The translations under genes and the position numbers were made by a program. 57,969 nt of DNA from a virus. This document shows, piece by piece, positions 1 through 57,969 of the stretch (positions are counted from its first letter, which is position 1; the number at the start of each line of letters is the position of its first letter). Under the pieces are notes generated by a model. That model did not search any database. It saw only the letters and a program-made list of their open reading frames with translations, and was not told the origin of the DNA. The DNA is taken from the IMG/VR virus record IMGVR_UViG_3300021400_000219, positions 1 through 57,969 of that record; one strand, 5' to 3'.

Positions 1-3000
1 TATAGTTTTAAAATAAAAAATAATAATCATTATGTTTATAATAGTAATTCAGGATAGTTAACTCGGTTATATTTAGATTCATATAATGGTAATAATTTTG
101 ATAATAATTATATATTTAGATATGATGATAATATTTTATTAAATATTATAAATGATAACAACTCTGATTTAACAAATGTAAGTAATATATATTATAATTA
201 TGAGCCTATCACTTCAGATACTTATGTAAGAATAACTTCTGCTCAACTAAATTTTGGAGATTCTAATTTTAGAACAATAATGAAAAATTAGGATTTAAAA
301 AATAATTTATATAGAGATTTATTTTCAATGTCTTATGATGTTTCTCTTACTGTAAATTATATGTTAAAATATGATGCTAGCGCAGGTCCTAGATATGGTA
401 CAATAATTACTCCTTTAGGAACAGAATATTTATGGGATTGGTTAATAGATGAAGAGAATTATTTAAATTTTTATGATTATAATGGTAATCAAAATATTTT
501 TCCTGGAACGAAAATAAAGACAGAAGATTTAATTTTTTATAGTATTACTGGATATAATAATTATCATAATTAGTTTGATTATGTAATATAGAATATTTAT
601 TATTATTTATTATATATACGTTGTATTAATAATTTTAGTTAGAATAGAAATGATTTTAATATTTTATCTGAACAATCATTAATAATTTTAGAAGATAATG
701 ACGATGAAGATATTTATAAAAATATATTAAATGAATTCACTATTTTAGATAAAAATAGAAATTCAACATCATTATCATTTGTAAGTAATTATATTTTAAA
801 TAATTTTTATTATAAAAATAATACTCGTCATACCGAGTCTGATGATTTATTTTATTATGATTTGATTACTCCCACTATACCCAATGAATACTATCAAATT
901 AGTTATGCCTTTAGTGAAAATTATTAGTTTGCTTTATTATATTATATATTATTAAAAGAAAGAGAATTTACTGAAACAGATTTATTTACTAGTCTGTTTA
1001 ATAATAGCACATTATTTTGGGATTATTTTTATTTAAATAATAAAATTAATGGTTCTGGATCTGTAATAGATTATTTATTAGATGAAAATAAATAGCACGA
1101 TATTAAAGGTATTGATTTAGAAAAAGATGGAGAACAATTTGATTATGTATTAGCTAGTGCGTCTCCTCCTTATTGTTTAAATAATGATGATTCACCTTCA
1201 ATTACTCATTATTTAGCAATAAATATTTAGAATATTTTAAAAACAAGTTTTCAAAAATTTTCTACTGTTAATGAATCTGAAGCTACTAAAGAAGCAAGAG
1301 ATAAATATTAGAAAAATAATATTTATTCATTTTTAAGTAATTTTTATAATAATTTAGGATCAAATATTAAAATTAAATCGACTTATGATACTACGTCTTC
1401 TACTCATTCAACTTTATATAGAGATTTAGCTTAGTTTTTATTAACAAATACATATTTAGAATAGAGTCATATATTAGATTATACTAATAGTGAAATTAAA
1501 ACTTTATTATATAATTTAATTATTAATCATCAAGATTTTTTAACTATTAGTTCTACTGATAATTTAGATAATATTTTTAAATTAAAATTTTTCCTTAATG
1601 CTAATAAGAAAAAATTATATAATATTCAATATGAAATTAATTCTATATTATCTCCTGCGGATTTATTTAATTTTTTAAAAACTTATTAGACATATTTTAA
1701 TAATTATAATTATGATTATATTAAATTAAATTTAATTACATCTTTAAATATATCAGAATTTAAAGAAGAAATTGCAAAATATTTTACAATACCAGATGCT
1801 GTAAATTCATTATCTAATATATTTACTAATTTAATAGCAGAAGCAAAAAATATTACAGATAAATTTCATGTTAAAATGAAGCAAAAAACAGATGTTACAT
1901 ATTCATATAAAGTATATTTTAATAATAAAGTTACTGATTTAACAGATTATATAAATAAAAATGAATATATAAGTTTTAATACTTTATATAATTTATATTT
2001 AACTGAATTTAAAATTAATAATATTTTTCAAACTAGTAATGAAGCTGATACATTTATAAAAGATTCTTTAAAAGAATCTAAAACTTTTAATTATTATAAT
2101 AAAAATAATTAGAAAGCTTTTATAAATGTAGATGGTCATTATATTGTTGATCCTTATGATAAATGGCATGAAGGAGAAATTTATTATGAACCTGTATAGA
2201 TTATTTAGAAATCTAGTTGTGTTCAACCTTTAAGATATTTAATTTCATCTACAAATACAGATGCTGGCTCTAAATATCCAAATAATTTAATTGAAATTTA
2301 TCCAGATTCTAATTTAACAACATCTTAGTTAATGAATTCATTATCTATTTTAAAAGTTACTATTTCTAATTTTGGAGATTATGATTTAATAATTAATGAG
2401 CCTATTCCTTTGCGCAATAATACTGTGGTTAGAGATGAATCTGGTTAGATATTATCAGAATATCGTTATATAGATGGAGCTACTTATGTACGTTATTCTA
2501 GTGGTGGCACAATGGATTATGATAATACTCCATATGAACTTTATAAACGAACATATGATGAAGTTTCTAAAGAAATTTTAATAACATAGGTAGAAACTAC
2601 TAATACAAATTTAAAATTATTGATTCCTAGTGAATCACAAACTATTTAGACTGATAATACAAATTTTATACCTAGAATTGAAAATAAAGTTTTAAAACCC
2701 GCTCCAGTATACATTCCTAATTTAGGCGCTTATGGTGTATAGTTTATTTAGGATGGGCAAGTAGTTTGGACTTAGCCTATAAATGTTTTTGAAGATAATT
2801 ATCCATCAAGTACATTAAATGCTTGGAATGGTAGAGATATTAAAACAGATGATGAAACTGGAACAATCCTTACATCAGCAATCTCTGCAGGCAAGAAAGA
2901 AAGAGATAATACTTTTACTGGTATTATGATGGGAGATTGGTCAAGAACTGATACAGATTCTTTTATTACTAAATAGACTGGATTATATGGCTTTTATCAT

Positions 3001-3915
3001 GGGTCAATGTCATATGCTTTTACTGATGATGGAAGAGGATTCATAGGTCGAGATGGTAGGGGTCGTATTTATTTTGATGGTAATAATTCTACTATTTATT
3101 CTAGTGAATGGAAAGGTAATCAACAATTAGGAATGTTTTTAGACGTAGATGATGGTGTTATAAAATTACATGCATAGAATGTAGCTTTAGATACAGGTCA
3201 TCAAATGCAATATATTACTTTAAGTGCTAAAGAGTCTAAATATCCATTGGCTATTGGATATGATGAGTATCCTAGTAAAAGAACTTTTAGAGTAAATTGG
3301 GATGGAAAAACATTTTTAGAAGATGCAGAAGTTCATGGTAAAATTGAAGCAGAAGAAGGCTATCTTAAAAATTTACAAGTTTTAGGCACTTTAGATTGTA
3401 GTTCAGGACTTATTAAAGGTGGAACTATTGAAGGTGGAACTATTAATGGTGGAACTATTAATGGTACAAGCATAAATGGTTCTTTATTAACTGGTGCTTA
3501 TGGTAATATTGGTGGTTGGGCTATTTTAGATTCTGGTATTTTTAGTAAAGATGGTCATGTTATGTTATATAATAGTGATTTAGGGATGGTTGCAGATAAA
3601 TTAACTATTAAAACTGCTGTAATAAATAATTGGGATGAATTAGCTAAAAATAAAAATGCGAAACCTGCTGTAAGTAATAATACTGTAATAGGAGAAATAG
3701 GTTTAATTACAGGCGATAATGAAACTAAAACTACTAATTTATTAGGAATAAAATCAATAACAGCTGAAGGTATAGCGATAGAAAGTGGGAAAAATATTCG
3801 TTTAAGCGGTATTGGATCTGGAAACTTAGCTAATGCTATTTATTTATAGGCTAAAGAGATAACATTTAAATGTGATGCTAAAAATCAAATTGGTATTTAT
3901 GCACGTTTTGCATAA
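1..3915 (+). CDS. Large virion structural protein, 5' partial (over 1300 codons in window; many internal TAG read as sense). The C-terminal part has GGTIEGGTINGGTING beta-helix-like repeats and a fibre/spike-like tail
   Basis: Frame 1 is open from nt 1 to the TAA at 3913-3915 with only TAG interruptions. Track ORFs 328, 1876 and 3205 are all in this frame. The translation is protein-like throughout (e.g. ...GSMSYAFTDDGRGFIGRDGRGRIYFDG..., GGTIEGGTINGGTING...). No start codon is resolvable inside the window. Confidence 0.55.
3418..3462 (+). repeat. Three tandem 15-nt units, GGTGGAACTATTRAW, encoding GGTIE/GGTIN repeats inside the first ORF
   Basis: Direct reading of ggtggaactattgaaggtggaactattaatggtggaactattaatggt. 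Confidence 0.6.
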
Positions 3916-3945
3916 TTAAAAGGGATATAAAGGAGATTAAAAATT

Positions 3946-4119
3946 ATGATAATTACAAAAGAACAATTAGAACAATTAGCTCGTATTTATAATACTTTAT
4001 TAAATGTAGGTACTCGTGGTGAAGATACTTTAATAATGGCAGATTGTTTACGAGCTTTAGAATAGGTGATTAAACAAATTAATACGGCTACAACTGAAAA
4101 AGATAATGTTGAAATTGTT
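3946..4119 (+). CDS. Small hypothetical protein (about 57 aa, MIITKEQLEQLARIYN...)
   Basis: AAAGGAG ribosome-binding site 8 nt upstream of the ATG. The frame ends at TAA and has one internal TAG. Confidence 0.4.
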
Positions 4120-4134
4120 GAGGGGTAATTAAAA

Positions 4135-7100
4135 ATGAGCAGTGGATATAAATTATATCCTCCTATTATCGGAGAATCTATTCCTGCTTTTTATGAAGAG
4201 AATGGAACTGCGGTTATTGCAGTTCCATTCTCTATTAATCGAGCAGTAGATCCTGATGAAATAGTAGGATTAAAAATAAAAATAAAAACAGTTCAAAGTA
4301 ATACTTTATTAAAAACTATTGAAATTGAATCAGGCGCAGGTTTAAATTCTATGATTACAAATAGAATTGCACGTTTTGAATGGAGATAGTCAGATGAAGC
4401 TTTTTCAAAAATTGCTATTGGATAGTTTTTAAAAATTTAGATTGCTTTTTTAAGTGCGGCTCCAGATTCTTCAACAAGTGTTGTTACAGGTTATTTTTCT
4501 AATGTAGGTATTATAAAATATACAGCTAAACCTAAAATATATATATTAAATGGTGAAGCTGAAAATCCTAATGGGACTGCGTTATTTAAAATGAATTATA
4601 TCGGTGTATATAATACACAAGGAGATATTAGTGAACGTCCTTATTCTTATTGTTTTACTTTATATGATTCTGAACGAAATGTAGTTGAATCTAGTGGATG
4701 GTTATTGCATAATTCGAGTGTAACTTATACAGTATCTGAATCATTATCTGTTGATTCAGTTATAGATACTTATACTTATACTTCTTCTTTAGTACCGAAT
4801 GAGTTATATTACATTCAATACAGTGTAAGAACAATAAATAATTTAGAAATTCATAGTCCAATTTATTCGTGTATGGATATTCCTGTTGGCAGACCTGTCG
4901 TGTAGACTGTTTTAAAAGCTGAAAATAATTTTGATAATGGTTATATTCAACTAAAATTTATTATGCCTATTTTTAAATATTTTACAAGAGCTATGTTAGA
5001 AGATAAAGAAGAATTTAGATTTTGGTATACTGCTTAGTTATTAGAAAATCATTCATCAACTATTATTCCTAGAAATTAGTTAAAAACTGATTATAATGCA
5101 AAAAATATTAAAATTTTAACTACTGAATATTATGATGCATCAATAATTAAAAATGCTTTAAAAAATAATTTATTTCCTTGGGTATCTTCTCCAGAAGAAA
5201 TTTATTATTTTTTAAAAAGTTTTACAATTATTTCAACGTCTTCTGATAGCGCAGAAAAGAAAATACGCTTATCAACTTATTAGGCTCATTTAAATGCATT
5301 AATAAAGTATTTAGAACAAGATATAGATAATGATACAGCTGTAGAACAAATTTTACCTAATCCAATAACTATAATCATTGAACGTTCAGATTGGACAAAT
5401 AATTATGAAAATTGGTAGATTATGTAGTAGAAATATTTTACTACTTATTCAGAGATGATTTTAGATTGGGAATTTAAAGATTTTACAATAGAGTAGGGAA
5501 TATATTATAAATATTCTTTTAGACAAATTAATATTAATAATATAATGACAGATAGAGATATTGCAAATTTTAATACTCCAATTATGGCAAATTTTGAAGA
5601 TATGTTTTTATATGATGGAAAACAAAATAAATAGTTAAAAATTCGTTTTAATCCTAAAGTTACTTCTTTTAAAACGACTTAGATGGAATAGAAAATAGAA
5701 ACTTTAGGTAGTCGTTATCCTTTTATTTTTAAGAATGGAGTAGTTAATTATAAAGAATTTCCTATCTCTGGATTGATTAGTTATAATAGTGATAATGAAG
5801 AATTATTTATTAATTATGAATAGGATTTAGGAATTGTTTTACCTGAAAAAATTCTTCGCACTTAGTCTCATGGTAAAACAGAATCTCAAAATATAGAATT
5901 AAATGATTATTTTGATAATCTAATAAATACTTATTCTATTTCAGATTATAATATGCGTGCTGAACGTATTTTTAAGACGAAAGTATTAGAATGGTTAAAT
6001 GATGGAAATATAAAATTATTTAAATCACCTTCAGAAGGTAATTATTTAATACGTTTAATGAATGTATCTTTATCTCCAGAAGATAGATTAGGACGTATGT
6101 TACATAATTTTACAGCGCAAGCTTATGAAGTAGAAGAATTAACTTTTGAGAATTTAAAAAATTTAGAATTTATTCCTTCTACTAATGGTTTTGAAAAATA
6201 GACATTAACTATTACAAGTGTAAATGTGTATGATAAATTTATAAAACCATTAACTTCTAAACCTAATCGTAATAATCCTTCTTTCTGTATTAATGGAGAA
6301 AATGAAATTATTAATTATTTAATTTTTGAACCTACAGAAAATACAGAAACAATTAATGGAATTGATTTTCGTATTGGTGGCGATAGTAGTCAAAATAAGG
6401 TTTTAGTATTTACACATTCAGGATTAGATTTATCTATAACTAATGCTATTTTACCTAATGTATATTTTAATATTTATGATAATATAGATAATATGAATGA
6501 TAATTAGCCAAATGCAACAGGAGATGCAGGAAGCACTATTATTTCTGATGATAGCTCTTGGGCTACTATAAAAAAAGCTTTACAAACTTTATTATCTGAT
6601 GTTGTAGTTACTTATGGTTATTATTCAACAGAGAATCCAATAGGATTAATTGGAAATATTAAAAATGTATATATTCAAAATAAAATTCAAACTCATATTG
6701 GTCCTTGGAATAAATCAATTTCTACTAATGTACATATTCCAATTGAAGGAAGTGGCACTTTAGAATAGATTTTAAAATATATAATATTAGATTTTAATCA
6801 AAAAGAAGTGATTGATTTAACCTTATATAATAATAAATATTATGATTCTAATCGTAGACAAGTTCCTAAAGCTAACTGGGATCCATTATGTATTTATAGA
6901 ATTATGAAATATGATGCAAATAAAGCACATACAGTTGATACAATTCCATAGCCTGGAAAACAATATTATCAATTAACAATGCAAAATAATATTCCTTATT
7001 ATGAAAAGGTAGATAATTTAACAGGTATAAATTTAGCTAGTTATTATAGTTGGGAAGCAACGACTGAAGATTTATGGTCATCTTCTGGCGGAAGTTTTTC

Positions 7101-7284
7101 TTCAATTCGTTCTACTGGTATAGATACTGGGGTAGAATTAGTGTTAGAGGATGGTTCTACTGTTACATCTAAAAAACCTCCAGTTATATTGAATTTAAAT
7201 AATAAATACCAATCTATAAAAATTAAGAATGGTATTTATTTACAATCAGCTTATCAAGCTAGAATAATAGAATATTACAATTAA
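4135..7284 (+). CDS. Large virion structural protein (about 1049 codons; baseplate or tail candidate) with about 20 internal TAG codons
   Basis: GAGGGG ribosome-binding site plus ATG at 4135. Track ORFs 4135, 4591, 5953, 6226 and 6979 are all in frame 1. Only TAG codons lie between them. The terminal TAA is at 7282-7284. Confidence 0.6.
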
Positions 7285-7299
7285 AGGAGCTATTAATTT

Positions 7300-10200
7300 A
7301 TGAAAAGTTTTGAAAAATTTAATAAAGAATTTAATAGACTGGCTCTTTTAGATGAAGAATTTTTAATTGCATTATAGGCTTAGAAAGAAAGAGAGTTATA
7401 TGCAAGAGTTTCTGCTTTAAATGAAGAAGAATTACCAATAGATTATTTAGAAGGTCGTATTTCAGGTGGTAGTATTAATATTGATGGAACTTCTGCTATT
7501 CGTAGAACTTGTAGTTTAACTTTAGTTACTGATGAATTAGATATTAATGATGTTTATTGGGGAATAAAAACTAAAGTAAAAATAGAAGTAGGTATGAAAA
7601 ATAATTTAAAAAAAGAGTATGGAGTAGATGGTACATAGTATCCAGATATTATTTGGTTTCCTTAGGGAGTTTATATTTTAACAAGTTTTAATACTTCTAT
7701 TTAGCTTAATGGTTATTCAATTAGTTTATAGGGTAAAGATAAAATGGCAATGCTTAATGGTGATTTAGGTGGATAGTTATTTGCTTCAGTAGACTTTGGA
7801 TCAGAAGAAATTGAAACAAGAACATTCGCGCAAGTTTCTTTATCAAATACAAATTCAGATGTATTAATTTCTGGTAATTATTATATAGAGGGTGTAGTTG
7901 ATGAAAATTTTCCAGAAGAAGTTTTTATTACAAATCCACCTAGTGATATGAGATATTCTTTTGAAGAATATATTACTAATGAATCAATAGAAATTCCTGA
8001 CAATGCAGATGCAGAGACATATTCTGCAAATACATTAGGTTTATATTATAAACATAATGGATTTTATAAATTAATTAAAAATAAAAATTTAAATACACCT
8101 AATTTAAAAAAATATCAAATATATTAGAAAGTTGTACATCCTAGTTAGATGTTTGAATATATAGGTGAAGGAGCAACAAATCAAATTATTAATGGTGCAG
8201 ATTCATTAGAATATGAAAAAGGTAAATATTATTATAATCCAGAAGATAAAGATGATTCAACTGCTACATCTTTTGATAATCAAGCAGGCGTATATGTTAT
8301 TGATTATGGTACTACTGCTTCAACAGGCCGATCTTATTGGAAATTAAAAACTATTTATAGATTAGAATTACATACTACTAAAACAAAAATTCCTTTAGAA
8401 AAAATAATTCGAGAAGCAGTTCATGCATATGCATTAGAACCTTATCATAATATTATAATTAATGATTTAGAAAATTATGGACTAGAATAGTTAACATATA
8501 AAGGTGATAAAGATTTAGTAGCTATTTAGAGAATTTCTGATGGAGAATTTTCTAATTTAGGATTTAAAGATAAAATTCATTATTGGGTAAAACTTAGTGA
8601 CACAGAAGCAAAATAGTTAAATAAAGATACTATTATTAATGATAAAGGAAAAGAAGAAATTTTTACAGTTGATCATTTAATTAAGAAAACTAATTTAATT
8701 AATGGCTCTGAACCTTTTAAATTTTCACAATTAAGTTCTTTATTAACAGAAATTCCAACGCAAGTTTATGCACAAGATCCAAGATTAAATGATATTTCTA
8801 CTTATTATGAAAAAACAGAGAATGATGAATATATTTTAACTTCAGATACTTCATTGTAGATTAATAAAACTTATTATACTCGTACAAAAAAAGGTAATAA
8901 ATATATTTATACACCAATATCTAATCCCGCTTTTTATTTAGCAATTATTTCTTATGGAGATGATATTGGATATCGCATTACTGATTTAACTTATACCGGT
9001 GATTTAATTACTAATTTGGGCGATTCTTTAACATCAATGTTAGATAAAATTAAAGATATGCTGGGAGAATTTGAATATTTTTATGATTTAAATGGACGTT
9101 TTGTTTTTTAGCAAAAAAAAAATTATGTTAATATTTCTTGGACTTAGTTAAAAAATAATGAAGATGAAGATTATGTAACTTATGCTAATGATACTACAAA
9201 ATTTTCTTTTAATTTTGAAGGCAATAAATTAATTACGGCTATTTCAAATTCTCCTTAGTTAAGTTCAGTTAGAAATGATTTTAGTGTATGGGGTAAAAGA
9301 AAAACAATTTCAGGAGAAGAATATCCTATTCATGCACGATATGCCATTGACAAAAAGCCTAAAGAATATATGTCTTTTAATGGTATATTATATTATACTG
9401 AAGAAGCAAGAAAAAATCCTTCTCCATATTATAAAGAATTAATAAGAGATGATATAGGATTACCTACAGCTTATCAAAAAAATAATAGTATTATACCTAG
9501 TTTTTTAAAAAAAGAAGATGGCTCAAGTGATTGGTGGGAATTAATGGATTGGGCAAATTATTACCAATCAAAAACAGGAGTTTATCCTACTTATACTTTA
9601 ATGCAATATTGTTCAGAAGGATTTAATGGTTCTTTAACAATAGGAGATAGGATTTATGATCTTACTCATTTTGCAAGAATTATTGTAGATTTAGACACTG
9701 GTGATAGCGCAGATACGATAAATGATCCAGAGCAATGGGTTCCTTATACACGACCTTTAAAATTAGGAGTTAATACAACTTTAACTTGGAATCCTTTTTA
9801 GCATGGATATCGTGGTTGCGGCCATACTTATGCTTAGTACAGATTATGGTATGATATGAATCCCGCTTTGCGTTCATTTATTTATAAACCGCAAATGCCT
9901 AATTCTTAGGTTATTGATATAGATGGTGGTTCACTTAATAACGATGAATTATCAGAAAAAACTGCTTTAATGGTTGATTGGCGAGAATTAATTTATCGTA
10001 TGGCAATTGATTATTTTGATGCTTAGGGATGTTCTGAAGAAGAACCTATTTTTAATAATAAACAAGAGATGGTAATAAATAAACCAGATTATTTTCTTAC
10101 TAAAGTTGCTGAATTAAACCCATATTATTATCCTACTGGATATACTGGATATGAACAATATTATACTGATATGGAAGGATTTTGGAGATAGTTATATAAT

Positions 10201-11064
10201 CCTGATTATGTACCTCAATTAAAATGGACTCCTGGTCAATATGAAACAGAAATTGTTACTAGACCTGGTTCAGTTTATAAATATAAAACATAGGCTTGGC
10301 ATGCTGAAAAACCAGATGGTTTTAATATTGAATATTATTTTTGTCCAAGTGAAAATATTGTTATCAATAAATAGGAAAGAGAATATTTTGATAATGATAA
10401 TGGTATTTATAAAAATGATACAGATTTAAAAAATGAATATTATCGTTATTTAATTAAAAATCAAAATATAGATGAAAATTATCATTTACGATATTGGAGT
10501 ACAAAAGTAGTGGAAGCTCCAGAAACATTAAATTTTTGGATTGATTTTTTAGATGATGTTAATGAGGTTGCTCAATTTTCCATTCCAATGATAGGAGATA
10601 GATCTATTACAATAAATGATGAAAAAATAAAAGCTATAGCTTATAAAGATATTCCGGGATTAATTGTTGTTTCACGCGATTAGAATAATCAAGAAAAAGG
10701 TAATGCTGAAAAAGCTATGTGGCAACAAGCTGAAGGGGCATTAATTGATTAGATTAAAGCTCAAAGTGGATATACATTTGTATGGTTACCTGTGGGTATG
10801 TCTTAGTTTTTTACTATTAGTTATAGAAGTTTATCAGCTAAAAATAAAATTGAATAGTTATTATATTAGTATAGTTATTGTCCAGAAAATATTACTATTA
10901 CCGCTTTACCTATATATCATTTAGAACCTAATACTCGTATTTATGTTAGAGACGACACAACAAAAATTAATGGTGAATATATCGTGAGCAAAATAACATT
11001 ACCATTAGATCATAAAGGAACGATGTCAATTTAGGCAACTAAGGCGCCAGAACGAATTATTTAA
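7300..11064 (+). CDS. Large virion structural protein (about 1254 codons) with many internal TAG codons
   Basis: AAAGGAG ribosome-binding site plus ATG at 7300. Frame 1 continues through track ORFs 8149 and 9370 to the TAA at 11062-11064. The off-frame ORF 10241 is low-complexity antisense-like junk. Confidence 0.6.
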
Positions 11065-11091
11065 TTAATAAGAAAGGATGGGATATTTTAA

Positions 11092-11421
11092 ATGACTTAG
11101 TATTTTAAATAGTTAATATTTTGTAAAACAAATTCTAATTATAATACTTTGGGTTTAACGGCAGAAAGTTTAATTTCTGGTTCAGCGTTTACTAATTATT
11201 TACCCCTTTCTTAGTTAGGGGTTTAGGCATTACCAGGAACAAAATTTTATTTAAATGGCAATACTAATCCTGTAATTGTTGGTTTTTCTGGTGTTTTTAA
11301 TATTGACTTATCTAATGGAGGAAATATTACTCAAATTACATTCGATAGAAAAAGTATTCAATCTATTGAAGATAATCCTTAGTCAATGCTTATTATAGAT
11401 ATGGCATATTTAGGAGGATAA
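11092..11421 (+). CDS. Hypothetical virion protein (about 109 aa; MTQYFKQLIF...)
   Basis: AAAGGATGGG upstream of the ATG at 11092. Frame 1 ends at the TAA at 11419-11421 and has internal TAG codons. Confidence 0.45.
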
Positions 11422-11426
11422 AATAA

Positions 11427-14375
11427 ATGGGATTTTATGGAGATCATTTAGATAGAGGAAAAGTAGCATTTCAATTTGATAGAATTTTTACTAATCGTAA
11501 ATCTATGGATTAGATGGCAGCCGCAGGTAATGATGGAGTATTTGCTGGAAGATTTGTTTTAGTTCAATACGATCCAGATGGTAAATTTTTTGAAGGTGAT
11601 GTAACTACTGGTTATTACAGTGATGGTGTTATTTATGCTGATTCAGATTTATTAAATCCTTATACATATAAAACACTTACTAAAGTTACTTCACCTTCTA
11701 TTTCAAATTGGGAATCTTATTATCAAAAAATTGGTAATTATTATTTTAAATTGCCTGGTGAAACTTATTTTAATAATGAAAATGATTATTATATAGCAAA
11801 TATTGATTCAAATAATTCTGTATATTTAAATTAGCTAGTTCGTATTTATGATAAAGATTTTGGATTTACTCAAACTTATTATAAATGTACAGGTGGAATT
11901 TCTGGCGCAGGATCAATAGCTACTTGGACATTAGTTAATCATGATAATACAGATTCTACTTATTTACGAAATTATAATATAGATAAGATTGCATATGGTA
12001 ATGATTTTGCTAGAAGAGGTTATGATGCAACAGTTTGGGAAAAAGTTTATAGTTAGGGATAGGGAAAATTTTTATTAATTGCATATTTAAATACAATATT
12101 TCCAGCTTTTGAATTATATGCAAATCCCCCTTCTGAATAGCCTGCAGTTCCATATATAGATGCTTTAAGCTCTGATGCCTTATATCGTATTCATGTGCCA
12201 AGTATGTTTGGTTTTCGTATTAAAGAAAAAGAAACTACTTCTTCTATTCCTTCAGATTAGGCAATAGATTAGATTTATTATAATTATGATAAAAAAAATA
12301 ATATTTTATCAACTTCAACTCGACACATTGATGCAGATATTTATTTTAATAAAGATGGTATGACACCTTCAATTCGTCGTTATGATAATACTGTTTTAAA
12401 TGAAATTTTAATTAAACCAACAGGAGCAAGTGGTAAAACTTATTTTGATAATAATGGTAATGAAATTAAAACAGATATGTATGAATTATCTATTCATTTA
12501 CCTATGATAGGCAATATAATATCTAATTTTTATGATTTAATATATACGGAAGAAAGGCATTTAGATACAGTTTGGTATGATCCTACTAATGCATTTCGAA
12601 ATAATGGAAATCCTGCTTTAAATTATAAAACATTTAATCCAAATTCTGTAGCAGGATTAATAAATACTTTTCAAAATAGATTAGGACAAATTATAAAAGA
12701 ATCATCTAGCCCTTTAACTAATGATTCAGCCGCAACATTAAATCAAAATTATATATATTCTTATGAAGATAAGTTTTATAGGGCGGGATATGATTATGAA
12801 TATATAGAAGTCCCAGAATATAGCTTAGTAGAAAATTTAACTGCCAGTAACTATGAACCTGGTAAATATTATACTAAAACAACAACAAATGGTAATGATG
12901 TATATAATATAGCAAATGGTAATTTTAATTCTTATACTAATATTCCTTTATATAGAAAAAATATTAATTATACCCCAGTAACGGTTTCACAAGAAGAATA
13001 TTTACCAAATACTTATTATGTTAAAAATAATAAAACTAATAAATTTGTTCCTGCAACAGAGACTTACTCATATTATCCTCATGGGGATTTAGGCTCTTAG
13101 TTTTATTAGAAAAATATTTCTGTTTTTAAATTTGTAAAAACAGAACTAGAAGGATATGTTAGTGGATAGTATTTTTATTTAGATAAAGATCATAATTATA
13201 TTAAAGATACTCAAGAAATAAGTCCAACTTTTAAAAGTATTCCTTATTATCATATTACTTCAGCAAATGAAAAAGGTCCAAAAACATTTAATAAAGTATT
13301 TGCTGCAAATACATTTTATTATTTAGAAGATAATTGTTATTGTTTAGAGTCTAAATCAATGCCTAATCCAGATATAGAGCATTATTATGAAATTACTCCA
13401 ACTAGACTCGCTACTAAAGCTTTAATTTATTAGCCTAATCAATATTATTATTATCCTGATGGACATAATTCTTTAGGTAATCCTATAGGAAAACCTAAAT
13501 TAGCAGAAGAAAATTCAGTGGTTGAAGGACATAAACCATATTACTATATTCCATTATAGGAAGATGTAACTTATGTTGAAGTTGATGGAAAAATTGTTGT
13601 AGGACATGCATTAGATGTAGCAAAATAGAAAATTGTGAATGTTTTTTCACCAACGCAAAGTTTAAATGATATTTATATTTTTTCAAATAATAAATATATT
13701 CCAGTATCATCTTTAAAAACTACTGATATTGAATATAATTATGAAGTTTTAACAGTTGTAGAAGCGACTAAATTTTTTGTACCAGGTTATTATTATAGAA
13801 AAGATCCTGAAACAGGAAATTATAATTTATAGATGACTTGGAGTGGAAGTTCTTCTACTCAATATATTGAATTAATAAATGTTGTTCCTGTTTCTAAGCC
13901 TTTTTATGAAGGCGGTAAATATTATTGGTATACAGGAACAATTTATGATATAGATTTTAATTCGAGTATGACTGTAGGTCGTGAATATTTTATAAATACA
14001 TCTTTATATGTGTTAAATGATGAATCTGAACGTTGGCCATATGGATTTGAATGGCGAGAATAGGCTGTATTTGTTCCAGCTTCTGTAACTTTAGCGACTA
14101 GAAAAGAAATACCCAGAATATTTGAAATTGAAGGAATTAATAATGATAAATCATCTATAAATGGTACAATTTTAACTCTTAATAAATTAATTGCTAATAA
14201 TGATGTTGATATTCGAGATAATACAACTTTAACAGGCGCCATTAATAATACACGAGATCTATTGCAATCAATTCATTCTAATTTAATTCCTCGTCGTATT
14301 TTATATATAAATGATTTTGGTTAGATTGCAACAAGTCCTTATTCTATTGATTAGTTAGCAACTCTATTACATTAA
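11427..14375 (+). CDS. Large virion structural protein (about 982 codons; MGFYGDHLDRGKVAFQFDRIF...)
   Basis: TAGGAGGAT ribosome-binding site plus ATG at 11427. Frame 0 continues through track ORFs 11514, 12360, 13635 and 13833 to the TAA at 14373-14375. Confidence 0.6.
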
Positions 14376-14458
14376 TTACTTAGGACAAATAAAGATAATG
14401 TATTTTTTTTCTTTTTAAAGTTTATTGAAAAGCTATTACAGAAAGGGGGAAATTAAAA

Positions 14459-15451
14459 TTGGATAATAATGCTCATTATGTTAAATTTATGAGAGGTTCG
14501 ATTTCTGCTTGGAATACTTTATTAACAACACCAGAAAAAATTGATAATGATACTTTATATTTTATATATGAATCTAATACAAATATTTTAGAAGGTAGTT
14601 TGTATTTAGGACAAAAGCTAATTAGTGGCAGTAATTCAGGATCAACAATAAATTTAAAAAATTTAAATGATATTTATATAGATGATACATCATTAGATTC
14701 TTTTTAGCTTTTAGTCTATGATGCTGGTAATGAGCAATGGACCAACGCCTCCTTAGATGATATCATAAATTCTACAATAGGAATTTTTACGGGGGCTAAA
14801 AATGATAAACCAGGTACAGCTGGATTAGTTCCTACTCCGTAGGCAGGAGATTAGAATAAATTTTTAAGAGGAGACGGCTCTTGGACTCCTATTATATTTG
14901 ACCGTGATGTTTTTGATGTCAATGATAATACTGGAGATATAACATTAGCTGATTTTAAAGCTGCAAATGTTGGTACAATTCCAATAAAAACTAATGCGGG
15001 TATTGAATGGGCTCCTATTGGCGCAGGCGGTGTTTCTCGTCAAATAATTTCTTTAGCTGATTTAAATGCGGCTATTGCTAATAATACCGCTAGTGGAAAC
15101 ACAATTTATATGATACCGATTGAGAATCCTACAGATTCTTCTAATTAGTATGAAGAATATATGGTGGTTTAGGGTAAATTAGAATTAGTAGGAACTCTTG
15201 GAAATGTAAATTTAGCAGATTATGTAACTAAATCAGCTTTTTAGTAGAACGTAACAAATATAAATAATCTTTTAAATGATCCTGATAATGGTTTAATTTC
15301 TCGAGTAGCTATTCTTGAAGCAGGAGTTGGTAATTTAGATAATTTTTATTCTTATTATAATACTAATAATCTTGTAGATGAAATAGCTGCTATTAATTCT
15401 GAATTAGTTGATTTAACAGATCGTTTAGAATGGCATGAATTGCCAAATTAA
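14459..15451 (+). CDS. Tail-fibre or collar-like protein (about 330 aa). It has the N-terminal motif ...GTAGLVPTPQAGDQNKFLRGDGSW... typical of phage fibre proteins
   Basis: GAAAGGGGGA ribosome-binding site plus TTG start at 14459. Frame 2 ends at the TAA at 15449-15451. The motif match is from recall of many phage tail-fibre N-termini. Confidence 0.6.
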
Positions 15452-15473
15452 AAAGAAAGGAGTCTGAAAATAA

Positions 15474-18203
15474 ATGGCTGAAACTCCAAATACCAAATAT
15501 TCATTTGCTAATAGTAATTCATTTGAGAATAAAAATATTAAATTTTTATCTGGTACTCAAACTGATTTAAATAAATATTTTTTAGGAAGTGGAGATCTTA
15601 AATCTGGAACAGCAGTAGAAGGTGCTTTTTATTTAACACTTGATACTCATAGATTATATATTGGAAGAAAAATTGACGATAATGGAGTAGCTAAAGTTAT
15701 TCCAATACCAGTTAATGAAGGTATTTAGGCTGTAAGTACTATTAGTAATTTGCCTAATAGAAATGAAGCTAATGCAGGAGAATTTTATTATATTAATAGT
15801 GATAATATTTTAGCTATTTATAATGGAAAAGAATGGGTGCAAATTAACCCTGATACTGATAATACTGTTGAGCTAACTTCTTTAAATATTAGCGCAGGAA
15901 AAACAATTAATGGTACTTATACAAAAGCCACTACTTATAATAGTGGAGAAACTTATTACACATATAATGGAACAATGTTTGAAGAAGTTACTACTTCTAA
16001 TGCAAATAATTTAAATTCTTATTATATTTGTGACTCTTTAACAGATGGTAAAACTTTAATTTATACTATTATGGCAAAACAATCTAAATCAGATAAAGAT
16101 GGAAATATAGATTCAACTTATTTAAATTCTTCTAATTCTTCTATCTTATCTTATTTAGTAATTCCAATTTCTGATTTAACTGGTATTAGTAAATTAGGTA
16201 TTACAAATACTGCTATAAATAATAATTCTACTTCAGTAAAATTAGATGGTGAATTTGCTGATAATACTAAAACTATTACTATTACTGGTGGTAATGGTGT
16301 TACTTTAGAAGGAAATGCTTCAGAAATAAATATTAATAGCACAACTTATAATTTACAAAAGGCTCGTAACACTTCTTAGAATGCTACTATTATGTTATCT
16401 GATAATAACTCAACAGGAAGTGGCTCAGTTGAAATTGTCGCTGGGGAGTCTTTAAATTTAACATCTGATGATTAGATTGCTAATAATCAAATTATAATTA
16501 ATCATAATGCACCAGGTAATTCAGTTAGCGCTTATCAAATTACACCAGATACTATTGCTATTAGTGGAAAAAATTATTATATTTATAATAATGACACTGA
16601 TAATTATGAATTAGTTAATGATTTATCATCTGGAGCTACGTTAGGTAATTTAACTACTTATTATGAGCTTGTTAATACTTATGGAAATAATCCAACTGTA
16701 TTAGCAGATGGTGCAACTGTTCGTATACCTTCTATTCAAATAGATAATAAAGGACATATTAATCATATTAATGATATAGGAGTTACATTACCTTCAGCTG
16801 TTAAGGTTTCTAGTATTGCAGCTGGAGTTAATGGATCATTAGTTTTAACAAATAATGATACTACATCAGCTAGCGCACCAAATGAAACTTTTTATTATGA
16901 TATTACTATTGATGGTGAAACTGTTAGAAAAGTTAATCAATCTGACTTAGGTAGTTTTTATAGTGCTAATAAAATTGATAAATTAATTAAAACAGAATTA
17001 CAAGGCTTAAACGCCTTAGTTTATAAAGGAGTTCTTCAAAATGCTGATTCAATGCCTACTGTTGTTAGCGTTGGAGATACTTATTTAATTGGTGATGGTC
17101 TTGATGATTCTATTTTAGTATTAAATGGAAGTTCACAAACTGTTTAGTCTGGAGATTTATTAATTGCTAACGGCAATGAATATATTTTAAGTACTGATTC
17201 TAGTGTAGATGATAATAAAATTTATTATACACAAGAAACAGTAAATGGTGAAGTAGTTTATAGAAGAGTTGATGTACCAACTGGTGATCCAAGTTATTAG
17301 GGCTATTATGAAAATACTGGTATTATCAATGGAACCGTTACTTGGACTTTGGTTAAATCTGGAGATATTGATACTACTTATAGTTTATTTTTTAATCCAA
17401 ACTCTACAACTAATACAGCACTTATAAGTTTACAAGATAGTAATTCTACCAGTCAAGGTTAGGTTCGTTTTGTTGGTGGTAACTATATTTCAATAGATAC
17501 TTCGGGTTCAGCTGCTAATAATGGAACTATTGTATTTAATCATATTGAATCTGACCTTATTACATCTACTGCAGCCAATGTAGCTATTGGCCCAACAGCA
17601 AATAATATAACACAGCCTTTAAACTCTGAAAGCACTTTTAATGTTCCTACTTTAACAGTAGATAGATATGGTCATATTACTGCTGGATCTAATGTAACTT
17701 ATAAATTACCTTTAAGTAATAGTTATTCTTATAATTTAACTAATACAACTGCGGCAACTGGAACACCCCAGTATGATACTACTTTAAGATTCTGGAGAGA
17801 TAATGATAGTTTAGAATCTTCGATAACTTTTATAGGAGATCTTTAGAATGATGGTGGAATCAGTGTTGCAGCAAATACTAGTACTATTGAAATTAAACAT
17901 AGAACTCTTACTTTAAGTACTGCTAATAATACTACCTCTATTGCACCAGGTGGCAGCTTTAGTGTTTTAACAAATATTGCTACCGATAAATATGGGCATA
18001 TTACAAATGCTGCTTATACAGAATTTACATTACCAGCATATAAATTAAATAATTCTTATGATTCTAATACTCATACTATTACAACTTCATTATATGATAC
18101 ACAATCTAGTAGTACAGTTGCGGGCAGTGCAATTATTAAATATACAAGTGATACTTTAAATATTAGTTCTACTGCAACTGGCGATATATATACTTATTCT
18201 GTT
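15474..18203 (+). CDS. Long tail-fibre protein (about 909 codons) with repeated ...YGHIT... modules
   Basis: AAAGGAG ribosome-binding site plus ATG at 15474. I verified frame 0 codon by codon from 16380 to the TAA at 18201-18203. Repeats such as VDRYGHITAGSNVTYKLP, TDKYGHITNAAYTEFTLP and IDNKGHINHINDIGVTLP are present. Confidence 0.6.
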
Positions 18204-18240
18204 AATTTAGAATGGGAAGATTTTAATTAAAAAATAATTT

Positions 18241-18278
18241 AAAAGAGGGATATAAAAATATTTTATATTCCTCTTTTT
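18241..18278 (+). terminator. Rho-independent terminator hairpin after the tail-fibre gene
   Basis: agagggatat / atattcctct form an inverted repeat of about 10 bp with one mismatch around an AT loop, followed by ttttat. Confidence 0.55.
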
Positions 18279-18297
18279 ATAGAAAGGAGATTAGTGC

Positions 18298-21200
18298 ATG
18301 AATCAAGAGGTTTTTTAGCCAGTGAGAGGAACTGAATCTTCTATTCTCGCTCAAACTCCTCAAAAGGGGTATGTTTATTTTGCTATAGATACTAAAAAGA
18401 TTTTTTATAGTGATGGTGAATCTTTTTTACCTATGGGAGGTAATACTGGTGTTTGGTATGGATTAATGCAATATGCAGAAACACCAGAACCTACTCAAGT
18501 TGAATTTGATTTTTCAATAGATGAAATTGAAGGTAATCAAGATATTAGCGATGGAAAGTATAATGTTCCTAATTTAGATGATTTAATTTTTAATACTCCT
18601 GATGGATGTTTTTATAGAGTTAAAGAAATAGATTACGATGGTGAATCTCCTTTATTACATTGTAATAAATTAACTGTTTCTGGAGGCGGTGGCGGTAGCG
18701 GCTCTGGAGGAGGCGGAGGTTCAACTGGTTCTATGACAGTTTCTCGCTTAGGTGATTAGACAATTAATACATTACAAGGTAATGATTGCTTCATTAAATA
18801 TAAATTTATAGCAACTGATGCCTCAGGAGAAGAAACTGGTCCAGGAACAGCTTCTTTATATGTAAATGGTACATTGCGTGCTACTTTTGTAGCTTAGCAA
18901 GGAGAAAATGAAATAAATGTTGGACCTCATTTAATTGTAGGGTCTAATAGTATTCGTTTAGTAGTTAGTGGTAGTATTGGTGGTACAAGTAATATTCAAT
19001 AGTCTAAGAATTGGACTATTATTTCTACCAATTTAACAATTACATGGAATTATGATGAAACTACTATTAATACTGGATCTAATATTACTTTTGATTGGAA
19101 AGTTTCTATTTCTTTACCACATACTACATATATTTTAGTTGATGGTATTTATCCTATTTCAATTCCTTCTGTTGATAATTAGTTAAATAAAACTTATACA
19201 GTTTCTCGTGAACAATATTATTTAACTCATGGTAGTCATTTAGTAACTATGTATGCAGAAGCAGAAATAGGTGGAACTGTTTTTAGATCTACTCCAGTTT
19301 CTCATACTATGATTTGTGTAGATTAGGGTGAAGCAAGCACTATTATTAGTATAAATTTACCTAAAGATACCGTAGATTAGTATGATACATTAACAATTCC
19401 TATTATATTTTATAACCCAGCTACAGCTGGTTCTAGTAATAAAGTTTCAGCTACTTTGAGAGAAGATGGCGCAGATGTAGATATTTGGCAAGACTATGAA
19501 AATGCTAAAATTTATGAATGGAATTATACTCCAACTACTCCTGGTACTAAAACACTTTCTATTTTAAGTGGTACTTCTGAAGAAGTATTAACAATTAATG
19601 TTAATGATTTAGGATTAAGTACTTCTGAAGTAAGTGGTTATGATTTTAAATTTAAAGCCAGTGATATTATTAGTAATAATGCTTTAAAAAATTGGTCTTT
19701 TGATCGAGAAGTTGCCTCATCTTATAATGTAATTCATGAAACTATTATTCCTTCATTTTCAGAAGAATTTGATTGGGTAAATGGTGGTTTAAAAAGTGAA
19801 TTAGATGATAAAGGTAATCGTAGAAATTTTATTAGCATTAAAGCAGGTAATACATTATCTTTTAATTATGCTCCATTATCTAATACTAGTAAAACAAAAG
19901 GTTTTACTTTAAAAGTTATTTTTAAAGCTACTGAATGTAGAGATTATGATGCAACTATTTTAAAAATTGGTGATGCATTAGAAGGCGATGGAGTTTATTT
20001 TAAATTAAAAGCAAATGAAGGAATTTTTAAATCTAATAACTCAATAATTACAGTGCCTTATTGTGAAAATTCTTATATTGAATTTGAAATTGATATTTGG
20101 CCTAGTGAAAATAATCAAGGTTCTTATTTGATGACTTGGATTGATGGTGTTCCAGCTAGCGCTTCTAGGTATGAAAGTGATGATAACTTTTATCAAGGTA
20201 ATCCTAAAAATATAGTTATTGGTTCAGATGATTGTGATGTGTAGATATATCTATTAAAGGTGTATCAAAAACATTTAACAGATGAATAGCATTTAACTAA
20301 TTTTATTATGGATGCCCCAAATGCTATTGAAGTTATTTCTAGATATAATAGAAATAATATTTTAGATGATAATGGAGAAATTTCATATACTAAATTAATT
20401 GAAAAAAATCCTGATTGTGATGTTTATTTATATGAAATTCCTAAAATGACACAAACTAAAAAAGATAAAGTTAAAAATTGTACCTATATGCGTTATAAGG
20501 GTAAACGCAGAGGAGAAATTGCCCCTTGGCAGACTGCAGATGGTGTAACAATGGCTGTTTAGGGTACCTCATCTGCGGCTTATGGATTAGCAGCTTTTAA
20601 TTTTAATTCCACCTTTACAAAAGGATTTATAGATTATTCTCATTCAGATGAAGGAGAACATATTGATAATTGGGCCATGGATGAAAATGCAATTCCAATT
20701 GATGATTATAATACTAAAGTAAATGTTGCATCTTGTGAATGCGTTAATAATGCTTTAAATCAAGAGTGGTATGAAAGATTAGTAAATCATGTTTATATTA
20801 CAGAGTATAAATAGAAAAATCCTAAATCTCGTCATACTATGCAATTTATGAATATGGGTGTTGTATTTATTAAAGATAATAATCCAGAAACTTAGGCTAA
20901 CAATACTGCGGATAATGTTTTTAAAGATACTCCTGGTTATATTTAGAACCCATTTTATAAAATGTATTCTGCGTGTAATATGGGAAATATTAAACGTAAT
21001 GAGGGCGTTTTCTCAGATCCATCTAATCCATATGATGTTATAATGGAAAATCCAGATAACCAATCAGTTTATTAGCAAATGACTGGTCGTGTGGAGTTAA
21101 ATCCAGATACTGGAAAGTTAGAATTATATGGAGAATGGGAAGATACAAAGTTCTATCCATATGTAGATGCTGGTGACTTTATTGAAACAAAAGATTCTCG

Positions 21201-24200
21201 AGCACAAGCTGGGAAAACTTACTATGCACGAGTGGAGGTTAATGGTCAAGTCAATTATTCTCCTGTAGATGTTACTGCAGAAGTTGTGGGAACAGACGTT
21301 TCTACTTATTATGAAAAAGATAATGATGAATATATTTTAACCTCTGATGTTGTTGCTCAAGCTAATAAAACTTATTATAATCGTTCAATGCAAAATGATG
21401 AAGAAGTTTTTACTGAAGTAACAGATATCATTTTGCCAGTAGAAGGTTCTAATGTTAAAAATTATTATGAACAAGTTACTACTCGCACAAAAAATGCAAC
21501 TGAAGTATTTGAATGGAGAGCGACTCCTGATAATGCCTGGGCTACTATTTTAGAAACTCGCGGAGTAGATATGCAAGCTGAGGCTCGTAAAGCTTGGACA
21601 GATTTAGTAGCATGGTTTGCTATTAATAATCCAAATGCCGCAACTAATGAATTACTTCCAGAGCCTGTCACTTATGGTACTTATACTTTCAAGGGTTATA
21701 CTTCACGTGCAGATAGATTAGATATCAATGGTAATCCTATGCCAGTACATGCTTAGGGTAAAAATGGCGTACCTAAATCTATTTTGGCAGGTTTAGCTAT
21801 TTCTGATTATAATGGTACATATACAAGAGATACAAAAGAATATCGTATGGCCAAAATGTTACATGAATGTGAAGACCATTTAATTATGGATGAAATTGTG
21901 TTCCATTATTTATTTATAGAGCGTCATGCTTTAATTGATAATGTTGCAAAAAATACATTCTGGCATACAGAAGATTTATAGCATTGGTCTATGATTAAAG
22001 ATTATGATAACGATACTTCGGATGGTAATGACAACTCTGGCCATTTAACTTTAACCTATGGTTATGAGGTTTTAGATCATGTTCATCATGACCCTCGTGA
22101 ATCATTTGTTTTTAATGCTTCTTCTTCAGTTTGGTTACATTTTATTGAAGGTTTAATGCCTGCACGTGTTCGTGTGTATTAGGCTTTAGATACAAGTGAA
22201 ATTGCGGCATGGGACGCAGAACCTTATTTAAATATTTTTAATGAATGGCAAAGTAAATTACCAGAAAGAGTTTGGATTGAAGATTATTATAGAAAGTATT
22301 TGCGTCCATTAGAAGTCTATAATGCTACTCAATTCTTACCGATGTTAGAGGGCGGGAAAAAGACATATCAAAGAAAGCAGTTTGAAACATATCAAGAGGC
22401 TTATATGTCTTCTGAATATTTTGGAAGAAAATGTCAAAGTTCTTTAATAGATATACGTGCTAATGGTAAAGATATTTATGAAATGAAATTTCCTATAAAA
22501 ATGTATGCAGATTGTTATATTCGTGCTGCCGCAGGTTCTGGTCATGATCCTAATGTCCGTGAAAGATATAAACGTGGTGAAATAGCGCAAATATCTTTAC
22601 CAGTTCGTGGCGATGCCAATGATATGACAACTTATTTTTATTTAGCTCATTATATTACTTCTTTGGGTGGTATTGAATAGTTAAAACCTAAAAAAGTAGA
22701 TATTAGTGCAGCCTATAGATTAAAAGAATTTTCAATGACTACTATTGGTGATGAATCTTATTTTGTTAAAACAGAAGATTCTTCTATTGTTGATGGTAAG
22801 AAATATTATATACCTACATATAATCCAGTAGCATATCCAGAAGAAGAGAGTTTAACAGTTTATTATGAAAAAAATATAAATAATGAATATGTTCTTACTC
22901 AAGATTCAGCTATAGACACAAGTAAAACATATTATATTTTATCTTCTTATTCATTAGTTAGTGAACCAACTGTTGCTAATTTATCTCAATATTTTGAAGA
23001 AATTATTTCTGGATAGAATTTAAATTTAACCACAGCGTCATTTAAAGCAAATCGTATGTTAGAAAAATTAGTAGTACAAGATTGTCCTAATATTGCTAAT
23101 TCATTAGATTTGTCAGCTTGTACTAATTTAAAATATTTAGATATTAGACGCAGTGGTTTTACAGGTATTATTTTAGCTTCTAATGCTCCTACTGAAACTT
23201 TATTATTAAATGATCCAACTACATTATCATTTAATAATTTATCAAGAATTAATACATTTGAAGTTGGTTATTCTCGTTTAAATACTTTATTTTTAAATAA
23301 CATTGATAATAGTCCAGGTTTAAATAGTAAAACATTAGTATCTGGCGTTACTTCTCAAACTGATATTATTTCATATAATAATTAGGAAACTTAGAGACGC
23401 AGATTATTAAATTATAATTTATAGAATATACAATGGCAATTAAATGATGCAAATGATATTGATTCTAATTTAAATATAAAATTATTAGATGAATTATTAA
23501 ATCAAGAATTAAGTACTCCTTATTCTGGTGATAGTAAAATTCCTTTCTCTTAGGGATTATCAGGTTCTTTAATAATTAATGAAAATGCTTACTCTGGATC
23601 TGAACCATTAACTATTTATAATAAATATGTAAAACAAGATGTATTTCCTAATTTAGATATTATATTTACTGCGAATAATTCTAAATTATATAATATTTCT
23701 ATTTTAGATGGTAATGGTTTAGAAATTTGGCGTAAAAAAGCAGCTTCTAATTATACTATTACTAGCACATTTTTATCTTCTGGACCATTAGGTTCTTATT
23801 ATGATTTAAATGATGTTACAGTTAAATTACCAACTGCTTCACACACTTTTACATTTACTAATACTTGGTCTATTACAGATGCAGATACTGGCGTAAATAT
23901 TGGAATTATTAATAACGCAGAACCTATTTATAATACTCCATTATCTCAAAATATTATTATCACTCCTATTTTTAATGAAGAAATTCGTTAGTATACCGTT
24001 AAATTTATGAATGGTGATTCAATTATAAATTAGGATAATTTATTATATGATTATGGAACAAAAATTAATACTATTATACCTTCTATTATTCCTAGTAAAA
24101 ATGATGATAATTTAGATATTTATGAAACATATGCATTTTTAGGTTATTCGTTAATACCAACTGCTACTACTGCTTTAACATTTACAGATAAATTCGAAGT

Positions 24201-25059
24201 TAATGCAGATTTAATTTATTATGCAGTTTATACAGATGTTATTAATACTAAAAATTCTATTAATGTTAATTATGATAATTTTAATTATAAATTAGAATCT
24301 GCGGGATATGTAGATAGTAAAGATAGTTCTTTTAATATTACTACTGGATATACAATATCACCTAAATAGGGTTTGATTTTAACTGGTAAAATTACTATTC
24401 CAGCTTATTATAATGGATTACCTATTATTAATATTACAGGTTTTGGATCATCTTAGTCAGCTACTGCATCTACAATTCAAAGAGAAATAAAAGGTATTTT
24501 CTTTGAGGAAGGTACTAAAATTAGAGTTTTTGATAGTGGTGCTTTTGCTAATATGCCTAAATTAAAATATTTAGAGATTCCTGATAGTGTTCGAGAAGTA
24601 GGATCTAGGGCTTTATAGAATACTAATTTAAAATTAACTGATACAAAAAATAATAAAATTTATTATTTAGGTTCTGAGACTAGTAATATTTATAAACTTG
24701 GTACATAGGCTTTTTCTAATTGTATTGATGGTGATTGTGAAATTTTATATATTGCACCTTCTATTTCACAATTTGAATTAGCACAACCTACAGACTGCGT
24801 TTTTGGTAATTTTAATTCCGCACATAGTTTAACTACTATTTATATTGGTTATGAATACACTCCTTCTTAGTTAGATACTTCTAATTTAGAGAGACATCCT
24901 TTTAGATTAAATCCAAATTTACCAAGCACTTTATAGCAAGTATGTTTATATATTCCTAATGGAAAATCCATAGATGGATTACCATCTTGGATAAATCCTT
25001 ATTGGTATGATACACGTTATCAAGTAGATGTATTAAGTGTTAAATATGCTTCAATTTAA
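18298..25059 (+). CDS. Giant multi-domain ORF (about 2253 codons if TAG is sense). It has an N-terminal region with a Gly/Ser linker, a lectin or jelly-roll-like segment, a higher-GC enzymatic-looking domain and a C-terminal BspA-type leucine-rich-repeat region
   Basis: AAAGGAG ribosome-binding site plus ATG at 18298. Ten consecutive track ORFs (18322, 19456, 20308, 21079, 21784, 21991, 22300, 22735, 23056 and the stop before 25084) are all in frame 1. I read every junction and found only TAG. The first TAA is at 25057-25059. This could still be more than one protein if TAG terminates in some contexts. Confidence 0.5.
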
Positions 25060-25083
25060 TGTAATAAAGGAGATAAATAAAAT

Positions 25084-25299
25084 ATGAAAAAATCTATTTT
25101 ATATGAATATTTAGGAACTAATGGTATAATTCGTTCAGGGGTGTTTTTAGAAGGAATTTATTCAATTAAAAAAATAAATTTAATTGCAGATGTTGGAAAA
25201 CAATTAACTAAAGATAATAAAACTTTTTGTTTTTCTGTTATAGTCCCAGAGAATGAAGTATCTGAATGGTATGAAGTTCCGGTCAAAAATAATTAATAA
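25084..25299 (+). CDS. Small hypothetical protein (70 aa)
   Basis: AAAGGAG ribosome-binding site plus ATG. Matches track ORF 25084 and ends at a TAA TAA double stop. Confidence 0.5.
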
Positions 25300-25325
25300 A
25301 TAAATTTTATTTTTAAATACAATAA

Positions 25326-25359
25326 AAGAGTGAGAGAGTAATATCTCTCTCACTCTTAA
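25326..25359 (+). terminator. Perfect 12-bp inverted repeat hairpin (agagtgagagag / ctctctcactct); terminator or RNA-processing site
   Basis: Direct reading. The downstream tail is AT-rich but not a clean U-run. Confidence 0.4.
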
Positions 25360-25387
25360 TATTATAAAGAAAGGATGAAACTACTGA

Positions 25388-27673
25388 ATGATTACTTATT
25401 TAGATAAATCTAATGCGTAGAAATATCATATCCTTTTTGATAAAGCCACAAAATTATTAAAATCAGCGGCTCCATCAGAATTAGAACAAAGTTTTCCAGC
25501 TAATTTTACTTGGGATAATTTTAAAATTGGTTCTTTAAATGAATACTTTGGTTATTTAGATCATATTTTATTGGCAGCTGCGGGTGGCAATAGTCAAAAT
25601 TTAAATACTGATTAGACTCGTTTTTATTTAAGATTACCTTTAGATGAAGATATTTTAGAAATTAATGCAGATACTCGTGAAATTACTGTTCCAAGAGCAT
25701 TTGCAAATCAAGGTATTGGAGTTCAAGGTGATGAATTAGCAGAAACTTTATATTTCACTATTGATAGATTCTTTGATCATAAGGATTTAGCAAATAATGA
25801 AATGCAAATCGCTATTTAGTGGGAAATAACTCAAAATGGAGAAACTGTTTAGGGTATTAGTCGTAACTTTGGCAAAGATATTGAATCCATTCCAGGAAAA
25901 ATTATTTTTGGATGGAATATTGGTAGTGAATTAACTCAAGATTCAGGCACTATTCGTTTTGCTGTGCGTTTTTATGAAGTTAATTCTACAACTCATAAAT
26001 TTGTTTATAGTTTAACAACTTTACCTGCAATGGTGGTTATTCAACCAACTTTAAACTTTGATGTAATTAATGAAGTTATTATAGATAGAAGTAATGATGT
26101 AACTAGTAATATTCATACTTCTGGTATTTATGATGTTGGTATTCCTTTACCAGCAGAACCAATTATTACATCTGAATTAAAAGTAGTATCACCAACTCCT
26201 AATGTTAATGCACCTCGTATTATTGATTTAGATTCTAATAATGAAGTTAAATTAAGTATCGGCGCTTAGCCTGGAGATAATGGTATTATTACTTACGAAT
26301 GGAAATCTCGTTTATATAATTCTACTTAGCAAGATTATGAATAGTCTTGGATATTTAATGATACTATTAATAATAATGCTGTAGAAGATTATCAAGAAAT
26401 AACTACTACATTAAATCCTGATTTTATTTATTATATAAAAGATATTGATTCAAACCCAGCAACTTATAGTCTTTTAAATTTTGATTTATTAGAAGAACCT
26501 TATGAATATAGTTCAGTCGTTGTTGGCTATGATGATGAAGAAAATGAAATTTATAACTATGGTTATAAAAAAGCTGGAACAGAAGCTGATGTTATTCAGG
26601 TGTATGAAAAAGTAAATATTGCAACAGTTACTGCTGCTGGCAAATATACTGTTGATATTAATGCTCGAACTTTAGTTAATACAACTCCTAAACACTTAGA
26701 TGATTCTTTAACTATTACAGTTCCTGCTCCTCGCGCACCTATTATAACCATTCCTGATAATTATAATGTTACTGGAGAAGGAAATAATCAAGAAATTCAT
26801 TTTGTTTTTGAAAATACTAATGATACTATTAAATTAGTTCCTGAATCTATTTTAGGAGAGGCTGCAGAGGGATTAACTGAAGCAGAGGTTGGAGATTATC
26901 AAAACAAAGTAACTTCATCTTATTAGTGGCAAAAACGTTCTGGAGAGTCTTCTTGGAATGATATTACAGAAACAGTTGATGATATTGTAACTGTAAAATC
27001 AGATTTTGATAGTTTTATTGATTTTGATACTAGCAATAATCAATTAACAATTAATTCTTTATCTTCTGAAGAAACTATAGATGATTATTATCGTTTTATA
27101 GTAACTAGCGTTAGAAATGGAGTTAGCAAAGATAGTATTTCTGCTCCTTATCGTATCACTAATGCACCTAAAAAACCAGTATTAGGTTTTATTGACGGCT
27201 CTAATTTTAATGAATAGAATTATCAATCTTCTAATTCTGGAAAAACTCAAAACTTTATTAATGGTAAAGTTTATTCTATTGATATAAATGCTTCAGCAGA
27301 TATTCCTTGGGAAAAATTAACTTATATTTGGGTTAAATCTAATATTGAATTAGAAGATGAAAAATCTAATATTGTTGATTTACCAAATACAATTAATGGA
27401 TCTACCGCGATTGAAGGTTATGAAATTGCTGATATTAAAGCAGCTTTATTAAAAAATGAAGCTGATTCTGAAAACCCTGTTAATTTTAATCCTTATAATG
27501 GTAATGACACAATTGTTGCTTCTGGTCAAGTAGACACTAGTGTTTTAATGAATGGTAGAGCTTATCAAGCAGGTTTTACATGTACTAATACTGGAAATTA
27601 TTATTGTATTATTATTAATGAAGTAAATAATCATATTGCGGTTAACGTTAGTCCATATATTGCTATTGTTAAT
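25388..27673 (+). CDS. Virion structural protein (about 761 codons)
   Basis: GAAAGGATG ribosome-binding site region plus ATG near 25388. Frame 2 continues through track ORFs 25964 and 26600. I verified it codon by codon from 26924 to the TAA at 27671-27673. Confidence 0.55.
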
Positions 27674-27700
27674 TAATCCATTTAGAAGGAGGCGTTCTAA

Positions 27701-28285
27701 ATGGTCTTTAAAGATTTATTGAGAGAAATTTCCAACGCAGCTATTAATACTACAATTACAGCTAATGTTCCAAGTAATAAAAAATTATATACAGTTGATT
27801 TAAATAGTCGTTCTATTGATAGTCCATCTATTATATCTGTTGAAAATGAACATTATGCTGAAACTGTTTACTTTTTAATTGATCGTTTTTATGGTAATAT
27901 GGATTTAGCTTAGACTAATTGTGTAATTAATTATGTAATTATAGATTCGGAAGGCAATGAAAAATATTATACTTATGAAGTACCTTATTGCGATTGTCGT
28001 TCTATGGAAAATAAAATTATTTTACCATGGTGTATTTCATATTTAGCTACTTAGTCTTCTGGAATAATTAGATATTATATTTCATTTTATTTAATGAATG
28101 AAGAAAATAAATATACTTATAAATTAAATACTACAATTGCTTCTAGTCAAATATTAATTACTTTGCCTAGCGATGTCCTTTATGAAGATGAAAAAATTTT
28201 AAAAGATGTTCCAACTCGTGAAGTAATGATTAATCAATTTAATCAAGCTATTGAAGCTGCGCAAATATTTTGGATTGATGTTTGA
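27701..28285 (+). CDS. Hypothetical virion protein (194 aa)
   Basis: GAAGGAGG ribosome-binding site plus ATG at 27701. Frame 2 runs through track ORF 28094 to the TGA at 28283-28285. Confidence 0.55.
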
Positions 28286-28334
28286 CAATTATTAATTTTT
28301 ATGTTAATATAAAATAAAAAGGAGTTCTATATTT

Positions 28335-28556
28335 ATGTTAAGAGTTGATTCTAAAAATGTAAATTATAGTGCGGCCAGTGTTATTAATACACAAGAAGAT
28401 AGTTCTCAAATTGCATATTTTAATGCAAGTAAACATAATGAAAGATGTGATATTTCAATTAATATTGAAAATATTACTACTTATCTAAATAATTTAACTA
28501 TTTTTGAAAATGATCTATCAGATTTTCTTGTTGAAGTAACTTCCACAAATGATTAA
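28335..28556 (+). CDS. Small hypothetical protein (73 aa)
   Basis: AAAAGGAG ribosome-binding site plus ATG. Matches track ORF 28335 and ends at TAA. Confidence 0.5.
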   Translation: MLRVDSKNVNYSAASVINTQEDSSQIAYFNASKHNERCDISINIENITTYLNNLTIFENDLSDFLVEVTSTND

Positions 28557-28580
28557 TTATTTTTCAAATATTTGCTTTAA

Positions 28581-28680
28581 AAATTTTGAAAAGTGATTTT
28601 TGTTTTGGCGAGCGGTTAGGAGGGTCCTGGCCGGCCGCTTTATAATATGCGCGCACGTGTGTGCGTGCAAAATTTTCAAG
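28581..28680 (+). ncRNA. Candidate structured RNA or regulatory element (copy 1). It comprises a conserved 22-nt box, AAAAATTTTGAAAAGTGATTTT, followed by a GC-rich segment with two hairpins
   Basis: This is a GC island in an AT-rich intergenic region. The hairpins are AGCGG...CCGCT and an 8-bp stem GCGCGCAC-gtgt-GTGCGTGC containing one G-U pair. It is a paralogue of 52972-53076 and sits immediately upstream of a strong terminator. No tRNA cloverleaf can be drawn. Confidence 0.3.
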
Positions 28681-28728
28681 GGAGAAAGATATATAAAAAA
28701 TATTTTTCTCCCTTTTTTTTTATATTGG
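28677..28728 (+). terminator. Strong rho-independent terminator
   Basis: AAGGGAGAAA ... TTTCTCCCTT stem followed by a T9 run. Confidence 0.7.
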
Positions 28729-28756
28729 ACAAATATTATTAATAATCTTTACAATC
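28728..28756 (+). promoter_or_regulatory. Possible promoter (TTGGAC-17-TTTACAAT) upstream of the giant fibre gene. It shares a TTGGACAAA motif with 38497
   Basis: Sequence reading only; weak -10. Confidence 0.25.
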
Positions 28757-28804
28757 TTTTAAAGATTTTATGAATAATTCTAAAATAGAAAGGGGTGCTG
28801 AAGA

Positions 28805-31800
28805 TTGGCGCTCTTTAAAATATCTAAAGGGGATTCTAAAAAATTATTACCAGGTAATAATTAGAATCCAAATGTAAAATATGCTAAAGAAGGTTTTGCA
28901 TATTTTACAACTGATGATGGAAAATTTTATGTAGATATAGCAGGTGATGGTTTAACTACGCCCGCAATTATAAGAGATAAAGAATCAGATGGAAATCGAG
29001 TTCCTTTAAATGCATATTAGGCAGATTTTGCTGGAGAAGCGGAATTTGCTAATTTATCTAAAATTAGTTCACGAATTGCTTTTGGAACCTGTACAACCAA
29101 TGGAAATGTAATCAATAAAATTATTAGTATTGATACTAACGAATTATAGACATTAACTAGCGGATCAATGATAGCTATTTACTTTTTAAATGGTAATACA
29201 GCTGTTAATCCAAAATTAGAAATTGATTCAATATAGTATCCAATTTATTATAATTTTACTACTCCAATTGGAGATAGTATTCATTCTTCTTGGGAATCAG
29301 GTTCAATTAAAATTTTTACTTTTATGAAAGGAACAGATTCTAGTCCAGAAGATCGTTTTATTGTTACTAATCCTAATTTTGGTTCTAATCCTATTACAGA
29401 TAAAACTACTGTTTTAGCTAGCAATATGAAAATTTATCAAACTCATAATATTGAAGAATCAGACTTACAAGAAAGTGGTTGGATTAGATTTGCTTCATTA
29501 GATACTAACACTAGTAATTAGATAGGTCAAAAAATTTTTGATTTTAATATTTTCAGAACTTATTCCAGAGGAATACCTGAAACTTATAGTATTAGAGTTA
29601 TTGCAGGATGGTCTAATTGTACTATATTATAGTTAGGCGGAAACGTTGGAACACAAAGAATTACTCAATTTCGTGTATGTAAAGATAGTACGGAAAAAAA
29701 GATTTATTTTGAGCTATATTTATCAATGGATACTCCAACAAATAATAAAATCTATATAAGAACAATTAACTATACTAATAATACTCAATTAACATTTTTA
29801 AATGAAGCCGAAATTAAATCTGATTCAGAATTAGCTACTTGGACTTTACCTTTAAAACAAGCTAGTTTAATTTCAAATGCATCTATAATGCTTTCTTCAA
29901 CTTCTCGAGGATTATTTTTAACAGATTCAACTGAAAAATTATATGGAGCAATTTATAATAATGCTTCTAGTTTATGGGTTGGCGCAACTGCAACAAATGA
30001 AAATATTCATACTGGTAGTTTATGTTTTCATGCAGGTAAGGATACAAATGGTATTATAAATCGTTCAGCATTTTTAGCTGTAGGTAATAATGATACTGCA
30101 ACCACTGCTACAAATTACGTAATTGCTTATGGCTCAGGTGGTGGTCCATCGTAGCCAATATATGTTGATACTTATGGAAAAGTATAGGGTATTACAGGAG
30201 CTATTGCTAATGATACAACTGGTAATGCTGCAACTGCTACTGCGGCAAATATAACATCAACTGATAATGCTATTGTACGATTTGATGGTACTCAAGGTAA
30301 GTTTTAGAATAGTCAAGCTTGGGTTAATGATAATGGAGGTATTACTTCAAATAGCGCTATTACAGTAGGCGCAGGTTATTTTATAATTAAACCCTTTTCT
30401 TCTGAATATGATACAACAGGCACTCATGATGGAATTAAATTTTATTTTAATCATGATAGAGAAAATTATAATCCAGATACATTAATTACTTATTATTCTT
30501 TATAGGCTACTAATTTTTATGGAGTTTTAAAAGGAAATGCAGATACAGCTACAGCTTTGTCTTCTACTGGAACTACTGCTTAGTTTTGGCGTGGAGATAA
30601 TAGTTGGAGCAGTATTTTATCTGGAGCAGGAGCAAGAATTACTTTTACAGACACAGTAAATAATCGAACTATGTGGATTGGTCATCAGTCTTCACAAGAG
30701 TGGATGGGTTTATATGAAAGCACTTCTAATAATACTAAAGTATTAATTGCTCGTAATACGACTTCAAATAAAATTGGTATTGGCACGGCAACTCCAGATG
30801 CAGATTATAATATTACTTTATAGAGTTCAGTTTATTCAACTGATTTTATAACTGCTAAAGGTTTATATTTATATGGTTCAATAGGTTCAGATAAAACTAC
30901 TCGACAAATTACAAGTGATGATTTAAAAAATATTTATTTTAAAATCAATGGTAATATTTCATTAGTAGTTAAAGATGATTTGGTTGGTCCTGGATAGTCT
31001 TATTCTAATCAAATTAATTTAGGTGCTACTGAGCGACTGTGGAAAAAAGCATTTATAAATCATTATTATTTACCAAGACCTACAAATGGAGAAAGCACTG
31101 ATTGGAATACTCGCATTGCAACTACTGAAAAAAATAGTTTTACTATTGAAGAATTCGGAACATCTACACTTAATAAACCAACTAATCATTGGTATTATGG
31201 TTTTATTGGGCGTGGCTCAGATCAAGATTATTTATTACAAATTGGTTTTGGAGAAACTACTACAAGAGTAGTTTATAGAGCTAAAATTTCTAATAACTGG
31301 TCTGGCATGGCATTATATGATATCCCTTCTACTGGGCCAGTTGCTATTGGCTCTGGGGTAAAGCCTATTTATTTAGATAGTAATGGATTTTTACAAGCTT
31401 TTGCTTCTACAATAGGCACTACAACTAAACCAATTTGGATAGATGCAGGAACTATTAAAGCTGGAAGTTATGAATTAAAAGCGACTGTAGACAATGGTAC
31501 ACAACATTATTTAACTATGTATACTGCTGATGGAAGAACTATTGGCCCTGCAAGTAGTAGAACTTCAACCGTTTTATTATCTTCTACAGTAGCTGATACT
31601 TTGAAATTAACATCAACAGCAGATGCTAATTATTTAACATACGTAAGCAGTAAAGGTACTTGGAAAACTGGTATGGGCACCAATTCCAATGAATATTGGA
31701 TCTATTCTAATGATTTATCTAATTGGCGTGTTGCTATAAATAATTCTAATTTCCATTTACGTTCTTCAAGTTATTAGAAAAATACTACACCTTCTTCAAA

Positions 31801-34800
31801 TGTTGCTGGGGCAGGTATTTATACAAGAGATATTGACGATAACTATATTTGGGTATTACGAGGCTATAAAAATACTTCTAATACAATGGGTGCTTAGTTA
31901 TATACTTATGGACATAGCACAAATGATACTGGCACAAGCACTTTTTCAATTTATAGAACATCTACCCCTGATACTTATATAAATTGGACTGGTGGAAAAA
32001 TTGGTAATAGTATTTATCCTTGGGCAAATGCAACTTATAATATTGGTTCAAATGATTTAGCTTGGAATCAATTACATTTAACTTATGATTCTTCATCTGC
32101 TAGAAATAAAGGTATTCGTTTTATGAATGCTGGAACTTTAGTAGGTAATATAGGTGCAACAGCACAAGGATTAGGTATTTATGGTAATGGTCATTTATAT
32201 TTAAGACCTTCTTTAACTGAAACACAAGGTATGGAAATTACTTCTACTGCAGTTCAACCAGCAACAAATCATGATATTAATTTAGGAACAACTTCGTTAA
32301 GATGGAATTAGATTCATGCTAAATCTTATTATATTGAAGATACTCGCAATGAAGATTTAACTGCAGCTACAAGTGATAAAGCTATAAGATTTTTCTTTAG
32401 TAATAATAATATGCCAAACACTCAATGGTGGTCTGGTATTCATGTTCGAGGTTGGAATGGTGGATATTCATCATGGGAATTAGTAGGTCCAGCTGGTAAT
32501 GTTGATCAAAGAACTACTCCATTATATATAAAAACAAGTAATATTAATACTGATTGGGGCGAATGGCGTCCAATTTTAGATAGTTATAATGGTGTTATGC
32601 GTTTTCATTATGGAGGCACTGGAACTACAACAAAAATATTAATTACTATAAATAATACAAACTCTTGGATGGCATCTTTTACTTTAAGATTATATTAGGG
32701 ATATCAAGCTACAGATTTATAGATTAGCGGTTATAATTATAATAATACAGATACTCCTTGGTCTTCACCTCAAGCTATTGTATTAGGTTCAACTGCATAC
32801 GATGGCCCATTAGTATATTTTGGATATACAGATACATAGAAATTATGGGTAGCTGTAGATGGCGCTAGGTATACAGGCGTTGATGTTTTTGGCATTACTA
32901 ATGGTTATACTCAAATCAATTTAAAAGATTTTTGTACTATTACTAATGTTTCTACTTTACCTGGAACACTTCAAAAAACAGTAAGAGCTTATAGTCGTTT
33001 AACTCATAATGTTGTAAGCGATACTGGTGATATTACTTTACATAATTAGCCAGGAACTTTTGCTTTTTCAGGAAATGGAGATCCTTGGAGTGGAAATGAT
33101 TGGGTTGGATTTTAGGTAGGAAATAATTTAGATAAATTTTAGATTGTTAGAGTTAATTCAAATAATTTACTATTCCGTTAGAATGATAGTGGAGGAGTTA
33201 ATACTTCTTGGGGAACTTGGGAAAAAATATTAACAGATGTAAATACTTCATGGGTAGCTTGGACTCCAGGAACTACTGCAGGACCTTAGGCTAATTTATC
33301 ATTAAGTGGAACTAATATTCAAAGTGCCGCGATTCCTTCTGCTAGCACAACAGCAAGTGGTATTGTAACTACTGGAGAATAGTCTTTTACAGGTAAAAAA
33401 ACCTTTAATTGGTTGCGCGTTGTTAATAATTCATCTAATAATGCTGATGATGCACTTTTTTATATTGAAAGTAAAAATAGTAATGATTGGGCTTAGAAAA
33501 TTCTCTTAGATACTTTTAACTATGGTTTATATATTCAAGGAACCGGAACTTCATTGTTAAAAGTTGGAACAAATAATAATTTTACTGTTAATTCTACAAC
33601 TGCAGCTTTTGGATAGTAGGCAAATCCTATGACAATAACAATGCATGGACGATTAGTTATAGATAGAACCGATATAACCTATACAGCAGGAGATGAGGGT
33701 GAATAGGGACAATCTATCCCTCTTATTAACATAAAATATAAAAATACTGGCACGGGTGTTTATGATCAAAATATACTTAATGCCATAAAAACAACAGAAA
33801 CTGGTGCCACTGTAGATGCTACAACGATAGCGCTAACTTCAGGTGGTGGTAGTCTGATTTTAGCTGCCGGAGAGCATATGAACGGATTATTAACAAAGAA
33901 TGGTCCTTTTAAATATGGAAGTGAAACATTAATTTTATCTTCAGATTAGAATGTTGAAATGATGACTGGTTGTCATAACTCAAATGGAACTTATACAGCT
34001 CGCACAAGAGTTGGTTCGATCGGAATATAGATGCATTTTCCTTATAATAATTTTAATAGAAACCTTCAACCTAGCGCAGCGGTAGAAAGAGGAATGTTTT
34101 TATATGGTGCTAATATTATAACAGAAACACCTACAGTAACCAGTGATGAAAATCAATTTGTAGCTGGAACTTATTATCGCATAGAAAAAACATCAGGTAA
34201 TCGTATTTACTATGCAGCTACTATGTATAATACTAATAATGATTTTAAATATTTAAGTTTAAAAATGCCATATAATCAAACTTCATCATTTTTAATGTGG
34301 ACAGATGGATATGTTGGTAACCGCATAATACCCTGGGCTAATAATAATTATGAATTAGGATCTTCAGATTACAAATGGAAAGAAGTGCATGCAACAACAT
34401 TCTACGGCACTTTATCTGGGACAGCAACTACTGCGAATAATTTAAAAACGACACTTATGACCAATGCTTCAACACCGGTTTTCGTTTTAGGAGCCACTGG
34501 AACGTCTGCGAGTACTTCTCAGGCTGTATATAAGGCATATCGTACTTCAACTGCTCAAGTATATTTTAGAGGAGATACTGGTGTCTTAATGGGTGCAGCT
34601 TGGAATGACTATGCAGAATATCGTCAAGCAAAAAATAATATAGAAATTGCTCCTGGCAGAGTAGTAAAAGAAGTTGGAGATGAAACATTAGAATTAGTGA
34701 CTGAAAGATTACAACGAGGATGTTCAATAGTTTCTAATACTTTTGGTATTAGCATTGGTGAAAGTGAAACTAATAAATTGCCATTAGCAGTATCTGGACG

Positions 34801-35023
34801 AGTGTTAGCATATCCATACGAAGATAAAGAAGAATTTAAAAATCATATTGGTTGGCCAGTTTGCTCTGGTCCTAATGGAACAGTAAGCATTATGACTGAA
34901 GAAGAAGAAGAAAAATATTCAAGCCGAATCATTGGCACCATATCCTCTGTTCCAAGTTATGAAGTATGGCACGGGGGGGCTGATGTGGTTGTTGATGGGC
35001 GTGTTTGGATAAAAGTGAGGTGA
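28805..35023 (+). CDS. Giant tail-fibre or receptor-binding protein (about 2072 codons; N-terminus MALFKISKGDSKKLLPGNNQNPNVKYAKEGFAYFTTDDGKFYVDIAGDG...)
   Basis: GAAAGGGGTG ribosome-binding site. A frame-2 TGA sits at 28799-28801, then a TTG start at 28805. Track ORFs 29324, 29726, 31307, 32123, 32411 and 34031 are all in frame 2 and joined only by TAG. The terminal TGA is at 35021-35023. Confidence 0.55.
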
Positions 35024-35027
35024 AAGT

Positions 35028-36493
35028 ATGGCTTTAAAAGAAACAAAAGCAACAATTGATGGAACTGGGACTGATAGTATAAAATTTGGTCAGAGTGCTG
35101 TTGCCTCAGGTGCCTATTCTATTGCAATAGGGTATGGGACAAGTGCTACTGCTGAAGAGGCTGCGGCACTAGGGAAGTACGCCGTAGCTAAATTAGAGGC
35201 AACCGCTGTAGGAGCTTATGCTAATGCTCTCGGCAATTACTCAGTAGCATTAGGATTTCTGTCTAATGCACCTGCTGATCTTTCGACTGCGGTAGGGACT
35301 TATGCTACTGCTTCTAACGAGGAGTCTACTGCATTAGGACATTGTGCAGAAGCTGCCGGTAATTAGGCTACTACATTAGGGTATTTTGCTAATGCCTCAA
35401 AAGACGGTGCTACTGCATTAGGAGCTTATGCAAATGCTACTGGAATAAATTCAACAGCAGCAGGATTTAAAGCAGTGGCTTCTGGCACTACTGCAATTGC
35501 ATTAGGGCCAGAAACTAACGCTTCTGCTTCTTCGGCAACTGCTTTAGGACAGTATGCAAAGGCTTCTAAGAGTTGTGCTTTGGCGATAGGGTATGGCGCC
35601 AAAGCATCAGGAGTTTATGCTTTTGCCATAGGAACCTATGAATCAACAGCTTCTGCAAATTATACAACAGCCATAGATGGATATGCTACAGCAGATAGAG
35701 CAATAGCTGTTGGTGGAAACGCGGTTGGAGCTAATTCATTAGCCTTAGGATTTGCTTCAAAAGCTTCTGGCATTAATTCAATAGCCATAGGAAAAGAAGC
35801 AAATACAGCACAAAATTATTCTACAGCTTTAGGCTATAAAGCAAATATAAATACTTCTCATAGTGTTAATTGTATGATGCTTGGAGGATCTACTTAGGTT
35901 AATATTTATTATTATGGAACACTACGTTCACAATCAGATATTAATGATAAAATTGATGTTTCAGAAATTCCAAATGGAGCAACTGAATTATTTAAATAGC
36001 TAACTCCAATAGAATATTATTATAATTATAGGGATGAATATATTGAACCAGAAGAATGGTTAGAAGAAGAAATTGAAATAAAAGATGAGAATGGAAATAT
36101 TGTATATGATGAAGAAGGTAATTCTTTAAAAGATATTATTAGAACTTGTAATTTATCAAAAGAAGAATAGGAAAAACGTAAAAAATATGGTCAAGGAACA
36201 TATGATAAAGAAGCTTGGTAGCAAGGATTAAAAAAACATACAGATCCTCAAGTAGGTTTATCGGCATAGGAATTATTACAAGCATTAGAAAATATTTATG
36301 GAAATTCTCGAGCTTTTCCATTAGTAGGAGATAATTTTGATAATTTTGAATTAGAAGAAGGAGAAGAAATTCCTGAAGATATTGAACATAGATATAATAT
36401 TGCTTATATAAATTTAATTCCATTTTTAATTAAATCAATTAAAGAATTAGATGCTCGTATTACTGAGCTTGAACGAGAAAAAGGAGAAAATTA
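35028..36493 (+). CDS. Tail-fibre protein (about 488 aa) with an Ala/Gly-rich head-repeat region and a C-terminal intramolecular-chaperone-like domain (peptidase S74-like)
   Basis: GAGGTGA ribosome-binding site plus ATG at 35028. Frame 0 runs through track ORF 35475 to a TAA. The repeats AxGxxAxAxGxxSxA resemble a trimeric fibre or adhesin head. The C-terminus (...RSQSDINDKI...HTDPQVGLSAQELLQALENIY...IKELDARITELEREKGEN) resembles the endosialidase-chaperone domain by recall. Confidence 0.65.
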
Positions 36494-36499
36494 AATATT

Positions 36500-37516
36500 A
36501 TGAAATATAATGATGTATTATTAACTTTTGTTATTCCAAGTTATAAAGAAACAGAAGAACAAATGTTTCCATTATTATCAAGTATTTCTAATTAGTTAGG
36601 AATTGATAATAATAAAATAGAAATAATTATTGTTCGAGATGGAACAACTGAAGTAAATTTAGATATTTTTAAAATTTTATATTTAAATATTAAACAAATT
36701 TTAATGAAAGAGAATAAAGGTCCAGGAGTTGCACGTCAAGTAGGCTTAGATGCAGCACAAGGTAAATATGTAATGTTTTGTGATGCTGATGATATGATTC
36801 ACAATTCAGGTATTATTGGTGCAATGATTCAAGAAATGGAATAGTAGCAATGGGATATTTTAAAAACACCTTGGTTAGAAGAGTGCCTAGATTCAAATAC
36901 TAATTAGTTAATTTATATTAATCATGAAATAGAAAATACTTGGATGCATGGAAAAATGTTTAAAAAATCATTTTTAGATAAAAATAATATTAGATTTCAT
37001 CCAGATTTAAGAGTGCATGAAGATACTTATTTTCTTTCTATAGCGACTGATTATACTGATAAAATAGGTTATCTAAATATTACATCTTATGTTTGGCGTT
37101 GGGGTAGAGATAGTATTACTCGTCATGATGAAGGAATTTATACTTATGAAGCAACACCCGAATTTATTAGGGCTTGTTGTTTGGCGCATGAGATTACAGA
37201 AAAAGTAGATATATCAAAAATGGAATATAAAACAATTTAGTTAATAATATATCAATATTTTAGTTTACATTCTTTAAATTGGATACAAGAAAATAAAAAA
37301 GAATATAGAGAATTAGCAGAGCAGGCTTTAATTCAATATATGAAGCCTTATTGGAAATATTGGGAAAAAGCTTCTCCAGAAACTATTGCAAAAATTTATA
37401 ATGAAGAACGTAATAAAAATTTTAATACTCAAATCGAATTTGAAACCCTTGGAGATTGGCTTATTAGATTAGGATTTATAAATCCACAAGGAGATAATGA
37501 AAATGGACTACAATGA
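36500..37516 (+). CDS. Family-2 glycosyltransferase (GT-A fold; DxD motif ...FCDADDMIH...)
   Basis: AAAAGGAG ribosome-binding site plus ATG at 36500. Frame 2 runs through track ORF 36944 to the TGA at 37514-37516. The N-terminus LLTFVIPSYKETEE...IIIVRDGTTE and the CDADD motif are classic GT2 features. Confidence 0.7.
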
Positions 37517-37904
37517 ATTAATTACATCTATTTTTCAAGTAGTTATTATTCCTTGTTTAGGAATATTAACTGGATTTTTTGTAAAATGGATTAATGCTAA
37601 AATTAATGAATTAGCAATTAAAACAAAAAATGAAAAAGAAGAAAAATATTTATATATGTTAAAAGACACTATTACTTCAGCTGTAATAGCAGTAAATCAA
37701 ACATATGTAGATAGTTTAAAATAGCAAGGCACATTTGATATAGAGGCTCAAGGCAAAGCATTTACTATGGTTTATAATTAGATACTTTTATTCCTTGGTG
37801 ATGAAGGTAAAAAATATTTAACTGAAATTGTAGGAGATGTAAATAGTTATTTAACTATGGAAATTGAAGCTGCAGTAAATCAAAATAAACTTAAAAAAGG
37901 ATAA
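37497..37904 (+). CDS. Holin-like protein with a single N-terminal transmembrane helix (about 135 aa)
   Basis: Track ORF 37497 (MKMDYNELITSIFQVVIIPCLGILTGFFVKWI...) is extended through two TAG codons to the TAA at 37902-37904. Its size and topology match holins of Gram-positive phages. Confidence 0.55.
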
Positions 37905-37908
37905 AAAA

Positions 37909-37946
37909 ATAAAGGGTGGAAGTATTAATTTACTTCCACCCTTTTT
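37909..37946 (+). terminator. Strong bidirectional intrinsic terminator between convergent genes
   Basis: AAGGGTGGAAGTA-ttaatt-TACTTCCACCCTT is a perfect 13-bp stem. It is flanked by an A-run on the 5' side and a T-run on the 3' side. Confidence 0.75.
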
Positions 37947-38409
37947 ATGGTTTTATGTGATTGTTAAATTTATCTACCACTCTTTTATATAAGGCATCGC
38001 CAGTATGATTACCGCCTAAACCTTTATAAGCGACATAATCTTCTTCAAACTATTCATATTCATCAACTGTAATTATATGTTCTGGGGTTAATAAGAAAAT
38101 ACACTAATCTCTAAACTATTTTCCTTGAAGTGATAAAACACCAATAGTGAGATTTTCTACGTTATTAGATAATACTTCTATTTCTTCTTTCATTATTCTA
38201 TCATTTTCATCTGATTTCTATTCTACTTTATCAATTTTTTCAGTTAATTCATCTACTATTTCTTCACGCATCTCTTTCATTCGTTCAGCTTTTACACGAT
38301 TAACACTTTCTTTTTCTAATTTAATAATATGTTTCGCCCATATAGCAATTCCAGCTGCAACAATACCACAGATCCACTATAACCAATATTTTATAAAAAT
38401 GTCTAACAC
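37945..38409 (-). CDS. Membrane protein with an N-terminal transmembrane helix plus a coiled coil (about 155 aa; candidate lysis-associated or antiholin/spanin-like protein)
   Basis: On the - strand, GAAAGGAGGAGGA ribosome-binding site plus GTG start. The sequence begins MLDIFIKYWLQWICGIVAAGIAIWA... and has three internal TAG codons. It ends at a TAA at the terminator. The + strand track ORF 38147 is its low-complexity antisense. Confidence 0.5.
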
Positions 38410-38496
38410 TTGTCCTCCTCCTTTCATTATCATATATTATCAAAATTAAATAAATTTAATTATAAAAAATTACCCTAAAACGCTTTTGGACAAAAA

Positions 38497-38532
38497 GTAA
38501 TAATAATTTTAAAACAATTTTTAAATATAATG
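38497..38532 (+). promoter_or_regulatory. Possible promoter region with the TTGGACAAA motif and a perfect TATAAT hexamer
   Basis: cttTTGGACAAAaagtaataataattttaaaacaatttttaaaTATAAT lies in the divergent intergenic region. Confidence 0.3.
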
Positions 38533-38582
38533 CAAGGGAAAAGATATTAAATAAATTATAGAAAGAAGGTTTAGTCTGAATA

Positions 38583-39018
38583 ATGCAATAGCAAAATTAT
38601 TATTATACTCCGTAGGTTCCTAGATATACTACTCAACCTCAACAACCTATCGCTGCGCCAATGCTTCGTGGACGTCCTGTTTCAAGCTTGGAGGAAGTGC
38701 GTGCTGCAGCAGTAGATTTTGATGGTATAGTAACATATTTTCCTGATTTACCAAAAGGTCGCATCTATACAAAACAATGTAATATGGATGGGACTTCTTC
38801 AATTAATCTTTATGAATTAAAACCTATTCCAACAGAAACAGCATCTCCAGAAAATTTTGTTACTCGTGAAGAATTTAACTAGGCAATTGCGGCAATTAAA
38901 GAAGCATTTAATTCAACGACTAAAATTGATTCATAGCAAAGTCAAACTTCTCAAATTCAAAATCAAAATATAAATACTCAAGCGTAGAAACCCTTGTAGG
39001 AATTTAATTTTAATTAAA
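38583..39018 (+). CDS. Hypothetical protein (about 145 aa; includes track ORF 38661 MLRGRPVSSLEEV...)
   Basis: GAAAGAAGG ribosome-binding site plus an ATG 26 codons upstream of track ORF 38661 in the same frame. It is extended through TAG codons to a TAA. My local coordinate counting differed from the track by 1 nt here. Confidence 0.4.
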
Positions 39019-39031
39019 GGAGAACTATAAT

Positions 39032-39285
39032 ATGAATTAGCCTATTAATAATCCAATGCAGTTTATGCAAGCGATTAGAGGAGGACAAAACCCTCAACAG
39101 TTGATGTTGCAAATGCTTCAACAAAGAATGGGAAATACTCCCATGGGTTAGAATTTAATGCAATTAGCACAAAATAATGATACTGCAGGTATTGAATAGA
39201 TAGCCCGCAATCTTTGTGCTTAGCGAGGTCTTGACTTTGATTAGGAATTTTCTTCCTTTAAACAACGCTTGGGGCTATAATCCAA
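39032..39285 (+). CDS. Small Gln/Met-rich hypothetical protein (about 84 aa)
   Basis: AAAGGAG ribosome-binding site plus ATG. The frame is open apart from TAG codons and ends at a TAA. Confidence 0.35.
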
Positions 39286-39300
39286 AAGGAGGAAACAGAT

Positions 39301-40098
39301 ATGTTTAATAATAACAACGGCTATAGTTTATCAGATATTGCAGCCGCTACTGGAAATGGCAATGATGGTTTCTTTGGTGGCAACAATGGCTGGTGGGTAA
39401 TCCTATTATTCTTATTTGCTTTTGGCGGCTGGGGAAACAACGGCTGGAACAATGGAAATAATGGTACCGCTAATGACGTTAGTTATAATTTTGACATTCA
39501 TGATTTAGATGATGGTATTCGTGGCTTAACTGCAAGCACTGCTAATGGTTTTTATAATACTAATAACAGTATGCTTACTGGTTTTGCTAATACTCAATCT
39601 CAACTTTGTAATACAGGTTTTGATGTAATTCAAGCTATTAATCAAAATACTTTAGCTGGTTTACAAAACACTAATGCTTTAACAGCATAGTTAGCACAAC
39701 ATTCTGCAGACGAACAACTTTGTTGCTGCCGCACTCAGAATCAAATTGATAGCAATTTTGCTACTTTAAATTATAATTTAGCTACTCAAGAATGCGATAC
39801 TCGTAGAGCTGCTCAAGACATTGGTAGAGAGATTATTGATAATCAAAACAATAATCATCGTCAAATAATGGACTTTATGGTTCAAAGTCAAATGTCTTCT
39901 TTACTTGCTGAAAATCAAGCTCTTAAAGGTCAAATTTCTCAAAGTGAACAAAATGCTTATCTTATTAATGCTTTAAGACCTTCAGCAGAACCTGCTTACT
40001 TAGTTGCCAATCCTTATACTGGAATTTATGGCACTTATGGCTATAATGCTATGTTCGGTGGTCCTCTCAGTAATGGTTTTGGGCCTGGCCCATTTTGA
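39301..40098 (+). CDS. Asn/Gly-rich membrane protein (about 265 aa; transmembrane segment WWVILLFLFAFGGWG)
   Basis: AAAGGAGG ribosome-binding site plus ATG at 39301. Frame 1 joins track ORFs 39301 and 39868 across one TAG and ends at TGA. Confidence 0.55.
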
Positions 40099-40117
40099 TT
40101 GAGGGGGTGACTAAATA

Positions 40118-40539
40118 ATGGAAATAACCGCAAATGCTATTCAAACAGTACAACCTAATTAGGCTGTTTTATTTACATCTACAGCTATTCCAGGTAATTT
40201 ATCTATGATACATCGTGAAGGTAGCGGATTGGTTGGCTTACGCGGGTTGACTAATGGTCAACGTCGTGCAAGATTCCTAGTTCGTTTCGGAGGAAATATT
40301 GCTGTTCCTGCCGAACAAACTGTTGGTCCAATCACTTTAGCAATCGCCATTAATGGTGAAGCCGTTTAGACTTCAAGTATGATTTCCACTCCTGCAGCTG
40401 TAGATAGTTATAATAATGTTAATGCTGCATTACATGTTGATGTACCTATTGGATGTTGTAATGAAATTAGTGTTAAAAACATTAGCACTATTCCAATAAA
40501 TGTTCAAAATGCTAATCTGATTGTAGAGAGGGTGGCATA
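40118..40539 (+). CDS. Small beta-rich protein (about 140 aa) reminiscent of BclA-C-terminal/TNF-like exosporium proteins
   Basis: GAGGGGGTGA ribosome-binding site plus ATG. Two TAG codons are internal. The TAA overlaps the next start (TAATG). The family resemblance is from memory and is weak. Confidence 0.45.
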
Positions 40540-41151
40540 ATGGAACGTTTAATTCAAATGAAAGAATAGCTAGTATCTGCTATTCAAGGACAAATGACCA
40601 ATTTAAAAGATACTAATACAAAAGAACTTGGCGAAGCCATTGATATGGTTAAAGATTTATCTGAAGCTATTTATTATTGCACTGTTACAAAAGCAATGGA
40701 AGAACATTCAGAGAATCAAAAAATGCCAATGAGTGAAAATAACAATTATTATTATACAGAAAAATATTATCCTTATAGAGATATGGATAGAGATTCTGGT
40801 AAAATGTATTATCCTGATCATATGAATTACTATGGCGGTAATAGCGGTGGAGGTAATTCTTCTTCAAGTTCATCTTCTGAAATGAGCGGTGGACAAAGTT
40901 CTAACTATTATACTGAACGTAATTATCCAACTATGCGCGATTCAAGAGAAGGTCGCAGTCCAATGAGACGTAGAATGTATATGGAATCTAAAGCGGCTCA
41001 TCAAGATGATAAAGCTATGAATGATTTAGAAAATTATATGCGTGATTTAAATCAAGATATTATGGAAATGATTAGTCAAGCATCTCCAGAAGAAAAACAA
41101 ATGCTTCAAAAGAAAATAAACGTTTTAGCTACTAAGCTTCAAAATGTTTGA
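40540..41151 (+). CDS. Tyr/Ser-rich low-complexity protein (about 203 aa) with a C-terminal amphipathic helix
   Basis: An ATG 18 codons upstream of track ORF 40594 in the same frame is joined across one TAG. It ends at a TGA that overlaps the next ATG (ATGTTTGA). Confidence 0.5.
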
Positions 41152-41450
41152 AATAAATCATATTAATTGGGATATTAAATTAGTTTCTTTTAATCATCCA
41201 AAAGTGCGGCGAAGTGATGGTTCATTTGCACTTGGAGCTTGTGATGACACCACTAAAACAATTTATATTAGTGAAGATGTTCCAAACTATAAAATTAAAA
41301 AAGTGTTATGTCATGAAATTACTCATGCCGCAATGTTTAGTTATAATGTAAATCTTAATATAGATTAGGAAGAATTAATCGCAGATTTAATAGCAACATA
41401 TGGTGAAGAAATTATAGCCATTACAAATAAAATCTTTGCTAAAATAGCTT
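41144..41450 (+). CDS. Small putative zinc metallopeptidase with an HExxH motif (...KKVLCHEITHAAM...; ImmA/IrrE- or SprT-like), about 102 aa
   Basis: Track ORF 41144 is extended across one TAG to a TAA. Confidence 0.45.
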
Positions 41451-41451
41451 A

Positions 41452-41490
41452 AAGGGGCTAGACTTAATTGTCTAGCCCCTTATTTTTTTT
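41452..41490 (+). terminator. Bidirectional intrinsic terminator at the junction of the late (+) and replication (-) blocks
   Basis: AGGGGCTAGAC-ttaatt-GTCTAGCCCCT is a perfect 11-bp stem followed by a T8 run, with an A-run on the other side. Confidence 0.75.
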
Positions 41491-41974
41491 ACTCTCCCCA
41501 ATTAAAAGCAGCTTGTTTATTTGCGCAAGCACCTATACAAATAGCATCACAAATATCTTGAATAGGTTTAAGTCCATAATTTTCATTTACCCAAGCCTAT
41601 GCCGCACGTTTTTGTTCAGGTCGAGTTTTACCTTTTATACCTAAAACTGATTTCCAAGTTCCAGCTAAGATTGCTTCTACTGGAACTTTTAAATCTAAAC
41701 AAAGTTCATAAAGAACTCCAAAAACTTCTGCGAGAATTTTAAATGTTTGTACATTATTTACTCGCTATCCATCCATATAAATATCTTCTAAAAAAACTTT
41801 TTCAATTTGATTTTCTTGAATTAACGTTTTTACTTGTAATTTTAATTCATGTAATCGTTCATAAACATTTGTTATACTATGCAAATCAATTTTTCCATAT
41901 GAATCTAATTTTCCATCTTGAAATATAGCCCAACCACTTACATTACTTGCTTGGTCAAGTGCTAATATTTTCAT
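41489..41974 (-). CDS. ruvC: RuvC-like Holliday-junction resolvase (about 161 aa)
   Basis: Track ORF 41765..41974 (MKILALDQASNVSGWAIFQDG...) is extended downstream across two TAG codons to the TAA at 41489-41491. Confidence 0.65.
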
Positions 41975-42552
41975 CTTGAACCTGTGCTTCCAAACCCACC
42001 AGTGCGTTCAGTTTTAACAGGGATATCTTCAGAAACCGTTCCATAATAAAGAAAAATTCCTTGTCCAATTTTATCGCCTTTTTTAAGAAGAATATCTCTT
42101 GGAGATAAATTAATTAATTGGAAGTAAATATGCCCTTCATTATCAGGATTATTATAATAATCTCTATCAATAATACCTACGCCATTAGCTAATATAAGCC
42201 AATGTTTTAAAGGTAAAGAAGAACGCACTTGAAGCTGTAAATACATTTCACGAGGAATATAAGCTTTAATACCTGTTGGAACTAAAGTAGGTTTTACTTT
42301 TAGTTTTTTAGTTTCAGCTGCAAGTTCATCTAATGTTACAGTATGGTCAAATGGAAAATTCATTCTAATATTTAAATAATCAAAACCGCCACTCTCAGGC
42401 TTAAAATAAGCAGGAATAATTGTATCTTCTGCTACTATAAAATCATAACCGGCGCTATCCCAGGTTGCACGACGAGGCATTAATTCATCGTGTTCTTTAT
42501 ATTGAGAAATAAGCTCAAAGCGAGGAAAATCCATATTATTCATTCCTTTCAT
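41971..42552 (-). CDS. dut: dUTP diphosphatase (trimeric dUTPase)
   Basis: Track ORF of 193 aa with no internal TAG. It carries the dUTPase motifs ...RSSLPLKHWLILANGVGIIDRDY... and ...GGFGSTG. Confidence 0.9.
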   Translation of the reverse strand: MKGMNNMDFPRFELISQYKEHDELMPRRATWDSAGYDFIVAEDTIIPAYFKPESGGFDYLNIRMNFPFDHTVTLDELAAETKKLKVKPTLVPTGIKAYIPREMYLQLQVRSSLPLKHWLILANGVGIIDRDYYNNPDNEGHIYFQLINLSPRDILLKKGDKIGQGIFLYYGTVSEDIPVKTERTGGFGSTGSR

Positions 42553-42571
42553 AGCAAAAAATCCATATTAT

Positions 42572-42830
42572 TCTTCAATCCCTTCACCATACTTTACATA
42601 AAAATGACCTTCAGGAAACTTTTCTTCATTGAATACTTTCTTCGCCTTGACAATTTGATATTCTTCTACAATCTCGCCTTTTTCTTTAATATATTTAGTA
42701 GTATAACTAAAATTTGTTAATTGAAACATAGGATCATTAGCAAGCTCTTCATGAAGCTACTCCACTTCTTCAACAGTGCCAACACGATAAGTAGTTACAT
42801 CATTAATTAAATATTTATTCATTTGTTTTT
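42572..42830 (-). CDS. Small hypothetical protein (about 86 aa; MNKYLINDVTTYRVGTVEEVEQLHEE...)
   Basis: A protein-like frame with TAG codons that ends at TAA just upstream of dut. It is not in the track because of the TAG codons. Confidence 0.35.
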
Positions 42831-43138
42831 CTTACCTCTAATTTAATATTTTGATTTGCATGTAATGCCTTAGATTCAGCCCAAAAATCTTTTATTACTT
42901 TGTCTAAAACTATTTCTGAGCCTGTTAATTCTACTACTTCAGCTTGATTAGTTAAAGCGCCGACCGCCAAAAACTAACCAAGCGTATTTAAATTACAATC
43001 TTCTGTTAATTTTTTAACCTAATAACCTAATTCAGCCGTAGTATCAATTAAAATAATTTCTTGCTAGAATGTAAATAAGTTAGGTTTGCAAAATAACTTA
43101 ACCAAATGGCACCACTCCTCCATCATATGGAAAAAGCA
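42818..43138 (-). CDS. Small hypothetical protein (about 107 aa; MMEEWCHLVKLF...)
   Basis: The frame is open apart from three TAG codons. Its TAA overlaps the next gene's ATG (ATGA). It overlaps the 3' end of the upstream gene. Confidence 0.35.
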
Positions 43139-43628
43139 TATAACAATAAACTTCATTATCATCTTTATTTCTAAACCAAATTTCGACATGATCTTCACAA
43201 ATATCATGACTTACTATTGGTCCAATTGCTAAAGAAACTGCTAATAAAGCTGAACCTAAATCTTTTAAATCATTTGTTTCATCTTGATTATTAACAAATA
43301 CTGTATAATAAGAAGTTTCTACACTTAATAACATATAATATTTATTATTAGTTGTTTTATAATAATTATTAAAATCACTAATAAATTCTTTCATTTGATT
43401 AGTTTCATAATTTGATAATTGTCTAATAATACTACGGTTTAATTCATAAAGACTAATTTCTGGTCCTCGACCAGTGATTTCTGGAATATAAGGAATCCAT
43501 TCTCCATTCTAAAATTTATAACATTTTTTTGTTTCTTCAACAATACAAAAGTCGCCTTCATTAGCATGGTTAGCTAATAATAAAGAATTTTTTAAATCTT
43601 CAGTTTTTGCTACTCTTTTTAATTTCAT
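43098..43628 (-). CDS. Hypothetical protein (about 177 aa)
   Basis: Track ORF 43098..43394 is extended upstream across one TAG to the ATG at 43626-43628 (MKLKRVAKTEDLK...). It overlaps the NrdG stop in another frame. Confidence 0.5.
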
Positions 43629-44112
43629 TTTGCACAAACTCTCTTATATTTATTATTCTTTGATTTTTAGAACCTCTCATTGCTAAAGTAATATCACGTT
43701 CAACGGCAATAAAAGGCCCATCAATCAAGTAATCTGATAATTCTAAAACATGTTTTAAATGAGGTTTATTCTATTGAAATAAATCTTCTGCTAAATAGCC
43801 AGTCCAAACATAAATTAAAATATCAGGATAATGTTCTCTAACACTTGTTATTACTAAATCAGTTAAAAATAAATTTTCATCACATAAGGGTTCTCCACCC
43901 ATTACACTAAAATTGCGCTAAACATCATTAGCATTTAAACCTTGAAGAATCTCTTTTAAAGTATCATTAGTAAATTCTTTACCACCATTAAAATCCCAAG
44001 CTTCTGGGTTATGACAATCCTTACAATGAATTGGACAGCCTTGAGTAAAAAAAGTTAGGTTTACTTTTTTACCTGCAGCAATATCATTTTTAATAATACC
44101 TGCGTAACGCAT
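43597..44112 (-). CDS. nrdG: Anaerobic ribonucleotide reductase activating protein (radical SAM; about 172 aa)
   Basis: Track ORF 43918..44112 (…TQGCPIHCKDCHNPEAW…) is extended across two TAG codons (…GGEPLCDENL…) to a TGA. Confidence 0.8.
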
Positions 44113-46385
44113 TACTCCATCACTCCTACGTGTTTCACGCGGTGGTGAACTTCATCTTGTTTACCTAAATTAAAAGCAGTTTTATAATTGCCTGTTAAAT
44201 AACCAGTTACTCTACGCAATTGCTGAATATTCTCACTACCGCAGATAGGACAAGCATCATTTATCTCTCCTTGAAAACCGCAATCTAAACAAGTGTCACT
44301 TGGAACATTAATAGCAAAATATGGAATATCTTTATCCATAGCATAATTTACAATTTGTTCTAATGCTTCTGGATTATGAACAGCCGATGCATCTAATTCA
44401 ACATAAGTAATACATCCGGCTTGAGAATATCCTGTTAATTGACTTTCAATATCAATTTTTTCAAAAGGACTTAGCTCATGCCAAACAGGAACATGCATAC
44501 TATTTGTAAAGAATTCTTTATCTGATACAAATGGAATTTCGCCATATTTTTCTTTAAACTTTTTCATAGCTGTATAACAAAGATTTTCAGCAGGAGAGTA
44601 ATAAACTCCAAAATTAAGCTTATATTTTTGTTTGAATTCTTTGCAACGCGTATTGAATAGTTTTTCAATACGTTTAGCTAATTCCATACCTTCTGGAGTT
44701 GTATGATCTTTACCAATAAGAATCTATAAACATTCTGCCAGACCTAATTGTCCAAGACTTAGTGTCCCATGCTTAAGCGCACTAATAATTCCTTCTTCTG
44801 GCTTATATCCAAGCATTAAACCATTTTCATACATAAATTTTGCAGAAGCAGGACTTTGTGAAGCAATATAATTAAAACGTTCAATTAACATATCTTTAGC
44901 TTCATGAATTTTTTGGTCAAGATTACGAAGAAAATAGTCAATTAATTGTTGCTGACCTTGTTCAGTATTAATAAAACCATTACCTTTATCAAAAGTCTAT
45001 TTAGCTTTCATAGCTAATGTTGGAAGGATAATTGTTACAGGACAAATATTACCGCGTCCATCTTTAGTTTGTGGATTTACTCCTGGCTCTGCATTAATAT
45101 CTGCGCCATTAGCCGTGCGACAGCCCATTGTGCTGAAGTAGGTTTTAGGGTCATTAATATCATACCCCGCATTACCCGACCAATCAATATTAGCATAATT
45201 AGGATAAAGGCGTTTTGCAGTAGATTTTAGAGCTAATTGATATAAATCATAATTAGGGTCACCAGGTTCTCTATTAACACCTTTCATGCATTGGAAAATA
45301 CCACAAGGGAAAATAGAGGTTTTGTGTAATTTACCTAGCCCTTCAAGAGAAACTTCTAATAAAGCTTTAGTTACCATTCTAGCTTCTGGAATAATACAAG
45401 TACCATAATTAATAGAAGTAAAAGGTAATTGATTACCACTTCTGGATTGCAAAGTATTAAGGTTATGATACATACCTTCTACAGCTTGATGGACTTCTTT
45501 TTCTGTCATATCCATAGCATATTGATAAGCAGCTTGATGAGATTCATCATTTGCTTCAATATCATCAAAAGATAATTCTTTCGGAATAGAATCTAAATAA
45601 TCTTGATCTGTAACGCCTTCAAGATATTTTAATCCATCAATCATATGCTTACGAAAACTTTTACGCACATATGGAACCATAGTCCAATCTAAGTGTGTTG
45701 CGGATACACCACCAAATTGTTGTAAACTTTGAAGCTAGAAAATAACTGCTACTAATTGAAATGCTGTATTTACAGAACCAGCAGGACGTACATCTGTTTG
45801 ACGAGTATTAAATCCATTAGCAAGCAAATCGTCAAAAGGAATAGATAAACAATTATGATTTCCTACATAATAATTATCAAGGTCATGAATATAAATCATA
45901 TTACCTTCATGATTTTCTCTTGCTTTTTTAGAAATTAAATAATCTAATGCTAATTTTTTAGTAACAACTGCTGCTGCTTCTCCTGTGCGTCCACCAAAAG
46001 AATGCTCATCTACATTAGCATTTTGATTTTGAACATCAGTAGCTTCTAACTTTTCACGAATAGCATCAATAAAATCATGCTAATAGTTACGAGCTACTTC
46101 TTTTTTATATCTATATCTTATATAAGCTCTTGCAACATCAGGGCGTTCAGAGCGCATAAGATATTCTTCAACTAAATCTTGAATTTCTTCTACGGAACAA
46201 CTATTTCCATCTTGATATTTAAAATAATCTTCAATATCATAAGCAATATCATATGCAGTATCATCTTCATAAAGTTTACCATCTACCTCAATAAATGCTG
46301 CATTTATTGCATCTATAATTTTTTGTTTATTAAAATCGACGATATCACCATTTCGTTTAATTACAAGCAATATTATCTCCTCCAT
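44112..46385 (-). CDS. nrdD: Anaerobic (class III) ribonucleoside-triphosphate reductase (about 757 codons)
   Basis: Track ORFs 46080..46385 (ATP cone, VIKRNGDIVDF...), 44997..45680 and 44112..44687 are all in one frame (the distances are multiples of 3). The C-terminus has the Zn ribbon CLDCGF...CPICGS and the glycyl-radical motif RRVTGYL. The TAATG overlap with nrdG is present. Confidence 0.85.
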
Positions 46386-46445
46386 CTAAATATTGACTCA
46401 AAAAAGAGTATTCTACTATATTTAGTTTTTTAGGCATATTAATTA

Positions 46446-47045
46446 TTACGTGTTGTCCTTAGACTGCTCGTAGTGTTTAAGCTTTTTAAGTGTTTTATAA
46501 TGTTCCAATTCTCTTTTAATAATTTGTTCACTTTTATATAGATCTCTGGTATTATTATTCACTAGAATGTAATAATCAAAATCTATATATTTAAAATCTT
46601 TTAAATCTGAATCATATCTTCGTAAAATTTCTTTTATATCAGGATATTTTTCTCTTTGTAAGCTGCGAATTAATCTTTCTCTATCATCGCATCTAACATA
46701 TACTATTTGAGTATTTAAATTAGGATTTTTAAGTAAGGTTCTAGCAGCGGCAGGATTAGCACTTAAAACATTAATTTGAGAATAATCCAAATCTTCATGT
46801 CGAGTGCCATAATACCATCCATTAAAATTTTGCCATTCGGCAAGTTTTCCATTATCTATTTCTTGAAGAAATTCTTCTCTGGAAACAAAATGATAAGGAT
46901 GACCTTCTTTTTCTCCTGTTCGTTTAGGACGAGAAGAAACTTGAGGAACTACATGAAAATCATTAGGGTGTAACATTAATAAATGGTCAATAATAAAATT
47001 TTTACCAGAACCACTTTCTCCAATAAAAACAAGTAAATCTTTCAT
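46446..47045 (-). CDS. Guanylate-kinase-like dNMP kinase (199 aa)
   Basis: Track ORF with a P-loop GESGSGKN and SSRPKRTGE...YHFVS, a guanylate kinase-type motif. It has no internal TAG. Confidence 0.7.
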   Translation of the reverse strand: MKDLLVFIGESGSGKNFIIDHLLMLHPNDFHVVPQVSSRPKRTGEKEGHPYHFVSREEFLQEIDNGKLAEWQNFNGWYYGTRHEDLDYSQINVLSANPAAARTLLKNPNLNTQIVYVRCDDRERLIRSLQREKYPDIKEILRRYDSDLKDFKYIDFDYYILVNNNTRDLYKSEQIIKRELEHYKTLKKLKHYEQSKDNT

Positions 47046-47472
47046 ATTAAATCCTTTATTTGTAATTCATATGGTGAAATATAAAACATTTCTGGTTTAT
47101 AATCAGCATATTTAACTGTATTTTTTTGGTAATATATTTTTATATTTAAGTTTTGTTTTAAACAATACCAATGATATTTTACATTTGCATATTTTGGATT
47201 AAATCTATATTCTTCGCCAGGTTTAACAATGATATCATTTAGTATCATTTTATCAAGAGGTATTTCTACATAAGCGCCATAATCTCCAATAACTATTCGA
47301 GAATACCCCTTAGCAATAGGGTTATGAAATAAATCATATATTCCACAATTTAAATTACCATTTATATCCCACTCATTAGGAAGTTCATCAAAATAAATTT
47401 TTCTCTATTCTTGTGATATAAGAGACGGAAGTGGTTTATAATGATATTTATTTATACATTCTTCAACAGTCA
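47042..47472 (-). CDS. Hypothetical protein (about 142 aa)
   Basis: Track ORF 47042..47248 is extended upstream across one TAG to an ATG that overlaps the DnaE stop (TAATG). Confidence 0.45.
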
Positions 47473-50400
47473 TTATTCGCCACCTTCTCCTTTATATCTT
47501 TCAATTTGAAGAATTAAATCTCCATCTTTATCAATGTCTACAATATGATATAATTGATGCCCCCCAGAAGTTGCATATTTTTTAGCTATAAAAGTATCTC
47601 CTGATCGGACACCTTGCACCATAATCATACTGCCTCTATTAAACCAACTAGTTTCTTGACGATGTTTTATCCCATCTTCGCCTATTTCAGAAATAGTTTT
47701 ATCAAATAAAGCAAAATATTCTTTTCTAAATTTAACATTTACTACTCCATCAGTAGTTAAAATGGTTGCAATTCCTTTAGTTTTATTTTTAGCAATGCAA
47801 GTGCCGCAAATTTTAAAGAGTTTAAACATATTTATAGTTTTTTTACCTTTTGTAAAACTCCTGTCTATAATTGGTTCTTCTGGTAATGAATAAAAATTAC
47901 TTAATCCATATTTACCCATATTTACAGTAGATAATTCATGAGGATGATGATAAAAACAAAGAACTTCCATTTCCCAAGAAGAATAATTTCCAGAAGCATA
48001 TTTATCCCAATCTAATTTAAAGATTTGGTCATTTAATTGCTGAAGAACTTCATTACCAGATTCTTTTAACCAATCTCTAAAAATATCCATTACAGATTGA
48101 TAATATTTATCCCAAACTTTCGCTATTAAAATATTATTTCCTGAAATTATATCGTCTTTATCAATTTTAGTTAAAAAATCTATTGCGCGAGTGTCTAATT
48201 GATAATAACCTGGTAATTTATCATTTTTACAAACCGCCTTTAAATATCTATTAAATTCATAAACACTAAAAGCAAATTGTCTTTCTTCTGTATCTCTTGG
48301 AATTAAATTCATTTTATTTAATGTTGGCATATTTTGAAGTGTTAAACGAGATTTTTTATCACAAGTTTGCCAGATAAACCAAGCCATTGCTAATTTTCTA
48401 TCCATCATTTGATCAAAAGCGCCTGCTTTAATTAATGACACCATAGATTGCTTTTTTGGGCTAATCTTTTGATAGAAATCTTTAATAGATATATATGGTC
48501 TATTTGCAATAATTTCACGAACTAAATCATCATTAACATTCAATAATGCTTTCATTCCAAATAAAATTTGATGATTTTGTATGTCAGGTTTAAATCCAAA
48601 ATCAGATTGATTAATATCAACTAAACTTACATTAATACCAGCATTAATAATTTCATTTAACGCTTTTGCGATTTTACCATAATCAGTGCTTACAGTTTTA
48701 TCATCTTCAGTATCACTATTTTCATCTTCTAATGAACCACTGTTTACAACTAAACAAGCAGTATCCCAATAAATTGGGTCAAAAGAAGTTGCAAGATATA
48801 AAGTTTGAACACCTACAAAACTATATGCTAAACTATGAATAGTAGAAAAACTATATCCCATCTGCGGACCTGCGCCATATTTCCAAACATATGCACCTAG
48901 CTGAGGACTTTTTGCTTGTCCAAGAACCTTTTGATGTAATGCAGGAATTTTATCCATTTGTTTTTTACCTACTACTTTACGAGCAGAGTTTGCTTCTGCT
49001 AATGTAAATCCGCAAATATCTTTATCCATTAACATTAACATTAATTGTTCTTGGCTTGGTGGTACGCCATATGATGATTTAAAATAAGGTTCTAAGGTTT
49101 TTTGTTCATTAGGGGTTAATCCCCAACGATTCATTTCATCATACCATAATTGAATATTATTTTTAAATTTAAAATATTTATCAATAGGACGTTCTTCTTC
49201 TTCTCCCATAAGACGCAATAACCCATTTGCGTCACTCATTTCGGTAATTGAACGAGGCCGCAAACGTTTAGCTGCTTTAACGCCTTCTTGAGAATCGAAT
49301 TGAAAAATATTTATAACTGAAACGTTATCAAGTGCATCCCAAATTCTTTCATCATCTCTTGGTAAAACATTAGGATGCAAATATTTATCATAGACTTCTT
49401 TTAAAGATAATTCAGGTTCAATTTGACCATCTTGCTATAAAAATTGAATAGTTTGAACAATTTTATCTTGAACTTCTGTTACCAAGAAATCATATTTAAC
49501 ATTGCCCATATATTCTATGTCATGAAGATTCCATTGAGTAATAATTTCACCCTTTGGAGTTTTCATAAAAGCGCAATGTTCAAATGGGTCATCACTAAAT
49601 AATACAATGCCAGAAGCATGAGAAGAGCGTTTGTTATGAATACCTTCGATAGCAATGATAATTTCAGCTAAACCTGGATAATTATTTACTTCACGAACGA
49701 ATGAAGCTACTGGTTTTCTTCCTTTTTCAAGATTACCGAATAATACATCTTTTACAGGCCATAAAAATCCTCGTTCTTCTGGCACTAAAGAAGCCATATA
49801 TTGAGCTTGATCTACATCAATACCCTCTGAATAATCTTCACTTCTATAACCTCTACAGGCTGTTAAAATTGCAGATTTAGTAGTTTCAGTTCCAAAAGTA
49901 GCAATTCGTGTACATCCAAAGATTTTTGCCCATTCTGGCACATTATCATTAAATGTAGCACTTCTCTCTTGAGCAATTTTATTAATAATAGTTTTAATTT
50001 TAGAAGGACAAACGTCTATATCTATATCGCCAAGTTCTACACGATCTTCATTAAGATATCTAAAGAAAGGTAAATCCCATTCAATAGGGTCTAACTGAGT
50101 AATACCCATTAAATAATGATTTAAAGCTGCACAAGAAGAACCTCTGCCTGCGCCAATAGTAGAACCACATTCCCAAATTAAATTAATATAATGCTGAAGA
50201 GTATTAGGATATCGAAACATATTTGTTTCAAGCTTTTCACTAATAATACTTTTTACGCGAGCCTCTTCTTCTAATTCAGTAAAATATTGTTCAGCCTTTG
50301 GAGAATCACAAATTCCCAATTCATACATTTTTTCAATACATTGATTTACCCAATAACGATTTTGAATATCATCATCATGTAACATTTGACTTAAATGAGG

Positions 50401-51405
50401 ATATTTAGGATTATCTTCTCCAACACCATTAACAGTTATCCAATAAGATTTAGGATATTCTTTTACTTCTACACTTGGTACATCCTATTTATGGAATAAA
50501 GAATATCTTGAAATTTTATTATAAATTTCTAAAGAATTTTTCATAACTACTGATGCAAATTCTTCATCATTATCAAAAGTAATTGTTAAATTCTTTAATA
50601 CTTCATCAGGAGACATAAGATAAGCATATTCATAAAATAAATCTACTTCTCGTTCTCCTTCTTTAGAATTAAGATATGCTTTATGGACTTGTCTATCTTC
50701 TTTAGTTAAATAATGACTATCTGTTCCAACAGTCATTTTAATGTTATATACATTAGCAATAGAACGAAGAATCTGATTTACTCTAATTTGATCTTTAGAA
50801 GGTGCAGGCGCACATTCAATATAAAAATCATCACCAAATAAATTTAAACAAAACTTTAGAAATTCTTCTATTTTTTGATAATAAATAGTTGCATTAGAAA
50901 TATCATCTACTTCTATACAATCTTTATAAGCTATAGCTAATTGACTTAATTCTCCGCCAATGCAAGCTGTTGTTGCAATTAGATGACCAGGAAATTTATT
51001 TACTACTTCTACTAACTCAGATTTTAAAGTAGGAACTCTTTCCATTTTTCTATCTACATAAGAATTCATCCAAGCGCGAGAACTTAATTCTCGTAATGCC
51101 CTATGACCGATAGCATCTTTAGCAATTAAAATAAAATGATAATATTTTTGACCATTATCTCTAGTATCAGTTAAATAAATTTCATTACCTAAAGCTAATT
51201 TAAAATCTGGATTTCTTTCTTGTACTTTAAGCATATGCTTTTCTGCAGCTATATGAGCAGATAATACTTCATGATCAGTAATGGCTATTCCCATTAGTCC
51301 CATATCTATAGCTTTGTCAATAAGCTGTTCTGGTGTATTTATACAATCTACAAGCCGCAGATTTGAGTCGGTAGTATGGTTATGATTATTAAAATATGTA
51401 TTCAT
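47473..51405 (-). CDS. dnaE: DNA polymerase III alpha subunit (DnaE-type; about 1310 codons)
   Basis: Three track ORFs (50485..51405 PHP domain; 49435..50385 polymerase core ...GSTIGAGRGSSCAALNHYLMGITQLDP...; 47473..49380) share one frame and are separated by TAG codons, cta on the + strand at 50485-87 and 49435-37. Confidence 0.9.
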
Positions 51406-51461
51406 TTACTACCCCACTTTTTTATTTTCTATAATTATTATAACATATATTATTATATGTA

Positions 51462-52667
51462 TCAATTTTTTTGAATTACAACTAATTTTTTTGCAGCGCG
51501 TGTAATTCCTGTATATAAATATTTTTTTCTTTCTACTTGGCCCCTTGGCCATCCAGATTCTTCACAAAGTAATACTTTATCCCATTCGCTACCTTGAGCT
51601 TTCCATACACTAATAGCATAACCGAAATTAGCATGTAATGGTAAAGCAAATTTTTTATGTAAACGATATTCTTCTTTTGGATTTAAAGATGGGTTTCCTG
51701 TTAATAATTCATTATAATCAAATGATATCATATCATATTGTTCATCATCATTATCGCCTGAGATAGTGGCTGTTAAAATGGGAACTGAAAAAGAATGCCC
51801 ACGTACCCAATAAGGATAATTCCAATGAGAAATTGTCATTTGTTTTATTGTTCCAATTACACCATTAGTTAAAGGATTTTGCTGATTTGATAAAATTTCC
51901 CATTCATTATGAAGATTAATTATTTTATCTCCTACCATAGGTTCATTGGGTAATTCTTGAGCTGCTCTCATTTGATTATTAAGAATTAATTTATTACGAG
52001 TTGTAGCACATAAAACTTGGTCAGCCCATAATAGCATAGATGTGGATAACTCGGATTTATGGAACATCATAACTTGTTCATTTTTACAAGGAAAAGTGCT
52101 TAATGGATTACCTTGTCGCACATGCATTGATAAGCGAATAATTTCACTTTCTTGCGCTTGTCTCATTATTTCATCTAAAAAAATATGTGGATTATCTAAT
52201 ACATGGTTATCAGCATCTTCTCCTGGCGTATCTGAGATAGGAGATAATTGTTCAGGGTCTCCACAAGCTAAAATATAAAAATTATGTTGACATAATAGAT
52301 TCCACATTTTCCAAGGTAACATACTAACTTCATCTACTACAACTATTTTTATTTCTGATTCCATTTCAAATGGAGCTTTTGGAACAAAAACATAATTACC
52401 TGTAGGCATTCTACGTGCATGATATAAAAGCTTATGTGCTGTAGTTGGATTAGGACAATTTTTTTGTTTTAATACATTTGTTGCTTTTCCAGTATAAGCA
52501 ATATATCTTACTTCATTTTCTTGTACACCTAAAGCATCAATAATAAAACGAACAAGGGTTGATTTCCCTGTTCCCGCAAATCCTGCAATTACAGTATATT
52601 TAAATCCTGCCTGATATCTTGCAACAGCAATCTACAAACCTTCTTCTTGCTTTTTAGTTAATATCAT
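51462..52667 (-). CDS. SF1 Dda/RecD-like DNA helicase (about 402 aa)
   Basis: Track ORF 51462..52409 is extended upstream across one TAG (cta at 52632-34) to the ATG at 52665-67 and then a TAA. The Walker A motif IAGFAGTGKST and ...VVVDEVSMLP are present. Confidence 0.8.
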
Positions 52668-52926
52668 TTTTAGTTACCTTTTGTCCCATTGGACGGCATA
52701 CCCAACTAATATACTCTTGAAATTGAACATTATATCTACTTTTAAAATAATCAATTATTTCATAATCAGATAAATAATCAAAACAATATATTCCATACAT
52801 TACTTTAAATTCAGTGTCATATTTTTTTTCTATTACATCAAGTAAGTTCCAAAAATCTCGTCCATTATACATAAATTCACTAAAATCATACTTATCTAAA
52901 CATTTTATATTATATTCTTTATCCAT
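52654..52926 (-). CDS. Hypothetical protein (about 90 aa, MDKEYNIKCLDKYDF...)
   Basis: An ATG with a GGTGGA ribosome-binding site lies inside track ORF 52654..52974, whose own start is a TTG. Confidence 0.45.
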   Translation of the reverse strand: MDKEYNIKCLDKYDFSEFMYNGRDFWNLLDVIEKKYDTEFKVMYGIYCFDYLSDYEIIDYFKSRYNVQFQEYISWVCRPMGQKVTKNDIN

Positions 52927-52945
52927 ACATCCACCTCTATTATAT

Positions 52946-52974
52946 ATTATAACATTTTTTAATTTTTGATTCAA
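52946..52974 (-). promoter_or_regulatory. Sigma-70/SigA-type promoter TTGAAT-17-TATAAT driving the - strand replication operon
   Basis: - strand reading: TTGAATcaaaaattaaaaaatgtTATAATatataatAGAGGTGGAtgtATG. Confidence 0.5.
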
Positions 52975-53076
52975 AAATTTTGAAAAGTGATTTTAGTTCT
53001 GGATTGCGGTTGTAGTGGCCCTGCGCGGCCGTAGTAGACATTTTCTTCGCAGGGGTGTGTGCGTGTGAGCTATATG
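52972..53076. other. Copy 2 of the conserved 22-nt box plus GC-rich element (paralogue of 28581-28680)
   Basis: The 22-mer caaaaattttgaaaagtgatttt is shared. The GC-rich core aligns with copy 1 (GCGGTT..GG.CCTG..CGGCCG...GTGTGTGCGTG). It lies between the 3D-domain gene stop and the - strand promoter. Confidence 0.3.
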
Positions 53077-53682
53077 TTACCACGCAGTTGCGATATCAAG
53101 CTGATAAATATTACGTTTGGCAAAGCCGCCAGTATCGCAAACAATGCCTAAACCAAGAGATGTTTGAACAATACTACCTCTAGGATGAACAGATAAATTA
53201 GCAGCGCACATTACATAATTACCTAACATTTTAACGCCATCTTGTCGCACCCAATATGGATATTCAGCTTCAGAAAATCCTCTATTACGCATAATGCGTA
53301 CAACTCCTCCCATAGGAAGATTATAATAAGTTTCCTTCCCAGAAGGACCATAATTAACACCCTTGGATTTTGTTAATTTAGAACCTGTCCAAGAAAATGT
53401 AACAGCTTCACTTGCTTTCAAATCATCTAATTTCTTTTGGATATCTGTTTGGGCATTATGAGCTGTCCACCATTCAGATTGAGCTGTAGTAATAATAGTA
53501 TGGTCTTCAGTATATCCTAAAGCTCTTGCGGCTTCAGCCATTTGATGTGCATAATTCTTTCGTTCTTCCAATTGGTTAATTAGACTTTCATGTTCTTCAA
53601 TTGTAGTAGGTTCAGCGGCAAAAACATTAAAAGGTAAAATAAAACTAAGTAGTAATAATGTACTAATAATAATTTTTTTCAT
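53077..53682 (-). CDS. Secreted 3D-domain (MltA-like) cell-wall hydrolase (201 aa). It is a candidate peptidoglycan lytic enzyme or endolysin
   Basis: Track ORF with a signal peptide MKKIIISTLLLLSFILPFNVFAAEP and a C-terminal ...GSIVQTSLGLGIVCDTGGF... matching the 3D (YuiC/YabE-type) domain. It has no internal TAG. Confidence 0.7.
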   Translation of the reverse strand: MKKIIISTLLLLSFILPFNVFAAEPTTIEEHESLINQLEERKNYAHQMAEAARALGYTEDHTIITTAQSEWWTAHNAQTDIQKKLDDLKASEAVTFSWTGSKLTKSKGVNYGPSGKETYYNLPMGGVVRIMRNRGFSEAEYPYWVRQDGVKMLGNYVMCAANLSVHPRGSIVQTSLGLGIVCDTGGFAKRNIYQLDIATAW

Positions 53683-53693
53683 CTAATCTCTCC

Positions 53694-55472
53694 TTAAAAA
53701 ATATAATTTGTTTTATTAATTATTTCATAATCTTCAATTAAAATTTGAGGAGAGATATTTCCACCCCATTCATTTAAATTGCAAGTACCTATAATATTAA
53801 TAATTGTAATCCCATCAGCTTTTAATGATTCAAATTCTTCTTGACTTGCTTTAAATTTAATTAAAGATAAATTATTATTTAATTGAACTTTTATAGTAGG
53901 ACTTTTATCTGGTGACATCAATTTTAAATCTTTTGAATGAATTTGGATATTTTCTATAGCAATCTAAGGCTCTGGAATTCCCTAACCCCATATTGAATGC
54001 AGAAAACCAATATCTAAAATATCCTAAATATGTCTATCCAAGTCACCATAATTCCAAATAAAATCAACTTTATAAGATGCATTAAAATCAAAATCCCTTA
54101 ATTTATTTGTAATATAATCTTTAAGCTATGTTATACAGCTATCATCAATTATACAACCAAAAGCAGAAGCATGACCTTGTGCTAATTTAACAAAATTAGA
54201 TTCTACTAAAAACTCTCTAAAATTATCTAATTTAGAAAATTGAGTATTTCTACCACTGCCGCGCCATTCAAAACAAGTAATTTCACCAGTAGTATTATCA
54301 TATTCAATATGAGAATTAAGAATTAAGGTTGGCCTTTGATATTCGTTTGCAATTTGATTTGCAATTAACCCAGTAAGATTTTCTTCTACTGGTTCAGCTA
54401 ATTGAACAATTAAAATTGGAAGATTTAATAAATTTTCATCTTGAATTTTTTTTCTTATAATTTCTAAACTCGTATCTCTCGCTCGTGTCTATCTATTTTT
54501 TACATTTGTGCAATTTCTACAAGACTATTCAACTCGAGTTTCAAACTAACCTTTACAACCTCGTTTAGTTGATGGTATTTGTTCATATGCTTTAAAATCT
54601 AACATAGATTCAAAAAGTAGCAATTTTTCTTCAAAAGTTCCTAAACGAATAACAGCATTTATATAAGGAGCTATATAAAAAGAAACACCAAATGGAGTCA
54701 ATTCTCCTCTAAGAGAATACGATTGTTTATCTACAAAAGCTTTTATAAAAGGATTTCTTAAATTATTAAATCCTTCTAAAATTAATTCTCTTGTTTCATA
54801 TTCAGTTAATTGCATCATATCTGCTATCATACCAATAGAAACTAAATCTAAAATATCATCAGCATAATTCTAACCATCATCAATTAATGAATCTATATAC
54901 TAACAAAATTTATAAACTACTCCAACACCAGATAAAGTTTTATTAGGATAATCGCAAGTTTGATTATTAATACGACAAGCAAATTCACAAATAGGAATAT
55001 CAGATTCATGATGATCTAAAATTAAAACATCTGTATTATTTTTCCAAAGAGCAAGCTATTGTTCAAAATCATTACTACCGGCATCAGGAATAATTAATAA
55101 TTTAGTGTCTTTTGGAATAACTTCTAAATTAATACCATGCTATTTCCCAGTATGAATAGTATAGCTAATATTAGCTTGCGCAGTTCCTGGAAAACGCATA
55201 TTTATGTAATTAATTAAAGCAGCTGCGCTAGTATATCCATCTGCATCACTATCTATTTGAATAAATATTTTACTACCCAATGCTAAATGTTTTAATAACA
55301 TTTTTGCACCAGTATCCATATTCTCAAGCAAAAGCGGATCTAATATATCTTCTTTTGTAGTATGCAAATAATGTTGAATATCATCAGGCTAAATACCACG
55401 ATTATAAAAAATCTATTCTATAGGAGATTCAAATAAATTTGGAGTTTGCGTTAAATAAGAATAATCCATCAT
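53694..55472 (-). CDS. RecJ-like DHH-family single-strand DNA exonuclease (about 593 codons)
   Basis: Track ORFs 55140..55367 (…IQIDSDADGYTSAAAL…), 54546..54830 and 53694..53921 share one frame. The bridging sequence contains ...VLILDHHESD... The AAGGAAGGAGGAT ribosome-binding site plus ATG ATG lies near 55470. About 8 TAG codons are internal. Confidence 0.75.
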
Positions 55473-55482
55473 ATCCTCCTTC

Positions 55483-55813
55483 CTTAATAATATTTAAAAG
55501 CCTAATAAGGAATAGCTTTTGTAGAAGGGATAATCCTAGTATTTACTATATCTAAAGAGATATCTTTATCTATATAAGAAATATTACAAGCTTCTCCTTT
55601 ACGATTATCTTGTGCTAATATAATTTTCCAACAATCATTATTATTAAATACAATTAGCCAATCTTTTGAAGACCTTTTTTCTTGAAGCGTTATATCTACT
55701 AAATTATCTTGTTCTGTTGTTGCTAATAATCTTAAATAATTTTTTTTAATAATATTTAATTGTTTAATAGCTTTTTCCATATTGCCTGACTCATACCAAA
55801 TAATACCTTTCAT
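55483..55813 (-). CDS. Hypothetical protein (about 110 aa)
   Basis: Track ORF 55502..55813 continues past its TAG to a TAA. Its ATG overlaps the upstream gene's TGA. Confidence 0.45.
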
Positions 55814-56524
55814 AATATTCTCCTTTTAAATAACTATAAAAAAATATTTTTACCACAATCTATAGGAGAATCTTTATATCCAGTTAATTTTTGTATATCC
55901 AAAATGTAAGAAACTTGAATTGAATTTTTATATTTATTCTAAATCTTTTTAAGATTTTTTAATAAATGAATATATTCACTATCTCCAAGAGTTTGAAATT
56001 GTCTATCAAAAGCAATAATAATTTCTTGTGCGCCTGCATCCATTAATAGCTACATTTGAAAACTAGAAACATTGCTGCCGCAACAAGCTACTGAAATATC
56101 ATTATCTTCTCCAAAATAAGTTCTATATAATAGGCAACTTTTTTCGCCTTCAAATATAATAGCTTTTTTTACTTTTGGAATATTACATCTTGAATTATTA
56201 AAATTATAAAGATTTAATCCAAGAGGATGATTGTATTGAATACCATTAACAATTAATGGTCTATATTTTCCATATATCTCTTCTTCTTTGACTACAGTAC
56301 GCCCACGTAAACCGATAAATCTTCCATCTTTATCAAAGTGTGGAATAGTAATCTAATCTTTTCCAGGATAAAAACCTATTTCAGCATTTAGTAAAACCTA
56401 CTGTGAAATGCCTTCATTTAACCAAGGTGCTATTTTTATATTATAATTAAATCGTTTTAAAATATCTGGATCATATTCTTCTAGGGTAATATGTGGAATA
56501 GAATATTGAATATCTTTAATGCGT
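55808..56524 (-). CDS. Primase catalytic part (TOPRIM; ...KKAIIFEGEKSCLL..., ...IIIAFDRQ...). It is in a different frame from the zinc-ribbon part
   Basis: The - strand frame opens at the ATG in ...caaattATGaacgccattaaagat (MNAIKDIQYSIPHITLEEYDPD...). It runs across about five TAG codons to a TGA that overlaps the next gene's ATG. Confidence 0.5.
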
Positions 56525-56913
56525 TCATAATTTGCTAAAAATTTCCAATCTTCTAATCCTTCTTCTTCTGGAATATCAACTTCTTGTCCAGAAATATGAA
56601 AATAATGTGCAATCCATCTAACAGCATCATTTAAATCATAATTAACATGCTATTGAATAGACATTACTTTAATGCATAATTGAAAAATATCAAAAATAGG
56701 TTCATCGCAACCTGTATAACATCTAAATAGTCCAGTATTTTCGTAGAAATATAATTTTCTTGATGCATCACTTGCGGGGGGGTTATGACAAATAGTTCGG
56801 GCGATGAGCCCAGTTGGACAATACTCTGGCTCACCGCCCCATTCATCTAACAACTAAAAGATATCATCAATAGATAAACTATCTCTAATATCTTGTTTAT
56901 TAAATGTTAGCAT
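56515..56913 (-). CDS. Primase zinc-binding part (CHC2-type zinc finger; about 132 aa)
   Basis: ATG at 56911-13 (MLTFNKQDIRDSL...). The frame runs across two TAG codons and through track ORF 56650..56853 (…ICHNPPASDASRKLYFYENTGLFRCYTGCDEP…) to the TAA at 56515-17. Confidence 0.55.
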
Positions 56914-56914
56914 A

Positions 56915-57151
56915 TTAATAAAGAGTTACTTTAGTGCAAGTGCGCATCAAACCACAGTTATCATTTACATAATCAATCAAAAATTTCTGAGGGTCAGCAA
57001 GCTTACCTTTATGAGACTTCTTTTCTTGAGCAATAAGCGCATTTGCTAACTTAGTAGGAATCAAATATTCAACAGAACCACACTTATCATGAACTTCTCC
57101 TTGCTTCGTAACTACCATTGTAAATCTTTCATTTTTTCTTAAATTACCCAT
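56915..57151 (-). CDS. Small hypothetical protein (78 aa)
   Basis: Track ORF that ends at TAA and has no internal TAG. Confidence 0.4.
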   Translation of the reverse strand: MGNLRKNERFTMVVTKQGEVHDKCGSVEYLIPTKLANALIAQEKKSHKGKLADPQKFLIDYVNDNCGLMRTCTKVTLY

Positions 57152-57166
57152 AATTAATTATCTCCT

Positions 57167-57969
57167 TTAATCTTCATCTGCATCATCTGCAAAAGCGCTT
57201 GCTACGTGTATTCTTATATCATCAATAGAAATTAAATCATAATTCCAAGTTGTTGCAAACATAGGTTTTATTCTACAAGTACCTAAATCTGATTGACACC
57301 ATAAATAAATTCCTTTATATCTACCACGCCTATTTTTATAAACAGAAATTTTTAAAGTTGGAGTTGCAAATGCCCCAGTACTTGTAATTGCTTCTAACCC
57401 TGTTGTATCCTTTTCTCTAATAGGTAAAAGAATTAATCCCAAATCTATTTTATCTGCTATACTTTTGGCTCCGCGCAATAAATTTTGATCGGGGGTTTCT
57501 GCATCTTGATAATCAGCATTTAACTAGGTAGCAGACATAATAAATATTCCATATTCATTACAGATATCTTTTAATCTATTGGATAACATAAAAAGAATAT
57601 TATCTTCACGAAGTCTTACTCCACCACTACGACGAGTAATTTCTTCTAATATTTTCATGCTAGTATGAATATAATCATGAAAACAAAATTTAATATCATG
57701 GTCACGAATATTTCTTTTTATTTTATTTTCAACATCTTGTAATGAAAAATCTGGTAAATGTTCTATATATAAAGGTGCATCTTTTAAAATTTGAGCTGCT
57801 TCTAAAACTCTATTTTCTTCATCACCTTCATATTTACCATTTAAAATATGTTCTTCATTTACATTAGATAAAAATGCTAACATCATTGTTTGAATTTCTG
57901 TTAAATCTTGCTCAGTTGCAATATATAATGTAGGCTATGAAGGACCTGTTTTAATCCATCCAAAATTTT
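57167..57969 (-). CDS. DnaB-family replicative helicase, C-terminal RecA-like domain (5' end lies beyond the window)
   Basis: Track ORFs 57524..57886 and 57167..57478 are in one frame and joined by a TAG. The sequence ...GIFIMSAT(Q)LNADYQDAETPDQNLLRGAKSIADKID... matches the DnaB H4 SQLNR...LRESGSIEQDAD region. The frame stays open to the window end. Confidence 0.7.

Follow-up and report, generated by a model that had tools for sequence, protein, structure and literature searches.

In crAss-like phages that use genetic code 15, TAG-encoded glutamine is concentrated in late genes and a suppressor tRNA is present (Yutin et al., 2021, PMC7886860), and metaproteomics has validated this coding (Peters et al., 2022, PMC9523058). 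Babkin et al. (2023, PMC10607447) have described phAss-1, of the proposed Phassvirus, and a 'Caudoviricetes code 15 clade'. A timing switch has already been proposed by Borges et al. (bioRxiv 10.1101/2021.08.26.457843), who describe the recoding of replication genes as variable, and the phage analyzed here is a clear example of the pattern that they published for other phages. We think it probable, though far from certain, that in this phage, which reads TAG as glutamine, two classes of genes and a promoter-linked suppressor tRNA combine to give expression ordered by TAG count.

The window, the whole 57,969-nt stretch that was analyzed, is the right-hand third of a ~174-kb phage genome of 29% GC. 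It is 100% identical over 11,055 nt to a public contig, ENA ERZ28612966 scaffold_111 (174,221 bp), of which 97 kb beyond record positions 1-73,037 (~77 kb) were examined; no nucleotide match to the window was found among GenBank phages. Recoding of TAG in the window was confirmed: coverage by ORFs of at least 100 aa doubles from 31.5 kb under table 11 to 63.2 kb when TAG is read through, long genes (up to 2253 aa) become whole again, and TGA read-through of the window brings no comparable gain. At the level of alignment, TAG is shown to mean glutamine, since a relative of 80% identity shows 10 CAA, 2 CAG and 4 TAG at the sites of 25 window TAGs.

The + strand holds the presumed virion block and its neighbours, and a virion role for most of these ORFs is presumed from weak matches. 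Gln-type codons are TAG, CAA and CAG.

1-3915, + strand: giant ORF, 5'-truncated (1304 codons here), presumed tail; 25 TAG (57% of Gln-type codons); no PHROG match, tail assignment from position only
4135-7284, + strand: presumed distal-tail protein, 1049 aa; 20 TAG; phrog_30026 (a family with no assigned function), tblastn match to related phage MT835469
7300-11064, + strand: tail protein, 1254 aa; 29 TAG (23 per 1000); phrog_1887 'tail protein' (E 3.9e-6) and phrog_32343 (E 1e-32), homologues in phAss-1 and Enterococcus phages
11427-18230, + strand: three presumed tail/fibre genes, 982 aa (17 TAG), 320 aa (7) and 918 aa (7)
18298-25059, + strand: giant fibre-like protein, 2253 aa; 31 TAG, 12 of them in the last 558 codons; weak LRR_5 match
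25388-27676, + strand: 762-aa protein; 9 TAG
28805-35023, + strand: giant fibre-like protein, 2072 aa; 31 TAG; no match in family searches
35028-36494, + strand: tail fibre with YadA-head repeats (PF05658, E 6e-38), 488 aa; 6 TAG; C-terminus matches tail-fibre PHROGs
within 36500-37904, + strand: family-2 glycosyltransferase (PF00535, E 5e-18); 5 TAG
within 36500-37904, + strand: holin-like membrane protein, 135 aa; 2 TAG; Phage_holin_6_1 (E 0.004, below the curated cut-off)
39301-41151, + strand: three genes, two of them TAG-avoiding by per-gene codon counts

The earlier note had put these genes at one TAG per 40-50 codons, which holds for positions 1-14375 only (97 TAG in 4758 codons); between 15.5 and 37.5 kb it drops to one per 65-130 codons. 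Its count of about 25 TAG in the first 1300 codons was accurate (25 in 1304), as was the dense stretch that it described across 23385-25059 (12 in 558 codons, one per 46.5). The - strand holds the replication block.

41971-42552, - strand: dUTPase (dut), assigned from sequence, with orthologues in relatives; 0 TAG
44112-46385, - strand: anaerobic ribonucleotide reductase NrdD; 4 TAG in 757 codons, the first at codon 101
46446-47045, - strand: guanylate/dNMP kinase (PF00625); 0 TAG
47473-51405, - strand: DnaE-type polymerase (Pfam PHP, DNA_pol3_alpha); 2 TAG in 1310 codons, with 46 CAA and 7 CAG
51462-52667, - strand: RecD-like helicase (Pfam AAA_19, AAA_30, UvrD_C_2); 1 TAG, at codon 11
53077-53682, - strand: 201-aa protein with a signal peptide (the '3D-domain gene'); 0 TAG; no Pfam match
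53694-55472, - strand: RecJ-like DHH exonuclease (Pfam DHH, RecJ_OB); 13 TAG (22 per 1000)
55810-56913, - strand: primase-like protein; 7 TAG (19 per 1000)
56915-57151, - strand: 78-aa gene; 0 TAG; its product led to the source contig
57167-57967, - strand: 3' part of the DnaB helicase gene (full gene 514 codons, 2 TAG)

With all genes called, TAG density is not uniform: the + strand block has 213 TAG in 13,317 codons (16.0 per 1000) and the - strand block 42 in 5,459 (7.7 per 1000; Fisher p 3.9e-6; permutation of gene labels, p 0.0013), and the TAG share of Gln-type codons is 0.42 versus 0.17 (p 9e-12). At block level this contrast is not a compositional artefact, because out-of-frame TAG (32/20 versus 34/17 per 1000) and GC (0.286 versus 0.296) are equal in the two blocks. 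The difference is 2.1-fold, not the 5-10 fold once suggested, and exceeds 10-fold only in single genes such as DnaE. The genes singled out as sparse are so, including the helicase (1 TAG in 401 codons) and the TAG-free dut, dNMP kinase, '3D' and 78-aa genes; the '3D domain' label itself finds no Pfam support at E ≤ 0.01. Still, the - strand block is lower on average without being uniform, and the idea of TAG-rich virion and TAG-poor replication genes, although the contrast is significant, was overstated, given the TAG-rich RecJ-like and primase-like genes. Replication genes differ strongly among themselves (chi2 62.3, df 16, p 2e-7), and per codon the primase, RecJ and GIY-YIG-like genes are at least as TAG-dense as the tail genes. 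Conversely, two + strand genes, 39301-40098 (1 TAG versus 19 CAA+CAG; 3 versus 101 in relatives) and 40540-41151 (1 versus 11), are as TAG-poor as DnaE, which in eleven relatives has 5 TAG versus 412 CAA+CAG. The true divide is neither strand nor module, nor 'virion versus replication'; the strand asymmetry is a partial view of the early-block and TAG-class structure.

What the counts do show is a split into two gene classes. TAG makes up 0-10% of Gln-type codons in TAG-avoiding genes, which keep CAG as the G-ending Gln codon, and 30-70% in TAG-permissive genes, where CAG is almost absent. Blocks behind the early promoter hold 1 TAG in 4,599 codons versus 71 CAA and 58 CAG, and the virion block 213 TAG, 284 CAA and 13 CAG; 'early' and 'late' are labels that we assigned by gene content, by strand and by promoter motif. 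The genes that keep cleanly to the standard code are the early block outside the window plus the single genes gyrase, ligase, YorF, AAA_24, dut and the kinase. A gene's TAG share follows that of its orthologues (Spearman 0.71, p 3e-6, with as many as 11 relatives for a gene), and the RecJ-like gene is TAG-rich in relatives too. A sister lineage at ~50% amino-acid identity, in which TGA is recoded to Trp, is an independent replicate, as the codon that it has recoded is missing from the same genes: GyrB, GyrA, ligase, YorF and a 509-aa gene have 0 TGA versus 28 TGG, and primase, RecJ, DnaB, YorH and others 22 TGA versus 9 TGG (3 TGA in the orthologue of the primase-like gene). Counting against the model proposed below, the most marked TAG-free genes (MVP_shoulder, DUF2828, PHA02142) also have the highest GC and may have been acquired recently.

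Both a tRNA(CUA) and a promoter motif common to the TAG-free operons are evident among the predicted features of the contig. The tRNA lies in a six-tRNA cluster ~41 kb right of the window (L028 2124-2198; ARAGORN call; 57 bits versus Rfam tRNA). Read from its sequence, it has a C1-U72 mismatch, G2-C71, G3-C70, G10, U35, A37 and G73, which match the tRNA-Gln identity elements known from E. coli GlnRS and supE. About 100 nt upstream is a predicted sigma-70-like promoter (TTGAAA, 17-nt spacer, TG-TATAAT) with the exact 16-mer TATAATATATATAGAA. This 16-mer has seven copies on the contig, all on the same strand (four in L027 versus 0.01 expected by chance), its motif is conserved in relatives, and it precedes operons with 19 consecutive TAG-free genes (3,591 codons, with 107 other Gln codons); a search of the 41-kb + strand block found none. 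Within the window there is one variant, which alone is not above chance there.

51427-51442, - strand: two-mismatch 16-mer variant TATAATAATTATAGAA with a TTGATA -35 box, just upstream of DnaE

We propose that the sigma-70-like promoter class (TTGAnn, 17 nt, TATAATATATATAGAA) drives the TAG-free blocks and the tRNA cluster, which includes a Gln-like amber suppressor tRNA(CUA). If both lie under such a promoter, host machinery could therefore express both at entry, so that TAG-free genes and suppressor would be made by host RNA polymerase and unmodified host translation. The suppressor would then build up, be charged with glutamine by a host enzyme and out-compete release factor 1 at UAG. Full-length yield would scale as read-through efficiency raised to the power of TAG count; genes with 1-4 TAG (most replication enzymes) would appear first, and virion genes with 7-31 TAG would be made only at nearly complete suppression. 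We infer the early transcription, the charging, the competition and the temporal order, and a timing switch would likewise be a reading of the sequence. Suppressor-gated late translation, raised by the earlier note, is partly supported by the tRNA(CUA), the shared 16-mer, the TAG-free operons, the Gln alignment and the TGA sister lineage. However, most replication enzymes contain at least one TAG, often very early (codons 11, 19, 19 and 101), and because DnaE, DnaB, primase, helicase, NrdD, NrdG and a RuvC-like gene all contain it, replication would also need the suppressor. The suppressor must thus act before DNA replication, which weakens the case for a sharp replication/virion switch. TAG-free and TAG-rich genes are moreover interleaved within operons (in one apparent operon: HTH 0, YorF 0, AAA_24 0, YorH 4, DnaB 2, 78-aa gene 0, primase 7, RecJ 13, '3D' gene 0), and transcriptional and translational timing are not separable there.

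It is also possible, although we consider it unlikely, that the asymmetry is a by-product. The suppressor would then serve another purpose, such as disrupting host UAG termination or tolerating AT-driven CAG-to-TAG drift; TAG would be neutral wherever the suppressor is present and purged only from genes needed before it, and the order of expression would have left the asymmetry behind as a constraint rather than being set by it. TAG does look like a CAG substitute (TAG/(TAG+CAG) 0.94 in virion genes, 0.68 in replication genes, 0.02 in early blocks), its positions turn over fast (4 of 25 common to the 80%-identical relative) and spread uniformly along genes, tail genes are similar in density to the primase, RecJ and radical-SAM genes, and relatives L033, L034 and L041 are very TAG-poor in the same genes, which fits drift at different stages. 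The same sequence pattern is predicted by the switch model, and two features hint at more than passive drift: the very high virion TAG share (over half of Gln codons, although little CAG is to be expected in so AT-rich a genome) and a C after TAG 2.4 times more frequent than after CAA (p 6e-7), +4 C being the weakest termination context in E. coli.

An explanation from composition, rate or origin is largely refuted, and we regard it as quite improbable. Here TAG-poor genes would be GC-richer, slower-evolving or recently imported, with DnaE, NrdD, gyrase, ligase and dut as bacterial-type genes yet to drift to phage codon usage and no link to expression needed. Across all genes TAG density does fall as GC rises (Spearman -0.47, p 5e-5), GC reaches 0.39-0.41 and CAG is unusually high in the most extreme TAG-free genes, and many TAG-poor genes have bacterial homologues. 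GC alone nevertheless fails to account for the pattern, as the two blocks match in composition and the class effects persist after GC adjustment (odds ratio 1.64 for virion versus rest, z 4.2; 0.03 for early genes). Many TAG-free genes are AT-rich phage orphans (GC 0.23-0.30), and TAG share is unrelated to protein conservation among relatives (Spearman -0.18, p 0.31). Gyrase and ligase are old residents rather than recent imports, because they are syntenic orthologues across lineages differing by 40-60% in protein sequence, TAG-free in the TAG lineages and TGA-free in the TGA lineage. That the host itself reads UAG as glutamine, making TAG an ordinary codon with gene-specific bias and no switch, is scarcely credible: direct support is nil (source names of relatives' proteins include Clostridia and Bacilli MAGs), the 19-gene TAG-free run would be hard to explain, the phage has its own tRNA(CUA), in sister lineages the code is standard or it is TGA that is recoded, and we know of no bacterium with UAG as glutamine.

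This phage resembles the stop-codon-recoded gut phages of Borges et al. in several respects: TAG is glutamine in a low-GC phage, the phage-encoded suppressor tRNA sits in a standard-code region, structural genes are heavily and replication genes variably recoded, and standard, TAG and TGA codes occur among close relatives. By description, its size fits their large Firmicutes-associated clades (154-210 kb). It differs in that the 97 kb examined revealed neither an RF2 gene nor an aminoacyl-tRNA synthetase gene (their 'code-change module'), that the candidate lysis genes are not the most recoded (holin-like 2 TAG, secreted '3D-like' 0), and that the suppressor is tied to a specific promoter 16-mer common to the TAG-free operons. 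phAss-1 is likewise a large phage with in-frame TAG as glutamine in virion and some DNA-processing genes, tRNA-Sup-CTA genes inside its tRNA set and no dedicated aminoacyl-tRNA synthetase seen (here in 97 kb); the two phages share homology in a tail protein and are both related to Enterococcus phage EF1-like genomes. Their identity, however, is just 34% and extends over 23% of a single tail protein, and phAss-1 has a 136-kb genome (~174 kb here) and 36 tRNAs with three suppressor copies (six and one seen so far here, in 97 kb).

The crAss-like code 15 phages also concentrate TAG-encoded glutamine in late genes and carry a suppressor tRNA, but they are an unrelated lineage; here there are a DnaE-type polymerase, SPbeta-like YorF, YorH and YonG genes, and homologues lie in genomes of the Enterococcus myophage-like kind. 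Its host probably belongs to Bacillota rather than Bacteroidota.

The E. coli supE allele, a chromosomal mutant, encodes a tRNA-Gln(CUA) amber suppressor whose read-through is incomplete and context-dependent, and protein yield drops multiplicatively with the number of UAG codons. The phage suppressor has the same Gln-type tRNA body and CUA anticodon and would, as we propose, compete with RF1 in the same way. Whereas supE is not a phage gene behind an early promoter, the suppressor here is one, under a predicted promoter.

The window is the reverse complement of the last 58 kb of the 174,221-bp ENA contig ERZ28612966 scaffold_111 (100% identity over 11,055 bases compared), and public metagenome contigs of 174,221 and 171,166 bp encode its 78-aa protein, which is TAG-free. 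The window is AT-rich, with GC ranging from 0.19 to 0.38 and mostly ~0.28. Under table 11 it yields short ORFs only; reading through TAG doubles the coverage by ORFs of 100 aa or longer (31.5 kb to 63.2 kb), opens ORFs of 2268, 2074, 1311 and 1305 codons and restores genes of 2253, 2072 and 1310 aa. Reading through TGA gave no comparable gain in the window, and on this comparison we rejected TGA or TAA recoding of the present phage. Annotation with table 11 thus shreds the genome, and code 15 is needed. When only TAA and TGA were taken as stops, 41 closely packed genes were called in the window, arranged as a + strand block (1-41452) and a - strand block (41489-57967). Searches with Rfam and ARAGORN detected no tRNA or other Rfam family in the window. 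A composite read, in which the window was joined with rightward stretches of the same contig, covers 96.8 kb and 94 counted genes, whose real stops are TAA in 72 and TGA in 22. At the left end, four independent assemblies break within positions 1-2900 of the window (the ENA 174-kb contig at 1, the ENA 171-kb contig at ~2322, and JGI contigs at ~1936 and 2847). This segment lies within the N/Y-rich part of a 5'-truncated giant ORF, has a GC content of 18.5% in positions 1-2000, and may be repetitive, variable between strains or an artefact of low coverage.

Alignment with relatives indicates that TAG is glutamine. Facing 25 TAG codons, the 80%-identical, TAG-recoded relative L016 has 10 CAA, 2 CAG, 4 TAG and 9 other codons, such that 16 of the 25 are CAA, CAG or TAG, and Q ties for the commonest residue facing TAG in a 50%-identical relative. 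All 15 IMG/VR relatives with DnaE 51–71% identical are TAG-recoded, and TAG positions change fast between the present phage and L016. Across the 94 genes, TAG positions are spread evenly along the coding sequence. C follows 18% of in-frame TAG codons versus 7.4% of CAA codons (2.4-fold, p = 6e-7), and G is depleted after TAG; a C at +4 is the weakest termination context in E. coli.

An earlier note proposed that TAG is 5–10 fold denser in + strand late genes than in - strand replication genes. The per-gene counts on which it drew are accurate, as follows.

TAG codons in individual genes and segments of the window
First 1304 codons, + strand: 25 TAG
23385-25059, + strand: 12 TAG in 558 codons
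DnaE, - strand: 2 TAG in 1310 codons
Helicase, - strand: 1 TAG in 401 codons
dut, kinase, 201-aa gene and 78-aa gene, - strand: 0 TAG each

For whole blocks, the + strand has 213 TAG in 13,317 codons (16.0 per 1000) and the - strand 42 TAG in 5,459 codons (7.7 per 1000). The enrichment is therefore real, but its ratio is 2.1, and the 5–10 fold figure holds for selected genes only. A gene-label permutation test of + versus - strand gives p = 0.0013, and Fisher's test gives p = 3.9e-6; the TAG share of Gln-type codons is 0.42 on the + strand versus 0.17 on the - strand (p = 9e-12). Because the blocks are alike in GC (0.286 versus 0.296) and likewise do not differ in out-of-frame TAG frequency, the strand difference is a coding-frame effect. 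The - strand block is sparse when pooled, but it is not uniform (chi2 62.3, df 16, p = 2e-7). Its RecJ-like gene (13 TAG) and primase-like gene (7 TAG) reach the density of tail genes, and the + strand genes 39301-40098 and 40540-41151 are TAG-poor like DnaE. In this sense the original observation holds in part: whole blocks do differ, by 2-fold, and the note set their boundary in the wrong place. The 201-aa gene at 53077-53682 (-), previously called a 3D-domain gene, gave no 3D-domain match in a Pfam scan at E ≤ 0.01. Positions 38583-41151 encode a cluster of small Q/N/G/Y-rich proteins without family matches; here 39301-40098 has 1 TAG versus 19 CAA plus CAG (3 versus 101 in seven relatives), and the neighbouring gene, 38583-39280, has 11 TAG in 226 codons.

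Over the composite read, three tiers of genes can be distinguished by their glutamine-type codons.

Glutamine-type codons in three gene tiers
Blocks headed by the 16-mer early-promoter motif (the tRNA region and 19 consecutive genes from MVP_shoulder to metallophosphoesterase): 1 TAG in 4,599 codons, 71 CAA, 58 CAG
Replication and nucleotide-metabolism genes: 77 TAG in 9,825 codons, 298 CAA, 37 CAG
Presumed virion block: 213 TAG in 13,317 codons, 284 CAA, 13 CAG

TAG density per 1000 codons is 0.2 in the early tier, 7.8 in the replication tier and 16.0 in the presumed virion block, whose annotation derives from weak matches and is partly inferred, as sequence searches of Pfam, PHROGs and PDB returned almost nothing on the function of + strand ORFs. 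Candidate lysis genes, insecurely identified, are not especially TAG-rich. TAG is absent from 42 of the 94 genes examined, including the 19 in a row and ORFs around the tRNA cluster; within the replication tier it is absent from 14 of 36 genes, including part of GyrA, ligase, YorF, AAA_24, dut and the kinase. TAG/(TAG+CAG) is 0.02 in the early tier, 0.68 in the replication tier and 0.94 in the virion tier, and TAG behaves as a replacement of CAG. The per-gene TAG share of Gln codons is nearly bimodal, at 0–0.13 or 0.23–0.70. One or more TAG codons occur in most replication enzymes, often early in the gene (codon 11 of the helicase, 19 of the primase, 19 of RecJ and 101 of NrdD), so replication itself must depend on suppression.

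Several individual genes stand out in this survey. The TAG-free early blocks include genes for an 816-aa major-vault-protein shoulder-domain protein and a DUF2828 protein (10001-12451 and 3501-5018 of L028, a stretch of the same contig to the right of the window), which are unusually rich in GC and CAG (19 and 10 CAG) and are surprising genes for a phage to carry. Of the genes surveyed, TAG is densest, at 46 per 1000, in a 345-aa GIY-YIG-domain gene with 16 TAG (3261-4298 of L002, another rightward stretch; approximately window 62854-63891). This gene is flanked by TAG-free genes, and its relatives are likewise rich (16/339, 14/346 and 6/330). Two adjacent radical-SAM genes with 6 and 11 TAG (12547-14966 of L027, also rightward) are encoded on the strand opposite the early blocks, between a TAG-free block and a PhoH/GT2/peptidase_C39 operon. 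In the Logan DRR869082 strain (L004 15406-19032), the called DnaE has 868 aa and a GIY-YIG gene comes next, an arrangement suggesting that a homing endonuclease or intron has inserted into the polymerase gene.

The suppressor on which the earlier note's timing switch would depend is found ~41 kb to the right of the window on the same contig, as a tRNA with a CUA anticodon (L028 2124-2198). It belongs to a cluster of six tRNAs, Pro-UGG, Gln-UUG, CUA, Leu-UAA, Lys-UUU and Arg-UCU, all confirmed by Rfam. The tRNA(CUA) scores 57 bits against the Rfam tRNA model, has a normal cloverleaf and reads as having a 1:72 mismatch, G2-C71, G3-C70, G10, U35, A37 and G73; a weak 1:72 pair together with these same bases and pairs constitutes identity elements of E. 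coli tRNA-Gln. It matches the phage's own tRNA-Gln(UUG) at 51 of 75 positions versus 60 of 75 for tRNA-Leu, so its descent from tRNA-Gln is unsupported. A pyrrolysine reading was rejected given the standard cloverleaf and the alignment of TAG with Gln; ‘Pyl’ is merely ARAGORN's default name for a CUA anticodon. A GTGTCTTGT(A/T)T leader stands before several tRNAs in L028 1-3300, and promoters there have ACAGCAAT ~25–35 nt downstream; these elements may be processing or start-site signals.

The promoter class of the suppressor could also be identified. Approximately 100 nt upstream of the tRNA lies the second-best sigma-70-like site of the tRNA region (TTGAAA, 17 nt, TG-TATAAT), contained within the 16-mer TATAATATATATAGAA. 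This 16-mer occurs in seven exact copies in the 96.8 kb, all on one strand and all 20–110 nt upstream of a start codon or tRNA, with four copies in L027 versus 0.01 expected and no copy in the + strand block. Two close variants precede the RNase H/gyrase operon and DnaE (window 51427-51442), and the motif is kept in relatives. Taken together, the TAG-free set and the 16-mer promoter allow the immediate-early regulon and the onset of the suppressor to be predicted from sequence alone. A different intergenic element of ~100 nt is present in three copies (window 28557-28700, window 52927-53076 and L027 11821-11960), with a GC-rich core, GCACGCACACAC...GGCCGGCCAGGGCC...AAAATCACTTTTCAAAATTTTT, that has no Rfam match. 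The copy at 52927-53076 is directly continuous with TTGAAT...TATAATATATAATAGA, which resembles a promoter and precedes a TAG-free gene, and the 57-aa TTG-start ORF called at 28600-28773 is probably spurious and really this element.

The choice of TAG-free genes is conserved. Per-gene TAG share correlates with that of orthologues (Spearman 0.71, p = 3e-6, n = 33) and not with protein conservation (-0.18, p = 0.31), and evolutionary rate is rejected as its explanation on the latter result. DnaE has 5 TAG versus 412 CAA plus CAG over 11 relatives, and GyrA and ligase have 0 TAG in every lineage. In a relative with ~50% amino acid identity, IMGVR_UViG_3300028797_000126 (111,855 bp), it is TGA that is recoded, facing Trp at 5 of 10 aligned positions. 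This relative has 0 TGA versus 28 TGG in its 509-aa gene, GyrB, GyrA, ligase and YorF, and 22 TGA versus 9 TGG in primase, RecJ, DnaB, YorH and others. Under its own code, each of the changes TGG to TGA and CAG to TAG is a synonymous single transition, and each is favoured by AT pressure. That TGA and TAG are missing from the same genes under two codes is a sign of purifying selection acting on these genes, and we regard this as the most telling evidence.

We propose that host RNA polymerase would fire the conserved early promoters, so that proteins independent of suppression would be made alongside the suppressor tRNA. After reaching high levels and being loaded with Gln, tRNA(CUA) would turn UAG from stop into sense. 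Full-length yield would then scale as suppression efficiency to the power of the TAG count, such that genes with few TAGs would precede virion genes with 7–31. The first two elements of this mechanism, which is the best-supported reading, are visible at the sequence level; its timing, the charging of the tRNA and competition with RF1 we infer. That standard-code genes precede recoded genes in time is predicted from their association with the promoter motif. Overall, the earlier suppressor-gated interpretation is partly supported. The main rival is that the asymmetry records expression order rather than setting it, and this would predict the same sequences. That composition, evolutionary rate or gene import explains the TAG pattern is largely excluded: GC does correlate with TAG density over all genes (rho -0.47), but GC alone is rejected both at block level and after adjustment, where class effects persist (odds ratio 1.64, virion block; 0.03, early block). 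Decoding of UAG by the host itself is also largely excluded. Hints to the host come from SPbeta-like genes and from Clostridia/Bacilli MAG labels on proteins of relatives.

Beyond suppressor-dependent translation, it is conceivable, though we consider it rather doubtful, that the TAG count per gene is a tuned multiplicative translational counter with tiers of none, few and dozens, the stop-free tier being selected across the TAG-to-Gln and TGA-to-Trp lineages. If so, the stop-free set would be the minimal ‘pre-switch’ proteome of the phage family, comprising gyrase, NAD-ligase, YorF, AAA_24, the vault-MVP-shoulder protein, DUF2828, phosphoesterases and RNase T, with each of these genes found in a block behind a single conserved promoter class that also drives the suppressor. 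The phage offers a clean case for testing whether recoding sets timing or records it, with the suppressor, the promoter class, the stop-free block and a sister lineage making the same gene choices with the other stop all identifiable.

Megablast of 25 kb gave no match to any GenBank phage, and close relatives are lacking there; distant kin are phAss-1 of the ‘code 15 clade’, MT835469 and Enterococcus EF1-like phages. The best tail-protein match, MT835469.1 (176 kb), uses the standard code without a suppressor and is uninformative on the tRNA. Judged by nucleotide or proteome similarity and synteny with phAss-1, BK046881 and BK025033, the phage falls outside the Phassvirus/phAss-1 group: a single tail protein matches (34% identity over 23% of its length), which would place it at most in a wider divergent group. 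In the distantly related code-15 group, virion and some DNA-processing genes are recoded (Babkin et al., PMC10607447). Borges et al. (bioRxiv 10.1101/2021.08.26.457843) described low-GC phages with suppressor tRNAs in standard-code regions, recoded structural and lysis genes, ‘variably’ recoded replication genes, and close relatives that differ in code. The present phage fits that model in its TAG-to-Gln recoding, its CUA tRNA and its standard-code-compatible gene subset. It is a new, undescribed member of the recoded phages, and the published phenomenon is extended rather than changed by what our analysis adds: the link between the suppressor and a promoter class, the complementarity of CAG and TAG, and the parallel in a TGA-recoded lineage.

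Follow-up and report, generated by a model that had tools for sequence, protein, structure and literature searches.

The window (the whole stretch of 57,969 nucleotides of viral DNA that was analysed) contains, between positions 18298 and 25059, a very long reading frame crossed by TAG codons. This locus raises the question of whether one giant protein, several proteins fused by readthrough, or a string of small proteins is encoded there, and of what the product would do for the phage.

Reading frame and meaning of TAG

The frame running from the ATG at 18298 to the TAA at 25057–25059 contained 31 TAG, 0 TAA, and 0 TGA codons over 2,253 codons, in agreement with the mosaic ORF of about 2250 codons bridged solely by TAG that had been described in an earlier note on this DNA, whereas TAA and TGA together occurred 96 and 323 times in the two other frames of 18298–25059. 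An open frame of this length is far beyond chance. The gene and the elements around it are as follows.

18241–18277, + strand: intrinsic terminator of the upstream gene (15474–18230), a 17-bp hairpin with a downstream U run (MFE −17 kcal/mol, z −4.4)
18298–25059, + strand: giant gene, 2,253 codons plus TAA, with 31 in-frame TAG codons and end-to-end homologs
25084–25296, + strand: 70-aa gene directly downstream, conserved and syntenic in recoded relatives
25326–25357, no strand assigned: GC-rich 13-bp hairpin at the end of the two-gene unit (MFE −22 kcal/mol, z −7.2)

The hairpin at 18241–18277 is the 5' boundary of the unit, a Shine-Dalgarno sequence (AAAGGAG) lies 8 nt 5' of the ATG at 18298, and promoter-like matches inside the giant gene occurred at chance level (59 vs 53 ± 6). 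The synteny of the 70-aa gene is kept even where the giant proteins of recoded relatives are just 32–56% identical, and its product is a candidate fibre accessory or assembly factor. A megablast search of the 15–35 kb region against deposited phages gave no match.

ORFs of at least 100 aa covered 54% of the window under the standard code and 109% when TAG was read as sense, and all 27 of the large ORFs of the window ended in TAA or TGA. The recoding of TAG is window-wide, and alignments indicate that its meaning is glutamine (genetic code 15). The column of TAG 361 contained Gln in 38 of 39 homologs and that of TAG 755 in 39 of 39, with CAA or CAG at both columns in the standard-code homologs P0061, P0080, and P0116. 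In the recoded relative L003, the 29 positions aligned with TAGs of the giant gene comprised 5 TAG and 7 CAA/CAG codons (7 of the 24 non-TAG partners), against a Gln background of 2%. TAG accounts for 40% of the Gln codons of the giant gene.

The earlier note had stated that ten standard-code ORFs all share one frame. Ten ORFs of at least 40 aa do lie in the frame of the giant gene (starting at 18322, 19456, 20308, 20677, 21079, 21784, 21991, 22300, 22735, and 23056), although "all" was too strong, as a 61-aa ORF at 20858–21043 lies inside the gene in a different frame. No standard-code ORF was listed past 23385, because most of the inter-TAG pieces there have no ATG, GTG, or TTG start. That the standard code applies and each piece is a separate small protein ending at its TAG, as at least ten mechanically called ORFs and a window without a visible suppressor tRNA might suggest, is practically untenable given zero TAA or TGA over 6.76 kb at 29% GC, the missing start codons, homolog alignments that cross the TAG sites unbroken (uninterrupted standard-code genes included), TAGs within folded domains and at invariant Gln columns, and the same pattern in every large gene of the window.

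The locus accordingly reads, on alignment evidence, as one protein and not a string of small ones, since full-length single-protein relatives of 1.9–2.9 kaa exist, some of them standard-code genes without internal stops. Of the two options raised earlier, a giant protein or a readthrough fusion, the first stood; the mechanism is a genome-wide reassignment of TAG to Gln, and readthrough was rejected because the TAGs lie inside folds and at invariant Gln columns. Standard-code gene calling breaks this 6.8-kb gene into meaningless pieces, and reading TAG as Gln restores a coherent protein.

The first in-frame TAG is codon 7, and a host with the standard code would make only a hexapeptide from the giant gene. 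The full-length product would presumably require a phage suppressor tRNA-Gln(CUA) encoded outside the window. ARAGORN detected no tRNA in the window (58 kb) or in those flanks of recoded relatives that were fetched, and an Rfam scan also gave none. The window is part of a genome, homolog-bearing contigs reaching up to 180 kb, so that absence of a suppressor tRNA from the window is not absence from the phage.

A suppressor tRNA would compete with RF1, and some termination is to be expected, with 31 TAGs compounding any inefficiency. Suppression might then be partial or regulated, yielding truncated forms (e.g., the N-terminal module plus spacer) with a function of their own beside the full-length protein, and the share of TAG among Gln codons, only 40%, could be read in the same way. 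We consider this very unlikely. The TAG sites are unrelated to domain borders, and just 5 of the 29 aligned sites are TAG in L003, so that selection acts on no particular stop site; moreover, 31 TAGs demand efficient decoding, and the conserved C-terminus implies that the full-length product is selected.

Gut phages using code 15 (crAss-like, Lak, and other recoded clades) likewise have TAG in structural genes, TAG corresponding to Gln, and low GC. TAG-to-Gln recoding in gut phages has been described (bioRxiv 2021.08.26.457843) and proven by metaproteomics (PMC9523058). The window differs from these phages in carrying TAG in replication genes too and no suppressor tRNA within its length, and its replication module is SPbeta/Enterococcus phage-like (PolIII alpha about 41% identical), not crAss-like.

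Domain architecture of the giant protein

Structure was modelled on P0006, the closest usable homolog (70% identical in the core and 59% in the N-terminal half), for which AF2 gave a pLDDT of 83.6 in the N-terminal half and a pLDDT of 82.9 with a pTM of 0.84 in the core segment. From N- to C-terminus, the predicted parts and motifs are as follows.

18298–18681, + strand: N-terminal module (aa 1–128) with the motif G-Y-V-Y-F-A-I-D-T-K-K-I-F; modest pLDDT (55–80) in the P0006 model
18682–18732, + strand: Gly/Ser hinge GGGGGSGSGGGGGSTGS (aa 129–145), from family conservation and predicted disorder
18733–19632, + strand: three tandem Ig-like/macroglobulin-like beta-sandwich domains (aa 146–445), from AF2 of P0006
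19660–20262, + strand: lectin-like jelly roll of LamG/ConA type (aa about 455–655), all-beta in the P0006 model with pLDDT about 90
20383–22752, + strand: CotH-type atypical-kinase-fold domain plus C-terminal beta-sandwich (aa 696–1485), from AF2 of the 70%-identical P0006 segment
20560–20574, + strand: QGTSS motif (aa 755–759), invariant; its Gln codon is TAG at 20560 and CAA in P0116
21085–21597, + strand: variable insertion in the CotH-like domain (aa about 930–1100), marked by a homology break and pLDDT below 50
21937–21954, + strand: DNVAKN (aa 1214–1219), candidate catalytic loop D-x4-N; D1214, K1218, and N1219 invariant
22003–22017, + strand: YDNDT (aa 1236–1240), candidate metal-binding Asp motif; Y1236, D1237, and D1239 invariant
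22753–23013, + strand: spacer (aa 1486–1572) with two further copies of Y-x-[LV]-T-x-D-x6-K-x-Y-Y; its start is disordered in the model
23014–23517, + strand: classical (cysteine-containing type) leucine-rich repeats (aa 1573–1740), from a family profile match
23518–24327, + strand: beta-rich region (aa 1741–2010) with a weak Listeria-Bacteroides repeat (Flg_new) signal that is not significant (E 0.18)
24328–25056, + strand: BspA-type leucine-rich repeats, LRR_5 (aa 2011–2253), from Pfam, PDB, and family profile matches

The motif of the N-terminal module is common to other fibre-like ORFs of the window, and the similarity of homolog P0105 to the giant protein is limited to this module (57% identity) and the C-terminal region. 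The module is thus exchangeable, and it probably serves virion attachment. The Gly/Ser stretch that follows had been taken for synthetic-looking; its sequence was given correctly, 2 nt away from its true position, and it is a natural hinge, with G129 and G131 at least 90% conserved in the family and the equivalent residues 127–141 of the P0006 model at pLDDT below 50. The hinge trivially pulls scFv linkers from the PDB. For the Ig-like part, the Foldseek matches (E about 1e-10) were tandem Ig/MG domains found in C5, A2ML1, titin, and the MpIBP adhesin. Foldseek also returned the NTNH/BoNT chains 4zkt_B and 9qc7_B (E 9e-8, rmsd 5.1 Å over 227 columns), matches that we infer belong to the jelly-roll domain; the lectin-like region proposed earlier corresponds to this LamG/jelly-roll fold around 19.66–20.26 kb, which is covered by PHROG 14959/24896 (families without known function).

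For the central part, the only PDB fold matches at E ≤ 0.001 were those of Bacillus cereus CotH, 5JDA/5JD9 (Foldseek E 5e-7, prob 1.00, TM 0.66 on target). When homolog segments aligned end-to-end were compared with Pfam CotH (PF08757), 5 of 22 scored above the gathering score (best E 5e-11; P0116 37.7 bits and P0113 29.0 bits against a cut-off of 23.8). The window protein itself had no Pfam CotH match at E ≤ 1, its central sequence had no Pfam or PDB sequence match, and neither the P0116 segment nor the two central-domain profiles, A2 and A5, reached CotH in PDB sequence searches. The core has a CotH atypical-kinase fold as judged from the model of a 70%-identical homolog and from transitive homology. 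An enzyme-like domain had been suspected here, and an enzyme-type fold is what the model gives, although its extent (20.38–22.75 kb) is wider than the segment first proposed.

In the P0006 model, the DNVAKN site falls in a loop that a helix precedes and two strands follow, the arrangement seen in protein kinases. D1214 and D1237 are 23 residues apart, matching D228 and D251, the catalytic and metal-binding Asp of B. subtilis CotH according to PMC7821199, and we infer that the two pairs are equivalent. D1214, K1218, N1219, D1237, D1239, and QGTSS were invariant down to 23% overall identity in a 40-sequence full-length and a 22-sequence central-domain alignment. The phage core shares its atypical protein-kinase-like fold and the spacing of the two Asp residues with the Bacillus CotH spore-coat kinase (5JDA/5JD9; PF08757); it differs in having about 10% identity and about twice the length, with a variable insertion of 170 aa and one more beta-sandwich, and, unlike Bacillus CotH, it sits inside a 2,253-aa fibre and is missed by PF08757 in the window sequence. 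We know of no substrate of this core analogous to CotB/CotG.

Central-segment lengths ranged from 548 to 898 aa among the homologs. The insertion contains two copies of Y-x-L-T-x-D-x6-K-x-Y-Y and is the GC richest part (0.355). The GC shift reported for 21079–22680 is real and modest, with a GC of 0.34 where the window averages 0.29 (sd 0.034, 1.6-kb windows) and a GC3 of 0.16–0.18 vs 0.03–0.11 elsewhere in the giant gene. A foreign GC island was not adopted as an explanation, since the shift amounts to about 1.5 sd and the same part is the best conserved in the family.

The BspA-type repeats, previously assigned to the whole of 23.0–25.0 kb, were confined to about 24.33–25.06 kb, with repeats of the cysteine type at 23.0–23.5 kb and the beta-rich region at 23.5–24.3 kb; the peptides IPDSVREVGSRAL and IYIGYEY quoted for them were both found in the giant protein. 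The classical LRR region is conserved with Hankyphage and NatCom_3357 and had no PDB or Pfam match with the window sequence alone, whereas the family profile matched the F-box/LRR-type chain 8glv_EM (E 1.3e-5) and PF13855 is recorded for some homologs. With regard to the beta-rich region, PF09479 is recorded for homolog P0012. At the C-terminal end, Pfam LRR_5 gave E 6.4e-5 at 23.3 bits, under the 27.7 cut-off, with noise otherwise from a whole-protein Pfam search; the window sequence matched 4fs7 (4.3e-5), PcpA 4cp6 (5.8e-5), and 4gt6 (6.7e-5) in the PDB, the family profile reached 4gt6 at 8e-18 and TpLRR at 1.4e-7, and PF13306 is recorded for most close homologs. The LRR_5 domain, as predicted, is marginal and short, restricted to aa about 2011–2253, and is probably the distal receptor-binding end. 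Its repeat type, in the last ~240 residues, is that of Treponema pallidum TpLRR (6mlx), Streptococcus pneumoniae PcpA (4cp6), and the gut-bacterial 4gt6 and 4fs7, which are extracellular binding modules; in the giant phage protein it forms the last module, with few repeats and a score below the Pfam cut-off.

Relatives and their genomic position

We collected 141 homologs, mostly of 1.9–2.9 kaa, of which P0004, P0006, and P0010 align over 95–97% of the giant protein; standard-code homologs have no internal stops. At E ≤ 0.001, the family comprises 4,322 cluster representatives at 50% identity, most of them of 1.5–2.8 kaa. CotH-containing variable proteins of more than 2,000 aa have been described as "PC_00012" (bioRxiv 2020.04.01.020958) and, for the same class, "domain group 3" (bioRxiv 2024.11.15.621889).

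The best match among deposited phages was XTK82179 of NatCom_3357 (Ca. Heliusvirales, PV036416; a siphovirus-type genome of 47.6 kb), with about 27% identity over aa 161–1669. This 1,673-aa, standard-code protein has QGTSS, DSRAKN/YDFDT, and a BspA-like C-terminus, and, unlike the giant protein, has no N-terminal module, Gly/Ser hinge, or long insertion. The fibre of Bacteroides Hankyphage p00 (BK010646, 2,245 aa), which belongs to that described class, is similar in size and has a homologous Ig-like/lectin-like region (aa 201–704, 21% identity, E 1e-22) that includes the jelly roll, as well as QGTSS, D-x-R/V-A-K-N, Y-D-x-D-T, and homologous LRR. Its gene uses the standard code, whereas TAG is Gln in the giant gene, and its N-terminal module is unlike that of the giant protein. 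Its C-terminus is a variable lectin-type domain of a diversity-generating retroelement (DGR), with VR/TR repeats and a reverse transcriptase, in contrast to the BspA-type LRR_5 of the giant protein.

The reading of the giant gene as a DGR target was rejected: no TR/VR-like repeat pair was present in the window, the C-terminus is LRR_5 and not DUF6273/lectin-type, and no reverse transcriptase was recognised among the window ORFs covered by a non-exhaustive scan. Standard-code relatives (Hankyphage, P0061) do carry DGR features.

The gene order is TMP, Dit, a 2.4-kb gene, the homolog, and holin in NatCom_3357, where XTK82179 thus lies between tail-tip genes and holin, and Dit_N/Gp10_C, the homolog, reverse transcriptase, holin, and lysin around P0061. 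The Hankyphage homolog, which bears the DGR variable repeat and has been named a tail fiber (PMC12135933), comes after tape measure, hub, and minor tail protein, and the giant gene has the same place after tail-tip genes, with neighbours in the window that match tail PHROGs 1887, 4636, and 5668. The relatives occupy the receptor-binding-protein slot of tail modules. Host adhesion, one of two functions suggested in the earlier note, remains the best reading, and the position of the homologs makes decoration less probable than a role as a tail fibre or in receptor binding.

Role of the fibre and its CotH-like core

Very likely, the giant gene is a code 15 phage gene for a modular, tail-associated host-recognition fibre. 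The N-terminal module would fix the protein on the tail or baseplate, with the Gly/Ser hinge and the three Ig-like domains as a spacer, and the jelly roll and the two kinds of LRR, chiefly the distal LRR_5, would bind host surface structures.

A protein with invariant kinase-type motifs, in a setting where ATP is available only inside cells, might instead be an injected or cytoplasmic effector kinase that alters host signalling; bioRxiv 2020.04.01.020958 suggests an effector role for CotH-containing DGR targets. This is improbable for the present protein in view of the tail-fibre slot in several unrelated phages, the adhesin-type architecture (Ig-like repeats, lectin-like fold, LRR_5), C-terminal modules that are swapped or DGR-diversified like those of receptor-binding proteins, and a length of 2,253 aa with many beta-sandwiches, which makes it an unlikely ejection substrate.

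Within a tail fibre, the CotH-like core could be a dead scaffold or binding module and the protein purely an adhesin, a serious possibility that we place somewhat short of an even chance. Mucorales CotH proteins act as invasins, the window sequence has diverged too far to be recognised by the Pfam CotH model, the domain is split by a large variable insertion, and there is little extracellular ATP. However, the QGTSS, D-x4-N, and D-x-D positions are invariant in the two alignments, and the family has 4,322 clusters; such conservation would be difficult to account for if there were no active site. Because D-x4-N and D-x-D stay invariant across the family, the core is more likely a working phosphotransferase than a dead scaffold, and we put catalytic activity at about an even chance. 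An extracellular kinase role sits awkwardly with the scarcity of ATP outside cells.

As a tentative and rather doubtful extension, the fibre could be a virion-borne, active CotH-type phosphotransferase that acts on a host surface component upon contact or, during assembly, on Ser/Thr-rich fibre proteins of the phage itself, and in which a fixed BspA-type LRR has replaced the DGR lectin end in this TAG-recoded lineage. The assembly variant would resemble the patterning of the spore coat by CotH; to our knowledge, kinase activity has so far been undemonstrated for tail fibres.

Taken alone, everything in the window falls within known categories. Code 15 and the protein family have both already been described, and a recoded, DGR-free, LRR-tipped member is added here; the strictly conserved kinase-like core of the family has been mentioned in three papers and has never been the subject of functional study. 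The family, which numbers over 4,000 clusters and includes the Hankyphage fibre, poses the directly testable question of why a receptor-binding fibre retains an apparently intact kinase site, and the recoded, DGR-free, LRR-tipped variant, with its swapped targeting module, offers a natural comparison. If the core is active, the fibre would combine a kinase carried on the virion with a targeting module that can be exchanged.

A single recoded ORF of the giant CotH-type family

One-frame translation of 18298–25084 revealed that the giant gene (+ strand, ATG at 18298 to TAA at 25057–25059) has 2,253 sense positions interrupted solely by TAG, with 31 TAG and no TAA or TGA codons before the TAA at 25057; the other two frames of the same 6.76 kb contained 96 and 323 TAA and TGA codons. 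Upstream of the ATG lie a ribosome-binding site, AAAGGAG, at a distance of 8 nt, and a 17-bp terminator hairpin. The single TAG-bridged frame proposed in an earlier note from the sequence alone was borne out with trivial corrections (31 TAG, no TAA or TGA). Its placement of all standard-code ORFs in that frame held for the ten ORFs of at least 40 aa, but an additional 61-aa ORF (20858–21043) was off-frame; the Gly/Ser run that it noted is present, with its coordinates corrected to 18682–18732.

A protein search returned 141 homologs, mostly of 1.9–2.9 kaa, with the homologs P0004, P0006, and P0010 showing 52–54% identity over 95–97% of the query. These alignments continued across the TAG positions, with TAGs located inside folded domains, and the full-length homologs decided between the one giant protein and the several proteins that the note had considered, in favor of one. 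A profile search with the central domain detected 4,322 cluster representatives at 50% identity, 1,895 of them at E ≤ 1e-30; the representatives were typically ~2,000 aa long with the central domain at residues ~650–1500. Together, these analyses showed that 18298–25059 is a single recoded ORF and a member of the giant CotH-type family, named after the Bacillus spore-coat kinase CotH. The clusters of two homologs, P0080 and P0116, comprised 1,052 and 509 member sequences, sizes that would be consistent with hypervariable C-termini.

TAG recoding and its decoding as Gln

Reading TAG as sense brought the coverage of the window by ORFs of at least 100 aa to 109%; reading TGA as sense gave 65%, and the standard code 54%. 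Each of the 27 large ORFs is terminated by TAA or TGA, and nearly all contain in-frame TAG. Within the + strand structural block, TAG density was 0.8–2.3 per 100 codons; in the − strand replication genes it was lower and uneven, an unevenness that may reflect early versus late expression. Recoding thus extends beyond the structural genes into the replication genes at 38000–57969:

41971–42567, − strand, dUTPase-like ORF, no TAG
46446–47066, − strand, ORF, no TAG
47473–51405, − strand, PolIII alpha, 2 TAG in 1,311 codons
53694–55493, − strand, RecJ-like ORF, 13 TAG
55810–56925, − strand, primase-like ORF, 7 TAG

Since the first TAG of the giant gene is codon 7, standard decoding would give only a hexapeptide. 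No tRNA or Rfam families were found in the window, and production of the full-length protein would depend on a suppressor tRNA encoded elsewhere.

To assign the codon, we aligned the giant protein, with TAG masked as X, to P0006 (locus L003), the closest full-length relative with available DNA, whose gene also contains 31 in-frame TAGs. The 29 aligned TAGs of the window faced 5 TAG, 7 CAA/CAG, and scattered other codons in P0006, in which Gln accounts for 2% of residues; reciprocally, the TAGs of P0006 faced 6 CAA/CAG codons. The TAG at 20560 (aa 755, counting TAG as Gln throughout) encodes the first residue of the invariant motif QGTSS (within AVQGTSSAAYGLAAFNFNSTFTK, TAG read as Gln), in a column where 39 of 39 homologs have Q; in the column of the TAG at 19378 (aa 361), 38 of 39 do. 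In the standard-code homologs P0061, P0080, and P0116, whose genes lack internal stops, CAA/CAG occupied 7 of 40 aligned TAG positions, including both of these columns. On this comparative evidence, TAG is read as Gln in the giant gene; metaproteomic proof of the same assignment exists for crAss-like phages (PMC9523058).

Domain architecture of the giant protein

The N-terminal half was modelled on P0006 residues 1–687 (pLDDT 83.6). The model starts with a module of modest confidence; a Gly-rich hinge, disordered in the model, comes next, followed by three Ig-like sandwiches and then a jelly roll. Because G129 and G131 of the hinge are at least 90% conserved in the family, the linker described in the note as synthetic-looking is a natural hinge; the predicted lectin-like region corresponds to the jelly roll, being lectin-like by fold alone. 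Foldseek matched the model to tandem Ig/macroglobulin proteins (~1e-10) and to the NTNH/BoNT progenitor-complex chains 4zkt_B and 9qc7_B (E 9e-8); the latter matches, displayed without ranges, were attributed to the modelled jelly roll. The motif G-x-[YFA]-[YF]-[FL]-x-[TI]-D-[TD]-x-[KR]-[IFL]-[YF] is common to the N-termini of three fibre-like ORFs:

15621, in ORF 15474–18230
18367, in the giant gene, 18298–25059
28892, in ORF 28802–35023

This distribution suggests that several distinct fibres may use one virion docking site, and the N-terminus would attach the giant protein to the virion.

The central domain (aa 696–1485), modelled on the 70%-identical P0006 segment (pLDDT 82.9, pTM 0.84; variable insertion disordered), matched only the B. 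cereus CotH structures 5JDA/5JD9 among PDB entries at E ≤ 0.001 (E 5e-7, probability 1.00, TM 0.66 on the target), giving the enzyme-like domain of the note a CotH-kinase fold. Among 22 aligned homolog segments, 5 scored above the gathering threshold of Pfam CotH; the window sequence did not. Invariant residues include K721, Q755-G-T-x-S759, K807, D1214, K1218, N1219, Y1236, D1237, and D1239. DNVAKN represents the D-x4-N form of the kinase catalytic loop, with a helix before it and two strands after it, as in protein kinases. D1214 and D1237 are 23 residues apart, the same spacing as D228–D251 of B. subtilis CotH, to which they presumably correspond; mutation of D228 or D251 is described as inactivating that enzyme (PMC7821199). 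We put at about even the chance that the CotH-like core has phosphotransferase activity.

The GC shift reported for this region is real but modest (0.34 vs 0.29, GC3 about doubled) and falls where the gene is most conserved; for these reasons, it was not adopted as proof of foreign origin. Breaks in homology along the giant gene do show modular exchange.

At the C-terminus, the family profile matched an F-box-type LRR chain at aa ~1573–1740 and, at the very end, BspA-type LRR_5 structures (4gt6 at 8e-18, 4fs7, TpLRR, and PcpA). The last 265 residues alone matched 4fs7, 4cp6, and 4gt6 at ~5e-5, and Pfam LRR_5 was sub-threshold (23.3 bits, cut-off 27.7). Since the earlier LRR differs and aa 1741–2010 gave only a non-significant Flg_new signal, the BspA-type part spans ~0.7 kb rather than the 2 kb first proposed.

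The motif [YF]-x-[LVI]-T-x-D-x6-K-x-Y-Y, often after YYEK, occurs in seven copies in three structural ORFs (8830–8877, 16533–16580, 17181–17228, 21178–21225, 21331–21378, 22762–22809, and 22888–22935) and is visible in DNA as a 77-nt repeat family. The copies lie in variable or disordered stretches, and homologs of other phages bear similar motifs.

Genomic setting and relation to known phage proteins

PHROG matches identified a tail protein (7297–11064) and a tail-spike/tail-fibre protein (35019–36494); in the latter, Ala/Gly-rich repeats recur every 42 nt and GC reaches 0.40. Several neighboring features were also observed:

25084–25296, 70-aa gene immediately downstream of the giant gene
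28561–28720 and 52955–53075, + strand, intergenic element in two copies (77% identity)
28802–35023, second giant recoded ORF (2,073 aa, 31 TAG)
36473–37516, GtrB-like glycosyltransferase ORF adjoining the fibre genes

The 70-aa gene is conserved in recoded relatives, with synteny kept (L003, 16477–16680; L006, 7255–7458) down to 32% identity between the giant proteins, and possibly encodes a fibre chaperone or accessory protein. In the intergenic element, GC-rich hairpins follow a conserved AT-rich promoter-like part (AAAAATTTTGAAAAGTGATTTT); the fold of copy 1 (MFE −54 kcal/mol, z −8.3) comprises two GC hairpins and an intrinsic terminator. The element had no Rfam match and is a candidate phage small RNA. 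The second giant ORF is very Ser/Thr/Asn/Gly-rich, had no PHROG match, and has a C-terminus resembling a fibre-end domain. The glycosyltransferase is a possible surface-modification (moron) gene.

In the standard-code phage NatCom_3357, the tape measure, Dit, and a gene of 2.4 kb come before the homolog, and holin comes after it. P0061 (locus L007) follows Dit_N and Gp10_C genes and precedes reverse transcriptase, holin, and lysin genes. The homolog of Hankyphage p00 (2,245 aa), named a tail fiber (PMC6199706; PMC12135933), follows the tape measure, hub, and minor tail protein, has QGTSS, VDQRAKN, and YYDGDT motifs, and carries a DGR variable repeat. Both the P0061 and Hankyphage homologs use the standard code and have a DUF6273 end followed by reverse transcriptase, which indicates a diversity-generating retroelement (DGR). 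Close relatives of the giant protein mostly end in LRR_5 and more distant ones in DUF6273, some with DGR; the distal module has therefore been exchanged, in keeping with a receptor-binding protein. Host binding would go through the distal LRR_5, LRR, and lectin-like domains.

Fusions of CotH-family kinase domains with hypervariable lectin domains in phages have been called 'currently unstudied' (PMC8008677), such CotH-lectin proteins form target cluster PC_00012 (bioRxiv 2020.04.01.020958), and phage CotH proteins above 2,000 aa with carbohydrate-binding motifs and LRRs constitute 'domain group 3' (bioRxiv 2024.11.15.621889). BFVD contained similar predicted folds in gut siphoviruses and crAss-like phages ('internalin-like', 'spore coat protein-like') and in Bacillus phage G gp353. 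The giant protein is set apart by its TAG recoding, its N-terminal module with a Gly/Ser hinge, the long insertion in its kinase-like domain, and a BspA-LRR tip in place of a DGR-variable one.

Follow-up and report, generated by a model that had tools for sequence, protein, structure and literature searches.

A 22-nt box present twice in a TAG-recoded phage

Why does an AT-rich phage genome carry the same 22-nt box twice, each time beside a GC-rich segment, and what could such a sequence do? We addressed this question in a 57,969-nt stretch of viral DNA (hereafter the window; IMG/VR record IMGVR_UViG_3300021400_000219) with a G+C content of 29%. The source is an uncultured, TAG-recoded rumen phage of ~174 kb. 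The phage reads TAG as a sense codon, and the stop-to-stop ORF coverage doubled once TAG was opened. Up to ~41.4 kb the plus strand holds long, TAG-rich structural genes; beyond ~41.4 kb, TAG-poor replication genes lie on the minus strand. The GC skew turns at ~41 kb, away from both copies of the box. The phage has no close cultured relative: the region gave no match to cultured phages by blastn, and the best cultured helicase is only 36% identical. ARAGORN found no tRNA or tmRNA in the window or in the related loci L251 and L252, and a search of the whole window against Rfam 15 gave no match at the gathering threshold.

The box, AAAAATTTTGAAAAGTGATTTT, is found at positions 28579-28600 (copy 1) and 52973-52994 (copy 2), both on the plus strand and exactly twice, as a preliminary description of this DNA had reported. 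None of 100 shuffles of the window contained two matches to this 22-mer. Elsewhere in IMG/VR the exact box was found once, in a related 183-kb phage (L001), and the number of boxes per genome is only one or two. A metagenome scan with an 18-mer yielded, among the matches listed, chance matches only, and relatives of the 201-aa protein encoded next to copy 2 are without the box. The 15 nt at the 5′ end of the box (AAAAATTTTGAAAAG) are constant in all orthologues of both copies (C1 and C2), bar one A-to-G change, and the 3′ half varies among orthologues between GTGA, GTAA and GCCT. Read as its reverse complement, the box spells codons for K-S-L-F-K-I-F.

The analysis below points to a candidate new phage regulatory RNA: the first copy would be a non-coding tail, conserved and folded, on a short self-contained transcript. 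We give this reading a probability of roughly 45%.

The first copy in a predicted moron-like transcription unit

Copy 1 lies near the end of a short unit on the plus strand. The unit opens with a sigma-A/sigma-70-type promoter (28282-28310; TTGACA-17-TAATAT with TG before the -10; 10/12 matches in the scan) whose -35 element overlaps the stop codon of the preceding 194-aa gene. In seven of seven orthologues TTGACA stands at the same place and is followed by TAATAT, TAAAAT, TATAAT or TAGAAT. The promoter is followed by a 73-codon ORF (28335-28556, plus strand) with the Shine-Dalgarno sequence AAAAGGAG and no in-frame TAG, then by the box, two hairpins and an intrinsic terminator (28678-28722, plus strand) that ends the unit. 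Orthologues of the ORF, compared with the window, have pN/pS ratios of 0.3-0.56 at a pS of 0.44-0.53. Its 73-aa product belongs to no Pfam or PHROG family, and its AlphaFold model (pLDDT 68) gave no fold match.

The preliminary description had taken the box for a leader or a promoter. Neither assignment holds. The box starts ~270 nt downstream of its unit's promoter, after an ORF, and contains no -35/-10 match; the sigma-70-type promoters listed on the plus strand include none within 28579-28600 or 52973-52994. Within the predicted transcript the box is thus internal, neither leader nor promoter of the unit. Sigma-54, ECF-type and Bacteroidetes-type promoter consensus sequences were also compared with the box by eye, and none fits all copies.

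An ORF stands between promoter and terminator in seven of eight orthologues, and wherever it is present the element keeps the same position, between the ORF stop codon and the terminator. The exception is L254, in which the ORF is absent and the promoter, ~25 nt, the box, the hairpins and the terminator form a non-coding unit of ~170 nt. In L261, which is more distant, the whole unit is missing and only terminators are found at that position. As Juhala and colleagues are said to have described in 2000, phage morons are promoter-gene-terminator units inserted between phage genes. Copy 1 likewise has its own sigma-A-type promoter and intrinsic terminator, sits among late genes, which belong to another transcription class, and is absent from L261. 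From its predicted signals, the unit of promoter, 73-codon ORF, element and terminator is thus a moron-like insert among late genes. Unlike morons, ~140 nt of it form a conserved, structured, non-coding tail, and L254 keeps the RNA part only.

Downstream of copy 1, a tail-fibre-like gene can be read from the sequence (28805-35023, plus strand). It most likely starts at the TTG at 28805, after the Shine-Dalgarno sequence AAAGGGGTG, and AAAGGGGTGCTGAAGATTGGCGCTCTTTAA is kept in all orthologues. The promoter scan also lists a promoter-like site ahead of the gene and outside the element (TGGACA-18-TACAAT; 28726-28755, plus strand).

Conservation and predicted fold of the first copy

We identified one orthologue of copy 1 by searching the exact 22-mer in GTDB genomes, where it lies on the roe-deer contig JAFTFU010000004.1 (L251). 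Further orthologues (L253, L254, L255, L260, L295, L298) were reached through homologues of the 73-aa and 194-aa proteins; the 194-aa protein as query against IMG/VR gave no match. Positions 28587-28636 are 96% identical to L251, compared with ~60% for the flanking late genes, and over 60 aligned sites copy 1 differs at 2 from L251 and at 4 from L253. The box and the first hairpin change ~10-fold more slowly than neighbouring synonymous sites. Judged by these rates of change, copy 1 is shown to be under strong purifying selection; part of the identity between phages could reflect recent recombination rather than selection.

The preliminary description had also placed here a GC-rich island, the sharpest in the window, with ~65% GC over 80 nt. 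An island is present, reaching 62.5% over 64 nt (28607-28670), whereas over 70-80 nt the value is only 54-59%. By GC contrast with its flanks it ranks first in the window (0.35), followed by copy 2 (0.31); by absolute GC it is tied with a coding island at ~18680. The two hairpins described earlier are recovered as the minimum-free-energy fold, with hairpin 1 at 28607-28639 and hairpin 2 at 28648-28669 (plus strand), and the box is predicted to be unpaired in the plus-strand RNA. Fold z-scores are -6.5 for 28579-28722 and -8.1 for 28601-28722, and range from -4.8 to -8.1 across all orthologues. The folding energy is -54 kcal/mol on the plus strand against -40 on the minus strand.

Hairpin 1 contains the palindrome GGCCGGCC noted earlier, which is found a single time in the window, at 28629. 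Its consensus over eight orthologues consists of an outer helix CGGUU/GGCCG, an inner helix GGY/GCC and a CCUG loop, with variable positions restricted to a bulge of 5 nt that varies freely. Because of its U-G pairs, this hairpin is valid on the plus strand only. Hairpin 2 pairs GCGCGCAC with GUGCGUGC, including one G-U pair, and lies within a perfectly alternating purine-pyrimidine tract of 25 nt, the length of which differs among orthologues; a natural C-to-T variant in this hairpin keeps the pair as U-G. The terminator, already noted as a textbook one, has a 15-pair stem (28678-28714) with a 7-nt loop, followed by T9. The terminator scan gave one site at copy 1 against 0.1 expected.

Applied to eight orthologues, RNAalifold predicted 35 consensus pairs, divided among three hairpins: hairpin 1, hairpin 2 and the terminator. 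In this consensus 97.5% of the cells are paired, compared with 45-67% when the partners are slid, and its covariation score of 0.18 against 0.146 was reached by 0 of 500 shuffles, for a sample of eight sequences from ~5 lineages and a structure derived from those same sequences. Most of the two-sided changes fall in the terminator; hairpin 1 is supported by conservation, not by covariation. In our alignment A3 the terminator pair 142-178 is GC in five sequences and AU in three, and the pair 145-175 is AU in seven and GC in one. In L253 the stem of the terminator is entirely different, yet a T run still follows it. One-sided changes that preserve pairs were seen in both directions, from C-G to U-G and from U-G to C-G. 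Given these changes and the many G-U pairs, the fold fits the plus strand only.

We argue from these comparisons that copy 1 has been kept as a plus-strand RNA, because it changes slowly, shares a three-hairpin fold with G-U pairs among its orthologues, and persists in L254 in an ORF-free form. With fair confidence, we describe it as an RNA tail, conserved and structured, at the end of a short transcript.

This RNA resembles no catalogued family at threshold. The best match below threshold in Rfam is ctRNA_pND324 (RF00238), at 35.6 bits for a gathering score of 45, and the elements of the orthologues L254, L295 and L294 gave no Rfam match.

Origin of both copies from the 3′ end of a protein-coding gene

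The surroundings of copy 2 indicate where the sequence came from. We took 80 loci around relatives of the helicase gene that adjoins copy 2. In ~45 of the 80, nhmmer searches and alignments revealed a homologue of the box and its GC-rich neighbour in a constant syntenic position: it follows the upstream gene and precedes the promoter of an operon encoding a small protein, the helicase and DnaE. Read in the direction of the helicase (the minus strand of the window), this stretch forms the 3′-terminal part of a 107-190-aa ORF, which we call gene X. Gene X carries the conserved motif LLRP...TENPNQKxDLEIF, and its GC-rich part encodes a Pro/Ala/Gly/Arg/Thr stretch. The box with its GC-rich segment is thus homologous to the antisense strand at the 3′ end of a protein-coding gene in related phages. 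The gene belongs to no Pfam or PHROG family.

In the window itself the gene appears to be broken. The GC-rich part of copy 2 (52995-53076, plus strand), read on the minus strand, corresponds by homology and synteny to the 3′ end of gene X. A frameshift separates LLRP from NRNPELKSLFKIF, which are no longer read in one frame. A 33-codon ORF in this region (MSTTAAQGHYNRNPELKSLFKIFESKIKKCYNI; 52940-53041, minus strand) has no Shine-Dalgarno sequence, and its ATG is ATA in the close relatives L252 and L331, with changes that are mostly non-synonymous; it is probably not a gene. The replication module is ~95% identical to that on the roe-deer contig JAFTFU010000004.1, and the GC part of copy 2 is its least conserved portion (84%). 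The first two bases of the copy 2 box overlap the -35 element of the promoter (TTGAAT-17-TATAAT with TG; 52946-52974, minus strand) that drives the operon of a 90-aa protein, the helicase and the DNA polymerase III alpha subunit; relatives have equivalent promoters directly after gene X. A peptide gene on the minus strand was considered for the whole family and rejected: copy 1 lacks the ATG, copy 2 has the frameshift and the lost ATG, and L180 is interrupted by an in-frame stop. In L173 yet another frame runs through the box.

The preliminary description had regarded the two copies as equivalent structured elements. Copy 2 does not bear this out. It folds no better than shuffled sequence (z-score 0.04, matched by 101 of 200 shuffles), it has no terminator, and Rfam lists nothing at this position up to E = 10. 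Beyond the shared box, its resemblance to copy 1 is limited to scattered matches and a GTGTGTGCGTG block. Homology and synteny show copy 2, as far as sequence comparison can identify it, to be a decaying in-place relic of gene X on the other transcription strand, because of the frameshift, the lost ATG, the fastest evolution in the module and the lack of a significant fold. The same comparisons show copy 1 as what appears to be an old duplicate of the gene X 3′ end. The earlier proposal of a small RNA gene thus retains its force for copy 1, with its hairpins, terminator, conservation, plus-strand fold and ORF-free version in L254, and fails for copy 2.

A change in the outer stem, A-T in copy 1 and T-A in copy 2, had previously been read as compensatory. 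This argument does not survive: in the AGCGG/CCGCT stem L251 and L253 read AACGG, L295 and L254 lack an equivalent of it, and in a family-wide test the hand-drawn CGGUU/GGCCG stem is 66% paired compared with 65% in shuffles. An RNA structure common to the whole family was likewise rejected, since RNAalifold returned 0 pairs on 30 homologues.

Gene X has two further properties. Its N-terminal parts are unrelated between relatives, which have the 3′ 75 nt in common. In addition, the codons GAT TTA GAA ATT TTT show no synonymous variation across seven lineages, whereas the synonymous sites of the helicase are saturated in the same loci. We considered an sRNA target site as the cause of these frozen sites and rejected it because genomes with an intact gene X carry one copy of the box, a single 20-mer or variant. 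Fragments resembling the gene X 3′ end are also found beside a ROOL/tRNA region in L001, L267 and L330, which, with the syntenic site and the late region, makes three genomic contexts for the segment.

A possible antisense role for the first copy

What could a duplicated gene end do in the late region? We favour a short phage regulatory RNA or 3′-UTR element, possibly antisense to the copy 2 site, and an antisense regulator of a replication-module transcript is our leading guess as to its role. The late and replication genes are transcribed in opposed directions and the two copies have the same orientation on the DNA, so the RNA of copy 1 would be antisense to copy 2.

The box RNA is complementary to minus-strand RNA at copy 2 over 22 perfectly matched nt, ~45 nt before the start of the operon of the 90-aa protein and the helicase. 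When both strands of the 58 kb were scanned for duplexes, only one trans site of the box RNA stood out, at copy 2; its energy is -32.6 kcal/mol, where the background lies at -7.6 +/- 2.2 and the runner-up at -19.8. We found no terminator on the minus strand between the upstream 201-aa gene and copy 2. The outstanding duplex at copy 2, together with the lack of a preceding terminator, makes a trans-antisense role plausible. Transcripts from the helicase-operon promoter are without the target; only read-through RNA contains the copy 2 site.

A scheme consistent with these observations can be outlined. The 3′ end of gene X would have been duplicated into the oppositely transcribed late region, where it would automatically be antisense to its parent. 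The unit would yield a regulatory RNA, either as a stand-alone sRNA or released from the 3′ UTR, and the single-stranded box may pair at copy 2 with read-through transcripts of the upstream replication operon. Such pairing would alter the processing, stability or read-through of these transcripts. Copy 1 would then have outlived its parent gene, which has itself apparently decayed to a relic. We consider it rather unlikely that this duplicated tail of a replication gene controls the transcript entering the helicase-DNA polymerase operon, as the full scheme would have it.

Co-variation between box and target was looked for and not found: the contiguous stretch common to the C1 and C2 boxes is only 15 nt long in WILK20 and 12 nt in LIJU20, and two boxes from one genome (WILK20, LIJU20; four genomes comparable) are not more alike than boxes from different genomes. 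Related phages with an intact gene X have one copy of the box only, and any antisense role would therefore be confined to a narrow clade.

Alternative explanations

Copy 1 may instead act in cis only, as a 3′-end module that stops transcription of its unit and protects the mRNA from 3′ exonucleases, in which case the match between the boxes would reflect ancestry. This explanation, which we regard as possible though on the unlikely side, accounts well for the constant place of the element between ORF stop codon and terminator, for the clearest compensatory changes lying in the terminator and for the missing co-variation between box and target. It is harder to reconcile with the pattern of conservation, since a stabiliser needs no specific sequence, yet the ~10-fold slower change extends over the box and hairpin 1 and the variable positions are limited to a bulge. 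Moreover, L254 keeps promoter, element and terminator without an ORF to protect.

The conservation of the box might also be explained at the DNA level, if one phage or host protein bound it at both places, for example at an operator by the promoter of the replication operon and at another site in the late region, and the RNA fold were incidental. The orientation of the box is the same in both copies, copy 2 abuts or overlaps a -35 element, which is the position of an UP-element, and phased A/T tracts are visible in the sequence; the invariant gene X codons of seven lineages hint at a family-wide constraint at the nucleotide level. However, the distance from box to -35 varies among relatives from 0 to ~100 nt, and we rejected a fixed UP-element for this reason. 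The box shows neither dyad symmetry nor iterons, no promoter adjoins it at copy 1, and its 3′ half differs between C1 and C2 within both WILK20 and LIJU20. A DNA site would also leave the strand-specific, conserved hairpins unexplained, and we judge it quite improbable. Other DNA-level elements raised in the preliminary description fared no better: neither copy has the tandem or clustered direct repeats of origin iterons, and a pac/cos site is not indicated, given that both assemblies terminate near window position 1 and not near the copy 1 element.

Could both copies simply be functionless, neutral debris, such as recombination scars or short linker homologies left by module exchange? The segment is plainly a piece of a gene and turns up in three genomic contexts, the common 3′ 75 nt of gene X are joined to unrelated N-terminal parts in different relatives, and the GC part of copy 2 is drifting. 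Against this, copy 1 is a peak of conservation, at 96% identity between flanks of ~60% and with 2-4 changes in 60 sites for a pS of ~0.45-0.5, and its fold is kept in all orthologues. Neutral debris fits copy 2 and does not fit copy 1, and as an account of both copies it is very unlikely.

Hardly credible is the original proposal of an independent small RNA gene in two functional copies, with the box itself as promoter or leader: by eye, TTGnnT does stand 17 nt upstream of GATTTT in C1 and C2, in a position to start transcription at the base of hairpin 1, but GATTTT is no usable -10, the promoter scan finds nothing in the box, L001 lacks the TTG, the unit is already preceded by a consensus promoter, each genome carries just one or two boxes, and a transcript from copy 2, having no terminator, would run antisense into the 201-aa gene.

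Comparison with known systems

A regulatory RNA formed by copy 1 would have partial counterparts among phage and plasmid RNAs. The c4 RNA of P1 and P7 and the CI RNA of P4 are trans-acting phage antisense RNAs that pair with short repeated boxes. Like them, copy 1 would give a short structured RNA with a box complementary to a second copy in the same genome. It shows no sequence or structure similarity to those RNAs, and the arrangement differs, with inverted repeats in one operon in c4 and P4 CI and direct repeats under opposed transcription here. The box-target co-variation looked for here and not found is a further difference.

Besides P4 CI RNA, a published account (PMC4825925) names IsrK of Gifsy-1, a prophage sRNA that is dual-function or embedded in a 3′ UTR. 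IsrK and the copy 1 unit are alike in that one promoter gives an RNA with an ORF and a structured part, whose regulatory role is putative in our case, and an intrinsic terminator. There is no homology between them, and the host here is a Clostridia-type bacterium, not an enterobacterium.

The plasmid counter-transcript ctRNA_pND324 shares with copy 1 the layout of hairpin plus terminator, and its full model matched over 28644-28727. This match is generic and below the gathering score, and it leaves the box and hairpin 1 uncovered.

The nut sites of lambda and the put sites of HK022 have a conserved box and hairpin before a terminator and occur in two copies per genome. Copy 1 shows the same order of gene stop, linear box, hairpin and terminator, and the box is likewise present twice. 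Copy 2, unlike a nut or put site, is antisense to the local genes, does not fold and has no terminator, and both copies therefore cannot act as sense RNA signals. Antitermination signals of the nut or put type were rejected on these grounds, copy 2 having no hairpin and not being sense to its operon.

The two leading explanations differ in what they would imply. Should copy 1 be a working RNA, it would represent a new, uncatalogued small-RNA family in a large group of TAG-recoded phages of 100-200 kb from rumen and gut, all of them uncultured. It would also offer an unusually clear record of a regulatory RNA born from a fragment of a protein gene, with the parent gene X intact in relatives, the in-place relic decaying and the duplicate conserved and structured. 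If copy 1 is a 3′-end module only, the locus still serves as a caution, since in an AT-rich phage what looks like a "conserved box plus GC island" can turn out to be a conserved peptide motif seen in antisense. ROOL RNA and large tRNA arrays are further features of relatives in this group.

Start of the tail-fibre-like gene and the adjacent alternating tract

For the tail-fibre-like gene, the most probable start codon is the TTG at position 28805, which lies 3' of a Shine-Dalgarno sequence, AAAGGGGTG. The start region (window 28805-29167) is kept in all orthologues. Public gene calls place the start of this gene at ATG 29168 and thus miss 121 of its codons.

A perfectly alternating purine-pyrimidine tract made of GC, GT and AC steps occupies window positions 28641-28669, with equivalents in the orthologous loci L251, L295 and L298. 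The tract is 25-29 nt long, differs in length among orthologues and forms hairpin 2 of the first box element copy. Such a tract is prone to slippage and to Z-DNA formation.

Mosaicism and recoding

Compared with the roe-deer phage, the replication module of the window is about 95% identical (46167-54166 against L252), whereas the tail and tail-fibre region reaches only about 35-70% identity (22787-30786 against L251). A sharp mosaic boundary thus lies at some point between these two parts of the genome. Where the helicase gene meets the 90-aa gene, about 100 nt (52567-52666) share 6-66% identity with L252 within surroundings at 95%; this divergence may represent an indel or a replaced segment.

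TAG is a sense codon throughout the window, with up to 31 in-frame TAGs in the late plus-strand genes as opposed to 0-2 in most replication genes. An exception among the latter is the RecJ-like gene (53694-55472, minus strand), which has 13. The 58-kb window contains no gene for a suppressor tRNA.

The helicase neighborhood in related phages

In several relatives (L177 4114-4995, L178 4496-5011 and L294 1853-2350), an additional ORF separates the small protein gene from a helicase ORF that is shortened; the additional ORF in L178 is HNH-like. The helicase ORF is 315-378 aa long in these phages, whereas that of the window has 401 aa, and the gene may have been split or invaded.

Gene X, a small-ORF family matching no Pfam or PHROG family, occurs among loci L171-L250 at a distance of about 300-1000 nt on the upstream side of the helicase gene. 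Its members have unrelated N-terminal parts and a common C-terminal motif, LLRP..TENPNQKxDLEIF, the codons of which show almost no synonymous change.

Structured RNAs near box elements in related phages

Full-length ROOL RNA (332 and 339 bits) and skipping-rope RNA were found in related phages at L001 1566-2154, L001 5993-6103 and L267 1204-1808, all on the minus strand. In L001, both RNAs lie within an array of 23 tRNAs that is transcribed from repeated TTGATT-17-TATAAT promoters. L001 and L267 each hold a box element copy roughly 0.5-1 kb from ROOL. Structured-looking GC-rich stretches without an Rfam match adjoin box-like elements at L001 265-385 (minus strand) and L330 650-1100; the former is flanked by a promoter on one side and a tRNA-Thr on the other.

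Follow-up and report, generated by a model that had tools for sequence, protein, structure and literature searches.

What does the sequence at positions 52946-53076 do, lying as it does against the promoter of a replication operon and sharing with a late-gene locus some 24 kb away a perfectly repeated 22-mer? We examined this question in IMG/VR virus record IMGVR_UViG_3300021400_000219, of which all 57,969 nucleotides were analysed (hereafter the window). The phage is TAG-recoded, and its host is probably a Firmicute because its replication module resembles that of SPbeta. To our knowledge, large TAG-recoded phages of gut and rumen Firmicutes have yet to be cultured, and we know of no cis-acting control or origin sequences described for them.

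A direct repeat shared by the replication and late modules

Across the whole window, the 22-mer AAAAATTTTGAAAAGTGATTTT occurs at exactly two sites, 28579-28600 and 52973-52994, both on the + strand, and a search allowing up to three mismatches returned these same two sites only (0.02 expected from shuffles). The 11-mer GTGTGTGCGTG is likewise found twice in the same orientation, at 28657 and 53055, compared with 0.02 expected, and a repeat search delimited a direct repeat of 77 nt with 77% identity whose copies are 24,394 bp apart. Counted from the start of the 22-mer, hereafter the box, the distances to CGGTT (34), CCTG (47) and CGGCCG (53) are equal in the late copy (copy 1) and the replication-module copy (copy 2). 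The first-pass annotation was thus right that the 22-mer recurs 24 kb away in the same orientation, as the repeat and shuffle counts confirm, and that the GC-rich cores of the two loci are homologous, as the identical block spacing indicates; its placement of the second box at 52972-52993 was one base off, and the overlap between the 22-mer and the -35 hexamer is 2 nt, not 3. The locus around copy 2 contains the following features:

51462-52667, - strand: RecD/Dda-like SF1 helicase gene, the synteny anchor for copy 2
52654-52926, - strand: conserved 90-aa gene just downstream of copy 2, overlapping the helicase gene start
52937-52931 and 52926, - strand: Shine-Dalgarno sequence GAGGTGG and ATG, downstream of the copy 2 promoter
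52946-52974, - strand: sigma-A-type promoter of the small gene/helicase/Pol III operon (TTGAAT, 17 nt, TG-n-TATAAT)
52940-53083, - strand: 47-aa open reading frame across copy 2 with a GTG start, not a gene
52970-52984: palindrome TTCAAAA-A-TTTTGAA in the copy 2 box
52973-52994, + strand: copy 2 (w2) box, the exact 22-mer, with the invariant 15-mer core AAAAATTTTGAAAAG at 52973-52987
52995-53076, + strand: GC-rich part of copy 2 (58% GC, compared with 29% for the genome)
53007-53011, 53020-53031 and 53055-53065, + strand: copy 2 blocks CGGTT, CCTGCGCGGCCG and GTGTGTGCGTG
53077-53682, - strand: 201-aa gene upstream of copy 2, with a signal-peptide-like N-terminus

The element as a whole spans ~90-100 bp and consists of the AT-rich box with its 15-mer followed at fixed distances by CGGTT, CCTGxxCGGCCG and the 11-mer. 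It contains perfect 8-bp palindromes (AAAATTTT, GGCCGGCC, and either CACGCGTG or TGCGCGCA) and, in three lineages, an 8-nt tandem repeat (two units of GCGTGTGT); beyond these, no clear iteron array was found in the element. At ~84% AT, compared with 71% for the genome, the box is not extreme in composition.

The promoter of copy 2 comprises TTGAAT at 52974-52969, a 17-nt spacer and TATAAT at 52951-52946, with a score of 10/12 and a TG extension, which upholds the earlier report of a - strand promoter abutting this copy. It is 100% conserved in relative L221, which matches the window exactly over 68 nt that take in the box. Promoter-like matches in the AT-rich region of copy 2 number 5, compared with 4.1 in shuffles, and are therefore not in excess. 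A Bacteroidetes-type promoter (TTTG / TAnnTTTG) was also considered and dropped, as the genes carry strong Shine-Dalgarno sequences and the replication module is SPbeta-like. Past copy 2 on the - strand, the gene order is the 90-aa gene (whose structure model is uninformative, with a mean pLDDT of 41), the helicase gene and a Pol III alpha gene, and a DnaB-like gene lies ~4 kb away. On the other side, the 201-aa gene had been described as encoding a secreted 3D-domain protein; its N-terminus does resemble a signal peptide, but the protein gave no match to Pfam, leaving the 3D-domain label unconfirmed. The homologous module of SPbeta carries a 3D-domain gene, yorM. Among relatives the slot upstream of copy 2 is variable, being occupied by the 201-aa gene, a Phage_lysozyme2 gene, an added SLH protein, or a gene that we refer to as gene X.

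Copy 1 sits in the late region, among these features:

28335-28556, + strand: 73-aa late gene whose stop codon lies just before copy 1, the synteny anchor for late copies
28579-28668, + strand: copy 1 (w1, the late element), with its box at 28579-28600
28613-28617, 28626-28637 and 28649-28668, + strand: copy 1 blocks CGGTT, CCTGGCCGGCCG and GCGCGCACGTGTGTGCGTGC
28678-28724, + strand: intrinsic terminator closing the upstream late unit, with a T-run after a 15-bp stem
28805-35023, + strand: giant tail-fibre-like gene starting at TTG (MALFKISKG...), with TAG codons in frame at many positions

Relatives of the late region were found through the 73-aa protein, IMG/VR scans having given none. In five lineages the late copy keeps a constant position, after a gene of 65-74 aa and before a terminator and the tail-fibre gene (whose homologue in L217 carries Gp34_trimer), and it retains three invariant blocks separated by spacers that vary in sequence while remaining fixed in length. 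Between copy 1 and its counterpart in L206, the element is 92-97% identical, compared with 55-70% for the flanking genes. The terminator at 28678-28724, kept in relatives via compensatory changes, is a separate feature downstream of the element, and copy 1, which had initially been read as a putative RNA leader, lies in the 3' end of the upstream unit rather than in the leader of the next gene. A possible sigma-70 promoter on the + strand that would use the box (TTGCTT-17-GATTTT) is weak, at 7/12, and its -35 is not kept in L217, whose box begins 1 nt past a stop codon.

Relatives, gene X and constraint on the nucleotides

Using an nhmmer profile, we located the element 0.1-1.5 kb upstream of the helicase gene, its relative orientation unchanged, in over 40 of 80 related loci. 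The profile was seeded with sequences picked by eye, making E-values for the distant coding forms partly circular, and the argument for homology is instead carried by synteny and by intermediate sequences (L005, L207). Closer relatives with a replication-module element include L207, L210/L211, L220/L221 and L222, and in the last three sets the 15-mer is identical. Five genomes, window included, carry two copies (the others being JAFTFU010000004.1, ERZ28653742 scaffold_1033, IMGVR 3300026549_000035 and IMGVR 3300032007_000018), whereas in more distant relatives the second copy lies in a tRNA array rather than in the late region. In all five of these genomes the copies are direct repeats, an orientation that may be merely inherited. 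A search of cultured phages for the element gave no match; matches from wider pattern scans were mostly due to chance, as were L199, L201 and L204 from a metagenome scan. A genome-wide search for the 22-mer, which the first-pass annotation had proposed, thus gives two sites in the window, but the motif is present in many other genomes, and the similarity that might have dissolved with more genomes became clearer as they were added.

In most relatives, the element is embedded in the linker-coding part of an open reading frame of 110-190 aa with a homologous N-terminal domain. This is gene X, which in most related phages stands directly upstream of the small gene and the Dda-like helicase gene, and for which no Pfam or PHROG assignment was obtained. 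We searched for gene X in the window and found it absent, with only the element remaining; the GC-rich part of copy 2 is a remnant of the linker-coding sequence for 'LLRP...TENPNQK', read on the - strand. Gene X has been lost from the replication-module position in the window's lineage, and the element has outlived the gene, placed now between the 201-aa gene and the promoter of the operon.

Within intact gene X, it is the bases of the block that are kept while the residues vary, such that T, S, P and I are all encoded as xCC and P, A, S and T all as xCG, with rare GC-rich codons fixed (CTG CTC CGG CCG ACC). At sites encoding the same amino acid, codon identity is 0.77 in the block compared with 0.57 elsewhere. 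Nine copies from both contexts align without gaps over ~60 nt, and both copies keep the same blocks despite opposite directions of local transcription. No conserved open reading frame runs across the element, as frames differ among copies and in-frame stops are present; the 47-aa frame across copy 2 differs from L221 by 2 synonymous and 11 non-synonymous codon changes, with its internal ATG lost in L221. A read-through extension of the 201-aa gene, in phase with the gene X frame, was rejected on account of two conserved TAA stops, and its 7 synonymous and 5 non-synonymous differences are numbers too small to weigh.

In tests for a shared RNA fold, RNAalifold placed 0 pairs in the consensus of 13 copies on either strand, and in candidate helices 83% of cells were paired, equal to the shuffled mean, with only 1 compensatory pair. 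Folded singly, copy 1 gives z = -6.6 and copy 2 a z near 0. The window had no Rfam match at the gathering threshold; permissive Rfam searches returned nothing at locus 2 at E up to 10 and only hairpin-plus-terminator look-alikes below threshold at locus 1, ARAGORN found no tRNA at either locus, and no terminator-like site was present on either strand of 52600-53300. The suggestion of a repeated terminator or insulator RNA therefore fails, there being no terminator at locus 2, no consensus fold and no covariation beyond that of shuffles. Concerted evolution or gene conversion was also rejected, since late copies cluster with late copies and copy 2 with its own counterparts.

These results show that the element is under selection at the nucleotide level, alike in both copies. 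Because this holds whatever the direction of transcription, the element is most likely a double-stranded DNA site.

Candidate roles for the paired element

Our preferred reading, to which we give a probability of roughly 40%, is that 52946-53076 holds the replication-module copy of an ancient two-copy cis-element that would act as double-stranded DNA, probably bound by one or more sequence-specific proteins, with a pair of replication origins or initiator-binding sites as its most likely role. The model for this reading is phage SPP1, whose two origins are built alike, both combining repeats with an AT-rich region where the DNA unwinds; oriL is contained in gene 38, with the loader and helicase genes downstream, oriR occupies an intergenic part of the late region that has transcription signals on either side, and gp38 binds both (PMC6316719). 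The resemblance extends to two similarly organised copies per genome (seen in five genomes), one located within or beside a replication gene that precedes helicase genes (gene X, in most relatives) and the other late, intergenic and bracketed by transcription signals (in five lineages), and to a Firmicute host, which here is probable; it may also extend to an AT-rich part beside repeats, of which the 8-nt tandem repeat and the 8-bp palindromes are the only ones seen here. Unlike in SPP1, the helicase next to copy 2 is of the SF1 (Dda/RecD-like) type rather than DnaB, and the gene holding the element is small and has been lost in the window's lineage; there is no sequence similarity, and an origin role would be assigned here by analogy. 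As an unlikely variant, the pair could combine an origin with a polar fork barrier setting the point at which theta replication gives way to concatemeric replication, a role that has been proposed for SPP1 oriR.

A second precedent comes from lambda, whose origin lies within gene O (PMC6022878). The likeness we draw is that a cis-site is embedded in a replication gene, a single stretch of DNA doing double duty as coding sequence and cis-site. The lambda origin encodes an inter-domain linker, and the best-conserved part of gene X is also linker-like. Unlike the element described here, with its two copies and its persistence beyond the gene, the lambda origin is single-copy and has defined iterons bound by the product of its own gene.

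Several observations sit less easily with an origin pair. GC skew tracks transcription and has its turning point near 38-41 kb; it shows no inflection at either copy, and gene orientation does not switch at them. The loss of gene X in the window's lineage would be difficult to account for if its product were the initiator. The constant position of copy 1 inside a transcription unit, upstream of its terminator, and a second GC-rich hairpin whose G-U pairs work only on the + strand fit an RNA role and speak against the preferred reading. Comparisons by eye with the CodY box, the DnaA box and Chi-like motifs were also made, and their spacing or sequence was unsuited.

It is possible, though we consider it doubtful, that the element is instead a shared operator, with a phage or host transcription factor that binds the box and GC palindromes of the two loci, so as to tune the helicase/polymerase operon promoter as well as the junction where the late unit meets the tail-fibre gene. 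Constraint at the DNA level and palindromic sub-sites would suit such a site, as would the finding that, beside replication genes and in tRNA arrays, the element is invariably followed within ~0-60 nt by a strong TTGxxx-17-TATAAT promoter. The -35 hexamer and spacer are supplied by the box in L210/L211 and L193, and box, promoter and Shine-Dalgarno sequence are identical at 55 of 55 positions between L210 and L211, whose helicase genes differ at 26.5% of third codon positions. The box in the window could additionally serve as an UP element. The consensus for such elements (rrnB P1 type, at sigma-70/sigma-A promoters) is AAAWWTWTTTTNNNAAA, and the AT-rich box, directly upstream of the -35 at about -38 to -59, resembles it by eye with 2 mismatches and a shift of 2-3 nt; unlike an UP element, however, copy 1 has no promoter, and constraint runs ~60 nt further into the GC-rich blocks.

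The UP-element or activator position that had been proposed for the box is not general, with box-to-(-35) distances in homologues of -19, -2, +8, +10, +17, +18 or +45 nt. Because this spacing varies and is not phased with the helix, the UP-like geometry of the window is lineage-specific, and the contact between copy 2 and the sigma-A promoter in the window is a real but secondary, lineage-specific arrangement. The same range (-19 to +45 nt) counts against an operator, as do the lack of a downstream promoter on the strand of copy 1, the terminator separating copy 1 from the tail-fibre promoter, and the oddity of operators lying midway through coding sequence, as they would in most relatives; the window yielded no identifiable regulator gene. 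For the proposal that a shared regulator couples the late and replication modules, homology and selection are upheld, and a shared factor is compatible with the data.

A role for the late copy as RNA is unlikely in our estimation, although several features point to it. Copy 1 would here belong to the 3' UTR of abundant late transcripts, or to a processed small RNA ending at the terminator, and, being antisense to gene X and copy 2, its RNA could pair with replication-operon transcripts (a 22-bp perfect duplex) and lead to RNase III cleavage or late shut-off. In all five lineages copy 1 belongs to the late transcription unit and immediately precedes the terminator, and its z of -6.6 with the terminator, or -3.4 without it, indicates better folding than shuffles, with relatives' late copies at -3.4, -2.5, -1.6 and -2.3. 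A second hairpin forms in all late copies, and a single polymorphism in L203 (C to U) preserves its pair as G-U. Terminator prediction gave none between copy 2 and the 201-aa gene, so that transcripts reading through would carry the complement. Covariation, however, is no greater than in shuffles, and in L217 and L218 hairpin 1 is disrupted in its inner part; nor do the late copy and copy 2 of one genome co-vary, for where the window has T in copy 1 and C in copy 2, genome B has the reverse, and in genome C the boxes of the two copies match over 15 nt only. Antisense co-evolution of the two copies, tested in three genomes, was not seen. The tRNA-array and helicase-side copies keep the blocks though they would be transcribed in the opposite sense, and transcription from the internal promoter would start downstream of the 22-mer.

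Two-copy RNA sites with a linear 'box' followed by hairpins, such as lambda nutL/nutR and HK022 putL/putR, offer a parallel, with copy 1 just upstream of a terminator. Those sites are co-oriented with their operons, whereas here copy 2 and all tRNA-array copies are antisense and only copy 1 is co-oriented; moreover, the hairpins have no covariation support and a promoter follows the terminator. In its specific form, that the late copy is a 3' UTR antisense module derived from a replication-gene fragment, with ~90 nt complementary to replication-operon read-through RNA, we regard the RNA reading as slightly less probable again; in the window's phage, the complement could include the 22-bp perfect duplex and an 11-bp GC-rich block, and the onset of late transcription would then be tied to RNase III-type cleavage or shut-off of the replication genes.

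Rather improbable is a reading without function, in which copy 2 would be a leftover 3' piece of gene X and the copies would persist because modules are exchanged at short conserved promoter-terminator junctions. Relative to the gene X frame, copy 2 has a frameshift and stop codons, its GC-rich part drifts (~55-60% identity to L210, compared with 78% in flanking DNA), and the slot just upstream is hypervariable. A precedent exists in the PeSLs of T4-like phages, in which a short conserved intergenic stem-loop and an early-type promoter stand beside hypervariable gene slots (PMC4122927), and the order hairpin or terminator, element and TTGxxx-17-TATAAT promoter recurs here in L003, L004, L011 and L210/L211. 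PeSLs, however, are many-copy and flank indels, whereas the element has two copies per genome and inserted genes are unflanked (in L211 the far end of the 840-aa SLH insertion bears no further copy of the element), and its conserved core is neither a promoter nor a stem-loop. Decay is further opposed by invariant blocks of 12-22 nt in the late copy where the adjacent protein is just 47-59% identical, by divergence of the GC-rich part between L210 and L211 at about half the synonymous rate, and by nucleotide-level constraint even within intact gene X.

Finally, it is very improbable that - strand reading frames of 31-47 aa (...NPELKSLFKIF...) encode a micro-protein bearing the gene X C-terminal motif, which could be, for example, clamp-binding or SSB-tail-like: the box does read KSLFKIF on the - strand, intact copies of gene X conserve their motif ((D/S)LEIF, DFDFL or LFNFL) as a peptide, and short forms with an ATG occur in L005 (38 aa), L003 (57 aa, with a Shine-Dalgarno sequence) and L001 (27 aa), but the 23-nt and 24-nt spacing classes give FSKFL and LFKIF respectively, stops fall at the same codon in w2, L144 and L100, the start is lost in L221 (with the codon differences given above), both start and stop are lost in L206 though nucleotides are 94-95% conserved, copy 1 is antisense to the late operon, and the third positions of CTT TTC are invariant despite a strong AT codon bias.

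Implications for phage annotation and replication

Two cautions for annotation follow from this locus, namely that the best-conserved 'protein motif' of a gene family may reflect the underlying DNA, and that what looks like a repeated 'RNA motif' can be left over from coding sequence. The element is a concrete candidate for a control or origin site, with a 15-mer that is easy to mutate. If the two copies are indeed an origin pair, the principle of an origin inside a replication gene, as in SPP1 and lambda, would extend to a different phage lineage, and the pair would help to anchor genome maps and replication models of metagenomic phages.

Two copies of one element in a recoded genome

The element, a conserved stretch of about 90-100 bp with a 22-mer box and GC-rich blocks, is present twice in the window as a direct repeat, with 77% identity over 77 nt and 24,394 bp between copies:

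28579-28668, + strand: copy 1, the late element, ahead of the tail-fibre gene (box at 28579-28600)
52973-53076: copy 2, in the replication module, between a 201-aa gene and the promoter of the 90-aa gene and helicase operon (box at 52973-52994, same orientation)

The first-pass annotation had claimed a repeated 22-mer with a homologous GC-rich core, and both claims hold: the box has two sites against 0.02 expected, with no extra site at up to 3 mismatches, the 11-mer GTGTGTGCGTG likewise occurs twice (0.02 expected), and the distances from box to CGGTT, CCTG and CGGCCG are equal in the two copies. The - strand TTGAAT-17-TATAAT promoter that it described is the region's best match and has a TG extension; its copy 2 box coordinates were shifted by one base, and the box shares 2 nt, not 3, with the -35 hexamer. 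We regard the element as real and more than a chance repeat, and offer its function as a proposal only.

In the window, GC content is 29% and TAG is a sense codon (code 15-like), with ORF coverage (open frames of at least 150 aa) rising about threefold, from 6,175 to 18,227 aa, when TAG is read as coding. With this reading, giant late genes line up collinearly along 1-41.4 kb of the + strand, and the - strand (41.5-58 kb) carries a block for replication and nucleotide metabolism, encoding DnaB-like, yorJ-syntenic, RecJ-like, 201-aa secreted-looking and 90-aa proteins, a Dda/RecD-like helicase, Pol III alpha, guanylate kinase, NrdD, dUTPase and a RuvC-like protein; Shine-Dalgarno (SD) sequences are strong. 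SPbeta has yorI, yorJ, yorK and yorL in the same order, the window polymerase being 39% identical to YorL and the yorJ-syntenic gene having no match in a Pfam search. SPbeta additionally has a 3D-domain gene, yorM; the 3D-domain label earlier given to the secreted gene upstream of copy 2 lacks Pfam confirmation.

In-frame TAGs occur, for example, in 47473-51405 (-), 53694-55472 (-) and 18298-25059 (+), with 17-31 per giant late gene, 13 in the RecJ-like gene, 2 that break Pol III alpha into three standard-code ORFs, and none in the 201-aa, 90-aa and 73-aa genes adjoining the copies. TAG density shifts abruptly at copy 2, from heavy upstream (RecJ-like, yorJ-like) to light downstream (helicase, polymerase). 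Coding modules are repeated among the giant late proteins, namely a 77-nt family encoding ...YYEK...EYILT.D....KTYY (8802-8878, 11717-11793, 17153-17229, 21303-21379, 22860-22936) and 42- or 84-nt periodic Ala/Gly-rich repeats (listed region 35199-35753), and one late-gene repeat unit has TAG where paralogous units have TAC.

Conservation among related phages

Using the helicase as anchor, we collected 80 related IMG/VR loci and searched them with an element profile, which matched more than 40 of the 80, always 0.1-1.5 kb upstream of the helicase and antisense to it, in the same synteny as copy 2. In most matched loci the element lies within a 110-190 aa ORF on the helicase strand (gene X), whose proteins share an N-terminal domain (G.SA.EAG.AL..L) and a central motif, LLRPxTxxxTE(N/K)PNQKxDLEIF, with variants DFDFL and LFNFL; locus L207 has an intact 110-aa gene X with an SD sequence. 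No gene X was detectable anywhere in the window, where - strand translation of the box gives KSLFKIF and that of the GC-rich part an Ala/Gly/Pro/Arg-rich linker, and where a 1-nt deletion and TAA stops interrupt the gene X frame. We read copy 2 as the remnant of a coding region.

The ancestral gene X frame of copy 2 (53077-52946, -) shares its phase with the 201-aa gene upstream, with one TAA between them and a second inside, both kept in the closest relative, L221; its 7 synonymous vs. 5 non-synonymous differences are too few for a read-through claim. An 840-aa SLH-domain gene (L211:4055-6577) is inserted between a lysozyme-like gene and a conserved hairpin in L211 and is absent in L210, the two loci being otherwise 88-93% identical. 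Gene gain and loss are concentrated in the slot upstream of copy 2.

Comparison of coding and non-coding forms indicates that the element is conserved as DNA sequence, not as peptide. Within the motif block of intact gene X, bases are kept where the amino acid varies (one column reads ACC, TCC, CCC or ATC, another CCG, GCG, TCG or ACG), rare GC-rich codons (CTG CTC CGG CCG ACC) are used despite AT-rich genomes, and codon identity at same-amino-acid sites is 0.77, vs. 0.57 elsewhere. Short non-coding forms all carry the 15-mer AAAAATTTTGAAAAG unchanged, even at third codon positions (CTT TTC), the notional frame varies (23-nt and 24-nt spacing classes), and stops fall at one shared codon in copy 2 (TAA), L144 (TAA) and L100 (TGA).

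For copy 1, a pattern scan retrieved the same phage as L203 (99.7% identical) as well as L206, a relative whose element is 92-97% identical to that of the window, against 55-70% for the flanking late genes. With the 73-aa protein upstream of copy 1 as anchor, we located the late element in five lineages (window/L203, L206/L212-L214, L215/L216, L217, L218/L219), and its setting is the same in 5/5: it follows the stop of a 65-74 aa gene, and an intrinsic terminator and the tail-fibre gene lie downstream of it. Anchor protein identity among these lineages is only 47-59%. The lineages share an unchanged box, CGG(T/C)T, CCTGGCCGGCCG and GCGTGTGTGCGTG; the spacer from CGGTT to CCTGG (9-10 nt) is free to vary in sequence but not in length, and the terminators differ by compensatory changes. 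Copy 1 is a late element conserved in its own right.

The sole copy 1 difference between window and L203 (L203:11028-11101), GCGCGCAC to GCGCGTAC at window 28649-28668, retains a G-U pair of the + strand hairpin. At the tail-fibre gene start (window 28771-28830; GAAAGGGGTGCTGAAGATTGGCGCTCTTTAAAATA, TTG, MALFKISKG...), SD and first codons are 90-92% nucleotide-conserved between the window and L206, L212, L215 and L217, with rapid divergence beyond; L206, L212 and L217 carry, a few codons in, an extra GC-rich insert, GGTCCGGCCGC, reminiscent of element block GGCCGGCC.

Promoter, RNA structure and evolution of the copies

A shared operator or regulatory site is a possible but doubtful alternative on which the promoter comparison bears. 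A strong TTGxxx-17-TATAAT promoter always follows the element on the helicase strand, at no constant distance from the box: it overlaps the box in L210/L211 and L193, where the box supplies -35 hexamer and spacer, abuts it in the window and L221, and lies 8 to 45 nt away in other relatives. The earlier promoter-centred reading, with the box as UP-element, therefore fits this window but neither the family nor copy 1, and is right in part. Between L210 and L211, box, promoter and SD are 55/55 identical, vs. 13% difference in the GC-rich part and 26.5% at helicase third codon positions. A hairpin or terminator lies directly upstream of the element in several relatives, and changes in that of L210/L211 keep pairing on the helicase strand only.

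That the late copy acts as RNA or antisense is unlikely, and the repeated RNA structure suggested by the first-pass annotation is not supported. RNAalifold gave no consensus on either strand for 13 short-form copies, the predicted copy 1 helices had 83% of cells paired across eight sequences of the late and copy 2 types (exactly the shuffled expectation) with only one compensatory pair, and copy 2 folded no better than shuffles. A second GC-rich hairpin nevertheless forms in all late copies, and its required G-U pairs work on the + strand only, which keeps this minority hypothesis alive.

Copies could be paired within three genomes: the window, JAFTFU010000004.1 (L206/L221) and scaffold_1033 (L217/L222). 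Identity is 74-94% among late copies, 55-88% among copies of the copy 2 type and 63-75% across types, each type grouping together; the duplication is therefore old, with no gene conversion. No co-variation between copies was seen in the three genomes: at one position, copy 1 of the window has T and copy 2 has C, the reverse of JAFTFU010000004.1, and the scaffold_1033 boxes agree over 15 nt only. Mutual antisense pairing is thus not what maintains the likeness, and the two copies evolve separately under the same constraint. All nine copies nevertheless align gap-free over ~60 nt. A functionless relic or recombination linker is improbable. A micro-protein is hardly credible, the 47-aa ORF across copy 2 being ruled out as a gene by 2 synonymous vs. 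11 non-synonymous codon differences from L221, which also lacks its ATG.

JAFTFU010000004.1 (120,761 bp) was deposited as 'MAG: Clostridia bacterium RGIG3779' from roe deer abomasum; it is collinear with the window phage in late and replication regions and is therefore phage or prophage DNA that was binned with a bacterium, which may hint at the host.

In more distant relatives that retain gene X intact, a tRNA array next to ROOL RNA contains the second copy, whose orientation relative to local genes is that of copy 2, and copies are direct repeats in 5/5 genomes with two mapped copies. Arrays in related contigs (L001/L202, L100, L144, L193) reach 23 tRNAs in 11.7 kb, with CTA-anticodon suppressor tRNAs in L202 and L193, and related contigs carry ROOL RNA (bit scores 332-339) and skipping-rope RNA (listed coordinates L001:1566-2154, L099:1204-1808, L001:5993-6103); the window has no tRNA. 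Upstream of the L001 array copy, L001:899-964 (-) is a weak, sub-threshold match to the F. prausnitzii HDV-like ribozyme (24.5 bits, E = 0.05), with uncalled tRNA-like fragments close by.

A candidate pair of origin sites

The same blocks are kept at fixed spacing in opposite transcription contexts, within a coding region, after that region's loss, and in a 3' UTR, a pattern that points to an element recognised as double-stranded DNA. Perfect palindromes of 8 bp occur in it (AAAATTTT, GGCCGGCC, and CACGCGTG or TGCGCGCA), with a short tandem repeat additionally in three lineages. The closest documented arrangement is that of SPP1, whose oriL is embedded in gene 38, with the loader and helicase genes following it, and whose oriR lies in a late intergenic segment flanked by transcription signals, each combining repeats with an AT-rich unwinding region (PMC6316719); the lambda origin, which lies inside gene O (PMC6022878), likewise resembles the element embedded in gene X.

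Double-stranded recognition and this likeness lead us to favour the copies as candidate paired origin or initiator-binding sites, with a probability of about 0.4 that also covers a general protein-bound DNA site. Against an origin stand the absence of an iteron array from the element and of any skew or strand-switch signal at the copies, the loss of gene X in the window lineage, and the position of the late copy, always within a transcription unit. The two copies belong to a new and deeply conserved family of cis-elements, found in recoded phages that are uncultured, and among known systems they most resemble phage origin pairs.
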